A stretch of 64,000 nt of DNA from Nannocystis sp. RBIL2 (GTDB lineage: Bacteria > Myxococcota_A > Polyangia > Nannocystales > Nannocystaceae). The stretch spans positions 1,510,151 to 1,574,150 of the forward strand of contig NZ_JAPNJW010000002.1 of the NCBI RefSeq assembly GCF_026626745.1. The letters run 5' to 3'. The notes under the pieces are model-generated. The model was not told where the DNA came from, made no database searches, and saw only the letters and a program-made list of their open reading frames with translations. Each line of letters begins with the position of its first letter. Within the stretch, counting starts at the first letter, position 1. Positions 1 to 64,000 of this stretch are shown here, one piece after another. The translations under genes and the position numbers were made by a program.

Positions 1-2
1 TC

Positions 3-980
3 ATGCGCGCCCTGCCGGGCCTCGGCGACTTCCTGTGCGCCACCCCGGCCCTGCGGGCCCTGCGAGCCGCGCTGCCGCGGGCCAGGATCACTCTTTTGGG
101 CCTCGCACGGGCTCGCGAGCTCGTCGCCCGCTACCCGCACCTCGTCGACGACCTGCTCGAGTTCCCCGGCTTCCCCGGCCTGCCCGAGACCCCCGCCGAC
201 GTGCGCGCCTTGCCCGACTTCCTGCGCGCCGTCCAGGGCCGCTTCGACCTCGCCCTGCAGATGCACGGCGACGGCCTCGTCAGCAACATCTTCGTCCAGC
301 TGCTGGGCGCGCGCGCCAGCGCCGGCTTCTACGCCCCGCCGCAGCCGTGCCCCGATCCCGCGACCTTCGTGCTCTACCCGGGCGACTTCGCGGAGCCGCG
401 GATCCTCCTCGCCTTGCTCGCCGCGCTCGGCATCGAGGCGCGCGGCGAGCGGCTCGAGTTCCCGCTCACGCCGGATGACGCCCACCAGTGCGACGCGCTG
501 CTGCAGGCCGCCGGCCTGGCCCCCGACGCCGCGTTCGCGGTCGTCCACCCCGGCGCCGCCGAGCCGCACCGCCGCGTCGACCCCGGCGTCCTCGCGCAGG
601 TCGCCGACGGCCTGGTGATCCGCGGCCTCGCGGTGATCCTCACCGGCGCCGCCGACGAGGCCGCCCTCGCCGCTGCGGTCCGCCGCCACGCCGAACGCGG
701 CCTCGTCGATCTCATCGGCCGCACCGACCTCGGCTCGCTCGGCGCCCTGGTCGAGCGCGCCCGCCTCGTCGTCGCCGGCGACACCGGCGTCTCGCACCTC
801 GCCAGCGCGCTGCACACCCCGAGCGTCGTCGTCTTCCGCAGCACCGCGCCGGGCCGCTGGGCGCCCCTCGATCGCGTGCGTCACCGCGTCGTCGACGCTC
901 GCGCGGTCCCGCCGACGGCCGCGGCGATCCTCGCCGAGGCCGACGCCGCCCTGTTCCTCGCGGGGGTCGATCGTGCTTGA
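3..980 (+). CDS. GT9 family ADP-heptose:LPS heptosyltransferase (5' end at or beyond window edge)
   Basis: N-terminal LPGLGDFLCATPALRALRAALP and C-terminal DTGVSHLASALHTPSVVVF motifs typical of RfaF/RfaC-type GT9; paralogous to CDS 7365-8462 and 8481-9668. Confidence 0.75.
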   Translation: MRALPGLGDFLCATPALRALRAALPRARITLLGLARARELVARYPHLVDDLLEFPGFPGLPETPADVRALPDFLRAVQGRFDLALQMHGDGLVSNIFVQLLGARASAGFYAPPQPCPDPATFVLYPGDFAEPRILLALLAALGIEARGERLEFPLTPDDAHQCDALLQAAGLAPDAAFAVVHPGAAEPHRRVDPGVLAQVADGLVIRGLAVILTGAADEAALAAAVRRHAERGLVDLIGRTDLGSLGALVERARLVVAGDTGVSHLASALHTPSVVVFRSTAPGRWAPLDRVRHRVVDARAVPPTAAAILAEADAALFLAGVDRA

Positions 981-1494
981 CCCGCGGGTCGCCCTCCGCC
1001 GCGCTCGCCGGCTGCTCGTGGTCCCGCCCGCGGCCGGCTGCGACGAGCTCGGGCCGGCGCTCGTGCGCCTGCGCGTCGCGGTGCCGCAGGCCATGGTGAT
1101 CCTGTTGGCCGACGCGCGCGCGGCCGGGCGCGTCGCCGCCTTCGTCGACCAGGTCGTGCCTGCCGGCGCCCTGACGCGGTGCGACGCCCCGCACCTCTCG
1201 ACCCTGGTCGAGCGGCTGGCCGCGGCGCGCCTCGACGCCGCTCTGGTGTTCACGGCCGTCGGCGAGACCGCCTTCGAGGTCGCCTACCTCGCCTATCTCG
1301 CCGGCATCCCGGTGCGCGCCGGCTTCGCCGGCGAGTTCGGCGGCGGCGTGCTCGCCCCGGCCGTCCCGCCCCCGTCGGCCCGCGTCATCGGTCCGGGGCG
1401 TCACCTCTCCCTGCTCGACGCGCTCGACCTGAGCGCGGCGCTCGCCCCCGCGAGCGCGAAAGCGAGGCCCTCGTGCGACGACTCCGCGTTCTGA
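973..1494 (+). CDS. Degenerate GT9 N-terminal-domain-like protein (possible heptosyltransferase remnant)
   Basis: 173 aa; weak but collinear similarity to N-terminal half of the neighbouring GT9 proteins (LLVVPPAAGCDELGPALVRL...IPVRAGF); no C-terminal nucleotide-sugar domain; overlaps next gene. Confidence 0.35.
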   Translation: MLDPRVALRRARRLLVVPPAAGCDELGPALVRLRVAVPQAMVILLADARAAGRVAAFVDQVVPAGALTRCDAPHLSTLVERLAAARLDAALVFTAVGETAFEVAYLAYLAGIPVRAGFAGEFGGGVLAPAVPPPSARVIGPGRHLSLLDALDLSAALAPASAKARPSCDDSAF

Positions 1495-2531
1495 CCTGGC
1501 ACGTTCACGGCAGCTACCTCTACTACCTCACCCAGGCGCCGCACGAATTCTACCTGCCCGTAAAGCCAGGTCGACCCGAGGGCTACGGCGGGCGCAGCGG
1601 CAGCTTCGCCTGGGGCGCCAACGTCCACGAGGTCCCGGTCGAGGTCCTCGCGCAGCAGCCGTTCGACGTCGTCCTGTTCCAGTCGCGCCGCAACTACGAG
1701 TGCGATCAATTCGAGGTCCTCGGCGCCGCCCAGCGCCGGCTGCCGCGCGTCTACCTCGAGCACGATCCGCCGCGCGAGTCGCCGACCGACACCCGCCACC
1801 CCGTCGACGACCCCGACGTCCTGCTCGTCCACGTCACCCCGTTCAACGCCCTGATGTGGGACGCCGGGCGCACCCCCGTGCGGGTCGTCGAGCACGGCGT
1901 CGTCGTCCCCGACGACACGACTTACAGCGGCGAGCTCGCGCGCGGCATCGTCGTCGTCAACGACCTCGCGCGGCGCGGGCGTCGGCTCGGCCGCGACGTG
2001 TTCGACCGCGTGCGCGCCCACGTCCCGCTCGACCTGGCCGGCATGGACTCGGCCGCGCTCGGCGGCCTCGGCGACCTGCCCCTGCGCGAGCTCCACGCCC
2101 GGCTCGGCCGCTACCGCTTCTTCTTCAACCCGATCCGCTACACCAGCCTCGGCCTGGCGGTGTGCGAGGCGATGATGATCGGCCTGCCGATCCTCGGCCT
2201 CGCCACCACCGAGATGAGCACCGCCGTGCAGAGCGGCGTCAACGGCTACGTCGAGACCGACCTCGACCGCCTGCTCGCGCACATGCGGCGCCTGCTCGCC
2301 GACCCCGCCGAGGCCGCCGAGCTGGCCGCAGGCGCGCGACGGATCGCCCGCGAGCGGTTCGGCATCGGCCGCTTCGCCGCCGACTGGTCGCGGGTCCTGG
2401 GCGAGGTCACCGGATGTCCCGAGGGACAGCTCGTCGCGCCCGACACCGGATGTCCCGAAGACCAGCTCATCCCGCCGATCGCCGCCTGTCCCGCGGGACA
2501 GGCCCCCGAGCCGGCCCGGAGGACCGCGTGA
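1474..2531 (+). CDS. GT1/GT4-type glycosyltransferase; C-terminal about 35 aa encoded by three hairpin-repeat copies (GCPEGQ..GCPEDQ..ACPAGQ)
   Basis: GTG start at 1474 (VRRLRVLTWHVHGSY...); central YRFFFNPIRYTSLGLAVCEAMMIGLPILGLATTEM..VQSGVNGY matches GT1 E-x7-E region; ORF upstream of 1474 is out-of-frame overlap with previous gene. Confidence 0.75.
2411..2502. repeat. 3 tandem hairpin-repeat copies (ATGTCCCGAGGGACAGC type) translated in-frame as tail of CDS 1474-2531
   Basis: atgtcccgagggacagc / atgtcccgaagaccagc / ctgtcccgcgggacagg. Confidence 0.7.
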
Positions 2532-4399
2532 AGCCGCTGCCGTTCGAGACCGGCGCCGGCGTCGGCCAGCCGCAGAGCCCGCTGCGGATCGCCATGATCA
2601 GCGAGCACGCCTCGCCGCTCGCCCCGCTCGGCGGGCGCGACAGCGGCGGCCAGAACGTCTACGTCGCCCAGGTCGCGCGCCACCTCGGCCGCCTCGGCCA
2701 CCGCGTCGACGTGTTCACCCGCCGCGACAGCCCGACCTTGCCGCCGGTCGTCGAGCTCGCCGACGGCGTGCGCGTGATCCCGGTCGACGCCGGCCCGCCC
2801 GCGCCGCTGGCCAAGGAGTCGCTGCTGCCGCTCATGCCCGCCTTCACCCGCGAGGTCGCGGCCCACGCCCGGCGCGAGCGCTACGACCTCGCCCACGCCA
2901 ACTTCTTCATGAGCGGCCTCGTCGCCGCCGAGCTCAAGCGCGAGCTCGGCGTCCCGTTCGCGGTCACCTTCCACGCGCTCGGCAAGGTCCGGCGCCAGCA
3001 CCAGGGCCAGGCCGACGGCTTCCCCGACGAGCGCTTCGCCATCGAGGCGCGGATCGTCGCCGAGGCCGACGTGATCGTCGCCGAGTGTCCGCAGGACGAG
3101 GTCGACCTCATGACCCTCTACGCGGCCGACCCCGAGAAGCTGGTCATGGTCCCGTGCGGCTTCGACCCCGAAGAGTTCTGGCCGGGCGGTCGCGCCGAGG
3201 CCCGCGCCGCGCTCGGCCTCGGCGACGGCGATCGCATCGTCTTGCAGCTCGGGCGCATGGTCCCGCGCAAGGGCGTCGACAACGTCATCCGCGCGCTCGC
3301 GCGGCTGCCGGGCGAGCTGCGGGCGCGGCTCGTCGTCGTCGGCGGCGAGTCGCGCCGGCCCGATCCTGCGCTCACCCCCGAGATCGGCCGATTGATGGCG
3401 GTCGCCCGCGACGAGGGCGTCGCGGAGCGCGTCACCTTCGTCGGCAGCCGCGGCCGCGGCGAGCTGCGCGACTACTACGTCGCCGCCGACGTGTTCGTCA
3501 GCACCCCGTGGTACGAGCCGTTCGGCATCACCCCGCTCGAGGCCATGGCCTGCGGCGTCCCGGTCATCGGCGCCAACGTCGGCGGCATCGCCCACACCGT
3601 CGCTCACGGCGAGACCGGCTACCTCGTCCCGCCGAGCGACCCCGACGCCCTGGCCGACAAGCTCGCCCTCGTGCTGTCGCAGCCGCGCCTGGCCCGGCGC
3701 CTGGCCCAGCTCGGCCTGCAGCGCGTCCACGCGTTGTTCACCTGGGAGAAGGTCGCCGCTCGCCTGGCCGACGCCTTCGCCGCGGCCGCCGGTCGGCGCC
3801 CCGCCCAGGCGCCCACCGCCGCCTTCGCCGCGGTCGACCGCGGCTTCGACGACCTGCTCGCCGTGCTGTCGCGCGCCAAGACCTGCCTGCGCGACGACAT
3901 CGTGCGCGCCGCCGACCTCGTCAGCGGCGCCTTCGCCCGCGGCGGCAAGGTGCTCGTGTGCGGCAACGGCGGCAGCGCCACCGACGCCCAGCACTTCGCC
4001 GCCGAGCTCGTCGGCCGCTTCCTCGCCCCCGACCGCGCCGCCTTGCCGGTCATCGCCCTCAACGCCGACACCGCGGTGTTGACCGCGTGGGCCAACGACG
4101 TCGGCTACGCCGACGTCTTCGCCCGCCAGGTCCGCGCCTACGGCCGCCCGGGCGACGTCATGTTCGGCATCTCGACCAGCGGCCGCTCGGCCAACGTCGT
4201 CGCCGCCCTCAAGACCGCGCGCGACTGCGGCCTGCGCACCTTCGCCTTGCTCGGCGGCACCGGCGGCGAGGCCGGCGACCTCGCCGACTGCGCCCTCATC
4301 GTCCCCTCGCCCGACACTCAGCGCATTCAGGAGGTCCACACCCTGGCCCTGCACCTGATCTGCGAATTGGTCGAAGCGCGGGTGGCTCCATTGTCGTGA
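2528..4399 (+). CDS. gmhA: Bifunctional fusion: GT4 glycosyltransferase (N, about 420 aa) + GmhA sedoheptulose-7-phosphate isomerase SIS domain (C, about 190 aa)
   Basis: GTG 2528 overlaps the previous stop by 4 nt; N-term LRIAMISEHASPLAPLGGRDSGGQNVYV..GT4 motifs FVSTPWYEPFGITPLEAMACGVPVIG; C-term GGKVLVCGNGGSATDAQHFAAEL..FGISTSGRSANV..RIQEVHTLALHLICE collinear with E. coli GmhA. Confidence 0.8.
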   Translation: MKPLPFETGAGVGQPQSPLRIAMISEHASPLAPLGGRDSGGQNVYVAQVARHLGRLGHRVDVFTRRDSPTLPPVVELADGVRVIPVDAGPPAPLAKESLLPLMPAFTREVAAHARRERYDLAHANFFMSGLVAAELKRELGVPFAVTFHALGKVRRQHQGQADGFPDERFAIEARIVAEADVIVAECPQDEVDLMTLYAADPEKLVMVPCGFDPEEFWPGGRAEARAALGLGDGDRIVLQLGRMVPRKGVDNVIRALARLPGELRARLVVVGGESRRPDPALTPEIGRLMAVARDEGVAERVTFVGSRGRGELRDYYVAADVFVSTPWYEPFGITPLEAMACGVPVIGANVGGIAHTVAHGETGYLVPPSDPDALADKLALVLSQPRLARRLAQLGLQRVHALFTWEKVAARLADAFAAAAGRRPAQAPTAAFAAVDRGFDDLLAVLSRAKTCLRDDIVRAADLVSGAFARGGKVLVCGNGGSATDAQHFAAELVGRFLAPDRAALPVIALNADTAVLTAWANDVGYADVFARQVRAYGRPGDVMFGISTSGRSANVVAALKTARDCGLRTFALLGGTGGEAGDLADCALIVPSPDTQRIQEVHTLALHLICELVEARVAPLS

Positions 4400-4421
4400 A
4401 ATCATCGCACTCGGAGGACCG

Positions 4422-5162
4422 ATGACCCTCGTGATCGAATCACCCCTCGCGGACAAGATCGTGCTCGTCACCGGCGGCGGCTCGGGCCTCGGCGCCGAGA
4501 TCGGCCGCACCCTCGCGGCCGCCGGCGCCCACGTGATCGCCGCCGACATCCAGACCGGCCCGCTCGCCCGCCTCGTCGCCGAGGTGCGCGACCTCGGCGG
4601 CCGCATCGAGGCCGCCGAGCTCGACGTCCGCGACGCCGAGGCCGGGCAAGCCTTGATCGACGCCATCGTCGCCCGCCACGGCCGGCTCGACGTCCTCGTC
4701 AACAACGCCGGCACCGACAAGACCCTCGCGGTCGACGAGCTCAGCGTGGACGACATCGACCGCGTCCTCGCCGTCAACCTGCGCGGCCCCTTCGTCCTCA
4801 GCCGCGCCGCCTTCCCGCGCCTGCGCGCCCAGGGCGGCGGCTACATCGTCAACATCGTCTCGACCGCGGCCAAGCGGGCCTGGCAGAACGCCAGCGCCTA
4901 CCACGCCAGCAAGTGGGGCCTCCTCGGCCTGTCGCACGCGCTGCACGTCGAGGGCCGCCCGTTCGGCATCAAGGTCACCGCGCTGCTGGCCGGCGGCATG
5001 CGCACCCCCTTCATCCTCGACCGCTTCCCCGACACCCCGATCACCAACCTCCAGGACCCGCGCAACGTCGCCGAGACCATCCGCTTCCTCCTCGCCATGC
5101 CCGGCGAGTCGGTCGTCCCCGAGCTGATGGTCGTGCCCATGCGCGAGACGAGCTGGCCATGA
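4422..5162 (+). CDS. Classical short-chain dehydrogenase/reductase (SDR)
   Basis: TGGGSGLG Rossmann motif, NNAG, catalytic YHASK; 246 aa. Confidence 0.85.
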   Translation: MTLVIESPLADKIVLVTGGGSGLGAEIGRTLAAAGAHVIAADIQTGPLARLVAEVRDLGGRIEAAELDVRDAEAGQALIDAIVARHGRLDVLVNNAGTDKTLAVDELSVDDIDRVLAVNLRGPFVLSRAAFPRLRAQGGGYIVNIVSTAAKRAWQNASAYHASKWGLLGLSHALHVEGRPFGIKVTALLAGGMRTPFILDRFPDTPITNLQDPRNVAETIRFLLAMPGESVVPELMVVPMRETSWP

Positions 5163-5743
5163 CCCGCCTCCGCCCCGCCGCCTTCCTCGACAAGGACGGC
5201 ACCCTCATCGACGACGTCCCCTACAACGTCGACCCCGCCCACGTCCGCCTCACCCGCGGCGCCCGCGACGGCGCCTGGTCGCTGCGGGCCGCCGGCTACG
5301 CCCTCGTCGTCGTCACCAACCAGTCCGGCGTCGCCCGCGGCCTGTTCAGCGCCCACGACCTGCTCGGCGTCCAGGCCCGCATCGAGGACCTGCTCGACCT
5401 CGAGCTCGACGGCTTCTACTGGTGCCCGCACCTGCCCGCCGGCGTCGTCGCCGAGTACGCCATCGTCTGCGGCTGCCGCAAGCCCGCGCCCGGCCTGCTG
5501 ACCCGCGCCGCCGCCGAGCTCGGCCTCGACCTCGCGCGCTCGTGGATGATCGGCGACATCGCCAGCGACGTCGAGGCCGGCCGCCGCGCCGGCTGCCGCA
5601 CCGCCCTGATCGCCGCCTCGCTGCCCCCGGCCCTCCGCCCCGCGCCCACCCTCGTCGCCGCCGACCTCGCCGAGGCCGCCCGCCGGATCCTCGGCGACAC
5701 CGCCCGCAGCGACCACGACGAGCACCCCGCGCCCCTCGCCTGA
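5159..5743 (+). CDS. gmhB: D,D-heptose 1,7-bisphosphate phosphatase (HAD family)
   Basis: AFLDKDGTLIDDVPY HAD motif I, VVVTNQSGVARG, CxC..CRKP zinc motif (CGCRKPAPGLL), MIGDIASDVEAG motif; ATGA overlap with SDR stop. Confidence 0.8.
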   Translation: MTRLRPAAFLDKDGTLIDDVPYNVDPAHVRLTRGARDGAWSLRAAGYALVVVTNQSGVARGLFSAHDLLGVQARIEDLLDLELDGFYWCPHLPAGVVAEYAIVCGCRKPAPGLLTRAAAELGLDLARSWMIGDIASDVEAGRRAGCRTALIAASLPPALRPAPTLVAADLAEAARRILGDTARSDHDEHPAPLA

Positions 5744-5784
5744 GCGCCCGCGATGCTCTTTCGCAGCCCAAGATCGCCGGCTCG

Positions 5785-5880
5785 TTCGGACATGCCCTCT
5801 TCGACATGTCCAAAAAACCATGTCATTGGATCTGCCAGATCGGTCCTTCCAGACATGTCCCTCAAGGCATGTCTCAAAAC
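5785..5880. repeat. Hairpin-repeat cluster (GGACATG-loop-CATGTCC family) in gmhB-hldE intergenic region
   Basis: ggacatgccctcttcgacatgtcc ... agacatgtccctcaaggcatgtctc. Confidence 0.75.
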
Positions 5881-5904
5881 ACACCTTCACCCGGAGCGCC
5901 CGCG

Positions 5905-7368
5905 ATGACTCACGTCCTGCTCCCCGTGCTCGACGCCTTCGCCGACCTGCGGACCCTCGTGATCGGCGAGGCCATGCTCGACACCTACCTCGACGGCCAC
6001 AGCGAGCGGCTGTGCCGCGAGGCCCCGGTGCCCGTCGTCGACGTCGACGCGCGCCGCGACGTCCCCGGCGGCGGCGCCAACACGGCGGTCAACGCCGCCG
6101 CGCTCGGGGCCCGGGTCACCTTCCTCTCCGTCGTCGGCGGCGACGACGAGGCCGACCGTCTCGCGCGCGCCCTGGCGGCCCTCGGCGTCCCCGCCCACGG
6201 CCTCGTGCGCGCCGGCGGGCGCCGCACCCTCGTCAAGCAGCGCGTCCTCGCCGGCGGCCAGATCCTCCTGCGCCTCGACGCCGGCAGCCGCGACGACCTC
6301 GACCCCGTCACCGAGGCGCGCCTGTGCGAGCGCCTGCGGGCCGCCTGGGCCGACGTCGACGCGGTCATCGTCTCCGACTACGGCTACGGCGTCCTCACCG
6401 ACGGCGTGATCGACGAGATCGCCGCCCTGCAGGCCGCCCACGCGCGCGTCCTCGTCGCCGACGCCAAGGACCTGCGCCGGCTCGCGCGCGCCCGGCCCAC
6501 CGCCGTCAAGCCCAACTACTGCGAGGCCGCGCGCCTGCTCGGCCTCAGCAACGGCCACGGCGACGGCCGCGTCGAGCAGATCGCCGCCCACGAGGCCGAG
6601 CTCCTGCAGATCACCGGAGCGCGGGTCGCCGCCGTCACCCTCGACTGCGCCGGCGCCCTGGTCTTCGAGACAGGTCAGCCCGCCTACCGCACCTACGCCC
6701 GGCGCTCGTCCGACGCCAACGCCACCGGCGCCGGCGACACCTTCGTCAGCGCCCTCGCCCTCGCCCTCGCCGCCGGCGCCCCGACCCACGCCTGCGCCGA
6801 CCTGGCCTCCAGCGCCGCCAGCCTGGTCGTCGCGCGCGACGGCACCACCGCCTGCAGCGCCGCCGAGCTGCGGGTCCACCTCGCCTCGCAGGACAAGCTG
6901 CTCGGCCACGACGACCTCGCCTTGCTCGCCGACTGCCTGCACCGCGCCGGCAAGCGGCTCGTGTTCACCAACGGCTGCTTCGACATCCTCCACCGCGGCC
7001 ACATCACCTGCCTCAGCCGCGCCAAGGCGCTCGGCGACGTCCTGATCGTCGGCCTCAACGCCGACGCCAGCGTCCGCCGGCTCAAGGGCGACACCCGCCC
7101 GATCAACTGCGCCGCAGATCGGGCCCAGGTGCTGGCCGCCCTGTCGTGCGTCGATCACATCGTCGAGTTCGCCGACGACGTGCCGACCCGCCTCATCGAG
7201 CTCGCGCGGCCCGATGTCTACGTCAAGGGCGGCGACTACAGCCTCGACAAGCTGCCCGAGGCCCCGCTCGTGTCGCGCCTCGGCGGCGAGGTCTGCTTCA
7301 TGCCGTACCTCGACGACTTCAGCACCACCGGCCTCCTCGCGCGGCTCGGCGATCGGGGCCCCGGATGA
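5905..7368 (+). CDS. hldE: Bifunctional D-beta-D-heptose 7-phosphate kinase / D-beta-D-heptose 1-phosphate adenylyltransferase
   Basis: N-terminal ribokinase-like domain (GGGANTAVN..., GAGDTF) and C-terminal cytidylyltransferase domain (FTNGCFDILHRGH); alternative ATG at 5869 lies inside a hairpin-repeat element. Confidence 0.9.
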   Translation: MTHVLLPVLDAFADLRTLVIGEAMLDTYLDGHSERLCREAPVPVVDVDARRDVPGGGANTAVNAAALGARVTFLSVVGGDDEADRLARALAALGVPAHGLVRAGGRRTLVKQRVLAGGQILLRLDAGSRDDLDPVTEARLCERLRAAWADVDAVIVSDYGYGVLTDGVIDEIAALQAAHARVLVADAKDLRRLARARPTAVKPNYCEAARLLGLSNGHGDGRVEQIAAHEAELLQITGARVAAVTLDCAGALVFETGQPAYRTYARRSSDANATGAGDTFVSALALALAAGAPTHACADLASSAASLVVARDGTTACSAAELRVHLASQDKLLGHDDLALLADCLHRAGKRLVFTNGCFDILHRGHITCLSRAKALGDVLIVGLNADASVRRLKGDTRPINCAADRAQVLAALSCVDHIVEFADDVPTRLIELARPDVYVKGGDYSLDKLPEAPLVSRLGGEVCFMPYLDDFSTTGLLARLGDRGPG

Positions 7369-8462
7369 GCTGGTCGTCCGCTCGCCGCGTCCTGTGCGTC
7401 CGCCTCGACACCGTCGGCGACGTGCTCATGACCACCCCCGCCCTGCGCGCGCTCAAGGAGGGCCACCCGCAGCGCCACCTCACTCTGCTCACCTCGAGCC
7501 CCGGCGCAGTCGTCGGCCGCCTCGTGCCCGAAGTCGACGACGTCTGGACCTACGACGCCGCCTGGCTCAAGGCCAGCCCCGCGCGCCGCGACGCCAGCCT
7601 CGACCGCGCAATGATCGATCGCCTCCGCGCCGGCCGCTTCGACGCCGCGGTCGTCTTCACCGTCTACAGCCAGAACCCGCTGCCCGCCGCCCTCCTCACC
7701 TACCTCGCCGACATCCCGCTGCGCCTGGCCCACAGCCGCGAGAACCCCTACCAGCTCCTCACCCACTGGATCCCCGAGACCGAGCCCGAGCGCGGCGTGC
7801 GGCACGAGGTCACCCGCCAGCTCGACCTCGTCGCCGCCGTCGGCCTGCGCCCCTCGCATCATAGACTGTCTCTTCGGCCATGTCCTGAAGACCACCTCGT
7901 GGCCGAGGCCGAGCTCCGCCGCCTGCGCCTCGGCCCGCGCTGGCTCGTCGTCCACCCCGGCGCCACCGCCAGCTCGCGCCGCTACCCGCCCGCCGCCTTC
8001 GCGGTGGTCGCCCGCGCCCTCGTCCGCGACCACGGCGTAGGCCTCGTGTTCACCGGCGCCGCCGACGAGGTCTCTTTGGTCGAGCAGATCCGCGGCGCCG
8101 CCGGCGTCCCCACCCACTCGCTCGCCGGCCGCCTCTCGCTGGGCGCCCTCGCGGCCGTCATCGCCCGCGCCGGCCTGCTGATCAGCAACAACACCGGCCC
8201 CGCCCACGTCGCCGCCGCCATGGCCACCCCCGTCGTCGACCTCTACGCCCTCACCAACCCGCAGCACACCCCCTGGGCCGTCCCCGCGCGGGTCCTGAGC
8301 CACCCGGTCCCGTGCGCCCCCTGCTACCGCTCGACCTGTCCCGAAGGCCATCACCTGTGCCTGCGCGGCATCCCCCCCGCCACGGTCGTCACCGCCGCCC
8401 TCGAGCTGCTGCGCCCCGACGCCCGCGAAGCCCCCACCGCCGCACCCCTCTCGATGTCATGA
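7365..8462 (+). CDS. GT9 heptosyltransferase
   Basis: VRLDTVGDVLMTTPALRALK, C-terminal NNTGPAHVAAAMATP and CxxCYRxxCPxxHxC Cys motif shared with paralog 8481-9668; ATGA overlap with hldE stop. Confidence 0.85.
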   Translation: MSWSSARRVLCVRLDTVGDVLMTTPALRALKEGHPQRHLTLLTSSPGAVVGRLVPEVDDVWTYDAAWLKASPARRDASLDRAMIDRLRAGRFDAAVVFTVYSQNPLPAALLTYLADIPLRLAHSRENPYQLLTHWIPETEPERGVRHEVTRQLDLVAAVGLRPSHHRLSLRPCPEDHLVAEAELRRLRLGPRWLVVHPGATASSRRYPPAAFAVVARALVRDHGVGLVFTGAADEVSLVEQIRGAAGVPTHSLAGRLSLGALAAVIARAGLLISNNTGPAHVAAAMATPVVDLYALTNPQHTPWAVPARVLSHPVPCAPCYRSTCPEGHHLCLRGIPPATVVTAALELLRPDAREAPTAAPLSMS

Positions 8463-8480
8463 CCTCCTCGACGTGAGCCC

Positions 8481-9668
8481 ATGCCTCCACGCAACGACCA
8501 GCACCCCGACGTCGCCCCGCTCGCCCTCGATCCCCGACCGCGGCTCGGCCGCGACTACTCGCGGGTGACCGCGCGCGACCCGGCCGCGCCTCTCGATCGC
8601 ACGCGTCCCCTCGACTGGTCGCGCGTGCGGCGGATCCTCGTCGTCCGGCTCGACAACCTCGGCGACATCATCCTCACCGGCCCGGCCCTGCGCGCGCTCA
8701 AGGCCCATCTCCCGCACCTCCACCTCACCCTGCTCGCCAGCCCTGGCGGCGCCGCGGCGGCCGCCCTGCTGCCATGGGTCGACGACGTCGAGCCCTGCCG
8801 CGCCCTGTGGCAGGACCTGGGCCGCCTCGCCTTCGATCCCGCGCGCGAGCGCGAGCTCATCGCCACCCTCCGGCGCGGCGAGTACGACCTCGCCCTCATC
8901 CTCACCAGCTTCAGCCAGAGCCCGCACCCGGCCGCCCTCGCCTGCGCCCTGGCCGGCATCCCGATGCGGATCGGCGAGTCGCGCGAGCGCGGGCGGGCCC
9001 TCACGATCGCCCTCCCGCACGCCGACGACGGCCTCCACCAGTGCGAGCGCAACCTCCAACTCGTCGAGCGCCTCGGCGTGCCCGTCGTCGATCGCCGGCT
9101 CGAGATCTGCCTCCCGCGGCCCGCCTGGAGCGCCGCCCAGGCCCGCCTGGCCGCCCACCGCGTCGCCGGCGACTACCTCGTGTGGAACCCCTTCGCCAGC
9201 TGCCCCGCGCGCACCTACGACCCCCTGCGCCACGCCCTCGCCGCCCGCGCCCTGGCCGAGTACGCCGACCTGCGCCTGCTCGTCTGCGGCGCCGCCCGCG
9301 ACCGCGACCGCGCCCGCGAGCTCCTCCCGCTGCTCGGCTCGCGCGCCCTCGACCTGGTCGGAGAGACAGATCTACCCGAGTTCGCCGCCCTCCTCGCCGG
9401 CGCCCGCCTCGTCCTCACCAACAACACCGCCGCCCTCCACCTCGCCGACGCCCTCGCAGTGCCCCAGCTCGTCACCTACGCCGGCACCGACCGCGACAGC
9501 CAGTGGATGCCCCGCACCTCGCCCCACCGCCTGCTGCGCCGCCCCACCGCCTGCACCCCCTGCTATCGCTTCGCCTGCCCGACCAGCCACGAGTGCCTGG
9601 CCCTGGCCCCCGCCGAGGTCCTCGCCGCCGGCCTCTCGCTGCTCGCCGAGACCGCCGTGCGTGCGTGA
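8481..9668 (+). CDS. GT9 heptosyltransferase (paralog)
   Basis: VRLDNLGDIILTGPALRALK, C-terminal NNTAALHLADALAVP, PTACTPCYRFACPTSHEC motif. Confidence 0.85.
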   Translation: MPPRNDQHPDVAPLALDPRPRLGRDYSRVTARDPAAPLDRTRPLDWSRVRRILVVRLDNLGDIILTGPALRALKAHLPHLHLTLLASPGGAAAAALLPWVDDVEPCRALWQDLGRLAFDPARERELIATLRRGEYDLALILTSFSQSPHPAALACALAGIPMRIGESRERGRALTIALPHADDGLHQCERNLQLVERLGVPVVDRRLEICLPRPAWSAAQARLAAHRVAGDYLVWNPFASCPARTYDPLRHALAARALAEYADLRLLVCGAARDRDRARELLPLLGSRALDLVGETDLPEFAALLAGARLVLTNNTAALHLADALAVPQLVTYAGTDRDSQWMPRTSPHRLLRRPTACTPCYRFACPTSHECLALAPAEVLAAGLSLLAETAVRA

Positions 9669-9941
9669 AGGCCCGGTCACCGGGCTGCACAGGCCGAGCA
9701 CGAACAAGCGGCAGACCGCGACGCCAGACCTTGCGCTCCGTCATCCGGGCAGTACCCCGCCCGGCGGGGACCGCGACGCACCGAGGCTGGCCCGACAGGC
9801 AACGTCTCCAGCGGGGACGACGACCGGCACATCGAACGGGTGAGCGGCCGGCCGAAGATAGCGCCTGCCTTCGTGAGGCGGAACGCGGGACGTGCGCGCG
9901 CGATGCCGTCGTGGAGGAAGTTTGTTACTCTCCCTTCGGCC

Positions 9942-11462
9942 ATGACTCGGACGGCGGACAAGACCACCTCTCCGGTGTTTGTTTCGCTGTTGTGGCACAC
10001 GATGGCGGAGACGTCCTCGCAGGATCAGTTCGTGCTGGAGCGCGGCAAGGGCCGCAAGTGGGACGATTTCGGCTTCAAGACGCTCTACAGCCTCTATTGG
10101 CTCCCCGCTGGAGCCGAAGCCAAACAAGCCCGGTACATCGGGCCGATCAAGATCCTCCAGAGCGACGATCGCTCGACGGTGCTCCCCGATCGTTTCGCCG
10201 CGCTGAGCGAGTTTTACTGCAGCCTCGGCCAGAACCCCGAATACTACGAAAACCTCCAGGAGTTGGGTCCTGAGCTGGCTCAGGTTGTCCTGGTCGCGCT
10301 CCGCGACATCGCGTCCGATTCCGAAATAGAAGGAGATTTTGCCGAGCAAGAGGGTATCACCGTGTCGCTGCTTCGCTCGGTCTCAGCCCGCACGGCGATG
10401 AATTTGGCCCGTCAGAGGCTGCACGGCGTCGACGCGGATGTCGCTCCGGCCGAACTCACGTTTCGCTTTACCACGACGCTCTCGAAGGTCCTGCCGACTC
10501 CGTCCGCACCGTACCGCCTTGATGTGAGGCTCTCCGCCAGGGACGGGCGTCTTGGGCGCTTGATGGTGTTGGTCGGCAAGAACGCGACCGGCAAGAGCGG
10601 TTTGCTCAGCGTGCTCGGGCAGGCAGTCAGCGGCCTCGACAGCGAAGCAGGGAGCATCGACCCGCCCATCCGCGGCATCAGCCGTGTGATTGCGATCTCG
10701 TACAGCGCGTTCGACCCCTATCGATACTTCGGGAAGGCTCGACCGTCCACGGCTGTCGGATACTTTTATTGCGGGCTCCGCGATCATCATGGGGTCATCA
10801 ACCTCAAACACGCGTTCGACCGCAGTCACCGTCACCTTCGGCAGCTCGATCCAAGAGCCTGGCGTGACGCGATCCGGGCGTCGGGACTCGCCGACGAGGA
10901 GCCCTCGCTGGCGGCCGTGCTCGAGGAGCCAGACCCGAGCAAGTTGATCGAGCTCATGGAGACGCTCAGCTCCGGGCACAAGATTTTCCTGTTCGTGCTG
11001 GTCAACCTGCTCGCGACGATTCGGCCCCGGGCGCTGGTCCTCATCGACGAACCCGAGATCCATCTCCACCCGAACCTCTTGTCCAGCCTGATGCGCCTGC
11101 TCCACAAGATCCTGGACGAAAGCGACAGCTTCGCGGTCCTGGCCACCCATTCGCCCCAAGTGTTGCAAGAGGTGCCGGCGCGATACATCCGCATCGTCGA
11201 GCGAGTCGACGGGGCGCCCGCATTGAGGCTGTATCCAGGCGAGTCCTTCGGAGCGAACCTTGGCGAGATCATTCGCTTCGCCTTCGGCGTCGATGAGAAG
11301 AGCGCCAACTACTTCAAGATATTGAACTCGACCCTCGACGAGGAGACTCTCCGGCGCTGGTACGATCACACGCTCCACGCATCTTCGCTTAGCCTCGCGC
11401 CCTATACGGTCCTCGCCGATCGCCTCCACGTGAATGAGGAGGACGACGATGAGACGACTTAG
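9942..11462 (+). CDS. ABC/AAA_21-type ATPase, Septu PtuA-like, with about 210-aa N-terminal extension of unknown function
   Basis: Walker A VGKNATGKSGLLSVLG, ABC signature LSSGHKIF, Walker B ALVLIDEPEIHLHP, H-loop LATHSPQV; region GC clearly lower than flanks; start could also be 9840 or 9993. Confidence 0.8.
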   Translation: MTRTADKTTSPVFVSLLWHTMAETSSQDQFVLERGKGRKWDDFGFKTLYSLYWLPAGAEAKQARYIGPIKILQSDDRSTVLPDRFAALSEFYCSLGQNPEYYENLQELGPELAQVVLVALRDIASDSEIEGDFAEQEGITVSLLRSVSARTAMNLARQRLHGVDADVAPAELTFRFTTTLSKVLPTPSAPYRLDVRLSARDGRLGRLMVLVGKNATGKSGLLSVLGQAVSGLDSEAGSIDPPIRGISRVIAISYSAFDPYRYFGKARPSTAVGYFYCGLRDHHGVINLKHAFDRSHRHLRQLDPRAWRDAIRASGLADEEPSLAAVLEEPDPSKLIELMETLSSGHKIFLFVLVNLLATIRPRALVLIDEPEIHLHPNLLSSLMRLLHKILDESDSFAVLATHSPQVLQEVPARYIRIVERVDGAPALRLYPGESFGANLGEIIRFAFGVDEKSANYFKILNSTLDEETLRRWYDHTLHASSLSLAPYTVLADRLHVNEEDDDETT

Positions 11463-12348
11463 GCCGTATGGAGGGGATCCCTGGCAGTCCTTCCTCGATA
11501 TCTGCGGCGCATCGACGCACCAACGGCGTCGTCCGCGGCTCGCGGAGGTCCGCGCGGTCATCGAGGACCGCTATCAGGATTACCTGAATTTGAACGGAGA
11601 CTTCCTCAGAATCGCAGCATACTCCGACTTCTCCAAGGAGCAATCGGACGCGCTCAAGAAATGCTACGAGACCGAGGCGCCGGCGCTCAAACTCCTGAAA
11701 GAGGCGATCCGACAGCTCCAGGACCCGTCAGTCCGCGGCGTCTGTCAGAATTGCGGGCTGAACGAGCCGAACACGTTCGACCACTACATTCCCAAGGACG
11801 AATTCCCGGAGTTTGCGATTCACCCGCATAACATCGTCCCGTGCTGCCAGCAGTGCAACGACCTCCGGCGCCGCAAGCCGTGGCGCGACGAACATGGATG
11901 TCGGACGTTCCACTTCTATTTCGACGATGTCGAAGTGAGTGAAAGACACCTGGTTGCGAGGATCATCCGCGACGGCAACGACGAGCCGCGGATGCTCTTC
12001 GAGTGTTCGTCCTCCCCTGAGGCCCCCGGTTTCGGCGGAAGGTACTCTCGCCACGCGGAGACGCTGCAACTCCCGCGGCGGCTGGAAGAGCGCGCGCCGA
12101 CAGAGCTGGATCGAATCTGCAATGAGTTGGCGGCGACGGCCGAACTGCTGCCCGGAGCTCCAGAGGCTTCGGAAAGAATAGACCGGTTGCGGGACCGGTC
12201 AAGGAACGTCGCTACACGCATGAAGAAGGTCCGCGGCCCGAACCACTGGGAGGTTGCGGCCTGGCATGCGGTCGCGGCGGCTCCGTGGTTCATCGAGCGC
12301 TGCCTCGCGCGCCAGAATAGGGAGGCGAGCTGTGATGACCAGGTCTGA
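11449..12348 (+). CDS. HNH endonuclease-domain protein (PtuB-like)
   Basis: CQNCGLNEPNTFDHYIPKDEFPEFAIHPHNIVPCCQQCN = CxxC..DH..N..CxxCN HNH motif; 14-nt overlap with ATPase stop; alternative ATG 11434. Confidence 0.75.
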   Translation: MRRLRPYGGDPWQSFLDICGASTHQRRRPRLAEVRAVIEDRYQDYLNLNGDFLRIAAYSDFSKEQSDALKKCYETEAPALKLLKEAIRQLQDPSVRGVCQNCGLNEPNTFDHYIPKDEFPEFAIHPHNIVPCCQQCNDLRRRKPWRDEHGCRTFHFYFDDVEVSERHLVARIIRDGNDEPRMLFECSSSPEAPGFGGRYSRHAETLQLPRRLEERAPTELDRICNELAATAELLPGAPEASERIDRLRDRSRNVATRMKKVRGPNHWEVAAWHAVAAAPWFIERCLARQNREASCDDQV

Positions 12349-12808
12349 CTGGCGCCATGACGCGAGGGCGAGCCTCGAGTCGCTGCGCGAGGCGCTCGGC
12401 GAACTCCAGGACAGGTGGGGGTTCGCTTGCGAAGACGATCCGATCGACGACGACGACGACGACGACGACGCTTACGAGTATGATCAGCTCTCCTCAGACA
12501 TCGAGACGGCGCTCGATACGCTCGTAGACGAACTGACCCAGCACCAGGCGACGCCGGACGTGGAAGAGCTCACGGTCGACGAGTTGCTCGCCAGGTATGT
12601 TACGGACGGTCTGGTGAGCCCAGAGCAGGTCAAGGTCGCGGCGGCGCTCGTGGACGCTCTCGGCTCCCGGGGGTCCCGGGGCGCTCGGACCAGCGAGCTA
12701 ATCATGGGGCCGAGCTACGAGCAGCTCCTGAGCGTGGTAGACGCGCTCGAGCGGCTCGTCGACCACACCGCCGACGGGGAGGAAGAACCGGCCAATGCCA
12801 TGGACTGA
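12335..12808 (+). CDS. Small strongly acidic hypothetical protein (poly-Asp run; possible DNA-mimic/immunity factor)
   Basis: 157 aa, DDPIDDDDDDDDAYEYDQ, net very negative; 14-nt overlap with HNH gene stop and with next gene start. Confidence 0.55.
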   Translation: MTRSDWRHDARASLESLREALGELQDRWGFACEDDPIDDDDDDDDAYEYDQLSSDIETALDTLVDELTQHQATPDVEELTVDELLARYVTDGLVSPEQVKVAAALVDALGSRGSRGARTSELIMGPSYEQLLSVVDALERLVDHTADGEEEPANAMD

Positions 12809-13421
12809 CGAGGAAGACCTGGCTCGTTGCCTCGAGCGCGCCGGCGTCGCGCTCGCGGGTCTGCGCGAGCGCTGCTCGGAGGTCGTCGTGTTCGGTTCTC
12901 GCGCGGCGGGCATCGGCGATGCGAGGTCCGACTGGGACGTGCTGTGCGTCGGCGACGGGGCGACGCGGCGGACGCGAGAGCTGGACCTCGTCTGGATCTC
13001 CGCATCATTTACACGTGGCGACGCGTGGACGACGGGCGAGCTCGCGTCGCACGTCGTCACTTACGGGCGATGGATCGTCGGGAACCCGGGTCCATGGGTA
13101 TCCCACGTGGCCATCACTTCGCAGACCGTCAGACGCAAGGTTCGCTGGATCCAGACGCACGTCGACACGTGGCGACGATTCTGGCCGCGCTGCTCGCCCC
13201 AACTGCGAACGCGCTACGCGGCAACGCTGAGGTACAACTTTCTCCGCCTTGATTTTTTGCTGCGCAAACAGGCGGTGCCACCGCGGCAGAGCCTGGATAG
13301 GTGGTTCGCGGAGCTCTCCGATAGGGCAGAGTGGTCCGAAGCGATGGCGGCAGTCGCCAAGGTCAGGGACGACTTCGTCTCCCGCGAATTGCTGCCGCGT
13401 GTGTGCCGGTCGTCTGGCTGA
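12795..13421 (+). CDS. Minimal nucleotidyltransferase (MNT)-domain protein with C-terminal extension carrying a possible HEPN-like Rx4H motif
   Basis: VVVFGSRAAGIGDARSDWDVLCVG = GS-x9-DxD NTase fold motif; C-terminal RWIQTH. Confidence 0.7.
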   Translation: MPWTDEEDLARCLERAGVALAGLRERCSEVVVFGSRAAGIGDARSDWDVLCVGDGATRRTRELDLVWISASFTRGDAWTTGELASHVVTYGRWIVGNPGPWVSHVAITSQTVRRKVRWIQTHVDTWRRFWPRCSPQLRTRYAATLRYNFLRLDFLLRKQAVPPRQSLDRWFAELSDRAEWSEAMAAVAKVRDDFVSRELLPRVCRSSG

Positions 13422-13813
13422 CCGCCTGCCGGCGCACCCGCCTGCCCCCTGGTGCAGGTTACCGCGCGCCACAGATGTGCCCGCCTGTCGCTCGAGCCTG
13501 CTCGTCACCAGAAGGACGGCGTGCAGTAGGACAGCCCACATGCGAGACATCAAGAAATCATAAGCCTCCGCCGCTGCGCGCGAAGCAGCGAAGCTCCGGC
13601 TGAGACCGTCCGCCCCGCCTCGCAGCCTGAGGCGCACGAAACGATTCGATCGCCGCGCACCGTGCGCGACTGCCTGCGACCCTGCAGCGGGCGCAAACGG
13701 GATCCTCAAAAAAGCGGCCCGTACGGCCCGCTACGCCGCATCCCCGACGATTAGTGAGAACGGCCGTGCAGGCAACTGCCAACAAAATCTTCCCCGAGGA
13801 GGGAACACTCGCC

Positions 13814-13999
13814 ATGCATCTCGAACGAGTTGAGACCCGATCGGAACAGCACCACGGCACCGCCGTGGAGCCGTGGAGCAACCTCGACGAGGACGACTTT
13901 CTCCTCGCCGCCGAGGCCAGCCTCGAAGCGCTGCGCGAAGGCGAGGACGAGGAGGAGCTGTCCCCGGACGACATCGAGGAAGTGCCCGAAGATCAGTAG
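13814..13999 (+). CDS. Small acidic hypothetical protein
   Basis: 61 aa ORF with GAGGAGG 9 nt upstream of ATG; no recognisable domain. Confidence 0.3.
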   Translation: MHLERVETRSEQHHGTAVEPWSNLDEDDFLLAAEASLEALREGEDEEELSPDDIEEVPEDQ

Positions 14000-14349
14000 C
14001 CCGGCCTGATCACGCGGTCCGTGCCGATACCACGAATCACCCGAGCGTCGCGGGATTCCTTACATCATCCAGCCCTTGCTCGCTACCGGGCACCGCTCCC
14101 ACCGCGGATCCCAGTCCCAATCGTGCCCCTCGCCCGGAAGAGTAATTGCTGCCCGGGCCGAAGCCCGCGCGAACGCCCTCGAGGCGGCGCCTCGGCGCCT
14201 GCCTGACGCAGCTCGTCGCGGGAGGCCCGGCGCCTCGGCGCCTGCCTGACGCAGCTCGCCACGGGACGCCCGACTCTCGCCCCGAGCTCCCACCCGCGGC
14301 GGATGCGACCCCGCCGTCCCGCCCCGTCCTGCGGCATCATGGCCCTGCC

Positions 14350-15162
14350 ATGCGGTTCGGTCCCGGACACTTCCTCGGCGTCTTCGAGCGGCGGCGCACG
14401 GCTCACGGCTTGTCGCTCGCCGATCTGCGGCCGACCGTGCCCGAGCACGAGGTTCACCGGCACACCCACGAGGACGCCCACTTCCTGCTCTTGCTCGCCG
14501 GTCGCTATCTCAGCAGCGCGCGCGGCATGCCGGACGTATGCGATCACCCCGCGCTCGTCCTCAACCCGCCGGGCACCACCCACGTCGATCGCTTCCGCGG
14601 CCTCGACGGCCGCTTCTTCACCCTGTCCGTCCCGACCGCGGCCTAGCACACGGCCACCGCGACCTGCCCGCTCCCCGACCACCCCGTGCGGCTGGGCACG
14701 GCAGCCTTGCTCGCGGCCTATCGCCTGTGCCACGAATTGCCGCGCTGGGACGCTGCCTCCGCGCTCGTCGTCGAGTCCGAATACCACCTGCTCCTCGCCG
14801 AGGCCGCCCTCGACGCCCGCCAACGGCGCTCCTCCGGACCGCCCTGGCTGGCGCGCGCCCGCGAACAGCTGCAGGACACCGGCGCAGTCACCCCGCGCCT
14901 GTCCGAGCTCGCCGCTGCTGCCGACGTCCACCCCGTCCACTTCTCGCGCGCCTTCCGGGCCCGCTACGGCCGCTCTCCCGGCGAGTACCTGCGTCACTGT
15001 CGCCTCGAGCGCGCCAGCGCCTTGCTGCGGGACCTCCGCACGCCCCTCGCCGACATCGCGGCCCAGTGCGGCTACGTCGACCAGAGCCACTTCAGCCGCG
15101 CCTTTCACCGCGCCTACCGCCTCACCCCTGCCGCCTTCCGCCGGCTCGTGCGGCCGGCCTGA
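14350..15162 (+). pseudogene. AraC-family transcriptional regulator interrupted by in-frame TAG at 14644-14646
   Basis: N-terminal cupin-like sensor (ORF 14146-14646) and C-terminal AraC HTH ([42 protein letters not shown]) are in the same frame, separated only by one TAG. Confidence 0.55.
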
Positions 15163-15230
15163 CACGTTCACGGCGTACAAGACCGGGCCCCGCCGCGCGG
15201 CTAGCCTCGCGCCTCTCCCGACCCGGCCCG

Positions 15231-16322
15231 ATGCCCGCCTTCAAGCTGTTCGCCGCCTGCCCCCTCGCCCTGCTGCTCCTCCTCGACGCCGCCGCAGCCT
15301 CCTGCGCCCCCGACTCTCCGGCCCCGCTCGCCTCGCCCCCGCCGCCCCGCCTCGAGGACGTCACGAGCGCCGTCGAGGCCGGCGAGTTCGGCCAGATCAC
15401 CAGCATCCTCGTCGCGCGCGACGGCCAGCTGCTCTACGAACATTACTTCGACGACGGCGGACGCGAGGCCCCGCGCAACACCCGGTCCGCCACCAAGACC
15501 CTCGCCGGCATTTTGGTCGGCCAGGCCATCGCTGACGGCAAGCTGCCCGGCCCGCAGGCCCCGATCCTCGACTACCTCGCGCCATACGGCCCGCCCGAGC
15601 ACCCCGATCCGCGCAAGGCGCAGATCACCGTCGAGGACCTGCTGACCATGTCGTCGCTGCTCGAATGCCACGACGAGAACCAATTCTCGCGCGGCCACGA
15701 GGAGCGCATGTACCTCGTCGAGGATTGGGTGAAGTTCTACCTCGACCTGCCGATCCAGGGCTTCCCGGCCTGGATGCCCAAGCCGGCCGATTCGCCGCAC
15801 GGCCGCAGCTTCCGCTATTGCACCGCCGGCGTGACCGCGCTCGGCGCGGTGCTGCAGGCCGCGACCGGCGAGCGCCTCGACGTCTACGCCCAGCGCAGGT
15901 TGCTTACCCCGCTCGGCATCGCCGATCCCAAATGGCAATACTCGCCGCTGGGTCTGCCGCAGGCCGGCGGCGGGCTCGGCCTGCGCAGCCGCGACCTGCT
16001 GGCGCTCGGCCAGCTCTACCTCGACGGCGGCCGCCACGCCGGCCAGCAGCTCGTGCCCGCCGAGTGGGTCGCGCGCTCCGTGCAGCCGCACGCCCGCGTC
16101 GACGACGGCGTCGAGTACGGCTATCTGTGGTGGCTGATGCAGTTCCCGGTCGGCGAGCGGATCTGGGACTCGTGGGCCATGAACGGCAGCGGCGGCAACA
16201 CAGTGCAGGTGTTCCCGGCCGAGAGAGTCGCCGTCGTCATCACCACCACCAACTTCGACCGCCCGCAGCCGCATCGCCTCACCGCCAAGCTGCTGACGGA
16301 CAGGCTCCTCCCGGCCCTGTGA
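15231..16322 (+). CDS. Serine hydrolase, beta-lactamase/esterase family (class C-like), secreted, possible lipoprotein
   Basis: Signal peptide with AAASC; SxxK motif RSATKTL; YCTAGVT; 363 aa. Confidence 0.85.
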
Positions 16323-16392
16323 CGGGCGACGAGACGAGGGCGCATCGCCCTCCGGCGACGCGCCCTCTCGGCTCCCTGAAACCCGCCAGCTC

Positions 16393-18297
16393 TCAGGCCA
16401 GCTCGCAGGCCATGTGCGGGCGCTCGTCGGGCAGCGCGAACAGCGGCCGCTCGCGCGGGTGCTGCGACGGCGACAGCTCGTGCACTGCGCCGTCCTCGAC
16501 GAACAGCACCCGGTCGAACAGCGACAGCAAGCTCCAGCGGTGGCACGCGGCCAGCACCGTCGCCTCGGGCGACGACTGGAAGATCGCAGCCAGCACCTCG
16601 CGCTCGGTCGGCGGGTCCAGGGCCGCCGTCGGCTCGTCGAGCAGCAGCAGGTCCCGCGAGTGCGCCCGCAGCAGCCCGCGGGCCAGCGCGATCCGCTGGC
16701 GCTCCCCGCCGGACAGGTTGAGGCCGCTCTGGGCCAGGTGCGTGTCCCAGCCCGCGGACAGCTTGGCGATCACCGGCCCCAGGCGCGCCAGGCGGATCAC
16801 CTGCGCCAGCACATCCTCCGGCACGGTCTCGCCGAGCGTCACGTTGTAGCGCAGCGTCTCCGAGAAGATCTGCGGCTCCTGCGGGATCAGCAGCGTGCGC
16901 TGGGCCAGCGCCTCGAACGAGCTGCGGCGGCCGTCGAACGCCACCTCGCCCCCCTCCGGGCGCAGCATCCCCGCCAGCAACTTCAGCAGCGTCGACTTGC
17001 CGCCGCCGCTCGTGCCGACCACCGCGATCTTCTCGCCGCGGCGGATCGTCAGCGCCCCGCAGCGGAGGGCCGGGGCGTCGCCCGCGTAGTTGAACGCCAG
17101 CGCGTCGAGCCGCAGCTCGCGCCAGCGCGGCGCGGCCGTCGGCGGCGGCGCGACCGTCGGCGACCCGCGCAGCAGCTCGCTGGCGTCTTCGTACGCGGTG
17201 CACGCCTCGACGATGTTGCCGTAATAGGCCGAGAAGGAGCTGATCGCGCCGAAGATCTTGTCGAGGTAGGCGATGAGCACGTAGACCTGGGCCACGTCGA
17301 GCGCGGTGCCCTTCAGGCCGGCGCCGTGGAAGTACCACAGCAGCGACGTCGCCATCACCAGCGCGTAGCCGCAGCTCACCGCCCCCCACTTGAGCTCGCT
17401 GAAGCGCGACACCCGGCGCACCAGCTCGCCGCCCTCGGCCCGCTGGCGCCCGAGGTCGGCGCAGGCCAGCGCCTCGAGGTTCAGCGTCTTCACCGTGACG
17501 ACGTTCGTCAGGTAATCGACGCACACCCGGCCGACCGTGTTGTCGAATTGATTGACCAGGCGGATGTTGTCGACCATGCGGCGGTTGAAGTACAGCATCG
17601 CCGCGATCGTGACCCCGCCCATGACCACCACGTTGGCGGCCACGCGCACGTCGAGGGCCCACAGCGCCACGCTGGCGAGCACCACCTTGACGCTGCCTTC
17701 CAGCACCTGCCACGAATACTGACCGACCACGTTGCCGACCGCGAGCGCCGAGCGGTTTAGCTTGGCCAGGTTCTCGCCCGTGTGGCGCTCGACGTGCCAG
17801 TGCAGCCCGTAGCCGAGCAGCGCCTGGAACACCCCCGTCATCGTCGTCATGCGCGCCTGGTAGGCCACCCCGCTCTGCAGGTAGCGCCCCAGGTGGTGCA
17901 GCAAGATGTTGGCGAAGCGCAGCCCGAGGTAGGCGCCGATGCCGAGCAGCGCCCCCTCGTAGGCGACCTGCGAGAAGCCGTGCTCGACGAACACCCCGAC
18001 CGTGTAGCCGATGGCCCACGGGACCAGCAGCTCGGCAGTGTTGGCGGCGATGAACAGGGCGACGAACGCCCAGAACCGCGACCGGCTGGGCGCCAGGGCC
18101 ACCCACGCGGCCCGCAGCAGCGGCGCCAGGCCGCGCACGGGCGGCAGCGGCCGCGCCGGCCCGGCCTGTTCGCGGGCGCCGACGCCCGCCCACGACAATG
18201 GCGAGAGGAAACGAGCGAGTGCGTGCATGATCACCAATCGGCGCCGGATGACCGGGTCGAAGGGGCGCTCAGCCCCGCAGCTCCACGAGGTTCGCAA
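16393..18297 (-). CDS. Fused ABC transporter permease/ATP-binding protein (exporter type)
   Basis: 6-TM N-terminal domain then GTSGGGKSTLLKLLAG Walker A, LSGGERQRIALARGL signature, LLLDEPTAALD Walker B; true start may be internal Met. Confidence 0.85.
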   Translation of the reverse strand: MRTSWSCGAERPFDPVIRRRLVIMHALARFLSPLSWAGVGAREQAGPARPLPPVRGLAPLLRAAWVALAPSRSRFWAFVALFIAANTAELLVPWAIGYTVGVFVEHGFSQVAYEGALLGIGAYLGLRFANILLHHLGRYLQSGVAYQARMTTMTGVFQALLGYGLHWHVERHTGENLAKLNRSALAVGNVVGQYSWQVLEGSVKVVLASVALWALDVRVAANVVVMGGVTIAAMLYFNRRMVDNIRLVNQFDNTVGRVCVDYLTNVVTVKTLNLEALACADLGRQRAEGGELVRRVSRFSELKWGAVSCGYALVMATSLLWYFHGAGLKGTALDVAQVYVLIAYLDKIFGAISSFSAYYGNIVEACTAYEDASELLRGSPTVAPPPTAAPRWRELRLDALAFNYAGDAPALRCGALTIRRGEKIAVVGTSGGGKSTLLKLLAGMLRPEGGEVAFDGRRSSFEALAQRTLLIPQEPQIFSETLRYNVTLGETVPEDVLAQVIRLARLGPVIAKLSAGWDTHLAQSGLNLSGGERQRIALARGLLRAHSRDLLLLDEPTAALDPPTEREVLAAIFQSSPEATVLAACHRWSLLSLFDRVLFVEDGAVHELSPSQHPRERPLFALPDERPHMACELA

Positions 18298-19312
18298 CGA
18301 ACGATCGTGCGCGGATGGAGGAGGTTCTCGGGCTGGGACGGTGCGTCGGCGTGATCATGAGGAATGAACGTCGGTGCAAGGGCGTCAAAATGCGTAGAGT
18401 CCAGGAATGGCGAGCGAGGACGTCCTCCGACGATCGCTCGCAGCAGCAGAGGCGGCTCACTATAACAGACGGCCGTCCGCCGCCGCCACCCGTGAATCGC
18501 AGCGGCGGCGGCTCCGCCGGCGGAGCGAGCGCCGCGCCGCACGCCGGCTATGATCATAGCGCGCCCGCCGATCGCCCTGCGTCCGCGAACGACCGACCCT
18601 CTCGCAATCAGCGACGATCGGTCGCAGCCTCGCCGCACCGGCCATGCACCAGCGCCAATCCCCGCGATCTCACGTCGTGGGGCCGCGCGGGCCTCCGCGT
18701 CGGATCGAGATCCATTTCCGCGCCGCCGCCCTGGACGCGCGACGCGACCCCGACGAGCTGGCCGCTTGCCTCCTCGGCGGCTTCGCTGCCGACGCCCACT
18801 GCCCGCCGCTCGCGCCGCCGACGACCGCCAGAGCCCTCCCTCGGGCCCGAAGGCCGCCGACCGCGCCCCGCGCCGCCTCCCCTCGTGATCGCCTGAGACG
18901 ATCGCTGCGAGGAGCGGTCGTCTGACGACCGCTCGTGGCGAACCCACGCACGTGGGTGAGCGCCGAACTCGCTATTTGCAGTGGCTCACGCCGACTCGTC
19001 CGACTCACCGAACGGGGCAATACGGCGATTCGACGCCCGAGCCGACGCGTCGGATCCACCTCGCTGCGATTGCGGCGGCTCGCGGCGACGATTCACGCCA
19101 TGCACCCTGGAGCCGCCGGACTCCGCGCTCCGGGTCACGAGCGGAACGATACGACCATCCGCGTGCTCCGAGCCGGCCTGCACCACGATGCAAACAGGCG
19201 GCCCGCGATGCCGACGACGCCCGCGCGGCCCGCCCGCAATGCAAGCAAGCGGTCCCGGCACCGCGCGAGGAGAAGCCGGTTCTCGCGCGATGGAGGTCCG
19301 CCGAGACGCTCG

Positions 19313-19714
19313 TCAGCGCTGGCGATGCCCGCCGCCCTGCCCGCCGCCCTGCCCGCCGCGTTGCTGCGACGATTGCGACGAGCGGCGCTCCCGCTCCTCG
19401 TCCGTCCCGCGTCCCTCCTCGCCCCGGCCCTCGCCGGTGCGGCGGCCGCCGTGCGACGCGTGACCCCCCTTGGCGCCGATCTCGGCCATGTGCTCGCGGT
19501 CCTGGCTGACCGCCTCGCCGCCCTTGCGCCCGGCCTCGCGCGCCTCCTCGGACGTGAATTCGTGCGCGGTGCCCTTCTCGTGGGCGGCGTGACCGCCCTT
19601 GCTGGCGATCTCGCGTTGTTTGTCCTCGTCCATCCCGGCGAAACCGCGCCCACCGCCGCGCTGGCCCTTGTTCTCGCCCTTGTTCTCGTTGCGGTTGTCG
19701 TCCCTGGTAGGCAT
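19313..19714 (-). CDS. KGG-repeat general stress protein
   Basis: Repeated ASKGGHAAHEKG / GRKGGEAVSQ / GAKGGHASHGG motifs; GAGGAC RBS 4 nt upstream of ATG at 19714. Confidence 0.55.
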   Translation of the reverse strand: MPTRDDNRNENKGENKGQRGGGRGFAGMDEDKQREIASKGGHAAHEKGTAHEFTSEEAREAGRKGGEAVSQDREHMAEIGAKGGHASHGGRRTGEGRGEEGRGTDEERERRSSQSSQQRGGQGGGQGGGHRQR

Positions 19715-19986
19715 GACGTCCTCGTATTTCCTGGCGCGGGCGCGCCGGCCTCCGGACATCGGGGACCCGCCGCGACCGCATTGCGGGGTGGAGTATGGCG
19801 CGCTACCGCCCCGGGACAAGCTCGACTATGACGATTTGCCGACCGCGGCGAATGATAGTACTCCCCAGTTCGCCCCATTTGCCCAGGCCGAGGGCGGTGG
19901 ACCGCAGGCGCCGGCTCCGGCGGGGGCTGGCGACCGAGGGAAAATCCGAGGGTTGCCGAGCGTGCGGACCCGACCATACCTGGGAC

Positions 19987-21153
19987 ATGAGAGCCGGTCT
20001 CGAAGGTATGTTGAACGACATGGATCGGCCTCCGCCGGCGCAGACGAGCGCCGCCGGCCATCCGGTCCTGTGGGTCTCGCAGCTGGCCTGGGAAGCCATC
20101 CCCCGGCGTCTGCGGCATCTCCTGGCCCGCGGCGCGCGGCAACGGCGCGTCGTCTTCGTCGAGGCCGTGGTGCCGACCGCCGGCCCGCCGCGGATGGACT
20201 TCGATCACCGCGAAGGTCTGGTGGTCGCCACTCCCTTCGTGCCGCGCGGCCTGACCGGCGACGAGGCGACCACGCTCCTGCGCGGCCTGCTCGACGGCGT
20301 CGTCCGCGACCTCGGCCTCGGCGGCTTCGTCCTGTGCCACGATTCGCCGCGGGCCATGGCCGCCTGCCGCCTCAAGCCGGTCGCCACCATCTACTACGAT
20401 TGCCCGGGCGGGCCGCGGTCGCCGCTCGAGGGCGACGAGGCCCTGCGGGAAGACGCCCTGCGCCGGGCGGACGCCGTGTTCGTCGACGCCGGCCACGACC
20501 CGCTCGGCCCCGAGTTCGGCCCCGCCACCCACCTGCTGCCGCGCGGGGTCGACCTGGCGCACTTCGCCCGCGCCCGCGCCGGCGGCCCCGACCCGGCCGA
20601 TCAGCGCGACATCCCCCACCCCCGCCTCGGCTTCTACGGCGCCCTCGAGCGCGACGTCGACATCGACCTCCTGGTCGCCGTCGCCGACCTGCGGACCGAC
20701 TTCCACATCGTCCTCATCGACCACGAGGGCGGCTCCGACCGGCCCCGCCTGCCCGCCCGGCCCAACATCCACGAGCTCGGCCCCAAGTCCTACGCCGAGC
20801 TGCCGGCCTACCTCGCCGGCTGGGACATCGCCCTCCTCCCCTTCAACCACGAGGCCGCCCTCCGCCGCGCCAAGCCCTCCCAGACCCTCGAGTATCTGGC
20901 CGCCGGCAAGCCGGTGGTGGCTACCCCGCTGCGCGACGTCATCAATCCTTACGCCATCCAGGGCATGGTCTCGATCGCCGAGGGCGCCGAGGACTTCGTG
21001 ATCGCCGTGCAGTGCGAGCTCCACCGCGCCGACCGTCGCCGCTGGCTGCAGCGCGTCGACACCTGCCTGCGCGGCAGCTCGTGGGACGACACCTGGGGCG
21101 TCATGGAGGCCGTGCTGACGCGCCTCGTCGCCCCGCCCGTCGCCACCCCCTGA
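19987..21153 (+). CDS. Glycosyltransferase family 1-like protein
   Basis: C-terminal ALLPFNHEAALRRAKPSQTLEYLAAGKPVVATP resembles GT1 E-x7-E nucleotide-sugar binding region; start uncertain (19987/20008). Confidence 0.5.
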   Translation: MRAGLEGMLNDMDRPPPAQTSAAGHPVLWVSQLAWEAIPRRLRHLLARGARQRRVVFVEAVVPTAGPPRMDFDHREGLVVATPFVPRGLTGDEATTLLRGLLDGVVRDLGLGGFVLCHDSPRAMAACRLKPVATIYYDCPGGPRSPLEGDEALREDALRRADAVFVDAGHDPLGPEFGPATHLLPRGVDLAHFARARAGGPDPADQRDIPHPRLGFYGALERDVDIDLLVAVADLRTDFHIVLIDHEGGSDRPRLPARPNIHELGPKSYAELPAYLAGWDIALLPFNHEAALRRAKPSQTLEYLAAGKPVVATPLRDVINPYAIQGMVSIAEGAEDFVIAVQCELHRADRRRWLQRVDTCLRGSSWDDTWGVMEAVLTRLVAPPVATP

Positions 21154-21235
21154 GCGGCGTCGCCCGCGCGCTCTCGGCCGCCCCGGGCTCCAGTTCGCCG
21201 CGCGGCGAGCCGAACCCCGCGCGGCCCCCCTCGTT

Positions 21236-21700
21236 CGCGCCCCGCAGCGCGCCGCGCCCTGCTCGCATTGCCCGACCGCCTGCTCGCATTGCTGGCGGCC
21301 TGCTCGCATTGCGCAGTCGCTCGTGAGCGATGCGCGGGCCGACCGCCTCCTCTCATTGCCTGGCCGCTCGCTCGTATTGCGCAGTCGCTCGTGAGCGATG
21401 CGTGCCCTGGCCGCAACAATGCCTGGGCCGCTCGCTCGCATTGCGCAGTCGCTCGTCAGCGATGCGTGCCTCACCGCCGCATCGCCTGGCCGCTCGCTCG
21501 CATCGCGCAGTCGCTCGTGAGCGACGCGTGCCCTGGCCGCCTGCTCGCATTGCACAATCGCTCGAAAGCGACGCGAGCCTGGCCGCCTGCTCGCATTGCC
21601 TGGCCGTTCGCTTGCGTAATCGCTAGCGAGCCATGCCTGTGGCCGCCTGCTCGCATTGCCTGGCCCGCTCGCTCGCGACGCCCGCCCGTCGCCGAGCCCA
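21236..21700. repeat. Degenerate tandem repeat array: 3 x about 22 bp (gcctgctcgcattgc) followed by 6-7 x about 63-68 bp units each containing palindrome tcgctcgtgagcga
   Basis: Visible reiteration of cattgcgcagtcgctcgtgagcgatgcgtgccctggccgc with point variants; units are related not unique, so not CRISPR. Confidence 0.7.
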
Positions 21701-21960
21701 AAAGCCATTCAACGTAGCAGCCGCCGGGTCGGGGGCCAGCGCGGCGCGCTCGTCCGATCGCGGGGTGGCCCGCGCCGCTGCGTCGTCGGGCGTGCCGAGC
21801 CCGACGTTGCGTTCGTGCGCCGCCTACGCCGAGGCATTCGCGCCAGCGAGGCCATGCACGCGGCCCGTGGCTCGCGCGCCGCGGCTCCGGATCGAGTCGC
21901 ACGAATGGTGGCCCGCGCGGGCGATTCGATCAATGACCTGCGCGACCGGAGGATTTCATC

Positions 21961-22500
21961 ATGAACGAGAACAAGCGCAATCAAGAGCCCCTGAGCAACC
22001 TCGCCTACGATTGGGTCACCATCGTCCAGCACAAATCGGAGGCCCTGCGCGCCTACGAGCAGTACATTCAGGACGCGCAGCAGGCGAACTCGCCCGAGTG
22101 CGTCGAGCTCATGCAGCAGATCTACGAGCAGGACGCCAGGCACATCGAGCAGGCCACCCGCCACCTCATGGAGGTCCTGCGCAGCGGTCGGATGGGCCGC
22201 ACCCAGGGTGAGAGCCAGACTGGCCAGGGCGAGGCCGGCCGCATGGGCCAGACGAGCAGCCAGGGCGGTCGCTCAGGCATGAGCCAGGGCGAACGGGGCG
22301 GCGCAGGCACCAGCCAGGCCGCCAGCCAGGGCCGCATGGGCGGCATGGGCCAGGGGGGCGAGGGCGGCCAGGGCCGCATGGGCCAGACGAGCGGCCAGGG
22401 CGGCATGGGCGGCCAGGGCGGCATGACCCAGGGCGAGAACCCCCGCGAGTCGATGCAGGGCGAGTCGACCGAACGACGCGGCCAGCGGAACCCCCGCTAG
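21961..22500 (+). CDS. Hypothetical protein with helical N-terminal domain and Gly/Gln/Met-rich low-complexity tail
   Basis: 179 aa; codon usage coding-like; repeated GRMGQTS/QGGMGGQGG units. Confidence 0.5.
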   Translation: MNENKRNQEPLSNLAYDWVTIVQHKSEALRAYEQYIQDAQQANSPECVELMQQIYEQDARHIEQATRHLMEVLRSGRMGRTQGESQTGQGEAGRMGQTSSQGGRSGMSQGERGGAGTSQAASQGRMGGMGQGGEGGQGRMGQTSGQGGMGGQGGMTQGENPRESMQGESTERRGQRNPR

Positions 22501-22688
22501 GATTCGTCGCCAGCGGACTCGACCGCTTGCACGCAATCGTCCCGCCAGCGCATCACGCGCTCGCGGTCGATGACAGACACGACAATGACTGAAGAAAGTG
22601 TAAACCGGATTACAAATCCGGCGACTCATTCTCATTGTTCACGATTCGCCTTGCCTGCGACCCGCGAGGATGAACTATAAGCGTTGCC

Positions 22689-23744
22689 TTGACGAGAGCA
22701 AACCCCACGGCCTCACGCGACATCGTCGTGATGGGGGCATCCGCCGGCGGCCTCACCGCGTTGTTCGACATCGTGCGGGGGCTGCCGCGCGACTTCCCGG
22801 CGGCGGTGTTCGTGGCGATGCACATGTCGCCCGACAACCCGGGCGTGCTGTCGGACTTGCTGGGGCGCGTCGCCGCGTTGCCGACCGCCCTGGCCGAAGA
22901 TCGCCAGGCGATCGAGCGCGGCCGGATCTACATCGCCCGCCCCGATCACCACCTGCTGATCAAGCGGGCCCACGTGCGGGTCACCCGCGGCCCCAAGGAG
23001 AACGGCTTTCGCCCCGCGGTCGACCCGTTGTTCCGCAGCGCCGCTCTGGCCTATGGCGCGCGCGTCATCGGCGTCGTCCTCTCGGGCGGCCTGAACGACG
23101 GCACCGAGGGCCTGCTGCGCATCACCGAGGCCGGCGGCCTGGCGCTCGCCCAGGACCCGGCCGAGGCCACCATCCCCAGCATGCCGCTCAGCGCCATCCA
23201 GAACGTCGAGGTCCACAGCGTCCTGCGGGCCGCCGCGATCCCCGGGGTGCTCGGCCAGCTGGTCGTGCAGCCCGTGGACGACCCCAACGCGCTCTGCGCC
23301 CCCGAGGTCGAGGACACCGCCGAGACCGGGCGCGCCCTCCAGCAGAGCCAGCCGGTCGGGGCCCGCTCGCCGTACACCTGCCCCGAATGCGGCGGCGCGC
23401 TGTGGGAGCTCGCCGAAGGCGACAAGCTGCTGAAGTTCCGCTGTCACGTCGGCCACGGCTTCACCGCCGAGGCGCTGCTGGCCGAGCAGGGCTCCAAGCT
23501 CGAGGGCGCGCTGTGGGGCGCCCTGCGGGCCCTCGAGGAGAACGCCGCGCTGTACCGCCAGCAAGCCGCGCGCGCCGGCTCGGCCGGCTTCCTCACCCTG
23601 TCGCAGCAGTACGGCAAGAGCGCCGCCGAGATCGAGGAGTACGCCAGCACCTTGCGCCCGCTGCTGCACCGGACGTCGCTGCAGTTCACCCCGCCCGCTC
23701 CCCCCGCGCCCACGCACGAACCACCGGAAGGAATTGAGGACTGA
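22689..23744 (+). CDS. CheB-type protein-glutamate methylesterase domain protein with C-terminal zinc-ribbon-like motif
   Basis: IVVMGASAGGLTAL.., GVVLSGGLNDG; CPECGGALWE..FRCHVGHGF; TTG start per ORF track (GTG alt at 22729). Confidence 0.8.
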   Translation: MTRANPTASRDIVVMGASAGGLTALFDIVRGLPRDFPAAVFVAMHMSPDNPGVLSDLLGRVAALPTALAEDRQAIERGRIYIARPDHHLLIKRAHVRVTRGPKENGFRPAVDPLFRSAALAYGARVIGVVLSGGLNDGTEGLLRITEAGGLALAQDPAEATIPSMPLSAIQNVEVHSVLRAAAIPGVLGQLVVQPVDDPNALCAPEVEDTAETGRALQQSQPVGARSPYTCPECGGALWELAEGDKLLKFRCHVGHGFTAEALLAEQGSKLEGALWGALRALEENAALYRQQAARAGSAGFLTLSQQYGKSAAEIEEYASTLRPLLHRTSLQFTPPAPPAPTHEPPEGIED

Positions 23745-23794
23745 TCGGCCCCTCGTCGCCGGCTCGGTCCCTCGATGACGCCGCATCCCGCACC

Positions 23795-26826
<3,032 letters not shown>

Positions 26827-26830
<4 letters not shown>

Positions 26831-28422
26831 CCCACCGTCCTCCCCTCGACGACGCCGCCCACCTCCGCGCCGAGGTCGCGCGGCTGACCGCGCTGCTCGC
26901 CGACACCGACGAGCACCACCACCGCCTGCGCGACGCCTTGATCGTCCGCAACGAGACGCTCGCGGGCCACGTCCAGGCGCTCGAGTCCTTGCTCGACTGG
27001 TACGCCGACCTCTACGAGCACGCCCCGATCGCCTACCTCGCCCTCGACGGCAACGGCGTGGTGCGCGAGGTCAACCTCACCGGCGCCTCGTTGCTCGGCA
27101 TCGAACGCCAGCGCCTGGTCGGCCGCCCGCTGCGCCTGCACGTCGTCCTGCGCGACCGCCGAAAGTTCCTCGATCACATGCTGCGCTGCCGCCGGGCCAC
27201 CGAGCCGGTCGTCACCGAGCTCGAGATCGAGGCCCGGCGCCGCGTCGTCCCGGTCCAGCTGATCAGCCGCCGCTCGGCCGTCGCCGGCGAGGCCGGCACG
27301 TACTTCCGCACCGCCGTGTTCGACCTGACCGAGCGCCGGCGCGCCGAGTCGGACCTGCGCCTCGAGCACGAGCGCCTCAGCCTCGCCCTCCTCACCTGCG
27401 GCGCCGGCCCCTACGACTACTCGTGGCCAGCGGCCGAGCTGACCCCGAGCGAGCGCTGGTGGCAGCTCGTCGGCCGCCCACCCGGCGAGGTGCCCCAGGG
27501 CGCCACGCTATGGCAGTGGTTCGAGGCCCAGATCGTCCCCGCCGATCGGGCCGCCCGCGAGGACGCCCACGCCCGCTTCATCGCCGGCGAATCGACCGCC
27601 TATGCCGCCGAGTTCCGCCTGCAGCGCAACGACCGGACCCCCGTGTGGCTGCGCGAGCTGGGCCGCGCCGCCGAGCGCAGCGCCGAAGGCCACGCGCGCC
27701 ACGTCGTCGGCGTGCTGATGGACATCACCGCCGAGAAGCAGCGCATCGAGGCCGCCGCCCAGCAGACCGCGCTGCTGCGCGACCTGTCTGCGGCGCTGTT
27801 CCGCGTCGAGGAGAACGAGCGACGCGAGCTCGCCACCTTGCTGCACGACGTCCTCGGTCAGCAGCTCGTCGCCGCCCGCCTGCAGCTCGGCGCGCTGAGG
27901 CCGACCAGCGGCGACGCCGAGAAGGTGCGCGAGGTCCTCGCCCTCCTCGACGACGCCCACCAATCGGTCCGCTCGGTCACGTTCCAGCTGCGCCCGCCGA
28001 TCTTGCAGGACCTCGGCCTGGTGGCCGGCCTGCGCTGGCTGGCCCGCGAGACCTCGGCGCAGTTCAAGCTGCCGATCGCCGTGCTCGCCGAGGACACCCT
28101 GCCGCGCCTGGCCGGCGATCCGGAGTACCTGCTGTTCCGCTGCGTCCGCGAGCTGCTGCTCAACGTGGTCAAGCACGCCGAGGCCACCGCGGCCCGCGTC
28201 GAGGTCGGCGGCGACGAGGACGACATCCTCGTGATCCGCGTCAGCGACGACGGCAAGGGCTTCGATCCGCCGCGCCTCGCCGCCGACCGCTCGACGAGCC
28301 GCAGCTTCGGCCTCCTCAGCGTGCGCGAGCGGATCATGGGCCTCGGCGGCCACGTGCACATCGACAGCGCCCCCGGCCAGGGCACCCGCGTCGAGCTGCA
28401 CATCCCGCTCGCCGAGAGTTGA
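26827..28422 (+). CDS. PAS-domain sensor histidine kinase (HisKA_3/NarX-DesK type)
   Basis: H-box LHDVLGQQLVAARLQL, HATPase GFDP..GLLSVRERI..GG.V.I.S.PGQGT; GTG start overlaps previous stop. Confidence 0.9.
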
Positions 28423-28659
28423 GCGTCACAAAAGCAACCGCGTCGCGCTGCACATCCGCTCGCCGAGAGCGGACGTTCACAAAAGCAAGCGCGTCGCGCT
28501 GCACATCCCGCTCACCGAGAGCAGCTCGTCACGACGGCACTCGCGTCGCGCTGCACATCCCGCTTTCCGCGAGCGGACCGTCACCGTCTCGAGCTGCACA
28601 TCCCGCCGGTCACGGCACCCCGCATCGAGCTGGACGTCCCGCTCGCCGACGGCGGCTCG
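28423..28659. repeat. About 5 tandem degenerate copies (50-60 bp) of the histidine kinase 3' coding end, filling the convergent intergenic space
   Basis: gctgcacatcccgctcgccgagag recurs at about 28385 (gene end), 28448, 28500, 28549, 28590, 28627 with variants. Confidence 0.75.
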
Positions 28660-29301
28660 TCAGTCGCGCTTGCGCAGCGGCGCCAGCCCGTGCTCGAGCG
28701 CGTAGCGGGTCATCGCCGCCCGCGAGCGCAGCCCGAGCTGCTGGGAGATCCGCGCCTTGTGGAACTCCACCGTCTTGAGCGCGATGCCCAGGTCGCCGGC
28801 GATCTCCTTGCCCGCCATGCCCGAGGCGACGCGGACCAGGATCTCGCGCTGACGCGTGGTGAGCAGGTTGCCGCCGCGCCGCCGCGGCGCCGTCTCGCTC
28901 GTCCCCTTGAGCAGCGCCTCGATCGCCGGGCTGACGTGGCTGCCGCCGGCGGCGACCGTGCGCACCCCGGCGACCAGCTCCTCGGGCGACGCGTCCTTGA
29001 GCACGTACCCGCGGGCTCCCGCGGCCAGGGCCGAGTGGGCCCACTGCGGATCGGCGTGGCGCGTGACGACCACCGCGCGGCAGGGCGAGCTCGTCTGCAG
29101 CGCGCGCAGCAGATCGAGCCCGCCCAGCGTCGGCAGCTCGAGCTCGAGCGCCACCACGTCGGGCTGTAGCTCGCGCGCGGCCGCCAGCGCCGTCGCGCCG
29201 TCGGTGAACGCCCCGACGACCTCGAACTCGCTGCCGAGCAAGACGCTCAGGCACTCGAGCACCATCGCCTGGTCGTCGACGAGAATCACTCGCGGTCGCA
29301 T
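28660..29301 (-). CDS. NarL/LuxR-family response regulator (REC + HTH_LuxR)
   Basis: RVILVDDQAMV..., D in ALELELP, C-terminal LTTRQREILVRVASGMAGKEIAGDLGIALKTVEFHKARI. Confidence 0.85.
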   Translation of the reverse strand: MRPRVILVDDQAMVLECLSVLLGSEFEVVGAFTDGATALAAARELQPDVVALELELPTLGGLDLLRALQTSSPCRAVVVTRHADPQWAHSALAAGARGYVLKDASPEELVAGVRTVAAGGSHVSPAIEALLKGTSETAPRRRGGNLLTTRQREILVRVASGMAGKEIAGDLGIALKTVEFHKARISQQLGLRSRAAMTRYALEHGLAPLRKRD

Positions 29302-29377
29302 GCAACCATCCATGAACAACGTACCCGATCGACCATGAAGTTCAAGCACGTGTCCGCTCCTCTCGTGGCGTGGGGCC

Positions 29378-29988
29378 TCAGCGACCCGGAAGCAACCCGT
29401 GTTCGACCGCGTAGCGGGTCAGCTCGGCGACGGTACGCAGGCCGAGCACTCGCATGAGTCGCGCTTTGTGAAACTCGACAGTCTTGCGCGAGATGCCGAG
29501 GATGTCGCCGATCTCGCGAGCCGGCCGACCCTCGGCGACCAGCTGCAGCACCTCGCGTTGACGCGAAGACAGCTCGCCCCCGGCCAGCCCCTCTTCGGGC
29601 GCGCCGGGCCGCGGCTCGTAGACCAACCCCGGCGACACGAACGTGCCGCCCGCCAGCACCCGACGCACCGCCAGCAGCAGCTCCGACGAGGCGGCCGTCT
29701 TCACCACATAACCGTGCGCCCCGGCGCGAAACGCCTCCTGCACGTAATCCGGCTCGGCGTGGACCGTGACGAAGATGATCCGCCCCCGCGGGCACGCGCG
29801 CTGCAGCTGACGCGCCGCGTCGAAGCCGTTGAGCAGCGGCATCGTCACGTCGACGAGCACCACGTCGGGTTGGCATTGTTCGGCCGCGGAGACGAGGGCG
29901 CGGCCGTCGGCCACCGCCCCCACGATCTCGAGCTCGGCCGCCAGCAAGCGCATCAAGCCCTCGCGGACCAGCGTGTGATCGTCGGCCA
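29378..29988 (-). CDS. NarL/LuxR-family response regulator (paralog)
   Basis: MADDHTLVREGL.., LSSRQREVLQLVAEGRPAREIGDILGISRKTVEFHKARL; ORF continues upstream but without protein-like sequence. Confidence 0.8.
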
Positions 29989-31145
29989 TCAACACTCGCG
30001 GACGTGCCCGCGAGGGCGATGCGTCCGCGCCGACGTCCGCGTGACTGGCTGCGTCCTCGTTCACACCAGCTCCGAAGGCGTCGGAGCTCCCGACGCTAAC
30101 AAACACCTCAACGTCGTTCAGCACGGAAAAACCCCTGACCTCGAGCTCACTTTGTGGACTGGCCCGGTGGCGCCGCTCGCCGCGTGGATCGCCCGCCCCG
30201 CAGGCGAGGGACGCACCGCAGTTCAGGGTTCGTCGCGACGCGACCTCGACGTCGGGCCCGGCGTGGACGACCACCGATCCCCCGACACTCCCCCATGCAC
30301 CGGGCTGATGATAGCCGTCGGACGTCACGCCGCTCACGGCGCCGACCACGTCCTCGGTGTGCTCGCGGTCGAATGGCGCACCGGCCTCGCCCGACTCCCG
30401 GTCATCCGCAAGCTCGTCGAAACCGCGGATCCGCGCCCTGCCGCGGGCGCCGCCTGGGATGAGCACAAACATGATTTCGCCGCCGTTCGCGCCCGGCGGT
30501 CTCGGCGCCTCCGGGGCGGCGTCCGATTCGCCGGACTCGCAGGCGCCCGCGGCCCCGCCCCCGCGGGAATTTTCCGGGGAGGTCGTACTGCGCGGACTCG
30601 ACAGGATGCGCCGCGACGCGCGAGCCGAATGGACATTCGCGACGCGAGTCCGCTCGCGGGCCTTGCGCCCATTCTCCCGGCTCGTGCCCGCCCCCTGCGG
30701 ACTCGGCGGCTGCGTCGCGGTAGCGATTTCGCGCATCGTCGTCGGGCCAACCTTGGACGGGTCGGCCAGGGCGGCAACCGCTCGGCGCCGCACGAACCGG
30801 GGAGACGCGACGCTTTTCGTCGGTTGAGAGCAAAATTGGAGCCTTCATCACAGTTCCGAACTTCCAGGGTTCTTCCCAGTCATGGCGCGATTCGCGGACG
30901 GCGAGGCGAGCGCACCGCCGCTCGCGGCTCCAGCGTGTCCCGGAGCGATTGCCCCGAGTCTGCCGCCCGCCCGCGTCGCTGAAATCACCGCCGCCTTGCA
31001 CCCCGGGCGCCCTCTCCCAAGATTCCGCCGCAGTCGTCGGCCTCGCGGGCTCACGGGACTATGCGTACCCGCTGCGGAGCGAGCAGGCGCAGGCCGACGA
31101 CTGCGAGCGGCGAGACTGCGACGCGTCTGCGACGCCTGTGGGCGC

Positions 31146-31315
31146 CTCGCCTCGCTCCTCCGCCGCCGAGCGACCGGCCATCCTCCACCTGCTCGAAAGA
31201 CCAGGTAAGAGCGCGCCACGCCGCCCCTGACCTCGCCTCGCTCCTCCGCCGCCGAGCGACCGGCCATCCTCCACCTGCTCGAAAGACCAGGTAAGAGCGC
31301 GCCACGCCGCCCCTG
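31146..31315. repeat. Perfect 85-bp tandem duplication
   Basis: cctcgcctcgctcctccgccgccgagcgaccggccatcctccacctgctcgaaagaccaggtaagagcgcgccacgccgcccctgac occurs twice back to back. Confidence 0.8.
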
Positions 31316-31638
31316 ACCCGCGCCCCTGAAGACGCCGACCTTCGACCCCCTGTCCGCGAAGCGCTAGCTGTCCCGTGCTCGCCGGGAACACTGTCCGCGC
31401 AGCAGAGCCTCGACGGTCCCCCTTGCATCCGCTCGCCCGGAAAAACCCCGGTCCTCGGCCCACCCCACCCGCAATCGCCGCGCAACAATCCGAGACTTCT
31501 TCACCAGCTGTCCCAAAGCACAGGCGTCCGCCGTCGCTTCTCGACCGCGCCTCGCGCATCGCCGAGAGCCGCGACCCGACCCGCGATTCCGCCGTCGTTC
31601 GCACCGGCGTCTCGCAGCAGTCTCGCGGCCGACGAACA

Positions 31639-32589
31639 ATGATTCGTCCGACCCGCGACTTGCGACCTCGCGCGCTCCCGAGCACGCTGGTCTTCAGCGC
31701 CGTCATGACCCCCGCCCGCTCCCCGGCTCTCTCTCCGCGCGCGCTGGCCCCGGCGGGACGGGACCGTCCCCTCGACGCGCGGGCCGTCTCGCGCCACCCG
31801 TCCACCGGCGCCGCCGTCCGCTGCTTCGAGCTGCGCGCCGACCTGTGGCGCGCGCTGCTCGGTCAGCCCGCCGCGCTCGCCTCGATCGCCGAGCGCGCGC
31901 ACCGGGCCCTGCACCCCGAGCTGCGCCCGGACGGCCCCCTGCGCCGCCTCGAAGCCGCCGCCCAGGTCCTCGGCTGCAGCGACGACCTCGGCCCGCGCCT
32001 GGCCTACGAAGCGGCGCGTCGGGCCGCCTCCGACGCCCTGGGGCCCGCCGATCCCGACCGCTGTGTGGTCCGCCGCCTCGTCGGCGATATCCTCGCCCGT
32101 CGCTCGGTCCCCCTCGCCGAGCCCACCCTCGGCCGCTGGTGCGACATCCTGGAGCGGCGCCAGGCGGCGCTGGACGCCGCCCTGAACCTCCTGCGCGCCC
32201 GCGATGAGCAGATCGGCCGCCTCGTCCGCGCCTTGCGGCCACCCGGGCGCGGCTGCGCCGAGCTGGTCGTCGTCGCCAGCCAGGGGCTGCAATGGGCCGT
32301 GGGGCGCTACGATCCCCGCCGCGGCGTCCGCTTCGACCGGTTCGCGGAGTGGTGGATCCGGCGCATGATCCGTCGCCACCTCGCGCCGCCGCCGGCACCC
32401 GGACCTCGCCCGCGGGCCGAGCTGCGCAGCACCTGCGCGCAATTCACCACCCTCCACGGACGGGCCCCGACCGAGGAGGAACTGCTGGCATTGACAGGCG
32501 AACCGCTGGAGCAGGTCCGCCTTGCCCGGGCGCCCTTCTCGCACCATCGCTACCCCCGCGAAAGAGAAATCGACCCCGCGCCCCCATGA
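31639..32589 (+). CDS. Sigma-70 family-like protein with regions 2 and 3 but no region 4
   Basis: ELVVVASQGLQWAVGRYDPRRGVRFDRFAEWWIRRMIRRHL (region 2.x); TCAQFTTLHGRAPTEEELLALTGEPLEQVRLAR (region 3); stop follows; start uncertain. Confidence 0.45.
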   Translation: MIRPTRDLRPRALPSTLVFSAVMTPARSPALSPRALAPAGRDRPLDARAVSRHPSTGAAVRCFELRADLWRALLGQPAALASIAERAHRALHPELRPDGPLRRLEAAAQVLGCSDDLGPRLAYEAARRAASDALGPADPDRCVVRRLVGDILARRSVPLAEPTLGRWCDILERRQAALDAALNLLRARDEQIGRLVRALRPPGRGCAELVVVASQGLQWAVGRYDPRRGVRFDRFAEWWIRRMIRRHLAPPPAPGPRPRAELRSTCAQFTTLHGRAPTEEELLALTGEPLEQVRLARAPFSHHRYPREREIDPAPP

Positions 32590-32638
32590 CGCCGCCACCG
32601 GTCGTGCCATCGGGACGCGCACGAGAAAGGAACCGACC

Positions 32639-32959
32639 ATGGGCTCCCATCAAGCTTCCCCCCTCCGGCTCGGCCTCGCCTGCCTGATCGCGCTCGCGGC
32701 CTGCGGCGACCGCACGAAAGAGCCCCCGCCGGCGAATCGCAATCCAGGCCCGGGAACACCGGCGCCGGCCGACACCCGCACCAACCCCCATCCCACGGCC
32801 CAGCCCGCGAACAGCGGCACCCCCGGACCCTCCGCCGGCGCCGCCAACCCGAGCAACGTCCACACCCCCGACCCCGGCCACGAGCCGCCCGGTGGGGCCG
32901 CAGGCGCCGCCTCGCCCGACAAGCCCGCCGGCGAGCCCGCCCCGACCAAGGCGCACTAG
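32639..32959 (+). CDS. Pro-rich small lipoprotein
   Basis: Signal peptide LACLIALAACG lipobox; AAGGA RBS 9 nt upstream. Confidence 0.5.
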   Translation: MGSHQASPLRLGLACLIALAACGDRTKEPPPANRNPGPGTPAPADTRTNPHPTAQPANSGTPGPSAGAANPSNVHTPDPGHEPPGGAAGAASPDKPAGEPAPTKAH

Positions 32960-33136
32960 CAGCCCGCCTTCGCGGGTCCACGAGGCCGGCCGACGCCTTC
33001 GCGCGTGGGCCGGCCGATTCACGCCATGCGACCGCCGCAGCGCGAGCATCCTCGTCACGACGCTGCGCTGCGTCGCCGTCTGCGACGAATCACGCCGCGG
33101 CTGCACGCGGAACCGGCCCACATTCCCATCCCCGAC

Positions 33137-33350
33137 GCCGCCCGCGATCGGACGAGCCGCCGGTCTCCCTCCCGCACTCACCCCCGCGGCTGCAGGCGCA
33201 CGGCCCCTCGCAAACGATCACTGGCGAATCACCGCCCCCCGATCGGACGAATCACCAGTCTCCGTCCCGCACTTCGAGTGGGACGCGCATCCTCATAACC
33301 GCCCCATGCCGCCCCCCGATCGGACGAATCACCGGTCTCCGTCCCGAACT
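33137..33350. repeat. Three dispersed copies of about 35-bp motif gatcggacgaatcaccNgtctccgtcccg within an 1.3 kb non-coding gap
   Basis: copies near 33140, 33240, 33318. Confidence 0.55.
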
Positions 33351-33912
33351 TCGGGCGGGGGCGTATGCTGCTCCCACGGCCGCCGCGGCCCGTCCCGCAG
33401 CTCTGCTGAATCACCGCAGCCGGTGCTCCGCGCCCTCGCCCCGCAAACGTCGGAGCGGTCCGGCATTCGCATTACCGGCAGCCGAGTCACCGCCCGAAGG
33501 CTACGCCCCGACGCTTTACCCTCCCGCCTCGCGCCCCTCGTTCGCCGCGCGCCACCTTCGGCGAACCTCCGGCGATCGCTGCAGCGAACCACAGCCAGTA
33601 GCCGACGCGGCAGCGGCAATTCGTTTCTTCTTTGTTTTGTTTTCTCTAAAATAACCAATGGATTGTCCGAGGTCGCGTCCTGCGCGCGAAGCTCGACCGT
33701 GCTCGCAGTGACCTTCGTCGTCGCGGCCGCGGCGGCGGACTCTTCTGCCTCACTCTGCCGCGGCTTCGCCCCATCGAGCGATCGACCGCCGCCGTGCGCG
33801 ACCGCGACGTCGTTCGGCCGCCGTCTCTTGCCCATGCAACAAATCCGCGCACCTTCGTTTCAGGCCGCCGGATCGGTATCGCCGAGCTCGCGGAGGCCGG
33901 AGGAGCGTCATC

Positions 33913-34425
33913 ATGGCCTCGATCTTCCAGCACCTGCGCGAGGAGCACGAGCGGCTCCAGCGCTCGATCGTCCGCCTCCGCGGCGTCGAGCCCGGGGCTG
34001 ACCGACTGCAGCCGTTCAACCAGCTGCGCCGCCAGTACGTCGCCTACGCGCGCGCCGCCGCGGGCGTCCTCTACAGCTACCTGATCCACGTCAAGACCAC
34101 CCAGCAGCGGGCCCTCCAGGGCCTCGAGGAGCACAAGCGCCTCGAAGTGCGCCTCCTCGACGCCGAGCGCGTCCTCACCGACGACGATCACTGGCGCCCC
34201 ACGATCACCTCGCTGTGCGAGGAGCTGGCCCGGCACTTGCGCGACGAGGAGCGCGGCCTGTTCTCGACGGCGAGGGTCGCGCTCAGCGACCGCGAGGCCA
34301 TCGGCCTCGGCGCCTGCTTCGCCGCCGAGCGCGCTCGCTTGCACGGCGATCTCAGCAACCTGACCGGCAGTCCCCCCGAACCCCTCGCATCGGCGGCCGG
34401 GACCGGACGACTGCCGATCCACTGA
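33913..34425 (+). CDS. Hemerythrin HHE cation-binding domain protein
   Basis: HLREEHERL and ARHLRDEERGLF HxxxE motifs. Confidence 0.7.
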   Translation: MASIFQHLREEHERLQRSIVRLRGVEPGADRLQPFNQLRRQYVAYARAAAGVLYSYLIHVKTTQQRALQGLEEHKRLEVRLLDAERVLTDDDHWRPTITSLCEELARHLRDEERGLFSTARVALSDREAIGLGACFAAERARLHGDLSNLTGSPPEPLASAAGTGRLPIH

Positions 34426-34449
34426 CCCCAAACCACAAGGAACACGACC

Positions 34450-34968
34450 ATGCCCAAGACCCAGATCCAGATCTACGACATCCTGAAGCGCGAACACGAG
34501 GAAGTGAGCGAGCTGCTGCACCAGCTCAAGGAAGCCAAGGGCAACGCCGCGCAGAAGTTGTTCGCCGAGATCCAGCTCAAGCTCGTGCCGCACTCGCGCG
34601 GCGAGGAGACGACCGTCTATTCGCGGCTGCTCAATGAGCGGAGCGCCTCCGAGAAGATCCGCGTCAGCCTCGAGGAGCACCGCCAGGTCGACGTCCTGCT
34701 CGAGGAGCTGGGCGCCATGTCCCCGCGCGACGAGGAGTGGTCCGCCAAGGTCCACGTGCTCGCCGACATGGTCGGCCACCACGTCGACGAGGAGGAGGGC
34801 GAGCTGTTCCCGATGGCCCGCGCAGTGCTCTCCGACCGTGAGGCCGCCCAGATCGCCCAGGAGTACGAGCAGGCCCGCGACGAGGCCATGCAAGCCATGA
34901 CCGGCGAAGCTGAAGAGGGCGAAGAAGTCGAAGAAGGCGGAGAGGAAGAAGAGCGCGGCGCCGCATGA
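34450..34968 (+). CDS. Hemerythrin HHE cation-binding domain protein (tandem paralog) with acidic tail
   Basis: LKREHEEVSELL, VGHHVDEEEGELFP; AAGGA RBS. Confidence 0.75.
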   Translation: MPKTQIQIYDILKREHEEVSELLHQLKEAKGNAAQKLFAEIQLKLVPHSRGEETTVYSRLLNERSASEKIRVSLEEHRQVDVLLEELGAMSPRDEEWSAKVHVLADMVGHHVDEEEGELFPMARAVLSDREAAQIAQEYEQARDEAMQAMTGEAEEGEEVEEGGEEEERGAA

Positions 34969-35304
34969 CCACAATCGCTTCCCCGACAAAACTCGCCGCG
35001 AGCGCTTGACCGCACTCGCCGCACCGACGATGCCTGCGGGCTCTTGCCAGGAGCCCGCCGGGACCACGATCGAGCCCGGGCGCCGCCGCTCCGGGCTCTT
35101 CGCGCGCACCCGCGTCGCCGCGCCTCGCTCCGGCGCGCGCGAGAGGCAGCCGTTTTGCCGGCCGTACCAAAGCCGACAGCCATGAAGCCCCGCAGAAGAC
35201 CCCCGAGCTCAAGACGACCTGCGCCCTGCCCCGCGAGAGTTCCGCCGGCAAATCAACCTGTCCCAGAGGACATCACGACAATCCACGCCCCGCGGCTCTC
35301 GCCC

Positions 35305-35658
35305 TCATTCACCGAACACGCATGACAGCCCGTCGCGCGTCAGCAGCTCGCGCGACACCGACTGGCCCGTCCTCCACGTCAGCGTGACCGCGGCCACGCG
35401 CTCGTACGAGCCGTCCTGCCCCGGCCGCAGCTCGGCGCCGTCGCGGTCGCGCGTGGCCACCGAATACGTCGGCGCCCAGCCCGAATGAAACCAGTGATTG
35501 GCCCGGCACAGCGCCTCCGTCTCCTCGCTCGCGGTGGTCGCCGCCGCGATCGAGCGCGCCAGCCAAGCCACCACCGCGTATGGGTACGCGAAGTACCAAC
35601 CCGCCGCGAGCCCGACGACGATTGCGATCACGAGCTTGCGCGCGCGCGGACGAGCCAT
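35305..35658 (-). CDS. Small membrane-anchored hypothetical protein
   Basis: 117 aa, N-terminal TM helix LVIAIVVGLAAGWYFAYPYAVVAWL. Confidence 0.4.
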   Translation of the reverse strand: MARPRARKLVIAIVVGLAAGWYFAYPYAVVAWLARSIAAATTASEETEALCRANHWFHSGWAPTYSVATRDRDGAELRPGQDGSYERVAAVTLTWRTGQSVSRELLTRDGLSCVFGE

Positions 35659-35781
35659 GGCCGTCCAGTCTAGCACCCGCGGCCGCGCCGGACGCCACGA
35701 TCTCGCCGGTGTTACGCACCCCGAGGACGGAGTCGTCTCGTCCGCGGCCCGCCTCGGCCGCAGCGTGATACCCTGCCCGCC

Positions 35782-37086
35782 ATGCTGATGACGGTGTCCT
35801 GCTCGCGCTGGTCCGACGTCGATCCTGCCGGGCACGAGTTCGATCTCGAGCCGGCGCGGCGGATCGTCGAGCGGCTCGTGCAGGCGACAGTCGCCGATCG
35901 CGGCGCGAGCTGGCGCGCGGTCCCGCAGAAGGTCCGGGACGCCCTCATCGAGCAGTTCGACCGCGAGTTCGTCGGCGAGTACGGCGCGTGGGCGTCCGGC
36001 TGGCACTGGGCCGCCAGCGAGCCCGGCGGCGGCGGTCCGGTGCGCGGCTGGTGCTGCTCGCGCGACAGCCTGTTCCGCCGCGACGACCCCGACCCGCAGG
36101 CGACAGTCGAGCGCGTCGTCGCGGCGCTCGGCGAGTGGCAGCAATACCTCGTCGACCTCGCCGCGACCTTCGCCGACCTGTACCAAGAGACAGCCGACCT
36201 CCCGCTCGCCGATCAGGTCGAGCGCGCCGCGGCCCGCCTCTTACCGCTCGTCGTCGAGCGCACGGGCGCCGAGGATGCCTGGTACGACACCTTCACCCGC
36301 GCGCTCCTGTGGTGCCTCGAGTCGTTCGGCCGCGCCGGTCGCGACGTCCAGCGCGCCGTGGAGCACGTCGTCGGCGGCCATTTTTCCAGCTGGTGCGCGC
36401 CCGACCCTGCCGCTGCCCGCGAGGCCTGCACCCAGCTCGGCCTCGCCGTCGCCGACGCCGCCCGCGAATCGGACACCGCCCCGCGCCCCGACGCCCTCGC
36501 CGCCTGGCTGGAGACCCGCGTCACTGCCTTCCGCGACCCCCCGCGCTCGCGGCGGCGGACGCCGCTCCACCACGATGGTCACCTCCTCTTCATCGAACAG
36601 CGCGATCGGCCCCGCGACCCGGTCCGCGCCGATCGCATGCTCGCCGCCCTGACGGCCTGCCGGGCCCACGCCCGCTCGGGCGATCCGCTGACCTTCGACG
36701 TCCTCGCCTCCTGGCAGGCGCAGGTCCTCGGCGTCGACGCGCCTCGCTTCCGCACCACCGAGGCCTTCGCCCGCGGCGGCCACGACCGCTACGGCCTGGC
36801 CCCCGACACCTTCGAGCGCTTCACCGCCTGCGTCGCCGAGGCCGCCTCCGCGGAGCCGTTGACCGTCCGCGCCGCCCGCGTCTACCTCGACGTCTGCTTC
36901 TTCCACCCCTTCGTCGACGGCAACGCCCGCGCCGCCCGCCTCGCCCTCGATCACGTGATCACCCGCGCCGGCCTCGGCCTGCACAGCGTCGAGCCGCTGT
37001 TCATCATCGCCCGCGACGCCCACGACACCCGCGGCGCCTGGTGCCTCGCCCGCGCGCTCGAGCAGCTGCTCGGCTCGCCCGCGTGA
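35782..37086 (+). CDS. Fic/DOC (Fido) domain protein with about 330-aa N-terminal domain of unknown function
   Basis: C-terminal HPFVDGNARAARL matches Fic motif HPFx[DE]GNGR (GNGR replaced by GNAR). Confidence 0.7.
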   Translation: MLMTVSCSRWSDVDPAGHEFDLEPARRIVERLVQATVADRGASWRAVPQKVRDALIEQFDREFVGEYGAWASGWHWAASEPGGGGPVRGWCCSRDSLFRRDDPDPQATVERVVAALGEWQQYLVDLAATFADLYQETADLPLADQVERAAARLLPLVVERTGAEDAWYDTFTRALLWCLESFGRAGRDVQRAVEHVVGGHFSSWCAPDPAAAREACTQLGLAVADAARESDTAPRPDALAAWLETRVTAFRDPPRSRRRTPLHHDGHLLFIEQRDRPRDPVRADRMLAALTACRAHARSGDPLTFDVLASWQAQVLGVDAPRFRTTEAFARGGHDRYGLAPDTFERFTACVAEAASAEPLTVRAARVYLDVCFFHPFVDGNARAARLALDHVITRAGLGLHSVEPLFIIARDAHDTRGAWCLARALEQLLGSPA

Positions 37087-37262
37087 TCGCGAGACAACCG
37101 CGAATCACCGGACCCCGTATTGCGTAGAGTGCCCGCAATCGTCGCTGGCGCGCCGGCGAATGCGAAGAGACCGGCGCTCCAAAATGCGCGCGGACGATCG
37201 ACGAATCGATCGCATCTTTGCCCTAGCAACATCGTCGATCGCAGCCGGTTATACGCCTCGCC

Positions 37263-39092
37263 ATGAACTGGACTCCTCTACTGCGCCTCTCCCCTGTCGT
37301 GCTCGCCGCCTGTCCGGGCGGGCCGGCGGCGTCGACCGACACCGATCCCGCCGACACCAGCGGTCCGACGACCACGACTGTCGCCACCGATCCATCGACC
37401 ACGCCCACGACTACCGGCCCGGCCACCGAGACCGGTCCCGATCCCACCACCACGACGACGGGCGAAAACACCACCGCGGTCGATCCCACCACCGGCGATC
37501 CCACCAGCGATCCCACGACCCTCGACACCACCACGACCACCACCAGCGAAACCACTTCCACCACCGACGCCACGTCCACCACCGACACCACCGACACCGG
37601 CGTCGTCGGCGAATGTGTCCCTGGGGACATCCAGAGCTGTTACAGCGGCCCGGGCGGCACCCTCGACGTCGGCGAGTGCGTCGCGGGGCAGCAGGAGTGC
37701 GACCGCGACCAGACCTGGGGCCCGTGCGTCGGCGAGGTCGTGCCCGCGCCCGACACCTGCGACGAGCCCGGCGACGAGAGCTGCGACGGCTTCGACCCGT
37801 GCCAGGGCGACGGTGAGTTCGCCTGGGGACTCACCTTCGGCAAGGCCGGCGACGACGAGGGCGCCCGGGTCGCCTTCGACGGCGCCGGCAACCTCGTCGT
37901 CGCAGCGTGGGGCAACGGCGACATCGACTTCGGCGACGGCCTGCTCGTCCACGCCGGCTACGACGTCTTCCTCGCCAAGTTCGCGCCGGACGGCGCCATC
38001 CTGTGGAGCAAGCGCTTCGGCGACGGCGACTACCAGGGCGGCCCGGAATACGGCCTCGCCATCGCCGACGACGGCGACATCGTGCTCAGCGGGATCTTCA
38101 ACGGCGACATCGACTTCGGCGGCGATCCCCTCAAGAACCCCACGCTGAAGACCGGCCTCTTCCTCGCGCGCCTCGACGGCGACGGCCAGCACGTGTGGAG
38201 CAAGTCGTTCATCGCCGGCGAGGACGTGGCTCCCCTCGATCTGGCGCTCGACGCCGGCGGCAACATCCTGATCACCGGCGCCTTCTACGGCTCGCTCCCG
38301 CTCGGCGGCGCCCCCCTCGTCTCCGCGGGTGGCAACGACATGTTCGTCGCCAAGTTCACCGGCGCCGGCGCCCACGTGTGGAGCGCCGGCTTCGGCGACC
38401 CGGACTGGCAGGTCGGCATCGGCATCGCGCCCGACCCCGCGGGCAACATCTTCGTCACCGGCGGCCTGCGCGGCAGCTTCGACCCGGGCACGGGCCCGCT
38501 CACCAGCGCCGGCTCCGAGGACATCTTCCTCATCAAGTTCGACCCGGCCGGCGACGCTCTGTGGGGCAAGCGCTGGGGCGACGCCGGCAGCCAGGACGTC
38601 GGCGGCCTCGCGGTCGACAGCAAGGGCCGTGTCGCCCTCACCGGCGGCACCAGCGGCGTCCTCGACTTCGGCGGCGGCCCACTCGAGGGCGACATCGTCG
38701 TCAGCTACCTCGCCCAGCTCGACGGCGACGGCGACCACCTGTGGAGCCGCGAGCTGTGCGAGGGCGGCTCGATCGCCGAGAAGGTCGCCGTCGACGGCCT
38801 CGACAACCTCGTCACCATCGGCACCTTCTACGACACCTGCGACCTCGGCAGCGGCCCTCTGACCGCCGCCGAATACCGCGACGTGTTCGTCGCCAGGTTC
38901 AGCCCCGGCGGCCAGCCAGGGTGGAGCAAGCGCCTCGGCGGCCCGCAGGAGCAGTACGGGGCCCACGTCGCCGCGTCCGCCGCGGGATCCGTGGCCGCCG
39001 TCGGCAATTTTTACGATGCCATCGACCTCGGCGAGGGCCTCGAGACCAGCCAGGGCGGCCGCGACGGCTTCGTCGTCGTCCTCGATCCGTGA
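37263..39092 (+). CDS. Lipoprotein with Thr-rich linker, Cys-rich module and SBBP beta-propeller repeats
   Basis: Lipobox VLAACPG; poly-T/TTT linker; repeated ..DGxxxWSKxFGxxGxD.GxxIAxDxxGNIxxTGxF.. units. Confidence 0.8.
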   Translation: MNWTPLLRLSPVVLAACPGGPAASTDTDPADTSGPTTTTVATDPSTTPTTTGPATETGPDPTTTTTGENTTAVDPTTGDPTSDPTTLDTTTTTTSETTSTTDATSTTDTTDTGVVGECVPGDIQSCYSGPGGTLDVGECVAGQQECDRDQTWGPCVGEVVPAPDTCDEPGDESCDGFDPCQGDGEFAWGLTFGKAGDDEGARVAFDGAGNLVVAAWGNGDIDFGDGLLVHAGYDVFLAKFAPDGAILWSKRFGDGDYQGGPEYGLAIADDGDIVLSGIFNGDIDFGGDPLKNPTLKTGLFLARLDGDGQHVWSKSFIAGEDVAPLDLALDAGGNILITGAFYGSLPLGGAPLVSAGGNDMFVAKFTGAGAHVWSAGFGDPDWQVGIGIAPDPAGNIFVTGGLRGSFDPGTGPLTSAGSEDIFLIKFDPAGDALWGKRWGDAGSQDVGGLAVDSKGRVALTGGTSGVLDFGGGPLEGDIVVSYLAQLDGDGDHLWSRELCEGGSIAEKVAVDGLDNLVTIGTFYDTCDLGSGPLTAAEYRDVFVARFSPGGQPGWSKRLGGPQEQYGAHVAASAAGSVAAVGNFYDAIDLGEGLETSQGGRDGFVVVLDP

Positions 39093-39126
39093 CCTCGCGA
39101 ACAGGACCGAGGCGCGGCCTGCACGA

Positions 39127-39245
39127 TGGCTGTCCGAACGGGCATGTCCCGAAGGCCATGCTGCTCGGGCCAGGGGCCGCCGTCCCCGGCGGTCATTGCC
39201 TTTCCGCACCTATCCGATCGGGCATGTCCCGCAGGACATGCCCCC
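39127..39245. repeat. Two hairpin-repeat copies in convergent intergenic region
   Basis: gggcatgtcccgaaggccatgc and gggcatgtcccgcaggacatgccc. Confidence 0.75.
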
Positions 39246-39265
39246 GGCGCCAGCCACTACCACCG

Positions 39266-40567
39266 TCACCTGCGGTGGATCGTCCCGCCCTTCATGACGA
39301 AGCGGACCTGCCGCAGCGCCCCGATCGAGCGCGTCGGGTCGCCCTCGACGGCGACCAGGTCGGCGAGCAGCCCGACCTTGACCTGGCCGATGCTGTCGGC
39401 CATGTGAAGCATCTTCGCGTTCACCGCCGTCGCCGCGCGCAGCGCCTGGACCGGCTTCATCCCGTAGTCGACCATCAGCTCGAGCTCGCGGACGTTGTCG
39501 CCGTGGCTGAACACCCCGACGTCGCTGCCGTTGCAGATCGGCACCCCCGCCTTCAGGGCCGCGCGGAAGCTCGCCCGCTTGTCGCGGATCGCCTGCGGCT
39601 CCGGGGCCGCGCCCTTCTTCCAGCCCGCGTACTGCAGGATCGCGTCGGTCGCCGCCAGCGTCGGGCACAAGTACACCCCGCGCTTGGCCATCAATTTAAA
39701 AACTTCCGCCGTCCCGCCGTCGCCGTGCTCGATCGTCTCGGCCCCGGCCAGCACCGCGCGGCGCATCCCCTCGGGCGTGCTCGCGTGGACCACCACCGGC
39801 CTTTGACCATCGCGCGCGGTCGCCACGATCCGCTCCATCTCCGCCTGCGAGAACGTCGGCAGCGCCTGGCCTTTCGGGCCCCACGAGTAATCGCCGTACA
39901 CCTTGATCCAGTCGGCCCCGCGGGCGATCTGGCCGCGCACCACCCGGACCAGGTCCTCGCCGTCGGCCTCCTCCGCGCCTTGCGGCACGTGCCACTCCGG
40001 CGCGAAGCCCTTCGGCGCGTACGTCCCGGTGGCGACGATCGCCCGCGTCGTCGTCAGCACTCGCGGCCCCGGGATGATGCCCTGCTGGATCGCCTGCTTG
40101 AGGCCGACGTCGGCCTCGGCCGCGCCCTCCGTCCCGAGGTCGCGCACCGTCGTGAAGCCGGCCAGCAGCGTCTCGCGGGCGTGGTTCGTCGCCCGGGCCA
40201 CGCGCACGGTCAGCGGCTCGCGCAGCACCTGGTCGTTCCACGTCGTCTCGTTGTAGGGGTGCAGCAGCAGGTGCGAGTGCCCCTCGATCAGCCCCGGCAG
40301 CAGCGTCGTGTTCGGCAGCTCGACCACCTCGGCGTCGGCCGGCGCGCCGACCTGCGCCGCCGGCCCGACCGCCGCGATCCGATCGCCGCGGACCAGCACC
40401 ACCCAGCCCTCGCGCGGCTGCTCGCTCGCGCCCTCGAACACCCGCGCCGGGCGCAGCAGGTACGCCTTGGCGGGCGCCGGCGGCGGAGCGGCCGCCGCGA
40501 CGCCGGGCTGTCCCCAGAGACATGTGACTGCGAGCGCGAGGACGGCGAGGGCGGCGAGGCGGCGCAT
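39266..40567 (-). CDS. Secreted metal-dependent amidohydrolase
   Basis: Signal peptide; [14 protein letters not shown] metal-binding HxH, ..VHAST.., ..CNGSDVGVF.. Confidence 0.85.
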
Positions 40568-40604
40568 GACAGCCCGCGATCGTAGAACGATTGTCGCCCC
40601 CCGT

Positions 40605-40622
40605 CCATGTCCCGAGGGACAG
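40605..40622. repeat. Hairpin-repeat copy
   Basis: catgtcccgagggacag. Confidence 0.6.
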
Positions 40623-40630
40623 CCGGCGCC

Positions 40631-41152
40631 TCACTCGACCTCGAAGATCTCGTCGTTCCACACCAGCTCCCCGGCGGCCGCGTCGACGGTGCCCTGGAAC
40701 GACTCGCCCTCGGCCTCGGCGACGATCGTCCCCGCCTCGCAGGTGTACGCGCCGGAGATCCCGTAATCGCCGCTCTGGTACATGAACTCGTCCGCGCTCG
40801 TGAACCGGACGCGGTCGGGGCAGGTCTCGACCGGCACGTCGTCGGGCTGCGGCCCGCACGGGTACTGCTTCTTCGACACGAACACCTTGCCGATCACGAA
40901 CGCGCAGGCCTCGTCGATCGGCGCCGTCGTGCTGCTGCTCGTGGTCCCGGTCGTGTCGTCCGGCTCGCTGGTGGAGGTGGGCTCCGTCGCGCTCGTCGTC
41001 GACGTCGTCGTCGAGTCGTCGCTGGTGCTCGTGCTGTCCGGCGCGGTGGTGCTGGAGGTGTCCGCGGTCTCGCTCTCGGTGCCCGGGTCGCTGCCCTTGT
41101 CGGTACACCCCGGCAGCGCCAGAAGAAGGGTCAAACAAGCCAAATACTTCAT
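40631..41152 (-). CDS. Lipoprotein with Ser/Thr-rich linker
   Basis: MKYLACLTLLLALPGC lipobox; 174 aa. Confidence 0.6.
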   Translation of the reverse strand: MKYLACLTLLLALPGCTDKGSDPGTESETADTSSTTAPDSTSTSDDSTTTSTTSATEPTSTSEPDDTTGTTSSSTTAPIDEACAFVIGKVFVSKKQYPCGPQPDDVPVETCPDRVRFTSADEFMYQSGDYGISGAYTCEAGTIVAEAEGESFQGTVDAAAGELVWNDEIFEVE

Positions 41153-41647
41153 GCGCGACAGGATAGCGCGAAGGACCCCGCCGCGCACACGGCTCGCTAC
41201 CTTCGTCGCCGGACCCTCGCCGCGCGCACCCGGACGGCGCTCCGCTCGGGGCCGCGTCGGGCGAGCCCGCGCGGGTCGAAGCTCCCCGCGCCTCGCATGT
41301 CATGAACGCTGCCGAACGAGGCGCGAGTGATTCACCGCGACGCCGCCCCGACACCTCGCCCCACCGCGGCTCGGCGTCCACTCGTCGCCGCGGATGCTCT
41401 CGCCTCGGTCGAGCTCGCGTACGCGTCACCGCCCCCGTCGACGCCGTAGCGGCCGATGCTCTCACCCCGATCGAGCTCCCATTCACCTCGTGGTTCCCGA
41501 CCGTCGCAGAGCTCGAGTGAAGATCTCGCCTTCAGGGTGGTTCCATTCGCGGCAGATCGTGACCCGACCTCGTCGAACGTCCACATCGCCCCGGACGCTC
41601 CGGCGCATCACCTAAGGCCATCGCCTGATGCGCAAGCGACTGCGGCG

Positions 41648-43861
41648 ATGGGATGGTCGGCGTCCCCCCCCATGTCCACCGCCATTCACTCCGTCAAAGT
41701 CGCCGCGCTCAAGGGCGCCGAGATCAAGCTGACAGTGCGCTCGCTCGAGAAGGGCGTCACAGTCTCGTTCTGCCCGATCCTCGCGCTGCGCCTGCTGTCT
41801 GCGCTCGGCGCCGGCGCCCCCGTCGATCGCGCCGACTTCGTCGACGCCCACGCCAGCCCCGGCGAGCTCCACGACCTCGTCGCCGAGTGCCTCGAGTCGG
41901 CGCACAGCAGCGTGCCCAACGCGAGCGTCACCTTCACCCTGAAGGTGCGCGACGCCGCCTGGCTGAAGGACATCAAGAAGGGCGACAGCACCGACACTGC
42001 CGCCTACGCCGCCACCGCGCGTCGGCTCGGCGCCGCCTTCGCCGCCGGCGGCGCCCAGGTCGTGGTCGGCTGGGACAGCGGCGCGATCGAGGCCCACGAG
42101 GTGACGCAGAAGCGCGGCCGGACCGCCCTCGGCAAGCCCGTCTGGGCCGCCCAGCACCTCGGCCTGCTGAGCTTCGGCCTGCTCGCCGAGGACGTGCTCG
42201 TCACCGCCGGTCGCACCGAGCTGCGCGCCCATCGCGACGGCGAGCCGGTCGCCGAGGTGTCCCTCGAGACAGGTGCGAGGGTGACCGCGCTCGCGGCCGA
42301 CGGTCCGCGCGCCCTGATCGGCTTCGCCGACGGCAGCGTCGCCGCCTGGCAGCCGGGCGCCGCGCTGGTGCGCCTCGGCGCCCTCGACGGCCCCGTCGTC
42401 GGCCTCGCCGCGATCGCCAAGGACACCGTCGCTGCGGCCACCGCCGGCGCCGCCGCGGTGCTGCGCGACGGCGCGATCGCCAAGACCGTCCCCTCGACCG
42501 ACGGCCCGATCACCGCCCTCGCCAAGGGCACCGCCGCCGGCACGTTCGTGATCGGCACCGCCGCCGGCGCGGTCGTCTGGGCCGACGAGCGCGGCGAGGT
42601 CACGCGCAAGCAGCAGCTGCAGGTGCAGCAGGACTCGCACCTCGGCCTGCTGCACCGCGACGACCACGGCAACCTCCTCTCGCTGGTGCGCCGCGGCAAG
42701 CAGCTGTTCGTCGCCACGCTCGAGCCGACCGGCCTCCGCCTCGCCGGCCCGGCCGCCGAGGTCGACGACTTCAGCTCGGCCGCCGCCACCGACGGCCTGG
42801 TCGCCCGCGTCGACGAAGACCGCGTGCTGTACCTCGGTCAGGACGCCGCGGTGCGCTTCACCCAGCAGCTGCCCAAGGGCGCCGTCCGGGCCGCGCAGCT
42901 GTCCCCGCCGCAGTACGAGCCGAGGGTCACCCGCGACGGCAGCGCGCTGATCCTCGGCCTCTCCGACCAGCGGGCCGCCGAGCTGCGCTCGACCACCGGC
43001 GCCGTGCTGGCGCGCGCCGACAACTGGTCGGGCTACTTCGCCGGCGCCCTCGCGCTCGGGCAGGACGCCGCGCTGGTGTGGTTCCGCGGCGACGCGTTCC
43101 GCTTCACCGCCGCCGGCAGCGAGCAGCTGCCGCTGAAGCTCCTCGACGCCGCGCCCATCGAGCCCACCGGCGGCGCCTTCGTCCTGGTCCGCACCGAGGA
43201 GGACACCGGCCGCTTGATCGAGCTCGACGCCGCGGGCCGCGAGATCGCCGAGATCGCCACGATCGCCGCCGACGACGTCGGCAGCACCTGCGCCCTGTTC
43301 GTCAGCCACGACGGCTCGCTGTTCAAGGCCTCGGTCTACGACTCCGAGCGCGGCGAGCACGTGCCGCGCTGCTGGCTGCGCGAGGGCGCGACCTTCCGCG
43401 CCTTCCCGGCCCCGTGGAGCGGCCACGACTGGCCCTGCATCTCGGCCGACGGTCGGCGCGCCGCCTGGCAGTCGCGCGAGGACGAGTCCTGGGTCCTCCA
43501 CGACACCTACGACGGCCGCGAGCTCGCCCGCATCCCGCTGAAGGACGCGTGGCTCGGCGAGTTCGACGGCGCCGGCCGCCTGGTGCTGAAGAGCCAGGAC
43601 CGGCTGCACTGGTTCGACGCCGACGGCGAGCCGCTCGCCGAGGTCGCCCTCCCCGGCAAGGAGCGGATCTCGCCGCCGGTCACGCGCCTGCTCGCGAGCG
43701 GGGGCGCGCTCGACATGATCGCAGTGACCCCGCTGGGCACCTTCGGCCTCGGCACCAAGGGCAATCCGGCCCCGCTCGCCCACCCGGCCGCGCTGGCCGC
43801 CACCGACTCGCTGGTGGCCGTCGGCCGCGGCTGGCCGCTGGAGGTCACCGACCTCCGCTGA
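41648..43861 (+). CDS. Large hypothetical protein (beta-propeller-like repeats)
   Basis: 737 aa continuous ORF with protein-like composition; no recognised catalytic motif. Confidence 0.55.
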   Translation: MGWSASPPMSTAIHSVKVAALKGAEIKLTVRSLEKGVTVSFCPILALRLLSALGAGAPVDRADFVDAHASPGELHDLVAECLESAHSSVPNASVTFTLKVRDAAWLKDIKKGDSTDTAAYAATARRLGAAFAAGGAQVVVGWDSGAIEAHEVTQKRGRTALGKPVWAAQHLGLLSFGLLAEDVLVTAGRTELRAHRDGEPVAEVSLETGARVTALAADGPRALIGFADGSVAAWQPGAALVRLGALDGPVVGLAAIAKDTVAAATAGAAAVLRDGAIAKTVPSTDGPITALAKGTAAGTFVIGTAAGAVVWADERGEVTRKQQLQVQQDSHLGLLHRDDHGNLLSLVRRGKQLFVATLEPTGLRLAGPAAEVDDFSSAAATDGLVARVDEDRVLYLGQDAAVRFTQQLPKGAVRAAQLSPPQYEPRVTRDGSALILGLSDQRAAELRSTTGAVLARADNWSGYFAGALALGQDAALVWFRGDAFRFTAAGSEQLPLKLLDAAPIEPTGGAFVLVRTEEDTGRLIELDAAGREIAEIATIAADDVGSTCALFVSHDGSLFKASVYDSERGEHVPRCWLREGATFRAFPAPWSGHDWPCISADGRRAAWQSREDESWVLHDTYDGRELARIPLKDAWLGEFDGAGRLVLKSQDRLHWFDADGEPLAEVALPGKERISPPVTRLLASGGALDMIAVTPLGTFGLGTKGNPAPLAHPAALAATDSLVAVGRGWPLEVTDLR

Positions 43862-43870
43862 GCGGCGCCC

Positions 43871-43970
43871 CGGGACATACGATCGCGCTGCTGGCCTCGG
43901 GGACATGCCTTCGAGAGCATGTCCCGTGGGACATGCCTGATATAACATGCCCTGAGGGACATTCCCTCTC
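43871..43970. repeat. Four hairpin-repeat copies in convergent intergenic region
   Basis: gggacatacg.., gggacatgccttcgagagcatgtccc, gtgggacatgcc, catgccctgagggacat. Confidence 0.75.
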
Positions 43971-43976
43971 GACCAT

Positions 43977-44813
43977 TCACGCCGCCGGCAGCAGCTTGCG
44001 CCGCAGCAGGTCGAGCACCTGCTGCAGCGCCGCGTGCGTCGGCTCGCCCGGCGCGTCGACGAGGCCGCCGGTCAGCACCGAGTGGTGCTTCTTCAAGATC
44101 TCCTCCGGGTGGCCGTCGCGCTGCTCGAGCTCGACCGCGACGAAGCCGTCGCCGAGGCGCTCGCGCAGGAATTCGAACCGCTCCGGCGGCACCAGCGGGT
44201 CGCCGTGGAAGCGCAGGCCGAGCACCTGCAGGCCCTCGCGCGCGCACCGACCGGCGACCACGGCCAGCTCCTCGGGCCCGCAGTCGATGCTCCGCCGCTG
44301 GCGCGCGGTCAGCCCGAGCGGCAGCGACGGCTGCGACAGCACCGGCACCAGCACCCGCGGCTCGGTCGCCATCGCCAGCGCGAAGCCGCCGGTGAAGCAC
44401 ATCCCGACCGCGCCGACGCCCGGCCCGCCGCAGCGCGCGTGCTCGTGGACCGCGAGCGCGCGCAGCCAGTCGACCACCGGCGAGCTGCGGCCGGTCGCCA
44501 GCATCGTGAACTCGCGGCTGACGCACACCTCCGCCAGCACCTTGACCGCGCCGCGCAGCCGCGCCAGCGGCCGCGCCCTGGCGGCGTCGAAGCCCGGGGT
44601 CCCGAACAGCTGCGGCAGCGCCACCGACAGGCCGAGCGCCACCAGCCGGTCGGCGAACCCGAGCACCTGCGGCGAGACGCCCGGCATCTCGGTGATCACG
44701 AGGACCGCCGGCCCCGCGCCCTTGCGGTACACCGGGTGCGTCACCCCGGCGTGCGTGAACGCCTCGCAGGTGAAGGTGTTCAGGTCGCCCTCGGGAGCCT
44801 TCTGCTTGGCCAT
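43977..44813 (-). CDS. Dienelactone hydrolase family protein
   Basis: GAVGMCFTGGFAL nucleophile elbow; AGGAGA RBS upstream of ATG 44813. Confidence 0.8.
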   Translation of the reverse strand: MAKQKAPEGDLNTFTCEAFTHAGVTHPVYRKGAGPAVLVITEMPGVSPQVLGFADRLVALGLSVALPQLFGTPGFDAARARPLARLRGAVKVLAEVCVSREFTMLATGRSSPVVDWLRALAVHEHARCGGPGVGAVGMCFTGGFALAMATEPRVLVPVLSQPSLPLGLTARQRRSIDCGPEELAVVAGRCAREGLQVLGLRFHGDPLVPPERFEFLRERLGDGFVAVELEQRDGHPEEILKKHHSVLTGGLVDAPGEPTHAALQQVLDLLRRKLLPAA

Positions 44814-45114
44814 GTCGTCTCCTGCACCGCATGATGCCCGCGCGCGCCGCGGCCTGCGCGGCGGATCACCGCATCGACCTGCCCCTTCGGACACATCATT
44901 CTCGCCGCGCGAGCCTGCGTCCGGACGGCGTCCTGTCGACTCACGCGGCAGCCGCTCGCAAGTCGCGCGCACCCGGGCGCTCGCGGCCTGACGAGGAGAT
45001 CGCGGGCCCGGACGGACGCACGGCCGAGCGGACCCGCGACGAGCTCCACGCCAGGCGCTCGAGCGACGAGGACGACGCCGATCGAGCGGCGTCGCCCGAG
45101 CCTTCACCCGACGC

Positions 45115-46614
45115 TCAGGGCGTCAAGCACCACAGCGTCGAGCGGTCGATGCCGGCCTTGTACGCCACGTAGCCAGCCGTCTGCGGCGCCACGCACTGCG
45201 ACGGCGCCGGCAGGAACGGCAGGCAGGTCGAGACCAGCGGGCCATCGGCGCCGTCGTCGTCGTAGCAGTGGCCCGGCCGGCCGTCGCCGCCGCAGTAGAG
45301 CGCGGTCGGGTTGTCGACGCACGGCTCGCCGATCGGCGCCGGGTCGACGCCGCTCTGCTGCAGCATCTCGTGCGGCAGGCACAGGTTGTAGCCGCCGCCG
45401 CAGTGGGTGCCTTCCGCGCAGCCGGGCGCGTCCGACAGCACGTCACAGACCTTGCCGCACTCGTGCCCGTCGCCGAAGTCGACGCAGCGCAGGCCGAGCG
45501 CGCAGTCCGAGTCCCAGCCGTTCGGGTCGACCAGCGCGCAGGCCTCGCCCTCCGCCTTCTCGCCGCCGGCCACGCACACACCGTCGGTGCCGATCGCGTT
45601 GACCGGCATGCAGAACTGCTCCGCGGGGCAGGCGTCGTCCGTGTACGGCGTGCAGCCGTTCGGCCGCCGCACGTCATACTCCGCCTCCTGAATCCAGTAG
45701 CAGGTCCCGTCGACCACCGGCTCGAGCAGGTCGCCGTTCTTCACCATCTCGCGCAGCTCGACGTGGCGCACGCGGCCGTGCGTCTGGTGCGACGACAGCA
45801 GGTCGAAGACCTCGAGCTCGCCGGCCACCGCGACGAACGTCTTCTTGTAGGCCTGGCCCTCGAGGTCCTCCTGGTACGTGACCGTCGCGCTGCTGACGGT
45901 CACGTACTGGCTGACGAAGTTGGGGATCGCGTGGTTCGGGTCCGGATCGAGGGGATGGACGCCGACGCCGATGTCGCCGTCGAACATGATCCGCAGCAGG
46001 TCGAACAGCGCCTCGTCGGCGGTGATGCTCATCTGCGTCCCCGGCGTGCGGATCAGCGGCACCGGCGCGGCGCTCTCGAGCTGGAACTCCTGCTGGCTGA
46101 GCAGCTCGATGCCGAGGATCGGCAGCTCCTCGCAGTCCTCGGGCTTGATGGGCCCGCCGGTGTCCGTCTCGCCGGTCTCCGTCTCGCCGGTCTCGGTCTC
46201 GGTCCCGGTGGTCGTGGTCTCCTCGACCACGCCGGTGGTGGTCGTCGTCTCGCCGTCCGTCGTCGTCGTCGTCGTCTCGCCGGTCGTCGTCGTCTCGACC
46301 GCCGTCGTCTCGCCGTCCGTCGTCGTCGTCGTCTCGGAAGTCGTCGTCGTCGACGTCGGACCGGTCGTGGTCTCGGGATCGGTGGTCGTGGTGGTGGTCG
46401 TCGTCACCCCGCCGGTCTCGGTCGGGTCGACGTTCGCGGTGGTCGGGCCGGCGGTGTCGGTGTCGGTGTCGCTGTCGGTCTCGGTCTCGGTCCCGGTCTC
46501 GGTCGTATCACCGGAGTCCGCGGGGCAACCCGCCGACAGCAGCGAGCCGCTCAATGTAAACAGGACGCCGGCCGAGAGGCGCGGCAGGGCGTATGCGGAG
46601 ATGGATTTAATCAT
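45115..46614 (-). CDS. Lipoprotein with long Thr/Glu-rich linker and Cys-rich C-terminal domain
   Basis: Lipobox LLSAGC; TTTTTTTT linker; about 20 Cys in C-terminal 200 aa. Confidence 0.65.
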   Translation of the reverse strand: MIKSISAYALPRLSAGVLFTLSGSLLSAGCPADSGDTTETGTETETDSDTDTDTAGPTTANVDPTETGGVTTTTTTTTDPETTTGPTSTTTTSETTTTTDGETTAVETTTTGETTTTTTDGETTTTTGVVEETTTTGTETETGETETGETDTGGPIKPEDCEELPILGIELLSQQEFQLESAAPVPLIRTPGTQMSITADEALFDLLRIMFDGDIGVGVHPLDPDPNHAIPNFVSQYVTVSSATVTYQEDLEGQAYKKTFVAVAGELEVFDLLSSHQTHGRVRHVELREMVKNGDLLEPVVDGTCYWIQEAEYDVRRPNGCTPYTDDACPAEQFCMPVNAIGTDGVCVAGGEKAEGEACALVDPNGWDSDCALGLRCVDFGDGHECGKVCDVLSDAPGCAEGTHCGGGYNLCLPHEMLQQSGVDPAPIGEPCVDNPTALYCGGDGRPGHCYDDDGADGPLVSTCLPFLPAPSQCVAPQTAGYVAYKAGIDRSTLWCLTP

Positions 46615-46999
46615 GTGGGCGGTCCATATCCGTCAAGCGCCGCGAATTGGCAATGGCGGCCGCCGGGAATTTCGCCGGAGGCGCGCGCGCGAATGCAAGC
46701 ACCCGCGCTTTGGCCCGATCGCCGGGCGAATCGTCGCATTTGCGCGGGCCCGCCCTGCCCGCTCGCGCGCGCCCGGGCGGCCAATCGACAATGGGACCGG
46801 CGCCCGACCCTGCGAGCGACAGGGCGATACCCCGAGCACGAGCATGGGCGTGCGCCCTCGCCGTGCCGCCGCTGCGCCGGCGTTGCGGTCGACCCCGGCC
46901 ATTGGCCGGAGTTCCCGCACGGGCCGGCGCCGACCTCATGCGTACCTCGGCGCAATGCGACGAATGGCCGCGGGATCGCCCGCAGGGGCGACCGGCCGC

Positions 47000-48100
47000 T
47001 CACATCCCGAGAGCCACCGCGCTGGCCTCGACCGTCGCGCGCGTGACCGCGGCCGCGAAGTCGAGGTTCAGGTTGGCGACCTCGTCGGGGCCGGCCATGC
47101 AATGATAATTGGCGTAGCGGAACTCGCTGGTATCCGTCAAGAACACCGCCGGATAGCCCGCGTCCCAGAACGGCGCGTGATCGGAGCGCCGCAGGTCGGC
47201 GAACAGGTCCGACGTCTCCTGACCCCCGGGCAGCTCGATCAAGGCCCGGCGCAGGCCGATGCGGTCGGCCGCCGCCGCGTAGGCGGTCGCGTGCGCGTTC
47301 GCCTTGGCGCTGCTCATGATGGCGATGAAGTCGCCGCGGAACTGGTTGGCCTCGAGCTCGGCGTAGGCCTCGGGGAACACCAGCTCGAACCCGACCGGCA
47401 CGGTCTGACTGTCCTCGGCCGCCGACGTGAAGGCGATCATGTCGAAGTTGAAGTCGACGACGATGTCGTCGCCGGCCGCCTTGGCCGCCGCCACGTACGC
47501 CTCGGAGCCGATGAGCCCGTCCTCCTCCTCGTCCCAGCAGGCCACGTGGACCGTGCGGTCGAACTCCGTCTTGGCCAGGAGCCGCGCGATCTCGAGGGTC
47601 GCCGCCACCCCGCTGGCGTTGTCGTCGGCGCCGCGGCAATCGGAGATGTGATCGTAGTGCGCCGCGACCACCACGATCTGCTCCGGCGTGGTCTTGCCGA
47701 GCCGCCGCCCGACCACGTTCACCCCGGTGCCGTAATCCATCAACACGACCTGGTACCCGAGCTCGCTCAACCGATCGGCGCACAGGTCCTGCACCGCCTG
47801 CCAATGCGGCGTCCCGGGCGTGCGCACGTCGGCGATGAACTGCAGGTCCTCGGCGTACGCCGCCGGGTCGATGCAATCGGCCAGCGCCTGCGGCGACGCT
47901 GCGCACGGGTCGGGCTCGCCGGTGGTCGGCTCCGCCGTCGTGCTGCTGCTGGTCGGCGCGGCCGTCGTGCCGGTGGTGGTCGTCGTCGCCTCGCCCCCGG
48001 TCGTCGAGCCCGTCGGCGTCGTCGCGTTCCCGCCCGTCTGCCCACAACCGAGGCCACACACGAGCACGAGCCAGGAGATCCGCCGCAGGTCGTTCGTCAT
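47000..48100 (-). CDS. M28 family zinc aminopeptidase lipoprotein
   Basis: Lipobox LGCG; HYDH, DDNASGVA, WDEEEDGLIGS, DTSEFRYANYHC metal-ligand pattern. Confidence 0.85.
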   Translation of the reverse strand: MTNDLRRISWLVLVCGLGCGQTGGNATTPTGSTTGGEATTTTTGTTAAPTSSSTTAEPTTGEPDPCAASPQALADCIDPAAYAEDLQFIADVRTPGTPHWQAVQDLCADRLSELGYQVVLMDYGTGVNVVGRRLGKTTPEQIVVVAAHYDHISDCRGADDNASGVAATLEIARLLAKTEFDRTVHVACWDEEEDGLIGSEAYVAAAKAAGDDIVVDFNFDMIAFTSAAEDSQTVPVGFELVFPEAYAELEANQFRGDFIAIMSSAKANAHATAYAAAADRIGLRRALIELPGGQETSDLFADLRRSDHAPFWDAGYPAVFLTDTSEFRYANYHCMAGPDEVANLNLDFAAAVTRATVEASAVALGM

Positions 48101-48140
48101 CGCGGCGCGGATCCTACCACGACGCCCACAGCGAGCGCAG

Positions 48141-48170
48141 TTCCCATGCCTGTCCGAAAGGTCATGTCGT
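48141..48170. repeat. Hairpin-repeat copy (degenerate)
   Basis: cccatgcctgtccgaaaggtcatgtcg. Confidence 0.5.
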
Positions 48171-48425
48171 CGAACCGCCTGCGCTTCCGCGACCCCGAGG
48201 CGGCGGGTCGATCGCGTGGTCCTCGCATTTCGCCGCGGCAGTGCACGCGCCGACGAGAGGGATCGCGCGGAGCGTCGCGGACAGGCCCGCCGCTCTGCAG
48301 GTGCGGGCGAACTCGCCCGCCGGGCGAACCACTGTTTCGGCCCCGACTGCCAGGGCAGGCTGCCCGGCGACTTCGGGTCCGGGCGCTGCGAGCTCGTCCG
48401 AGCGCGGTGCTACGGTGGCTCCGGC

Positions 48426-49916
48426 ATGCCCGTCACCTTCAAGATCTGCGAGGTCGAGCCGACGACCAGGAGCTTTTCCGCCGCGAGCCCGAGCGACGCG
48501 GTCGCCGAGCTCGTGGGCGGGCCCGTGGAAGCATGCGGCGCCGACGTCGACCGCTTGACCCCCGTGCAGCAGAACGCGCTCCTGAGCGCGGTTTGGCGGG
48601 CGTTCGGCGCCCACCGTCCGCTCGTGCTGACGCCCGACGCAGTGTGGCTGGCCATCGCCCAGGGCTTCGCCGCGCACATGAGCGTCCATGCGGAGCGCCT
48701 GCGCGGCCGGTTCGTGCGCCACGCCGGCCGTCAAAAGCTCGTCGTCCGGCGCGACGACTTCGTCAAGGGCTCGCCCGCCAACCCGTGGCCCGAAGTGTTC
48801 GCCGACTTCTCCGCCCAGATCGCCGGGCACATCGGGCGCCAGAGAGACCTCGTCGTCTGCGACTTCTCGACCACCGGCCCGGTCGAGCGCGCCGCCTCCG
48901 AGCTGGTGCTGATGGACGCGATACAGCAGTACTTCGATTACCATGTGAGCACATTGTGCGGGATCCCCGAGATCACCCTCGGCGGCTCGCTCGACGATTG
49001 GGTCCGCCTGCGCCACAAGGCCCGCGCGCTCGCCGAGTACGAGCTCGAATGGTGGATCGGCACCCTGGTCCCGCTGCTCGACGAATTCATCGCCGCGTTC
49101 GAAGGTCGGCCGAACCTGGACCTCTGGGCCCACATCTTCAAACATCGCTCGGCGTCGGGCGCCCCGGACCTCCGCGGCTGGGTGCAGGTCTTCTTCCCTT
49201 ACCTCACCGACGGCGGCCCGCAGGCGAAGCTGCGGGAGAACCCGGTCCTGCGCGCCGCGAAGCGTGGCAGCGCGAAGCGCTCGCAGGGAGGTCTCGAGCC
49301 GTGGATCACCGATGAGCGGATGGATCCCGGCTGCATTCCGCTGGGGCTGGCCCGTGCGCCGCTGTCGTGGAATTACCTCGGCGAGCCGCACGCGATGGAG
49401 CTGCTGGGAGGGTTCGTCGGCATCGACGAGGATCCGGTCACGCTCGCGTTGCGGCCCGCGATCGGCTGGGCCGTCCGCGACGTCGCGCCCGCGGACGTGC
49501 TGGTGCGCAGCGAGCCGCGGAGGGTCGCGGAGCCGACGCCCCAGCCGAGCTTGATTTTGCGGATCGATCGTGTCCGTTGCCGGCGCGGCGCGGCGCCCGA
49601 GGGCCGCCTGCTCCTCATGTCCGACGGCCTCCGCTTCGCCCCCACGGGCGTGGCCAGAAACTGGCTCTCCAGCGCCTTGACCGACGACGACGACGACACG
49701 CTCGCGCCTGCGATCGAGCAGCTCGACGACGCCCCCGGGACCGGGGCGAGGTTCATCGCCGCGGACGCTATCGCCGCGATCCACGTGGCGCGTGCGCCGA
49801 CCACGCTCACCCTCACGCTGGCGAAGGGTGGTGAAACGCTGCAGTTCGAGCTGCCGGACTTCGCGGTCGAGCTGCGCCACTGGTGCGAGGCGATGGGTCG
49901 GCCCTGGTCCATGTGA
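48426..49916 (+). CDS. Hypothetical protein
   Basis: 496 aa ORF with protein-like composition; ORF upstream of 48426 lacks coding signal. Confidence 0.5.
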   Translation: MPVTFKICEVEPTTRSFSAASPSDAVAELVGGPVEACGADVDRLTPVQQNALLSAVWRAFGAHRPLVLTPDAVWLAIAQGFAAHMSVHAERLRGRFVRHAGRQKLVVRRDDFVKGSPANPWPEVFADFSAQIAGHIGRQRDLVVCDFSTTGPVERAASELVLMDAIQQYFDYHVSTLCGIPEITLGGSLDDWVRLRHKARALAEYELEWWIGTLVPLLDEFIAAFEGRPNLDLWAHIFKHRSASGAPDLRGWVQVFFPYLTDGGPQAKLRENPVLRAAKRGSAKRSQGGLEPWITDERMDPGCIPLGLARAPLSWNYLGEPHAMELLGGFVGIDEDPVTLALRPAIGWAVRDVAPADVLVRSEPRRVAEPTPQPSLILRIDRVRCRRGAAPEGRLLLMSDGLRFAPTGVARNWLSSALTDDDDDTLAPAIEQLDDAPGTGARFIAADAIAAIHVARAPTTLTLTLAKGGETLQFELPDFAVELRHWCEAMGRPWSM

Positions 49917-49975
49917 GTCCGGGGCCGCGCCGGCGGCTATCCTCGTCGAGGATGCTCGGGGTATCGTCGCTCGAG

Positions 49976-51097
49976 ATGTCCCGCGCCTCGCACTCCTATC
50001 AATCGCTACTCACGGCCGTCTCGCTCTCCTTGCTCCTCGCGCTCGCGGGCTGCAGCGGCGCCGGCGACGAGTCCGGTGAATCCGGCGAAGGCACCGGCAG
50101 CGATGGCGGTACCACCACGACGACCGCCACGGAGGACGGCAGCGCGACCGATGGCAGTTCGACGACCGGCACCGGCGCACCGACGACGACCTCCACCACG
50201 ACCGACGCGACACCCACCACCGACCCGGCCACCACGGACACCGCCACCGGCACCACCGGCGATCCGCTCGCCAGCCCCGGCTGTGGCCTCGCTCCGCCCG
50301 ATCTGCCCGACGGCGTCAACGTCACGCTCGACGTCGGGCCCGAGGGCGACGGCGTGCGTCGCTTTTATCTCCGCCGCTCGCCCGACTACGACCCGGACGT
50401 CCCGCACCGTTTGATCTTCGGCTTCGCCGGCACCAACTGGGTCGGCGACATGATCGAGCCTTATTTCGGGCTTCAGGGCGACAAGGTCGAGCCGCGGCCC
50501 GACGAGATCTTCGTCTACCCCGATCCGCTGTGGCGCGACTTCGACGGCTGGGGCAACCTCGGCGGCTGGGTGCTCGGCCCGTACGCCGCGCCCGCCGACG
50601 GCGAGCAGGACCTCGTGTTCGTCGAGGCAGTGATCGCCTACATGGAATCCAACTATTGCATCGACCGCGAGCGCGTGTTCGCCACCGGTCACAGCTGGGG
50701 CGGCGACATGGCCCAGGTCGTCGGCTGCTTCCTCGGCGACAGGTTCCGCGCCACCGTCCCGGTCGCCGCCAACTCCCCCTATTGGTTCGAGGACCGCGGC
50801 GGCTTCGTCGACTGCGTCGGTGACACTGCCGTGTGGACCATGTTCGGCCAGGCCGACGAGCACTTCGGCAGCCAGGACCCCGGCCTCGAGTGCCGCGATT
50901 TCTGGCTCGACGAACGCGGCTGCGACGGCGTCGACGCGGCAATCGGCCTCGACCTCGGCGACGCTCCCGACGAGTGCGTCGAATACCAGGGCTGCTCGGC
51001 CACCACTCGCTTCTGCCTCTACGGCGCGCAGTACGGCCACCAGATCCCCGGCGACTACTTCGCCGCCGCGACCATGGCGTTCTTCCGCTCGTTCTGA
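49976..51097 (+). CDS. Secreted esterase lipoprotein, PHB-depolymerase/LpqC-like alpha/beta hydrolase
   Basis: Lipobox LALAGCSG; Thr-rich linker; GHSWGG nucleophile motif. Confidence 0.7.
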   Translation: MSRASHSYQSLLTAVSLSLLLALAGCSGAGDESGESGEGTGSDGGTTTTTATEDGSATDGSSTTGTGAPTTTSTTTDATPTTDPATTDTATGTTGDPLASPGCGLAPPDLPDGVNVTLDVGPEGDGVRRFYLRRSPDYDPDVPHRLIFGFAGTNWVGDMIEPYFGLQGDKVEPRPDEIFVYPDPLWRDFDGWGNLGGWVLGPYAAPADGEQDLVFVEAVIAYMESNYCIDRERVFATGHSWGGDMAQVVGCFLGDRFRATVPVAANSPYWFEDRGGFVDCVGDTAVWTMFGQADEHFGSQDPGLECRDFWLDERGCDGVDAAIGLDLGDAPDECVEYQGCSATTRFCLYGAQYGHQIPGDYFAAATMAFFRSF

Positions 51098-51107
51098 GGG
51101 GACTCCG

Positions 51108-52094
51108 ATGACTGACACCGACGATGCCACCGCCGATGCCGCGAACGAATTCGTCGAGGACATCGTCGTCGTCCAGGAGACCGGCGGCATGGTGCATTTC
51201 CTCTTGATCACCTACGCGCCAGGCAATTCGGGCAACGCGGCGGGGTATGTCTTCCGGCGCCCTGTCGGCAGCGACGGGCCTGCCGAGAACATCCTGGCCA
51301 CCAACGACACGCTCCGTGAGCTGTGGTGCTCGCCGAGCGGCCATGTGTGGACGACGAGCAGCACCGGCCTGGTCTGGACCAGCGCCCCCGTGTCGTGGCC
51401 GGAGTTCACGGCGCCGGACCTCGAATTCGACGCGCCGGAAGGCGGGTTGACCTGGCACCACGTCGCGCTGCCGGCACAGGAGCACAACCGCGCGCGACCC
51501 AACCCGATGGCGATCTGGGGGACCTCGGACGAAGACGTCCACGTCGCCACTTTCGGCGGCGCGCTTTATCACTGGAACGGCCGCGACTGGAAGCAATTCT
51601 ATCCCGGCATCGGCAAGCCGATCGGAGCCATCCGCGGCCGGGCCGCCCATGACGTCTACGCGGTCGGCTACGGCAGTACCCTGCTGCACTTCGACGGCGA
51701 CAGGTGGACACGGATCGCCGATCCCGACGGCCCCGACGCGAACGACTTGCTGTCGGGCATCGTCTTCGGCGACGCCGGGGAGGTGTGCATCTCCGGCAAG
51801 TCTCGCGGCGGACGGGTGCTGCGTGGGTCCGCGACGCAGGGCTTCTCGGTGCTGGGGCGCTACGACGCGCCCATCATCGGCATGGCTCGCGTCGACGGCC
51901 GGCTGTTCTTCGCCGCCAGCAAACAGGGCGTCCTCGAATTGACGCCGGAGGGCCCGAAGACGCTGCGCGACGACATCATCCCGTGGTCGATCGCCGAGGG
52001 CGAGGGCCGCATCTACGTGACGGAGACCCCGGGCGAGGCCGCGTACTCGGAGTTCGACCTCGCCAGCGGACAGTGGCGCCGGCGGTTCTACTGA
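51108..52094 (+). CDS. Hypothetical protein (propeller-like)
   Basis: 328 aa; repeated ..G..L.HW.G..W.. units. Confidence 0.5.
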   Translation: MTDTDDATADAANEFVEDIVVVQETGGMVHFLLITYAPGNSGNAAGYVFRRPVGSDGPAENILATNDTLRELWCSPSGHVWTTSSTGLVWTSAPVSWPEFTAPDLEFDAPEGGLTWHHVALPAQEHNRARPNPMAIWGTSDEDVHVATFGGALYHWNGRDWKQFYPGIGKPIGAIRGRAAHDVYAVGYGSTLLHFDGDRWTRIADPDGPDANDLLSGIVFGDAGEVCISGKSRGGRVLRGSATQGFSVLGRYDAPIIGMARVDGRLFFAASKQGVLELTPEGPKTLRDDIIPWSIAEGEGRIYVTETPGEAAYSEFDLASGQWRRRFY

Positions 52095-52306
52095 ATCGAG
52101 GCCGAGCCGAACCATGAACCTCGGTGGCACGCGCGCATCGAGTCGCATGGCACCCCCGTCGACGAGCTGCCGCCTGTCCCATGAATCCCGTCATCCGACT
52201 CCTATCATTCGCCGCCGGGTGACTTGCAAAGTTGCAGTCGCATGCTCTCCGCGAAGTGATCGGCCGGCGGCCCCGGCCTTGCGCCCGCCCGCGGAGTTGG
52301 TCTAGT

Positions 52307-53596
52307 CCCTCTCGCATGCCCCCCGACACCCATCGCGCCATTCACGCCGTCTGGCGCCTCGAGTCGGCCAGGCTGATCGCCGGGCTCACGCGATTCGTCC
52401 GCGACATCGGCATCGCCGAGGAGCTGGCCCAGGACGCCCTGGTCGCCGCGCTCGAGCAGTGGCCGACCGCGGGCGTGCCGAACAACCCCGGCGCATGGCT
52501 CATGACCACCGCCAAGCACCGCGCCATCGATCACCTGCGGCGGGTCGAGCGGCACGGCCGCAAGCACGTCGAGCTCGGCCACGCCATCGACGCCCGCCAG
52601 GACTCGCCCGCGGCCGTGCTCGACGCGGCGCTCGACGACGACGTCGGCGACGACCTCCTGCGCCTCGTGTTCACCTCGTGTCACCCGGCCCTGTCGAGCG
52701 AGGCCCGCGTCGCGCTGACCCTGCGCCTGCTCGGCGGCCTCACGACCCAGGAGATCGCCCGCGCCTACCTCGTGCCCGAGCCGACGATCGCCCAGCGGAT
52801 CGTGCGGGCCAAGCGGACCCTCGCCGAGGAGAACGTGCCCTTCGAGGTCCCCCGCGGCCCCGAGCTGGCCGCGCGCCTGGCCTCCGTGCTCGAGGTCATC
52901 TATCTGATCTTCAACGAGGGCTACTCGGCCACCTCCGGCGACGACTGGATGCGCCCCGCCCTGTGCGAAGAAGCTCTGCGCCTCGGCCGGATCGTCGCCC
53001 AGCTCATGCCCAACGAGCCCGAGGTCCACGGCCTCGTCGCGCTGATGGAGATCCAGGCCTCGCGTTCGCGGGCGCGGGTCGGCCCCGGCGGCCAGCCGGT
53101 CCTCCTCAACGAGCAGAACCGTGCGCTGTGGGACCGCCTGCTCATCCGCCGCGGCCTGGCCGCGCTCGAGCGCATCGACGCTCTCGGCGGCGCCCGCGGC
53201 CCCTACGCCCTGCAGGCCGCCATCGCCGCCTGCCACGCCCGCGCGCTCACCCCCGAGGCCACCGACTGGGCCATGATCGCCGCCCTCTACGCTGCCCTCT
53301 ATCAACTGTCGCCCTCGCCGGTCATCGAGCTCAACCGCGCGGTCGCGGTCGCCATGGCCGAGGGCCCCGCGGCCGGCCTGGCGATCGTCGACCGTCTCAC
53401 CGGCGAGCCCGCCCTCGCCCGCTATCACTTGCTGCCGGGCGTGCGCGGCGACTTCCTGTTCAAGCTCGGCCGCTTCGCCGAGGCCCGCGAAGCGCTCGAG
53501 CGCGCCGCCTCGCTCACCCGCAACGCCCGCGAGCGCGACCTCCTGCGCGAGCGCGTCGCCGCCTGCGACCGCGCCCTCGCCGGCGAATCGAGCTGA
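52307..53596 (+). CDS. ECF-type RNA polymerase sigma factor with long C-terminal extension (SigJ-like)
   Basis: Region 2 ELAQDALVAALEQW...LMTTAKHRAIDHLRR; region 4 LTTQEIARAYLVPEPTIAQRIVRAKRTL; about 250 aa C-terminal extension. Confidence 0.8.
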   Translation, partial: PSRMPPDTHRAIHAVWRLESARLIAGLTRFVRDIGIAEELAQDALVAALEQWPTAGVPNNPGAWLMTTAKHRAIDHLRRVERHGRKHVELGHAIDARQDSPAAVLDAALDDDVGDDLLRLVFTSCHPALSSEARVALTLRLLGGLTTQEIARAYLVPEPTIAQRIVRAKRTLAEENVPFEVPRGPELAARLASVLEVIYLIFNEGYSATSGDDWMRPALCEEALRLGRIVAQLMPNEPEVHGLVALMEIQASRSRARVGPGGQPVLLNEQNRALWDRLLIRRGLAALERIDALGGARGPYALQAAIAACHARALTPEATDWAMIAALYAALYQLSPSPVIELNRAVAVAMAEGPAAGLAIVDRLTGEPALARYHLLPGVRGDFLFKLGRFAEAREALERAASLTRNARERDLLRERVAACDRALAGESS

Positions 53597-53639
53597 GTCG
53601 CGAATCACCGCAGCGCGCGGCGAATGTGAGCACCGTCGA

Positions 53640-54518
53640 TCAGCGGCCCGCCGGCGCGATCCGCAGCTTGCGCAGCGCCAGCGCGTGGGCGATCCCGTCC
53701 TGCAGCGAGCTCAGCGTCTTGAGGCTCGCCAGGTCGACGTCGAGGTCGACGATCGTCCGGGCCACGCCCGGCGACAGACCGACCAGCAGCAGCTGCGCCC
53801 CGAGCAGCCGCACCGCCTGGCTCGTGCGAACGATCAGCTGCGCCGCATCGCTGTCGAACAGCGGCACCCCCGAGATGTCGACGATCACCACGCTCGCGCG
53901 CGCCTCCCCGATCGCGTGCAGCAGCCGCTCGGTCAGCAGCTGCGCGCGCTGGGCGTCGAACATCCCGACCAGCGGCACCACCACGATGCCCTCGTGGACC
54001 GGCGCGATCGGGGTCGACGCCTGGCGGATGACGTCGAGCAGGCGCGTCTTCTCCGCGAAGGCCGCCTTGAGCTCCTCGAGCTGCGACTCGAGCTGGCGCA
54101 CCTCGAGCTGGGCCGCCTGCTCCTGGAACGTCTGCTCGCGCTGCGCCACGAATCGCATCGCCCCGACCAGCACCAGCTGGAACAGCCAGTCCTCGACGCG
54201 CTGGCGCTCTGCCGGCTCGGCCTCGGTCGCCGCGGCCAGCACCAGCTGGCGCAGCGTGGTCGACAGGTGGCGCAGGTCGGCGTAGCCGAGCGACCCCGAG
54301 AATCGCTGCACCAGCGCCAGCATCGCCTCGCGGCCGGCGGCGTCCTTGCCGCTCGCCACGTCGGCGACGAGCGCCGCGATCACGCTGTCCGCGATCGCCT
54401 CGCAGGCGACCGCGCCGGCGCTGCGGAACACGCTGCCCGCGCGGCGACCCAGGCGCTCGGCCAGCTCCGCGACGAGGCCCGCCCTGGCGCGCTCGATCCA
54501 GCTGAATGCCGTCTGCAT
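53640..54518 (-). CDS. RsbR-like STAS-domain protein
   Basis: C-terminal IVVVPLVGMFDAQRAQLLTERLLHAIGEARASVVIVDISGVP STAS fold; N-terminal helical sensor-like region. Confidence 0.65.
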   Translation of the reverse strand: MQTAFSWIERARAGLVAELAERLGRRAGSVFRSAGAVACEAIADSVIAALVADVASGKDAAGREAMLALVQRFSGSLGYADLRHLSTTLRQLVLAAATEAEPAERQRVEDWLFQLVLVGAMRFVAQREQTFQEQAAQLEVRQLESQLEELKAAFAEKTRLLDVIRQASTPIAPVHEGIVVVPLVGMFDAQRAQLLTERLLHAIGEARASVVIVDISGVPLFDSDAAQLIVRTSQAVRLLGAQLLLVGLSPGVARTIVDLDVDLASLKTLSSLQDGIAHALALRKLRIAPAGR

Positions 54519-54531
54519 CGTCGGCCCGCCG

Positions 54532-55050
54532 TCAGAAGCTCACCAGGTACGTGCACGACGAGCCGCCCTCGTCCATGCAGCCGCCCGTGCCGTGCTCGAC
54601 CAGCGCCGGCGCGCCGACGCGGGAGCAGCAGCCCTCGATGATGCCGATGTTGAGCGGGCACGGGCCGAGCGTGGTCCACACCAGAGTCGCGCTGTTGTCG
54701 TCGTCGAAATCGCAGGTGATGGCGCCGATGTCGGCGGCGCGGGCGTTCATGCGATAGGCCGCGTCGAGGCCCATCAGCAGGCTCTTCACGTCGTCGAGCC
54801 CGGGCGGGAACGGGGCCGTCTCGATCATCTTCTTGCCGACTGCGATCATCGCCCCGCGGCCGATCTTCTCGTAGATGGCGAAGTAGATTTCCATCGCCCA
54901 GTTGATGTCGTACCAGCGCGTGGGATCGATGCGATCGACGCCGGCGTCGCGCAGCACCTTCTGCACGAGCGCCTCCGAATGGCCCAAGCCGAGCAAAAAG
55001 GAATAAAGCGCGGCGCCGTTGTACTGTCCGCCCGACTTGCTGGTTCGCAT
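54532..55050 (-). CDS. Hypothetical protein with Cys-rich C-terminus, co-oriented immediately upstream of STAS gene
   Basis: GGAGGA RBS upstream of ATG 55050; 172 aa; CxxxxxxC..CC..C pattern. Confidence 0.45.
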   Translation of the reverse strand: MRTSKSGGQYNGAALYSFLLGLGHSEALVQKVLRDAGVDRIDPTRWYDINWAMEIYFAIYEKIGRGAMIAVGKKMIETAPFPPGLDDVKSLLMGLDAAYRMNARAADIGAITCDFDDDNSATLVWTTLGPCPLNIGIIEGCCSRVGAPALVEHGTGGCMDEGGSSCTYLVSF

Positions 55051-55567
55051 GAGTCCTCCGACCGCTGGCGCCTCCGCGCGCGACCCGACGCTTCGAAGCA
55101 TCGAAAGCGCCGCGCACGACGCTTCCCCCCTGTACCGCGAACCTCGCCCCACTGTCCAGCTCGCTGCATGAAACGTGCTGGATTGCGCCATGTCTTCGTC
55201 GGCCTCTTCAATTGGCGGGACCCGTCGACGCGGCCCGCGGGACGTCCCCCGATGCGGCGGCAGGACCGCCCCGCGGTCGCTTCGTTCGTTTTGCGTCGCA
55301 ACCTCGCCGCGAGACCTCACCCGACGGGCGAATCTCGCCTCGGAACGCGTTCTATCGCCGCTGCCGGCGCCGCGTGGTCGGGTGTGCCGAAGCGGCGCAC
55401 CCGCCGTCGGCGCGGCACTCGCGGCCGCGAATGAACATTGATTCATCCAATCGCTCGCACCACAATCATGACGCGAACGGTACGTCCGCGCCGGCCGGCG
55501 GACCGACGATTCGCCCTCCCGCCATTTCGCACCGCCGCGAATCGTCGCTGACGCGCTCCTCCACTCG

Positions 55568-56611
55568 CTACGTCGCGAGCCCTGCCTCGCGCACCAGCAG
55601 CGCCACCAGCTCTTCGGCAGGCAGCGCGCGCCCCATCGGCGCGCCCTGCCCGGCCCACAGCTGCATGAGATCGGCCCGCCCCTGCGCCGCCGCGGCCGCG
55701 CGGAGGTCTCGGGTGAGGCCCTGCTGCTGCGGGAACGGGGCCGCCTCGACCGCCGCGAACGCCTCGCTGAAGCGATTGCGGATGCCTCGCGCCGGCCGGC
55801 CGCTGAACGCCCGCGTCACCACGGTGCGCCACGCAGTCGCCAGCGCGGCGCGGTGCACCTCGCTCGTGCCGGCTTCGGGGCAGGTCATGAACGCGGTGCC
55901 GAGCTGCACCCCCGCCGCTCCGAGCTCGAGCATCGCCCGGATCGCGCGACCGTCCATGATCCCGCCGGCCGCGATCACCGGCACCTGCACGCGCGCCGCG
56001 ATCTGCGGCACCAGAGTGATCGTCCCGACCAGCCCGTCCTCGAACGCGCCGAGGAAGGTCCCGCGATGCCCGCCCGCCTCGGCCCCCTGCGCACACACTG
56101 CGTCGACCCCGAGCGCCGCCAGCACCACCGCCTCCTCGACCGTCGTCGCGGTCCCGATCACCGCGATCGAGCGCGCGTGCAGGGCCTCGATCTGGGCCCG
56201 CGTCGGCGCCCCGAACGTGAAGCTGAACACCGCCGGCCGGATCTGCAGCACCGCCTCGAGCTGCGCCTCGAACTCCGGCGCCGCGCGGCCGGACGGCGGC
56301 GGCGAGGGCAAGCCGAGCTCGCGGCGGAACTCGGCCAGGACGGGCGACACGCGCGCCGTCGCGGCCGGATCGTCGGGCGCGTCGGCGCGGACGAACAGGT
56401 TGAGCGCGAACGGCTGCGACGTCAGCGAGCGCAGCTTCGCCGCCGTCGCCTCGATCTCCTGCGGCGTCATGTAAGCGCAGCCCAGCGAGCCCAGCCCGCC
56501 CGCGTTCGACACCGCGGCCGCGAGTGTGGGCGTGTCGGGCCCGCCGGCCATCGGCGCCTGTACGATCGGCCATCTCGTCGGCAACGCGGTCGTCGTTCCT
56601 CGGTCGGTCAT
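55568..56611 (-). CDS. Nitronate monooxygenase (2-nitropropane dioxygenase family)
   Basis: WPIVQAPMAGG, GG.GSLG, VIAAGGI..G motifs. Confidence 0.85.
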   Translation of the reverse strand: MTDRGTTTALPTRWPIVQAPMAGGPDTPTLAAAVSNAGGLGSLGCAYMTPQEIEATAAKLRSLTSQPFALNLFVRADAPDDPAATARVSPVLAEFRRELGLPSPPPSGRAAPEFEAQLEAVLQIRPAVFSFTFGAPTRAQIEALHARSIAVIGTATTVEEAVVLAALGVDAVCAQGAEAGGHRGTFLGAFEDGLVGTITLVPQIAARVQVPVIAAGGIMDGRAIRAMLELGAAGVQLGTAFMTCPEAGTSEVHRAALATAWRTVVTRAFSGRPARGIRNRFSEAFAAVEAAPFPQQQGLTRDLRAAAAAQGRADLMQLWAGQGAPMGRALPAEELVALLVREAGLAT

Positions 56612-56722
56612 CGCCGACGATCATGCATCACCCTCGGGCCTCCGCCCACGACGAACTCTTCCGTCTTCGCCGTGACCCGTGCGATTCGGGCCTGGGGCCG
56701 CCGCATCGCGTAAGGTGAGCCC

Positions 56723-57723
<1,001 letters not shown>

Positions 57724-57727
<4 letters not shown>

Positions 57728-58479
57728 TCCTCATGTCCACCGCGAACGTCGCCGCCGATCACTACGAGCTGTACTACTGGCCGGGCATCCCCGGCCGCGG
57801 CGAGTTCGTGCGCCTCGTGTGCGAGGACGCCGGCGCCCCCTACCTCGACGTCGCCCGCCGGCCCGCCTCCGAGGGCGGCGGCGAGGCGGCCATCGTCCGC
57901 GCGCTCGAGTCGTTGCCCGGCCTGCCCGCCTTCGCCCCGCCGATCCTCCGCGCCGGCGAGCTGGTGATCGCCCAGACCGCCAACATCTGCGGCTTCCTCG
58001 GCGATCGCCACGACCTGTCCCCAGGGACAGAAGGCGGCCGCGCCGAGGCCATGCAGCTGCAGCTGACGATCTCCGACCTCGTCGCCGAGGCCCACGACAC
58101 GCACCACCCGATCTCCACCGCCCAGTACTACGAGGAGCAGCGCGACGCCGCGAAGCTGCGGGCCACCGCCTTCCGCGAGCAGCGGCTGCCCAAGTTCCTC
58201 GCCTACTTCGAGCGCGTCCTGCAGCGCAGCGGCGGCCCGTGGCTGCTCGGCGACGCCTGCAGCCACGCCGACCTGTCGCTGCTGCAGGCCCTGCTCGGCC
58301 TCGAGTACGCGTTCCCCCGCGCGTTCGCCCGCCAGGCCCGCCGCGTCCCCGAGCTGCTGCGCCTGCGCGACCGCGTCGCCGAGCGCCCGCGGATCGCCGC
58401 CTACCTCGCCTCGCCGCGCCGGCTGGCCTTCAACGAGAACGGCATCTTCCGCCGCTACCCCGAGCTCGACCCGGCCTGA
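57724..58479 (+). CDS. Glutathione S-transferase family protein
   Basis: N-terminal thioredoxin-like [18 protein letters not shown]; C-terminal helical domain; GTGA overlap with previous stop. Confidence 0.75.
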
Positions 58480-58493
58480 GTCCCGCGGGCCGG

Positions 58494-58520
58494 AGGCATG
58501 TCCTTCGGGACATGCCCCAA
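58494..58520. repeat. Hairpin-repeat copy in convergent intergenic region
   Basis: ggcatgtccttcgggacatgcccc. Confidence 0.75.
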
Positions 58521-58543
58521 GAGACACACGCCTCGCGCGCTCG

Positions 58544-59278
58544 CTACGCCCCGATCCCGCAGCACGACAGCGCCTTGGCCTCGAGCTGTTCGAAGCTCTC
58601 GCAGATCGGCTCGGACGCGCACTCGCCGAACTTGACGTCGGCCTCGAAGCACTCGCAGGCCGCCTCGGTGCAGCGCATCGCCATCTCCGGCTCGCCGGCG
58701 CACTCGCGCGAGAGTTCGCAGGTGAACGGATCGCCGTCGCCGCCGCCGCCGCCGATCGAGCAGGTGTTGCCGAAGCCGCACACGTCCTCCTGGGCGATGG
58801 CCTCGTCGGTGCAGGGACCCTCCTCGCCCTGCTCGATGTCCTCGATCTGCTGGCACGTCAGACCCGCCTGACAGTCCATGGTGGCCGTCGCGGCCGCCAG
58901 GCACTCGCCCTCGAGCTCGGCCAGGTCCGCCTCGCAATCCTCCGGACAGGTCGCCGCCTCTTCCGGCGTGAGGCCGACGCACTTGGCCAGCATCACGCAG
59001 TACTTCTGACAGGTCGTCGTCTCCGGTGGATCGCCGGCGCTCGTGCTGGTCTCGCCGGGACTCGTCGACTCGGACTCTCCGGTGGTCGCCGGCGTCGTCG
59101 GCGAGCCCGTCGAGGTCGGCTCCGTGGCGCCGTCGGTCGCCGTCCCCGACTCGGTCGCCGGCGCAGTGTCCTCGCCGCTCGTCGACGGCTCCGTGGCCGC
59201 GTCGGTGTCGTTCTTCTCGCCGGGACAGGCCCCGAGCAACAGGGCCGTGAGGATGAGTCCATTTTTAGGATTGAGCAT
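58544..59278 (-). CDS. Cys-rich lipoprotein with Thr/Ser-rich linker
   Basis: Lipobox LLLGAC; over 20 Cys in C-terminal half. Confidence 0.6.
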   Translation of the reverse strand: MLNPKNGLILTALLLGACPGEKNDTDAATEPSTSGEDTAPATESGTATDGATEPTSTGSPTTPATTGESESTSPGETSTSAGDPPETTTCQKYCVMLAKCVGLTPEEAATCPEDCEADLAELEGECLAAATATMDCQAGLTCQQIEDIEQGEEGPCTDEAIAQEDVCGFGNTCSIGGGGGDGDPFTCELSRECAGEPEMAMRCTEAACECFEADVKFGECASEPICESFEQLEAKALSCCGIGA

Positions 59279-59715
59279 GTCTGTTCTCGCTGGCCCGCGG
59301 CCTGGCAACCCGGCGCGCGGCGACCCCCGAAACCGCCCGCCGCCCCAGGGCATTCCTGCCGGTCGGATCGGCGTCGGGTCGGAACTGCTCGCGCCCCTTC
59401 ACCCTCGCAGTGGCCGCACCTCGGAGTTTCTGTCGCCCGAATTCGGGGCGGAGCCACGTTCGCCGCCATCGCGCGGCGCTCGTGCGCCTGCGACGTCCTC
59501 ACGTCGAGGCCGACGCTGTCACCTGGCACTGCCCATCACCCCCGGTCGCCCTGCCGTTCATGACCGAGAGCGCCCGCCAGCGGCTGCTCCGCCAGGGCGG
59601 CCTCTTCCTCGTCGACGGCCGTTTCGCCCTGTTCGAGGCCATCCGCGAGCCCGGCGCAGTCTGCGAGCCGCAGTGGGCGTTTCGCGCCGCGAGGCGCTGA
59701 GCCCGACCGGTCGCG

Positions 59716-59757
59716 AAGACATGTCTGCACGGACATGTCCTCTTCGCCATGTCACTG
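59716..59757. repeat. Hairpin-repeat cluster
   Basis: gacatgtctgcacggacatgtcctcttcgccatgtcac. Confidence 0.7.
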
Positions 59758-59900
59758 CGGCGCTCCGAGCCGGACGTGCATGACTCACGAGACTCGACCG
59801 ATGCCCGGTCGCGCCGCCTTCCCGCTCGAGAACACCGCTCAGCCCGCCGACTGCACCCCGCTTTCTCGACCCCCGACCCACCTCGTATCATTCGCAGCGC

Positions 59901-60992
59901 ATGCCCACCCGCCGCCGCTTCCTCGCGCTCACCGCCGCCCTCTCGGCAGCCGCTTGCAGACCGCGAGCCACGGCCGCCCCGCCCGAGCCTCCGCCGCGCC
60001 CGCTCAGCCTGCTGGTCTTCGGCGGCACCGGCTTCATCGGCCCGCACCTCGTGCGCCACGCGGTCGCCCGCGGCCACAGCGTCACGATCTTCACCCGCGG
60101 CCGGCGCAAGGTCGACCTGCCCGACAGCGTCGAGCGGCTGCTCGGCGACCGCGACGGTCAGCTCGGCAGCCTCGAAGGCAGGCGCTGGGACATCGTCGTC
60201 GACGACTCCGCCACCCGCCCCGAATGGGTCCAGCAATCGACGCAGCTATTGAAGGACCAAGTCGGCCGCTATCTCTACACCTCCTCGACCGGCGTCTACT
60301 ACCCCTATTTGAAGCCCGGCGCCGACGAGACCTGGCCCGTGCGCACCGAGCTCACCGATCCCGAGGACGGCTCCGAGGCCTACGGCGTGGCCAAGGCCCG
60401 CTGCGAGCGCGAGGTCCTGCAGACCTTCGGCGAGCGCGGCCTCGTCGTCCGGCCGACCTACATCGTCGGCCCCGGCGACACCACCGATCGCTTCCCCTAC
60501 TGGCCCGTCCGCCTGCAGCGCGGCGGCGACGTGCTCGCCCCCGGGCGCCCGGGCGACCCGGTCCAGCTCATCGACGTCCGCGACCTCGCCGAGTTCATGC
60601 TGCGCCTGCTCGAGGACGGTCGCAGCGGCATCTACAACGCAGTCGGCCCGCGCGAGCCGATCACCATGCCGCAATTCCTCGAGGCCGCGCGCGCGGCAGT
60701 CAACCCCGAGGCGCGCCTGGTATGGGTCGACGACTACGCCTTCCTCGAGGCCCACGGCATCCAGGATGCTGTCCCATGGGTCATGTTGAAGGGCAACGAC
60801 CTCGGCCACATGGCGACGCGCAACGCCAAGGCAGTGGCCGCCGGCCTGCGGTTCCGCCCGCTGGCCGACACGGTGCGCGACACCCTCGCCTGGTGGCCCA
60901 CCGTCCCCGCCGAGCGGCGCGACGCGGCGCAGTTCGCCATCACCCCCGAGCAGGAGGCGAAGGCGCTGGCCGAGTGGCGCGCGCGCGGCTGA
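59901..60992 (+). CDS. NAD-dependent epimerase/dehydratase family protein with Tat-like signal
   Basis: RRRFLALTAALSAAA twin-Arg; VFGGTGFIGPHLV Rossmann; YGVAKARCE catalytic YxxxK. Confidence 0.8.
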   Translation: MPTRRRFLALTAALSAAACRPRATAAPPEPPPRPLSLLVFGGTGFIGPHLVRHAVARGHSVTIFTRGRRKVDLPDSVERLLGDRDGQLGSLEGRRWDIVVDDSATRPEWVQQSTQLLKDQVGRYLYTSSTGVYYPYLKPGADETWPVRTELTDPEDGSEAYGVAKARCEREVLQTFGERGLVVRPTYIVGPGDTTDRFPYWPVRLQRGGDVLAPGRPGDPVQLIDVRDLAEFMLRLLEDGRSGIYNAVGPREPITMPQFLEAARAAVNPEARLVWVDDYAFLEAHGIQDAVPWVMLKGNDLGHMATRNAKAVAAGLRFRPLADTVRDTLAWWPTVPAERRDAAQFAITPEQEAKALAEWRARG

Positions 60993-61653
60993 CCGCTACC
61001 GGCGCCTCCGCCTCGGGGTTCCAGGTCGGCCGCCGGCGCGATGCTCCGGACATGTCCTTCAGGCCAGGTTCATCTCGCGGCACCAGCGCGACGCGGACCA
61101 GCTGCAGCTCGCCGCGGTGCGCGGCGAGGAAGCGGACCAGGCGGTCGAAGCGGCGGTGATCCCCGCCCTGCCGCGACCACGGCACGTCGACCCGCAGCGT
61201 CGCCGACCCCGTCCACGACAGCCGCGCGTCGGGCTCGACCAGCCGCACCGCCGCCACCGCGAGCTCGCTCGGCTGGCGCAGCACCAGCTCGATCTTGCCG
61301 AACCACACCGCGCCGTGCAGCAGCCACGGCTTCAAATCGCCGACCGGCACGGGGTAGCGGGCGATCCGGCGCCGCAGCCAGCCGTCGGCCGGGACCTCGC
61401 GGTCGACCGCGCTGCGGGCCAGCGCGAGCATGTTCCACAGCAGGAACGCCGCGAACAGCTGCGGCATCATCGCCACGCCGCACACGACCGCGGTGAACAC
61501 CCCCGCCACGCGCGCGGCGCCCCAGAACTCGTGCGGCGGCCCCGGTTCGGACCAGGCCGGCAGCCCCTCCCGCAGCGCCCGCTCGAGCGCAGTCTCGACG
61601 AAGCTGCGATACGGCTCGCGGGCGACGGGGGGCTGTCCTTCGAGCGCACGCAT
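60940..61653 (-). CDS. Hypothetical membrane protein
   Basis: 237 aa ORF with TM-like segment; 3' end overlaps convergent gene by about 50 nt and covers a hairpin repeat, so C-terminus doubtful. Confidence 0.35.
   Translation of the reverse strand: MRALEGQPPVAREPYRSFVETALERALREGLPAWSEPGPPHEFWGAARVAGVFTAVVCGVAMMPQLFAAFLLWNMLALARSAVDREVPADGWLRRRIARYPVPVGDLKPWLLHGAVWFGKIELVLRQPSELAVAAVRLVEPDARLSWTGSATLRVDVPWSRQGGDHRRFDRLVRFLAAHRGELQLVRVALVPRDEPGLKDMSGASRRRPTWNPEAEAPVAVSRARATRPAPSPPARG
61044..61068. repeat. Hairpin-repeat copy
   Basis: ccggacatgtccttcaggcc. Confidence 0.6.
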
Positions 61654-61728
61654 CGAGCCACCCCAAGGCTAGCAGCCAGCCCCGGACCGCGCACGCGCCC
61701 CGCAGCGAGGCGCGGCCGGAGCGGCCGG

Positions 61729-64000
61729 TCACGACAGCAGGTCGCTGGCCGCGATCGGTGCGATGACCTGCTCGCGGAACAGCGCGTAACACACGCTGCC
61801 CGCCGGCAGCTCGAGGTCGCCGCGGACCAGCGCCGCGAACACCGGCGGCCCCGAGGCCGCGGGCAACACCGCCGGGCTCGCCCCCTCGCCGGCGCGGATC
61901 CGCCGCAAGAACGACTCCGCCGATTCATTGGCCATACGGGCGAACCCACGCGCCTCGCCCGCCCCGCGCACGATCACCTGCCGACCGCGCGCCGCCGCGT
62001 GCAGCAGCGCCAGCTCGAACATCGAGATCCGCGCCCCGCTGGCGAAGTAATCGATCATCTCCGGACAGATCTTCGTGATCGCCCCGTTCGACGTCGCCAC
62101 GTTGTTCATGGCGAGCTGCCCGGTCGAGTAGACGTCGAGCCAGTGCATCGTCGATTCGGCGACGTCGAGCACCAGCGGCATGAACACCCCGTTGTCGCCC
62201 TGCAGGTCGAACTTGAGCTCGACCTTGCGCGCGTCGAATTGCTTCCCGCCGAGGTCGGCGCGCAGCATCATCCCGGCCCACGCCCGCTCGAGCCGCGAGA
62301 ACGCCATGCCGGCGTAGTTGTTGACGACCATCACCGCGTAGCGGATCCCGCGGGCCCGGGCGCGCTCGCGGTGGACGTCGACGAATTCGGCCGCGCCGTC
62401 GGGGAACGGCCCGCTGCGCAGGTCGCCGGAGCTCTGCGCGATCGGCTGACCGTCGGGCCCGTCGAACCGCAATTGATAATAGGAGCACACGCCGAGGTAC
62501 TCCCACTTATCGTCGTAGAAGGCGACCGAAAGGTCGATGTCGGTGGTGTGGCCGTCCTCCGGCTCGCACCAGTGCAGGAACAGCCGCACCACCTCGCCGG
62601 CCGGCAGCGCCACCCGCGAGCCGCGCGGCAGCGACACCGCGGCGCGGCTCGCCGTGCGCTCGTTGAACGGCACGATGACGGCGCGCAGGCCCTCGTCGAG
62701 CACGCAGGTCTCGAAGCCCGGCTTGTCGGCCAGCCGGCGCAGCAGCTCGTGCTCGACCGCCTCGCCCGCCGCCGCGAGCGCGCGCGGGGCCAGCGGGGCC
62801 CGCCGGTCGGGCGCCGAGGTGCCCTTCGTGACCTGTCCCTTGGGCCAGAACACGCGCACCGCCGCCGGCCGCCCGCGCGTCGGCAGGTGGCCGTGCAGCG
62901 TCAGCAGCAGCGGGTTCTGCAGCCGCGGCGCCGCCGCGACGAACGCCGAGATCACCACGTCCTGCGCGCCCGCGTCGGCGCCCGCGACCCGCAGCGCGTG
63001 GTCGAAGCGCCGGCCCAGCTCGCCCGGCCGCGCCCGCAGCCGCTCGATCATCGCCGCGGCGTCACCGGCCCGCGCCGCCGCCTCGATCGCCGCGTGGAAG
63101 CCGACGAACCGCGGCGCCGGCGTCCCGTCGGGCGCCTTCTTGCGCACCACCGCGAACGCCCGCGCCACGTTGGGGAACCGCTCGGCGAACTCGTGCGGGT
63201 GGAGGAACTGCCCGAGCCACTGCCAGTACGAGCGGTGGCGCAGCATGTCCTCGATCAGACCATCGGGGTGCATCGTCTCGAGGTGGGCCAGCACCGCCCG
63301 GCGCAGCGGCCGGCGCAGCGGCGCCACCTTGAAGCGATACTTGTGGATCGTCAGCGCCACCATCTTGGCCTTCGGCAGCGTGCTCGCGCCGCCGAACACC
63401 TGCTTGAGCTTGGCCGCGAACCCGCCGGCGAGGCTCCCCCCGGGCGGCTGCTCGACCCACCGCTTCTCGCTCGTCCCCTGCAGCGACGGGTCGGCGTCGG
63501 AGTAGACCGCCAGAGTGCGCAGCACGTCGGTCGCGGTCGCCAGGTGGGCCCGCGCCACCGCGAAGGTCGCCGGCGCGTTGCACTTGCGCAGCAGCGCGCC
63601 GAAGATCCGCGCCACGTTCTCGCGCACCGCGATCGCGTCCGGCAGCCAGGCCAGCACCTGCTCGCCGAACTCGTTCACCAGCGTCCCGAGGTCGCCGGCG
63701 TCGATCGGCGACATCACCTGCTTGCGCGCGCAGAACGACTCGAACAGCCCCCGCGCCGCGGCCGGCAGGTCCTCGCCGAGGTCGAGCAGCTTGAAGCGGA
63801 CCTTCTCGCGCGGCAGGCTGCGCTCGAGGAACCGCCCCGGCTTGAAGAACGGCGACTCGCGGTCGACGTGGTGCTCGCACACCGGGCACGCGCTGTAGTT
63901 GGCGCCGTCGAAGCAGTGGTCGCAGACCACGTGCATGCACGGGCTCAGCACGTGGGTCGTGCCGACCCGGCGACAGAACACGCACGGCTGGCCCTCGGTC
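61729..64000 (-). CDS. Large protein with N-terminal C3HC4 RING-finger-like zinc-binding motif (N-terminus continues beyond window end)
   Basis: CVFCRRVGTTHVLSPCMHVVCDHCFDGANYSACPVC = C-x2-C-x11-C-x1-H-x2-C-x2-C-x8-C-x2-C; over 750 aa continuous ORF. Confidence 0.6.
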   Translation of the reverse strand, partial: TEGQPCVFCRRVGTTHVLSPCMHVVCDHCFDGANYSACPVCEHHVDRESPFFKPGRFLERSLPREKVRFKLLDLGEDLPAAARGLFESFCARKQVMSPIDAGDLGTLVNEFGEQVLAWLPDAIAVRENVARIFGALLRKCNAPATFAVARAHLATATDVLRTLAVYSDADPSLQGTSEKRWVEQPPGGSLAGGFAAKLKQVFGGASTLPKAKMVALTIHKYRFKVAPLRRPLRRAVLAHLETMHPDGLIEDMLRHRSYWQWLGQFLHPHEFAERFPNVARAFAVVRKKAPDGTPAPRFVGFHAAIEAAARAGDAAAMIERLRARPGELGRRFDHALRVAGADAGAQDVVISAFVAAAPRLQNPLLLTLHGHLPTRGRPAAVRVFWPKGQVTKGTSAPDRRAPLAPRALAAAGEAVEHELLRRLADKPGFETCVLDEGLRAVIVPFNERTASRAAVSLPRGSRVALPAGEVVRLFLHWCEPEDGHTTDIDLSVAFYDDKWEYLGVCSYYQLRFDGPDGQPIAQSSGDLRSGPFPDGAAEFVDVHRERARARGIRYAVMVVNNYAGMAFSRLERAWAGMMLRADLGGKQFDARKVELKFDLQGDNGVFMPLVLDVAESTMHWLDVYSTGQLAMNNVATSNGAITKICPEMIDYFASGARISMFELALLHAAARGRQVIVRGAGEARGFARMANESAESFLRRIRAGEGASPAVLPAASGPPVFAALVRGDLELPAGSVCYALFREQVIAPIAASDLLS

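Follow-up and report, generated by a model that had tools for sequence, protein, structure and literature searches.

An unusually regular relative of REP elements in Nannocystis: an untagged 14-bp palindrome chained in exact register

Introduction

The closest described relatives of the repeat reported here are the REP and BIME elements of Enterobacteria and Pseudomonas. These are high-copy, lineage-specific extragenic palindromes that can form stem-loops with variable loops; they occur in regular arrays and lie mostly 3′ of coding regions, between convergent and unidirectional ORFs, and sometimes within genes (PMC3733652; PMC2817692). CGTC-tagged REPs and Rickettsia palindromic elements (RPEs) can occur in frame within genes, too, and add peptide segments to the proteins. 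RPEs are 100–150 bp long. In Neisseria, dRS3 (ATTCCC-N8-GGGAAT) is present in hundreds of copies and contributes to intergenic mosaics, the NIMEs; copies flank longer repeats and are used as sites of phage integration. Inverted pairs of DUS, a sequence that is itself asymmetric, abundant in genes and tied to DNA uptake, form hairpins downstream of genes. In Mycobacterium tuberculosis, the TRIT is a gene-end hairpin of conserved sequence, often between convergent genes, without a good U-tract.

Myxobacterial genomes are very large and GC-rich, and terminators with a classical U-tract are not easily found in them. How genes are punctuated in these bacteria is poorly known, and the repeat described here marks nearly half of the convergent junctions that were sampled. 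We analysed a stretch of 64,000 nucleotides (the window) from a Nannocystis sp. near N. pusilla, for which a sequence-only reading had claimed at least 12 loci of short palindromic hairpin repeats. The family is real, and more regular than was claimed; 13 sets of coordinates are confirmed, from 2411–2503 to 61048–61066. Because of its 14-base register, and its siting mainly after genes and especially between convergent pairs, we regard it as an undescribed and unusually regular REP relative, one that widens the idea of a REP to include a 14-bp unit, without a tag, whose copies follow one another at an exact spacing.

The unit and its register

In the window and in other Nannocystis DNA alike, the repeat unit is a 14-bp palindrome, TGTCC-N4-GGACA, that occurs singly or chained head-to-tail without a spacer. 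Where units abut, GGACA is followed directly by TGTCC, and the step from one CATG core to the next is exactly 14 bp. The window has 11 cases of this spacing and other Nannocystis blocks have 237, where spacings of 15 bp (n = 8) and 13 bp (n = 2) are rare: the length of the N4 loop is fixed. Arrays vary in length, from one unit to five or more, and where they end is not fixed. Their terminal units retain the inner half-site only—the core is CCTG or GCTG at −14, and CAGG or CAGC at +14—which favors the 14-bp palindrome as the unit. Chaining without a spacer gives rise both to the strict register and to the decamer GGACATGTCC (variants GGRCATGYCC) at the junctions.

The sequence of N4 is essentially free among copies, and the YTTCGR loop that had been described as frequent is not the usual one. 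Each 14-bp unit has 10 specified bases, and the copies have no exact long k-mer in common; with only 10 of 14 bases fixed, the family would probably be missed by repeat finders that rely on such k-mers. GGGCATGTCC and GGACATGCCC alternate in well-formed hairpins, whose flanks in Nannocystis read gaag...cttc, without A or T runs. The N4s that flank a pair of units are complementary to one another at 189 of 524 positions, versus 140 ± 10.5 in shuffles; none of 5000 shuffles reached the observed value, and slid controls gave 119–142. This symmetry is centered on the loop, and there is none centered on the unit (262 observed versus 261). In unselected arrays, complementarity of the inner stem is not above that predicted from base frequencies.

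Enrichment and folding

In the window, GGACATG matches 23 times (6.5 ± 2.4 expected), CATGTCC-N2-10-GGACATG three times (0 expected), TGTCC-N4-GGACA nine times (0.03 expected), and TGYCC-N4-GGRCA, with up to one mismatch, 35 times (9.3 ± 3.0 expected). Nine copies of GACATGCC are intergenic and none is coding according to our own gene calls, which were made with a crude codon-score caller. Single hairpins are predicted to fold with −18 to −23 kcal/mol (z = −1.9 to −5.6) and are stable on both strands. On both counts, motif excess over expectation and predicted stability, the family holds up. The window has no Rfam match at gathering thresholds.

Loci between genes

Copies had been placed between convergent genes at 39.1, 43.9 and 58.5 kb, and between co-directional genes at 5.8 kb, and there indeed they lie. 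The first convergent spacer (39093–39265) contains two arrays, both kept in N. pusilla (block L109): two phased units at 39131–39163 (TGTCC-GAAC-GGGCA, TGTCC-CGAA-GGCCA, then TG) and, at 39211–39243, a degenerate unit followed by a perfect hairpin, GGGCATGTCC-CGCA-GGACATGCCC, that folds. The second (43862–43976) contains a five-unit array at 43892–43966, a tandem repeat of period 14 with CATG at 43904, 43918, 43932 and 43946, then CATT at 43959; the array has the same position in L109 and in N. punicea (block L108), and single units switch between GGACATGCC and GGCATGTCC. In the third, of just 64 bp, the perfect hairpin AGGCATGTCC-TTCG-GGACATGCCC and a unit TGCCC-CAAG-AGACA occupy 58494–58526. 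N. punicea L108 has a degenerate copy of this array; N. pusilla L109 has none, and a 564-bp segment in its place, instead.

The co-directional genes at 5.8 kb are a gmhB-like gene and hldE, and the array between them (5788–5874) consists of two phased runs, with CATG at 5791, 5805 and 5819, and at 5854 and 5868. The spacer is 160 bp long in the window, non-existent in the N. pusilla-like L106, in which the genes overlap, and 524 bp in N. punicea L105, where it is made of modules of about 110 bp. A duplicated 14-mer, GAGCGCCCGCGATG, marks its edges at about 5742–5755 and 5892–5905, for which a local duplication, common to N. punicea, is the better explanation.

Other loci are simpler. A pattern match, TGTCC-CAGA-GGACA, lies alone in an intergenic spacer at 35259–35272; CATGTCC-CGAG-GGACAGC (40606–40622) is situated 9 nt 3′ of the stop codon of a minus-strand gene, 40631–41134; and a variant unit, TGCCC-CTTC-GGACA (44880–44893), occupies the tandem spacer 44814–45114. 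A divergent spacer contains three phased units at 59717–59756 (CATG at 59720, 59734 and 59748), which lie 160 bp upstream of gene 59901–60992 and are kept in L109 while their flanks carry indels. Past the stop of the same gene by 56 nt, at 61048–61066, the perfect decamer GGACATGTCC is followed by TTCA-GGCCA (one unit, one mismatch), within the low-periodicity C-terminal tail of a minus-strand ORF, 60940–61653. One segment that had been thought copy-like, 7858–7885 in a GT9 gene, is conserved coding sequence and not a family member: it encodes PCPEDHL, conserved in GT9 orthologues of three species, and it resembles the decamer only if one mismatch is allowed, in which case about 10.6 chance matches are expected in the window.

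Translated copies

The suggestion that the repeat is occasionally translated turns out to be stronger than it was put, since all called CDS together contain four units, versus 0.021 expected from codon shuffling. Three 36-bp coding repeats on the plus strand (2411–2503; TRF period 36, 2.6 copies) lie in the C-terminal tail of a glycosyltransferase (1473–2531). Each contains one unit—TGTCC-CGAG-GGACA at 2415, the degenerate TGTCC-CGAA-GACCA at 2451, and TGTCC-CGCG-GGACA at 2487—and they are translated GCPEGQ, GCPEDQ and ACPAGQ, respectively. The intergenic copy at 40606 has the same sequence as a 17-mer from this tail, ATGTCCCGAGGGACAGC. When orthologues of this GT1 protein are compared, as had been proposed, the tail has no units in an N. 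pusilla-like relative, one in N. punicea, three in the window and about seven in the SRR28678145 contig, and so the repeat is a source of protein length variation.

Two perfect units, both on the plus strand, are found in other genes. TGTCC-CTGG-GGACA, at 37616–37629 in gene 37299–39092, is translated ECVPGD, and TGTCC-CCAG-GGACA, at 58016–58029 inside a GST gene (57724–58479), is translated LSPGT. The latter unit is kept in L108 as well as in L109, the protein sequence being identical, and it represents no insertion relative to PDB 3h1n.

Abundance, siting and taxonomic range

The density of arrays in unselected DNA is about 115 per Mb, with about 17 places in 148 kb where arrays of five or fewer units occur, and phased units number about 0.29 per kb. 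Arrays are present in 44% of unselected convergent spacers (18/41), 9% of tandem spacers (17/186), mostly near the upstream stop codon, and 8% of divergent spacers (7/89), a class that includes the one at 59.7 kb.

When a perfect hairpin was scanned against the genomes of 185,579 species, 104 stretches were returned, about two thirds of them from Nannocystis. The Nannocystis blocks contain 368 additional phased pairs per Mb, versus 24 in those of other taxa; many of the blocks compared were chosen for a perfect hairpin, and those hairpins were left out where it mattered. The single matches in unrelated taxa resemble classical terminators, with runs of A and T on their flanks. Among the matches returned by the scan, the family is specific to the genus Nannocystis, for which it provides a ready marker.

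Conservation between species

Most arrays occupy the same spacer in five species despite divergence of the spacer DNA around them. At these orthologous spacers, CATG is 87–95% identical (91% for all pairs, 87% for unselected pairs), the three bases on each side of it are 80% identical for all pairs and 67% for unselected pairs, and the N4 loops are 54% and 56% identical, respectively. Indels within arrays amount to 0–1.4%. The rest of the spacer DNA is 68% identical, with 10% gaps, and coding DNA is 89% identical. Double changes in stems preserve Watson–Crick pairing in six cases out of nine, and in one hairpin the entire outer stem has been exchanged between species, CTTC/GAAAG versus CAGGC/GCCTG. 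In oriented tandem spacers, G·U-compatible mismatches (38) are not in excess over A·C mismatches (34), and so no RNA-strand signature is apparent, although the power of this comparison is low. The arrays are vertically inherited; their stems and register are conserved and their loops are free.

What the repeat might do

On balance, we think that the family probably represents untagged, Nannocystis-specific extragenic palindromes of the REP/BIME kind that form stem-loops at the 3′ ends of genes; their function we infer. Single-stranded, whether as RNA or DNA, a unit would fold on its N4 loop, and the stem would extend by way of the CATG junctions into the adjacent half-units and their N4s to become 10–15 bp long. 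The elements would then most likely act at transcript 3′ ends, read from either strand, as barriers to 3′ exonucleases, perhaps, or as pause or termination signals that have no need of a U-tract, as for REPs elsewhere. Because the repeat marks convergent junctions, and its stems are kept while the spacer decays, it is a candidate for a 3′-end signal, or for a protein docking site. A plain RNA hairpin requires neither a fixed 4-nt loop nor one stem sequence at more than 1000 loci, and the conservation of this one sequence across the family points to a sequence-specific partner protein, or to a templated homogenizing process that preserves palindromes. The lack of T-runs and of an RNA-strand signature, the inner-stem complementarity at the level of base frequencies, and the arrays in divergent spacers also tell against stem-loops at transcript ends. 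The roles that the sequence-only reading had proposed were those of terminator or mRNA stabilizer, protein-binding site or recombination hotspot.

It is possible, but rather unlikely, that the sites work as double-stranded DNA, with TGTCC-N4-GGACA serving as an operator-type palindrome for a putative dimeric Nannocystis protein. Its 5-bp half-sites lie about one helical turn apart, and abutting sites at gene ends would be bound cooperatively, in 14-bp register; bound arrays might act as transcriptional roadblocks or insulators, or as sites at which gyrase or a nucleoid protein handles supercoils between convergent genes. Binding of this kind would suit the conservation of a single sequence throughout the family and across species with N4 free, the exact spacing and intolerance of indels, the same-position switches between GGACATGCC and GGCATGTCC, which keep the consensus but lose the pairing, the unexceptional complementarity of the inner stems, the absence of RNA-strand bias, and the retention of units in conserved coding sequence far above expectation. 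E. coli BIMEs bind gyrase and IHF. A protein that reads a 14-bp duplex would not need the flanking N4s to be mutually complementary, however, nor the outer stems to be compensatory. Nor does a step of 14 bp correspond to whole turns of the helix, and neighboring dimers would therefore find themselves on different faces of it.

We entertain, with much the same reserve, the idea that Nannocystis has a dedicated protein of its own that docks at the arrays, reads TGTCC-N4-GGACA as a duplex or as an extruded hairpin, and polymerizes in 14-bp register at gene ends. This would explain the coding-like conservation of stem and register, the free loops, and the tolerance of units in genes. If it is true, the arrays would be a genome-wide ‘punctuation’ by which converging transcription is stopped or insulated, or the resulting supercoils are managed. 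The met boxes of MetJ offer an architectural analogue for sites read as duplex: tandem 8-bp palindromes, head-to-tail in exact register and bound cooperatively, in the promoters of one regulon. Met boxes occupy a handful of sites, whereas the Nannocystis units occupy gene 3′ ends in about 1000 places.

That the repeat is mobile DNA of a non-autonomous, REPIN- or MITE-like kind, which a transposase (a RAYT or some other) has spread and which is either selfish or secondarily useful, seems to us doubtful. High copy number is in keeping with mobility, as are presence/absence and copy-number differences between close relatives (at 58.5 kb, in the 5.8 kb spacer and in the glycosyltransferase tail) and the duplicated 14-mer that bounds the 5.8 kb spacer. 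But the copies have no GTAG/CGTC tag and only 10 specified bases in common, and with loops and flanks that vary from locus to locus they reveal no master copy; most arrays, moreover, have kept their spacer across five species despite divergence of the DNA around them. Five genes are bracketed by arrays in about 0.6 Mb, a sample too small to exclude a RAYT, and none of them resembles a small transposase of ~150 aa. The RAYT literature examined makes no mention of myxobacteria.

It is improbable that the arrays are a functionless by-product of mutation, in which quasi-palindrome template switching and slippage create and repair palindromes in tolerant spacers. Exchange of an entire outer stem for a different complementary pair, tandem changes in copy number, and the lack of RNA-strand bias are all what such processes might produce, but they leave unexplained why one specific sequence recurs at more than 1000 loci, why CATG is about as conserved as coding DNA while adjacent spacer decays, and why convergent spacers are preferred 5-fold. 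Canonical intrinsic termination is disfavoured because no U-tract is present, and ordinary Rho-independent bidirectional terminators are a very improbable identity for the family: GC-rich hairpins do come right after stop codons, chiefly in convergent spacers, and the single scan matches in unrelated taxa do look like classical terminators, but no family hairpin is followed by a T-run, none in 38–46 kb passes a terminator scan that requires one, the sole scan match in a family spacer (39175–39194) is a different hairpin, the Nannocystis flanks are not A/T runs, and terminators do not have one genome-wide stem sequence.

Comparison with known systems

Several kinds of repeat can be set apart from the Nannocystis family by their organization. 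CRISPR arrays alternate repeats of 23–50 bp with unique spacers of similar length, whereas the variable part here is 4 nt; MITEs have a defined length, terminal inverted repeats and target-site duplications, whereas only the 5.8 kb spacer here has a duplicated 14-mer; and Rho-independent terminators combine hairpin with U-tract, whereas the hairpin alone is present here. DUS and USS are asymmetric, common in genes and occur about once per kb, whereas the Nannocystis motif is palindromic, nearly absent from coding sequence, and found at ~0.29 per kb. Inverted DUS pairs resemble the family as hairpins after genes, and so do dRS3 and the NIMEs, as short palindromes with free centers in intergenic mosaics. 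The Nannocystis units differ from these in abutting directly, and in the distribution of GACATGCC, of which spacers contain nine copies and coding sequence none. The translated copies, which recall those of CGTC-tagged REPs and RPEs, consist of a 36-bp tandem repeat in a protein tail and single 14-bp units in conserved coding sequence, without the CGTC tag. With the TRIT, the family has in common a GC-rich host and a hairpin of conserved sequence between convergent genes; the sequence is another one, and TRITs are not known to be chained at 14 bp.

REPs and BIMEs remain the nearest kin, and the label ‘REP-like’ given in the sequence-only reading is right as far as resemblance goes. That the family belongs with the classical REPs, which bear GTAG or CGTC at one end, is not supported: within 18 nt of 118 hairpins, GTAG/CTAC occurs at most three times per side and orientation, and CGTC/GACG at most 10 times, which is background at this G+C. 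REP palindromes are 20–40 bp long, whereas the Nannocystis unit is 14 bp and achieves stems of 20–30 bp only by chaining, and its units, unlike those of REPs and BIMEs, abut with zero spacer in strict register. Like REPs, the Nannocystis repeat is a high-copy, clustered palindrome, extragenic except for a few intragenic units; it is biased toward gene 3′ ends and convergent spacers (44%, versus 9% and 8% for the other classes); and, like BIMEs, it forms regular copies in alternating orientation, with a period of exactly 14 bp.

Anatomy of the repeat unit

The palindromic hairpin repeats that a sequence-only reading had noticed in the window are real. GGACATG occurs there 23 times, against 6.5 ± 2.4 in dinucleotide-preserving shuffles; CATGTCC-N2-10-GGACATG occurs three times, against none expected; TGTCC-N4-GGACA nine times, against 0.03; and the looser TGYCC-N4-GGRCA, with one mismatch allowed, 35 times, against 9.3 ± 3.0. 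The perfect hairpins first picked out by eye are present at 39220-39243, 43917-43936 and 58495-58516, and a folding check puts family hairpins at about -20 kcal/mol, with z-scores of -1.9 to -5.6. Well-formed copies have the form gaagGGCATGTCC-N4-GGACATGCCcttc, with a stem of at least 13 bp. Scarcity of CATG, as would result from restriction avoidance, can be ruled out as the cause of the pattern: the tetramer is not depleted, occurring in the window 213 times against 170 expected.

What that first reading did not contain is the register. In the window, CATG-to-CATG distances of exactly 14 bp number 11, and in 55 8-kb blocks from other Nannocystis genomes they number 237. Minor peaks stand at 28 bp (36 cases) and 42 bp (11 cases) in these same blocks, and the off-register distances are nearly empty, with two cases at 13 bp and eight at 15 bp. 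The 10 bases separating the CATG cores are YCC-N4-GGR, in which the N4 is free. Where arrays—chains of such units—come to an end, the terminal units retain the inner half only, the core at -14 being CCTG or GCTG and that at +14 CAGG or CAGC. Because of this, a 14-bp palindrome is a better unit than a decamer, and the simplest description of the family is TGTCC-N4-GGACA, alone or repeated head-to-tail with zero spacer. CATG and the decamer GGACATGTCC are then generated wherever the GGACA of one unit abuts the TGTCC of the next.

The center of symmetry is the loop, not the decamer. Of 524 positions in the N4s that flank unit pairs, 189 are complementary, compared with 140 ± 10.5 when shuffled (none of 5000 shuffles reaches 189) and with 119–142 in slid controls. 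Unit-centered symmetry, with GGACATGTCC as the middle of the palindrome, is ruled out; complementarity of the flanking N4s is 262 in that case, against 261 expected.

Distribution among genomes

In a scan of 185,579 species, each represented by one genome, at least 104 stretches matched the pattern GGCATGTCC-N4-GGACATGCC. Among the matches listed, about two-thirds are from Nannocystis pusilla, punicea, exedens, bainbridge or radixulma, or from Nannocystis MAGs; the remainder are singles in unrelated taxa, many of them resembling ordinary terminators with runs of A and T. With the hairpin that led to each block being fetched excluded, further phased pairs occur at 368 per Mb in Nannocystis blocks versus 24 per Mb in blocks from other taxa. 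Within this sample, the family is restricted to Nannocystis. DNA not selected by motif (the window, G+C about 72%, plus four orthologous loci, 148 kb altogether) contains 17 arrays, or about 115 per Mb, and extrapolation from these 148 kb suggests well over 1000 arrays per genome.

Position relative to genes

Arrays are biased toward the 3' ends of genes and toward convergent spacers. With genes called by a codon-score caller, 79 arrays in 72 Nannocystis loci and the window lie in convergent spacers, 34 in tandem spacers and seven in divergent spacers; another six are within called coding sequence. When the hairpins responsible for a block being fetched are set aside, arrays occupy 18 of 41 convergent spacers (44%), 17 of 186 tandem spacers (9%) and 7 of 89 divergent spacers (8%), figures that are approximate because the gene calls are crude. 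The majority of arrays in tandem spacers are no more than a few tens of bases from the upstream stop codon. By the same calls, all nine occurrences of GACATGCC in the window are in spacers, none in coding sequence, and it ties with CGCATTGC, part of an unrelated repeat, as the 8-mer most enriched in spacers over coding sequence.

Other repeats and patches are scattered through the window. An 800-bp spacer is filled, at 21258-21676, by a different tandem repeat with periods of about 47, 64 and 109 bp; it has nine copies of GCTCGCATTGC, with the small palindrome CGCTCGTGAGCG, and every copy of CAATGCGAGC is located there. At 28382-28584, 3.9 copies of a 52-bp tandem repeat run across the end of the gene at 26827-28422 and the convergent spacer after it, each containing the hairpin TCCGCTC-GCCGA-GAGCGGA; apparently this is another hairpin repeat, unrelated to the first, in a convergent spacer. 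A perfect (100%) 86-bp tandem duplication is found at 31145-31337, in a region (29996-31638) where no convincing gene was called, and about 39 GTC triplets on the + strand occupy 46241-46358, inside the minus-strand gene 45115-46614, with several 15–21 bp repeats around them. Between 10001 and 14000 the G+C content is 0.62–0.66, versus 0.72 elsewhere, and the coding signal is weak; this DNA, where the heptose/glycosyltransferase cluster ends, may have been acquired.

Conservation and turnover

Several orthologous loci among the fetched blocks, together with orthologues fetched for two stretches of the window, allow comparison between species. An N. pusilla contig (GCA_049060185.1) is 93–97% identical to the window over 38.4-59.5 kb, and the CheB/CheR fusion protein at 23795-26830 is 94, 90 and 87% identical to its counterparts in N. 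pusilla, N. punicea and N. exedens, respectively, and 100% identical to that of Nannocystis sp. RBIL2; exact look-up of the SDR gene at 4422-5162 returned no record. Arrays are inherited vertically, with stems and register conserved and loops free. Up to three species have an array in the corresponding spacer, the remainder of which can hardly be aligned. Across 21 orthologous arrays, the CATG core is 91% identical without gaps, the three bases on each side of it 80% (gaps 1.4%), and the N4 54%, again without gaps; in the same comparison, other spacer DNA is 68% identical with 10% gaps, and coding sequence 89% with 0.2%. The 11 ascertainment-free arrays by themselves give identities of 87% for CATG, 67% for the flanks and 56% for the N4.

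In the convergent spacer at 43.9 kb, positions occupied by GGACATGCC in one species can hold GGCATGTCC in another. Watson-Crick pairing is kept in six of nine double changes in outer stems, and in one hairpin the entire outer stem differs between species (CTTC/GAAAG versus CAGGC/GCCTG). The 58.5 kb array has a degenerate survivor in the more distant N. punicea, and in N. pusilla it is replaced by a 564-bp segment (18385-18949 of that locus) with no family units. This segment has an apparent small minus-strand ORF, and the insertion or replacement falls exactly at the array site.

In one N. pusilla-like genome the gmhB-like gene overlaps hldE; in the window, at 5.8 kb, the two are separated by a 160-bp spacer with five units, and in N. 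punicea by 524 bp of modules of about 110 bp, each with GGACATGTCC-N4-GACATTCC. A duplicated GAGCG(A/C)CCGCGATG, which copies the start region of hldE, borders each expanded spacer. The 5.8 kb spacer appears to have grown by local duplication. The N4s of its units are A/T-rich, and these units may not behave like the convergent-spacer hairpins. Elsewhere in N. punicea (17333-17982 of locus L105), two GT9 genes that are 18 bp apart in the window are separated by 650 bp of an approximately 60-bp tandem repeat; each copy holds GCAATGTCATGAC, a CATG-centered palindrome (TGTCATGACA) with flanks different from those of the family.

Units within genes

Translated copies had been proposed in the tail of the glycosyltransferase at 1473-2531, a protein 100% identical to one from Nannocystis sp. 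ILAH1, and comparison of orthologues bears this out. The tail is a 36-bp repeat with one unit per copy, present in three copies in the window, one in N. punicea (which ends ...EVTGCPEGQVTEPARRTA), about seven in a contig of SRR28678145, and none in N. pusilla. The first copy in the SRR28678145 contig is TGTCCCGAGGGACATG, and the first in the window has a 17-mer in common with the intergenic unit at 40606, so the tail repeats are family members. A stable RNA structure in the tail is rejected (z = -0.5, no improvement on shuffles). A copy-like segment noted in a GT9 gene, at 7858-7885, is instead conserved coding sequence, PCPEDHL in all three orthologues, and is therefore not counted. The second tail repeat (2449-2469, GGATGTCCCGAAGACCAGCTC, GCPEDQL) and the GT9 segment (7877-7897, GCCATGTCCTGAAGACCACCTC, PCPEDHL) have ATGTCCNGAAGACCA in common, which may be chance, or may mean that the two are related.

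Four units occur in called genes, against 0.021 predicted by codon shuffling of all called coding sequence. The perfect TGTCC-N4-GGACA units at 37616-37629 and 58016-58029 are inside ordinary conserved coding sequence; the latter encodes LSPGT in a GST and is conserved in three species. Its origin as an in-frame insertion is ruled out by gapless alignment to PDB 3h1n and by protein-level identity in the three species. The end of the convergent gene 59901-60992 is overlapped by the minus-strand ORF 60940-61653, in which codon periodicity is lost over roughly the last 50 codons (60940-61110) and a GGACATGTCC unit is translated as KDMSG; like the glycosyltransferase, this ORF may end in a read-through tail.

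Possible functions and relation to known repeats

Loop-centered complementarity and compensatory changes, both read from sequence, favor a folded single strand. Because of these two features and the REP-like pattern, our leading mechanism, to which we give somewhat better than even chances, is that of stem-loops at transcript 3' ends. The unit would fold at the end of the transcript, and the stem-loop would either block exonucleases or act as a pause or termination signal without a U-tract. A terminator/promoter scan covering 38-46 kb passes none of the family hairpins, and none of them is followed by a T-run. The sole terminator-like match in a family spacer is a non-family hairpin, GGCCGCCG-TCCC-CGGCGGTC, at 39175-39194, followed by a T-rich tail (ATTGCCTTTC) and with a family array of the 39.1 kb spacer on either side. 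Rfam, at gathering thresholds, gives no family match anywhere in the window. In transcription-oriented tandem spacers, G.U-type mismatches (38) are not in excess of A.C-type (34), and selection on sense RNA is therefore not visible there.

A bare hairpin does not explain why there is a single conserved stem sequence, a fixed 4-nt loop and no indels. These features leave room for a protein partner that recognizes a specific sequence in duplex or hairpin DNA, which we consider an unlikely but serious contender, and also for a templated homogenizing process. Mobility through a transposase is more doubtful still, for although copy-number variation fits it, the family hairpins lack a tag, their loops are not common to the copies, and their positions are conserved. 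No RAYT or transposase-like gene occurs among the array-bracketed genes in about 0.6 Mb, a sample too small for exclusion.

The pattern of the family agrees with that reported for REPs, which lie mostly 3' of genes, between convergent or unidirectional ORFs, are plausibly transcribed, and are at times intragenic (PMC3733652). The two large REP superfamilies are marked by GTAG and CGTC tags (PMC3733652). The literature searched gave no account of REP-like repeats in myxobacteria, Nannocystis among them, and the REP/RAYT papers examined, PMC3733652 included, make no mention of this group. The original description of the hairpins as REP-like stands as far as location is concerned; neither GTAG nor CGTC is present as a tag in family hairpins. 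The family resembles REP/BIME elements, then, in location and behavior, but differs from them in being untagged, in being very short, and in chaining in an exact 14-bp register.

Follow-up and report, generated by a model that had tools for sequence, protein, structure and literature searches.

In both Septu and Hailong systems, which were dissected only recently, a toxic effector is silenced by the product of a polymerase, msDNA in the case of PtuAB (retron-Septu, or Septu type II; type I-A retron Ec78/Eco7) and oligo-dA in the case of HalA. PtuAB is known to have been co-opted by a retron RT and its msDNA, and is sequestered by RT-msDNA until infection (PMC12819146; PMC8565338). In Hailong, the oligo-dA made by HalB keeps the membrane effector closed, and its removal by phage exonuclease opens the effector (PMC13434031). 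In the HepT/MntA system, a Tyr residue of HepT is oligo-AMPylated by MntA, the nucleotidyltransferase (NTase) for which the GSX10DXD motif has been defined (PMC7641770).

A cassette of four overlapping genes, called A to D, was analysed in a 64-kb window (the whole stretch of 64,000 nucleotides of Nannocystis sp. RBIL2 DNA under study; Table 1), and was compared with these systems. C and D probably serve as a regulatory extension of A and B, a Septu-like pair of ATPase and nuclease for phage defence. By profile matches, as in Septu and retron-Septu, the products of A and B form a Septu-like pair, with strong matches to PADLOC PDC-M01A/B and PtuA (a PtuA-like ATPase and an HNH nuclease). Gene A matched PDC-M01A (1.5e-104) and PtuA (3e-61) in PADLOC, and AAA_21 (1.2e-17) and AAA_15 (2.9e-11) in Pfam, and carries a Walker A (GKNATGKS) and a Walker B (LVLIDEPE) motif. 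Gene B matched PDC-M01B (1.6e-46) and Pfam HNH (4e-4; 20.9 bits, slightly below the 21.4-bit cut-off), shows the pattern CQNCG...DH...N...CCQQCN, and is co-oriented with and adjoins the ATPase gene, as in PtuAB. The mechanical ORF of gene A begins earlier, at GTG 9840; its start was picked by homology to the orthologue in locus L001 (MIRTADKTTS...), and the true start of gene B may be its Met6, at 11449. In N. radixulma the same cassette has other neighbours, and in a Polyangia MAG an integrase lies next to it. A search of the window for tRNA genes or convincing direct repeats marking the ends of the low-GC island found none, and a promoter and terminator scan of the plus strand yielded nothing useful.

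Table 1. Coordinates of the cassette genes and associated features (position 1 is the first nucleotide of the window).
Feature	Position	Strand	Description
Low-GC island	9700..14000		Contains the four-gene cassette; GC 0.59-0.71 vs ~0.75 in the flanks
Gene A	9942..11462	+	PtuA-like ABC/AAA_15-AAA_21 ATPase; 506 aa from ATG 9942
Gene B	11434..12348	+	PtuB-like HNH nuclease; 304 aa; overlaps the 3' end of gene A
Gene C	12335..12808	+	157 aa, acidic; predicted all-helical HEPN-type bundle without Rx4-6H motif
(GAC)8 microsatellite	12446..12469	+	Perfect repeat encoding Asp38-Asp45; between helix 1 and helix 2 of the C model
Conserved C loop	12659..12688	+	L109-G-S-R-G-S114-R-G-A-R118; between helix 96-110 and the final long helix 128-147
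Gene D	12795..13421	+	208 aa, pI 9.6; pol-beta/MNT-type N-terminal and helical C-terminal domain
Gene D catalytic signature, GSX10DXD	12894..12938	+	G34-S35-x10-D46-W-D48

Gene C is a genuine reading frame and a conserved part of the operon, not a chance ORF. It runs from an ATG at 12335 to a TGA at 12806-12808, with a GGGAGG placed 9 nt 5' of the ATG, and the Met start is common to its orthologues. GC3 was 0.84 in frame relative to 0.40 in the worst frame, and dN/dS against the N. radixulma orthologue was 0.27, with similar values for the neighbouring genes, showing that the gene is under purifying selection. The HNH ORF ends at 12348 and the NTase gene starts at ATG 12795, giving a 14-nt overlap with gene C on each side, and the coupling of C to both neighbours claimed in the original prediction was thereby borne out. 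The same was true of its description of a hyper-acidic 157-aa protein with eight Asp in a row, as the protein contains 25 Asp, 17 Glu, 1 Lys and 10 Arg residues, with a net charge of -31 and a pI of 4.05 (computed from composition).

A C-like ORF of 120-162 aa, in most cases overlapping the D homologue, was located directly upstream of D in approximately 20 distinct loci from several phyla, which included every D locus with enough upstream sequence. The gene upstream of the two varied, being PtuAB in 14 loci (the window, L001, L002, L005, L006, L007, L011, L012, L015, L025, L035, L036, L040 and L044) and a small, conserved membrane protein in 4 (L013; L014/L026/L027/L041-43; L032; L034), and C-D is therefore the constant core; other contexts were represented by the P0015 contig and L037. 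C without D was never seen among the loci surveyed, while C without PtuAB was. Unlike the two-gene Septu/PDC-M01 arrangement, the A-B-C-D order is kept as an overlapping block in all 14 PtuAB-linked loci, which agrees with the prediction of a coupled gene within a host nuclease operon; nor were homologues of C confined to unrelated contexts, a distribution that the same prediction had named as evidence against itself. In the PtuAB-linked loci compared, C-D mostly overlaps the upstream effector gene by 4-14 nt; in L012, 9 nt separate them. The membrane proteins that precede C-D in other loci are 150-230 aa long with 2-3 TM helices, and a test of whether they might be HalA gave no match in the PDB (HalA included) or Pfam. 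The accessory module also differs from that of retron-Septu, in that it consists of a pol-beta NTase and an HEPN-like protein, not an RT and ncRNA, and lies downstream of ptuAB, not upstream. Within PADLOC, C, unlike Septu genes, had no significant match, and D had weak motif-level matches only. Literature searches, which also covered PDC-M01 and PtuC, found no description of an architecture combining PtuAB, an NTase and an HEPN protein.

The acidity of C is widespread in the family, and the Asp run is not. A pI of 4.05-4.8 was obtained for 16 of the 18 tabulated C homologues, and two further homologues added later were acidic too (pI 4.15 and 4.47). All 14 PtuAB-linked C proteins were acidic, with net charges from -12 to -43, while the homologues in L034 and L037 had net charges of 0 and +3, respectively, with the SYG loop (see below) kept in both. 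D is opposite in charge to C (pI 8.4-9.6, computed for six cassettes). Asp38-Asp45 is the sole run of at least seven acidic residues in the 64-kb window, all six frames considered, and the underlying (GAC)8 is the longest perfect trinucleotide repeat of the window, a slippage-prone microsatellite. As judged from the alignment, the run is not conserved among homologues: close relatives have DDEEDDED, DDDDDD or GEEDDD at this position, and a homologue 48% identical to C has GESDVHDDD. Residues 28-42 of the C model are without helix, and much of the charge resides in this loop, predicted to be non-helical, and in the tail. Poly-acidic tracts have arisen repeatedly at varied sites, in an internal loop in the window and in C-terminal tails in L025, L030, L012 and L040, the tail in L025 having 12 Asp in a run inside EDDEDDDDDDDDDDDDAD.

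Searches with C against Pfam, PADLOC, PHROGs, NCBIfam and the PDB, using the single sequence as well as 17-sequence profiles, gave chance-level matches only, and no sequence-level link between C and HEPN families was found. A structural model was built from a 4-sequence alignment (pLDDT 78.5), for which Foldseek favoured an HEPN-like fold, at E-values of 0.1-1, which are not significant. On the model, C looks like an HEPN-like fold without the catalytic motif, and no conserved Arg or His was present in the loop or last helix across 17 homologues (Rx4-6H and RX4HXY were sought). L109, G110 and S114 of the conserved loop are invariant in six cassettes, and residues 112-116 were modelled with pLDDT below 50, which points to a flexible loop; a short helix (121-124) then precedes the final long helix. 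In a broad alignment, the Tyr of other clades (xSYG) falls on S114, and further loops in homologues read xSYGEL, DLYPFG and NDYRGE, such that the hydroxyl residue at the loop position is Tyr in most clades and Ser114 (codon 12674-12676) in the clade of the window. Judging by this alignment, Ser114 is possibly a nucleotidylylation site, and the Ser in place of Tyr makes the acceptor idea weakest for the window's own C. Y128 was also considered as acceptor, and was dropped, since homologues have His or Leu there.

Gene D carries the exact GSX10DXD motif of MntA (G34 S35 RAAGIGDARS D46 W D48), the residues of which are invariant across 76 family members, and D64 is probably the third carboxylate. 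The match to NCBIfam MntA_antitoxin reached 17.1 bits (cut-off 60), and identity to HalB was 16%. D fits the HalB-type layout of an NTase domain followed by a helical, HEPN-like domain, and its size is similar (208 vs 217-237 aa). RWIQTH (residues 117-122) was rejected as an HEPN Rx4H catalytic motif, because L005 and L006 have Lys or Arg in place of the His. HalB reportedly self-primes on its own Tyr; D, unlike HalB, lacks a conserved self-priming Tyr, as no alignment column among the 76 homologues exceeded 57% Tyr, and 15 of the 76 had a Tyr within the last 25 residues. A membrane protein lies upstream of C-D in some relatives, much as HalB has HalA for a partner, whereas in the window the effector is PtuAB-like and not a membrane channel, and the acidic HEPN-like gene C is situated between effector and NTase.

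As in HepT/MntA, a small protein of predicted HEPN fold is encoded beside a pol-beta NTase with GSX10DXD, and its hydroxyl residue would precede the last helix, the place of the oligo-AMPylated Tyr of HepT. The conserved loop of C sits where, as judged from HEPN topology, HepT has its RX4HXY segment, a correspondence that is positional only. The differences are that C lacks an RNase motif (RX4HXY or Rx4-6H), that the hydroxyl in the clade of the window belongs to Ser and not Tyr, that D has a second, helical domain, unlike the single-domain MntA of less than 150 aa, and that C-D forms part of a larger effector operon, with the HEPN-like gene upstream of the NTase gene.

On balance, we favour the reading in which C has an HEPN fold but no catalytic activity and serves as obligate partner to the HalB/MntA-like D, with C-D guarding the effector. 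C-D would then be a portable two-gene module bolted to different toxic effectors, PtuA and PtuB here and a small membrane protein elsewhere. D, by means of GSX10DXD, would nucleotidylylate the hydroxyl in the flexible loop of C (Ser114 here, Tyr in other clades), and possibly also use it as the starting point of an oligonucleotide; either the product or the complex of C and D would hold the effector silent, and phage interference with the C-D guard would free PtuAB. The negative charge of C would aid binding to the basic NTase and/or to nucleic-acid-binding surfaces of the effector, and the (GAC)8 tract may be a lineage-specific exaggeration of that charge. The data show that gene C is real, that synteny is conserved with C-D as its core, and which folds and motifs are predicted, whereas we infer that C and D touch, that C is covalently modified, that the pair is a guard and what triggers its release. 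Retron-Septu and Hailong are both precedents for a polymerase guard on such effectors, and lend plausibility to a regulatory role; the idea that a toxic effector is guarded by what an NTase makes constitutively is that of Hailong. The gene order, with the HEPN-like gene first, and the size and two domains of D, both unlike HepT/MntA, speak against the HEPN-partner reading, as does the fact that D already has its own helical domain (HEPN-like in HalB), which leaves the need for a second HEPN-like protein in doubt. A more specific version, to which we give only tentative credence and which is somewhat unlikely, makes C a primer protein dedicated to this task: D would build a short oligonucleotide on its loop hydroxyl, and the conjugate would guard a Septu-type or membrane effector until its removal by a phage nuclease or binding protein.

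The original prediction took the acidity of C as a possible sign of a DNA mimic in the manner of Ocr and ArdA. As a mimic, C would by itself block the site at which the HNH/ATPase complex binds DNA or RNA and so keep it inactive, and the NTase would be incidental. The strongly negative charge and very low pI of C do resemble those of Ocr and ArdA, the acidity of every PtuAB-linked member and the repeated origin of poly-acidic tracts at different positions are consistent with such a role, and a real polyanion, msDNA, sequesters PtuAB in retron-Septu (PMC12819146). C nevertheless has neither sequence similarity to Ocr or ArdA, with no match to a mimic family in Pfam, PHROG or PDB, nor similarity in fold, the predicted HEPN-like fold not being Ocr- or ArdA-like, and it is, unlike them, host-encoded in a defence operon. 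Its acidity stems in part from a non-conserved low-complexity tract, and the two non-acidic members retain the loop. As C also occurs apart from PtuAB and never apart from D, we consider a mimic improbable. The prediction thus stood as regards a conserved component of a nuclease operon, and not as regards mimicry; its suggestion that C keeps the HNH/ATPase complex inactive retains a plausible regulatory role, by analogy with retron-Septu and Hailong, with the reservation that the invariable partner of C is the NTase and not the HNH/ATPase pair.

Another reading is an independent toxin-antitoxin (TA) pair within the operon, with the acidic C as a type II-style antitoxin to a toxic D (as in AbiEi/AbiEii or MenA/MenT), or a decayed HepT/MntA module without any functional link to PtuAB. 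An acidic gene upstream of a basic one is the classic antitoxin-toxin layout, C-D moves as a unit among contexts, and HEPN/MNT pairs are reported to be the most abundant predicted TA modules (PMC7641770). However, a putative effector always adjoins C-D, the upstream effector gene being overlapped or nearly abutted in the PtuAB-linked loci compared, and HalB and MntA, the closest relatives of D, are protective and not toxic in their own systems. Moreover, having no RNase motif, C cannot be a HepT-type toxin, and we attach little probability to a TA pair of either kind. A further alternative, for which the evidence from synteny and fold is identical to that for the preferred partner reading, is a passive adaptor. 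C, itself unmodified, would be a scaffold between D and either PtuAB or the membrane effector, or would bind the oligonucleotide that D makes, with the loop as a contact surface. A change from Tyr to Ser between clades is more readily understood if the residue makes contacts than if it is a catalytic acceptor, and D has a helical domain of its own, like the self-priming HalB. On the other hand, an acidic protein binds an oligonucleotide poorly, D has no conserved Tyr for self-priming, and a strictly kept hydroxyl in a disordered loop is more typical of a modification site; a purely passive role for C hence appears unlikely.

The locus joins a PtuAB-type effector, a HalB/MntA-like NTase and an unclassified protein of predicted HEPN fold, and the same C-D add-on is also present on membrane effectors; the Ser114 loop of C provides a concrete candidate modification site. 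If C-D does guard the effector, the principle of an inhibitory nucleotide signal would extend to a new enzyme-partner pair, a function would have been found for catalytically dead HEPN proteins, and the cassette would represent a subtype of four genes, for which current tools return PDC-M01 and nothing more. Should C in addition serve as a protein primer, it would join retron msDNA and Hailong oligo-dA as a third, independent answer to the problem of keeping an effector in check, and would tie the chemistry of HEPN/MNT toxin-antitoxin modules to the regulation of defence systems.

The gene for the acidic protein (gene C) lies in a GC trough at about 9700-14000 (0.59-0.71, relative to approximately 0.75 in the flanks), which houses four co-oriented genes. 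The PADLOC matches of genes A and B and the HNH core of B (table) identify these two as a Septu-like ATPase-nuclease pair; gene D encodes a nucleotidyltransferase (NTase), and gene C had no match in Pfam, PADLOC, PHROGs or NCBIfam. The hyper-acidic reading frame of the original prediction was recovered, with 25 Asp, 17 Glu, 1 Lys and 10 Arg, a computed pI of 4.05 and net charge of -31, and an eight-Asp run that is the sole run of at least seven acidic residues across the window in all frames and is encoded by the longest perfect trinucleotide repeat in the window. Its overlap with the HNH stop was likewise confirmed, and it also overlaps the NTase gene, by 14 nt at each junction (HNH frame ending at 12348, NTase frame starting at 12795). 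Gene C is a real gene, with GGGAGG 9 nt upstream of its start, an in-frame GC3 of 0.84, a start Met shared by the orthologues, and a dN/dS of 0.27 relative to the N. radixulma orthologue (HNH gene 0.25, NTase gene 0.16). An identical protein from Nannocystis sp. ILAH1 is annotated as hypothetical.

Coordinates of the cassette in the window and of related features in homologous loci (L numbers) from other genomes and metagenomes
Feature	Sequence	Position	Strand	Remarks
Gene A	window	9942-11462	+	PADLOC PDC-M01A 1.5e-104, PtuA 3e-61
Gene B	window	11434-12348	+	PADLOC PDC-M01B 1.6e-46; CxxC...DH...N...CxxC HNH core visible
Gene C	window	12335-12808	+	ATG 12335, TGA 12806-12808, 157 aa
Perfect (GAC)8	window	12446-12469	+	codes for eight Asp, C residues 38-45
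Gene D	window	12795-13421	+	Pfam NTP_transf_2 threshold reached; G-S...D-x-D signature
Sister three-gene system	L013	4916-6639		transmembrane protein in place of PtuAB
Sister three-gene system	L014	4991-6648		as L013; also L026, L027, L041-L043
Sister three-gene system	L032	49-1569		as L013
Sister three-gene system	L034	412-1957		as L013
C homologue	L025	5496-5972		C-terminal poly-acidic tract
C homologue	L030	119-409		C-terminal poly-acidic tract
C homologue	L012	5592-5984		C-terminal poly-acidic tract
C homologue	L040	4616-5020		C-terminal poly-acidic tract

Elsewhere in the island, the gene A product ends in an acidic tail (NEEDDDETT, window 11440-11459), kept in orthologues as EEDDETT (L001) and EGDDETP (L002). 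A second small acidic ORF (13754-13999, + strand; 81 aa, pI 4.05, net charge -19) is located in the island tail, 330 nt past gene D. A 44-nt stretch of it (13895-13938) has 73% identity to the beginning of gene C (12347-12390), its peptide ...AAEASLEALRE... resembles ...ARASLESLRE... of C, and it gave a weak PHROG match (phrog_13934, E 0.007); it may be the remnant of a C-like gene, or the likeness may be due to chance. The right edge of the island carries a 43-nt unit in two tandem copies, 93% identical (14185-14270).

Judged by sequence, C belongs to a rare family: a word-indexed search found 4 close relatives among 5.8 billion proteins, and HMMER, run exhaustively with a profile against 1.84 billion cluster representatives, only 7 clusters. 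In the members with readable context (L001, L002, L005, L006 and L007/L008), C was always flanked by a PtuB-like gene on one side and a D homologue on the other; in L001 (N. radixulma) the cassette occupies a different chromosomal neighbourhood, and in L007/L008 it adjoins an integrase. On P0015, the contig of the most distant C homologue, D follows directly downstream, then a GmrSD-like gene, with no obvious adjacent PtuAB. The D family is far larger (225 clusters in the profile search), and its loci were taken from genome and metagenome collections; in these, we called ORFs ourselves and applied HMMs for genes A to D. Wherever a locus extended far enough upstream, D was immediately preceded by an ORF of 120-160 aa, in most cases overlapping D, and this ORF aligned full-length with C (alignment A4) even where the C HMM barely detected or missed it. 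This ORF was itself preceded either by a PtuA/PtuB-like pair (besides the C-search loci, in L011, L012 from Archangium minus, L015, L025, L035, L036, L040 from Hyalangium versicolor and L044 from Pseudenhygromyxa) or by a conserved 150-230-aa protein with 2-3 transmembrane helices (L013, L014/L026/L027/L041-43, L032 and L034). The transmembrane proteins constitute one family, for which no PDB or Pfam match was found, and their three-gene systems share a Hailong-like layout. Since a C-like ORF precedes D in all readable loci and the genes upstream differ, C-D is the constant core and the effector varies. C without D was not seen among the loci examined, and this, together with the variable effector, is the main reason why the picture of C acting on the nuclease, with the NTase as a bystander, needs revision.

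Among single loci, L037 has a 377-aa ORF after D, a candidate third type of effector. In L003 (1-1500), on a Nannocystis-like MAG contig, frameshifts disrupt the terminal part of gene B as well as genes C and D, reflecting either a decaying cassette copy or an assembly error. The cassette is situated in a defence island in L006 (2409-5878, with a BrxC/BrxD-like ATPase and a DEAD/Cas3-like helicase after it) and also on the P0015 contig, with its GmrSD-like protein.

The very confident model of D (pLDDT 95.6, 76-sequence alignment) predicts a pol-beta NTase domain at the N-terminus and a helical domain at the C-terminus. The D-family profile matched HalB best (E 9.4e-5, residues 30-91), with the MNT antitoxin of 7ae2 second (2.6e-4), and D carries an exact GSX10DXD (G34 S35 ... 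D46 W D48), the MntA signature for AMP transfer to HepT Tyr104 (Yao et al., PMC7641770). No Tyr is conserved in D (best column 57%; Tyr in the last 25 residues in 15 of the 76 members). R146-x4-R151 in the helical domain is strongly conserved (consensus LRRDLQR, D residues 146-151; R146 97%, R151 100%, n = 76); it resembles the HEPN Rx4-6H motif with Arg for His, and might bind phosphate or an oligonucleotide.

For C, AlphaFold2 predicted an all-helical protein (pLDDT 78.5, pTM 0.75, alignment of only 4 sequences; helices 3-27, 43-69, 81-86, 96-110, 121-124 and 128-147). In structure comparison, generic helical bundles trailed the HEPN toxins at approximately 8.7 or below, and the same toxins and other HEPN-domain proteins took the top ranks in Foldseek, at E values (0.1-1) that are not significant alone. 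The Rx4-6H motif is absent from C, and the homologue alignments contained no conserved Arg or His in the relevant segment; C is therefore not an RNase toxin. The HEPN-fold assignment is moderately strong, being considerably helped by the fact that the adjacent gene encodes an MNT-type NTase, and C is best read as a HEPN-fold protein that lacks catalytic activity and partners a HalB/MntA-like NTase.

The original prediction had regarded C as a possible DNA mimic of the Ocr/ArdA kind, keeping the HNH/ATPase complex inactive. That C has a regulatory function within the operon is plausible; mimicry in the Ocr/ArdA sense, however, was not supported: structure prediction gave a HEPN-like helical model, with Ocr and ArdA absent from both structure-comparison lists, the Asp run is not conserved (DDEEDDED, DDDDDD or GEEDDD in close relatives, GESDVHDDD in the 48% identical L002 protein), and two homologues are non-acidic. 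The latter (L034, ~926-1290, and L037, ~5010-5381) have net charges of 0 and +3, respectively, yet keep the xSYGEL loop. Acidity is thus common in the family, not universal, with pI 4.05-4.8 in 16 of 18 tabulated homologues, 4.15 and 4.47 in two further added ones, and net charges of -12 to -43 in all PtuAB-linked members. Poly-acidic tracts are C-terminal in L025 (terminal EDDEDDDDDDDDDDDDAD, net charge -43), L030, L012 and L040, instead of in the helix1-helix2 loop as here, and these differing positions across lineages show that hyper-acidic low-complexity tracts were gained repeatedly and independently. What is conserved is the helical framework (for example, LT[VIL]DELLA) and one loop, which reads L-G-[ST]-x-x-S with invariant S114 in the Nannocystis-type clade. 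Other clades have Tyr in the column aligned to S114 (GSYG, VSYG, MSYG, ISYG, ERYDG, ASYGEL), or, in a few members, shifted by a column or two (DLYPFG, NGYFGD); residues 112-116 are predicted to be flexible (pLDDT <50). The acidity of C is consistent with binding to D, which is basic (pI 8.4-9.6, computed for six cassettes), and could also suit the nucleic-acid-binding surfaces of PtuAB, so that a polyanion mimic may be part of the explanation. That C serves D as its functional partner, and is not in the first place a DNA mimic aimed at the nuclease, is considered highly probable.

In HepT/MntA, the NTase oligo-AMPylates a Tyr beside the HEPN active site, which neutralises the toxin (PMC7641770). 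In Hailong, HalB produces oligo-dA constitutively and without a template, priming it on a Tyr hydroxyl of its own; the oligo-dA keeps the HalA membrane channel closed until a phage exonuclease degrades it and triggers defence (review PMC13434031). PtuAB of Septu has been co-opted by a retron, in which RT-msDNA sequesters PtuAB until infection, an arrangement termed 'Septu type II' in PADLOC (PMC12819146; PMC8565338). For the present cassette, we infer that D would contact C and nucleotidylylate a hydroxyl in its loop (Ser114 here), perhaps extending an oligonucleotide from it, and that PtuAB would stay inactive under control of the C-D product until infection breaks this guard. The guard scheme as a whole appears reasonably likely, one weak point being that D carries a helical domain of its own beside the HEPN-like C. 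Covalent modification or priming at Ser114 is a more doubtful proposal, the candidate acceptor being Ser in the clade of the window and Tyr elsewhere.

Neither this arrangement of four genes nor the C family was found described in literature searches on Septu/PtuAB with a nucleotidyltransferase, PDC-M01, PtuC, or Hailong with HEPN/HNH/ATPase; the cassette is therefore classed as a Septu/PDC-M01 effector combined with a Hailong/MntA-like NTase module, not categorically new, in which the new part is a putative HEPN-fold family. C-D is best read as a portable regulatory module, which in the window would regulate a Septu-like PtuAB effector.
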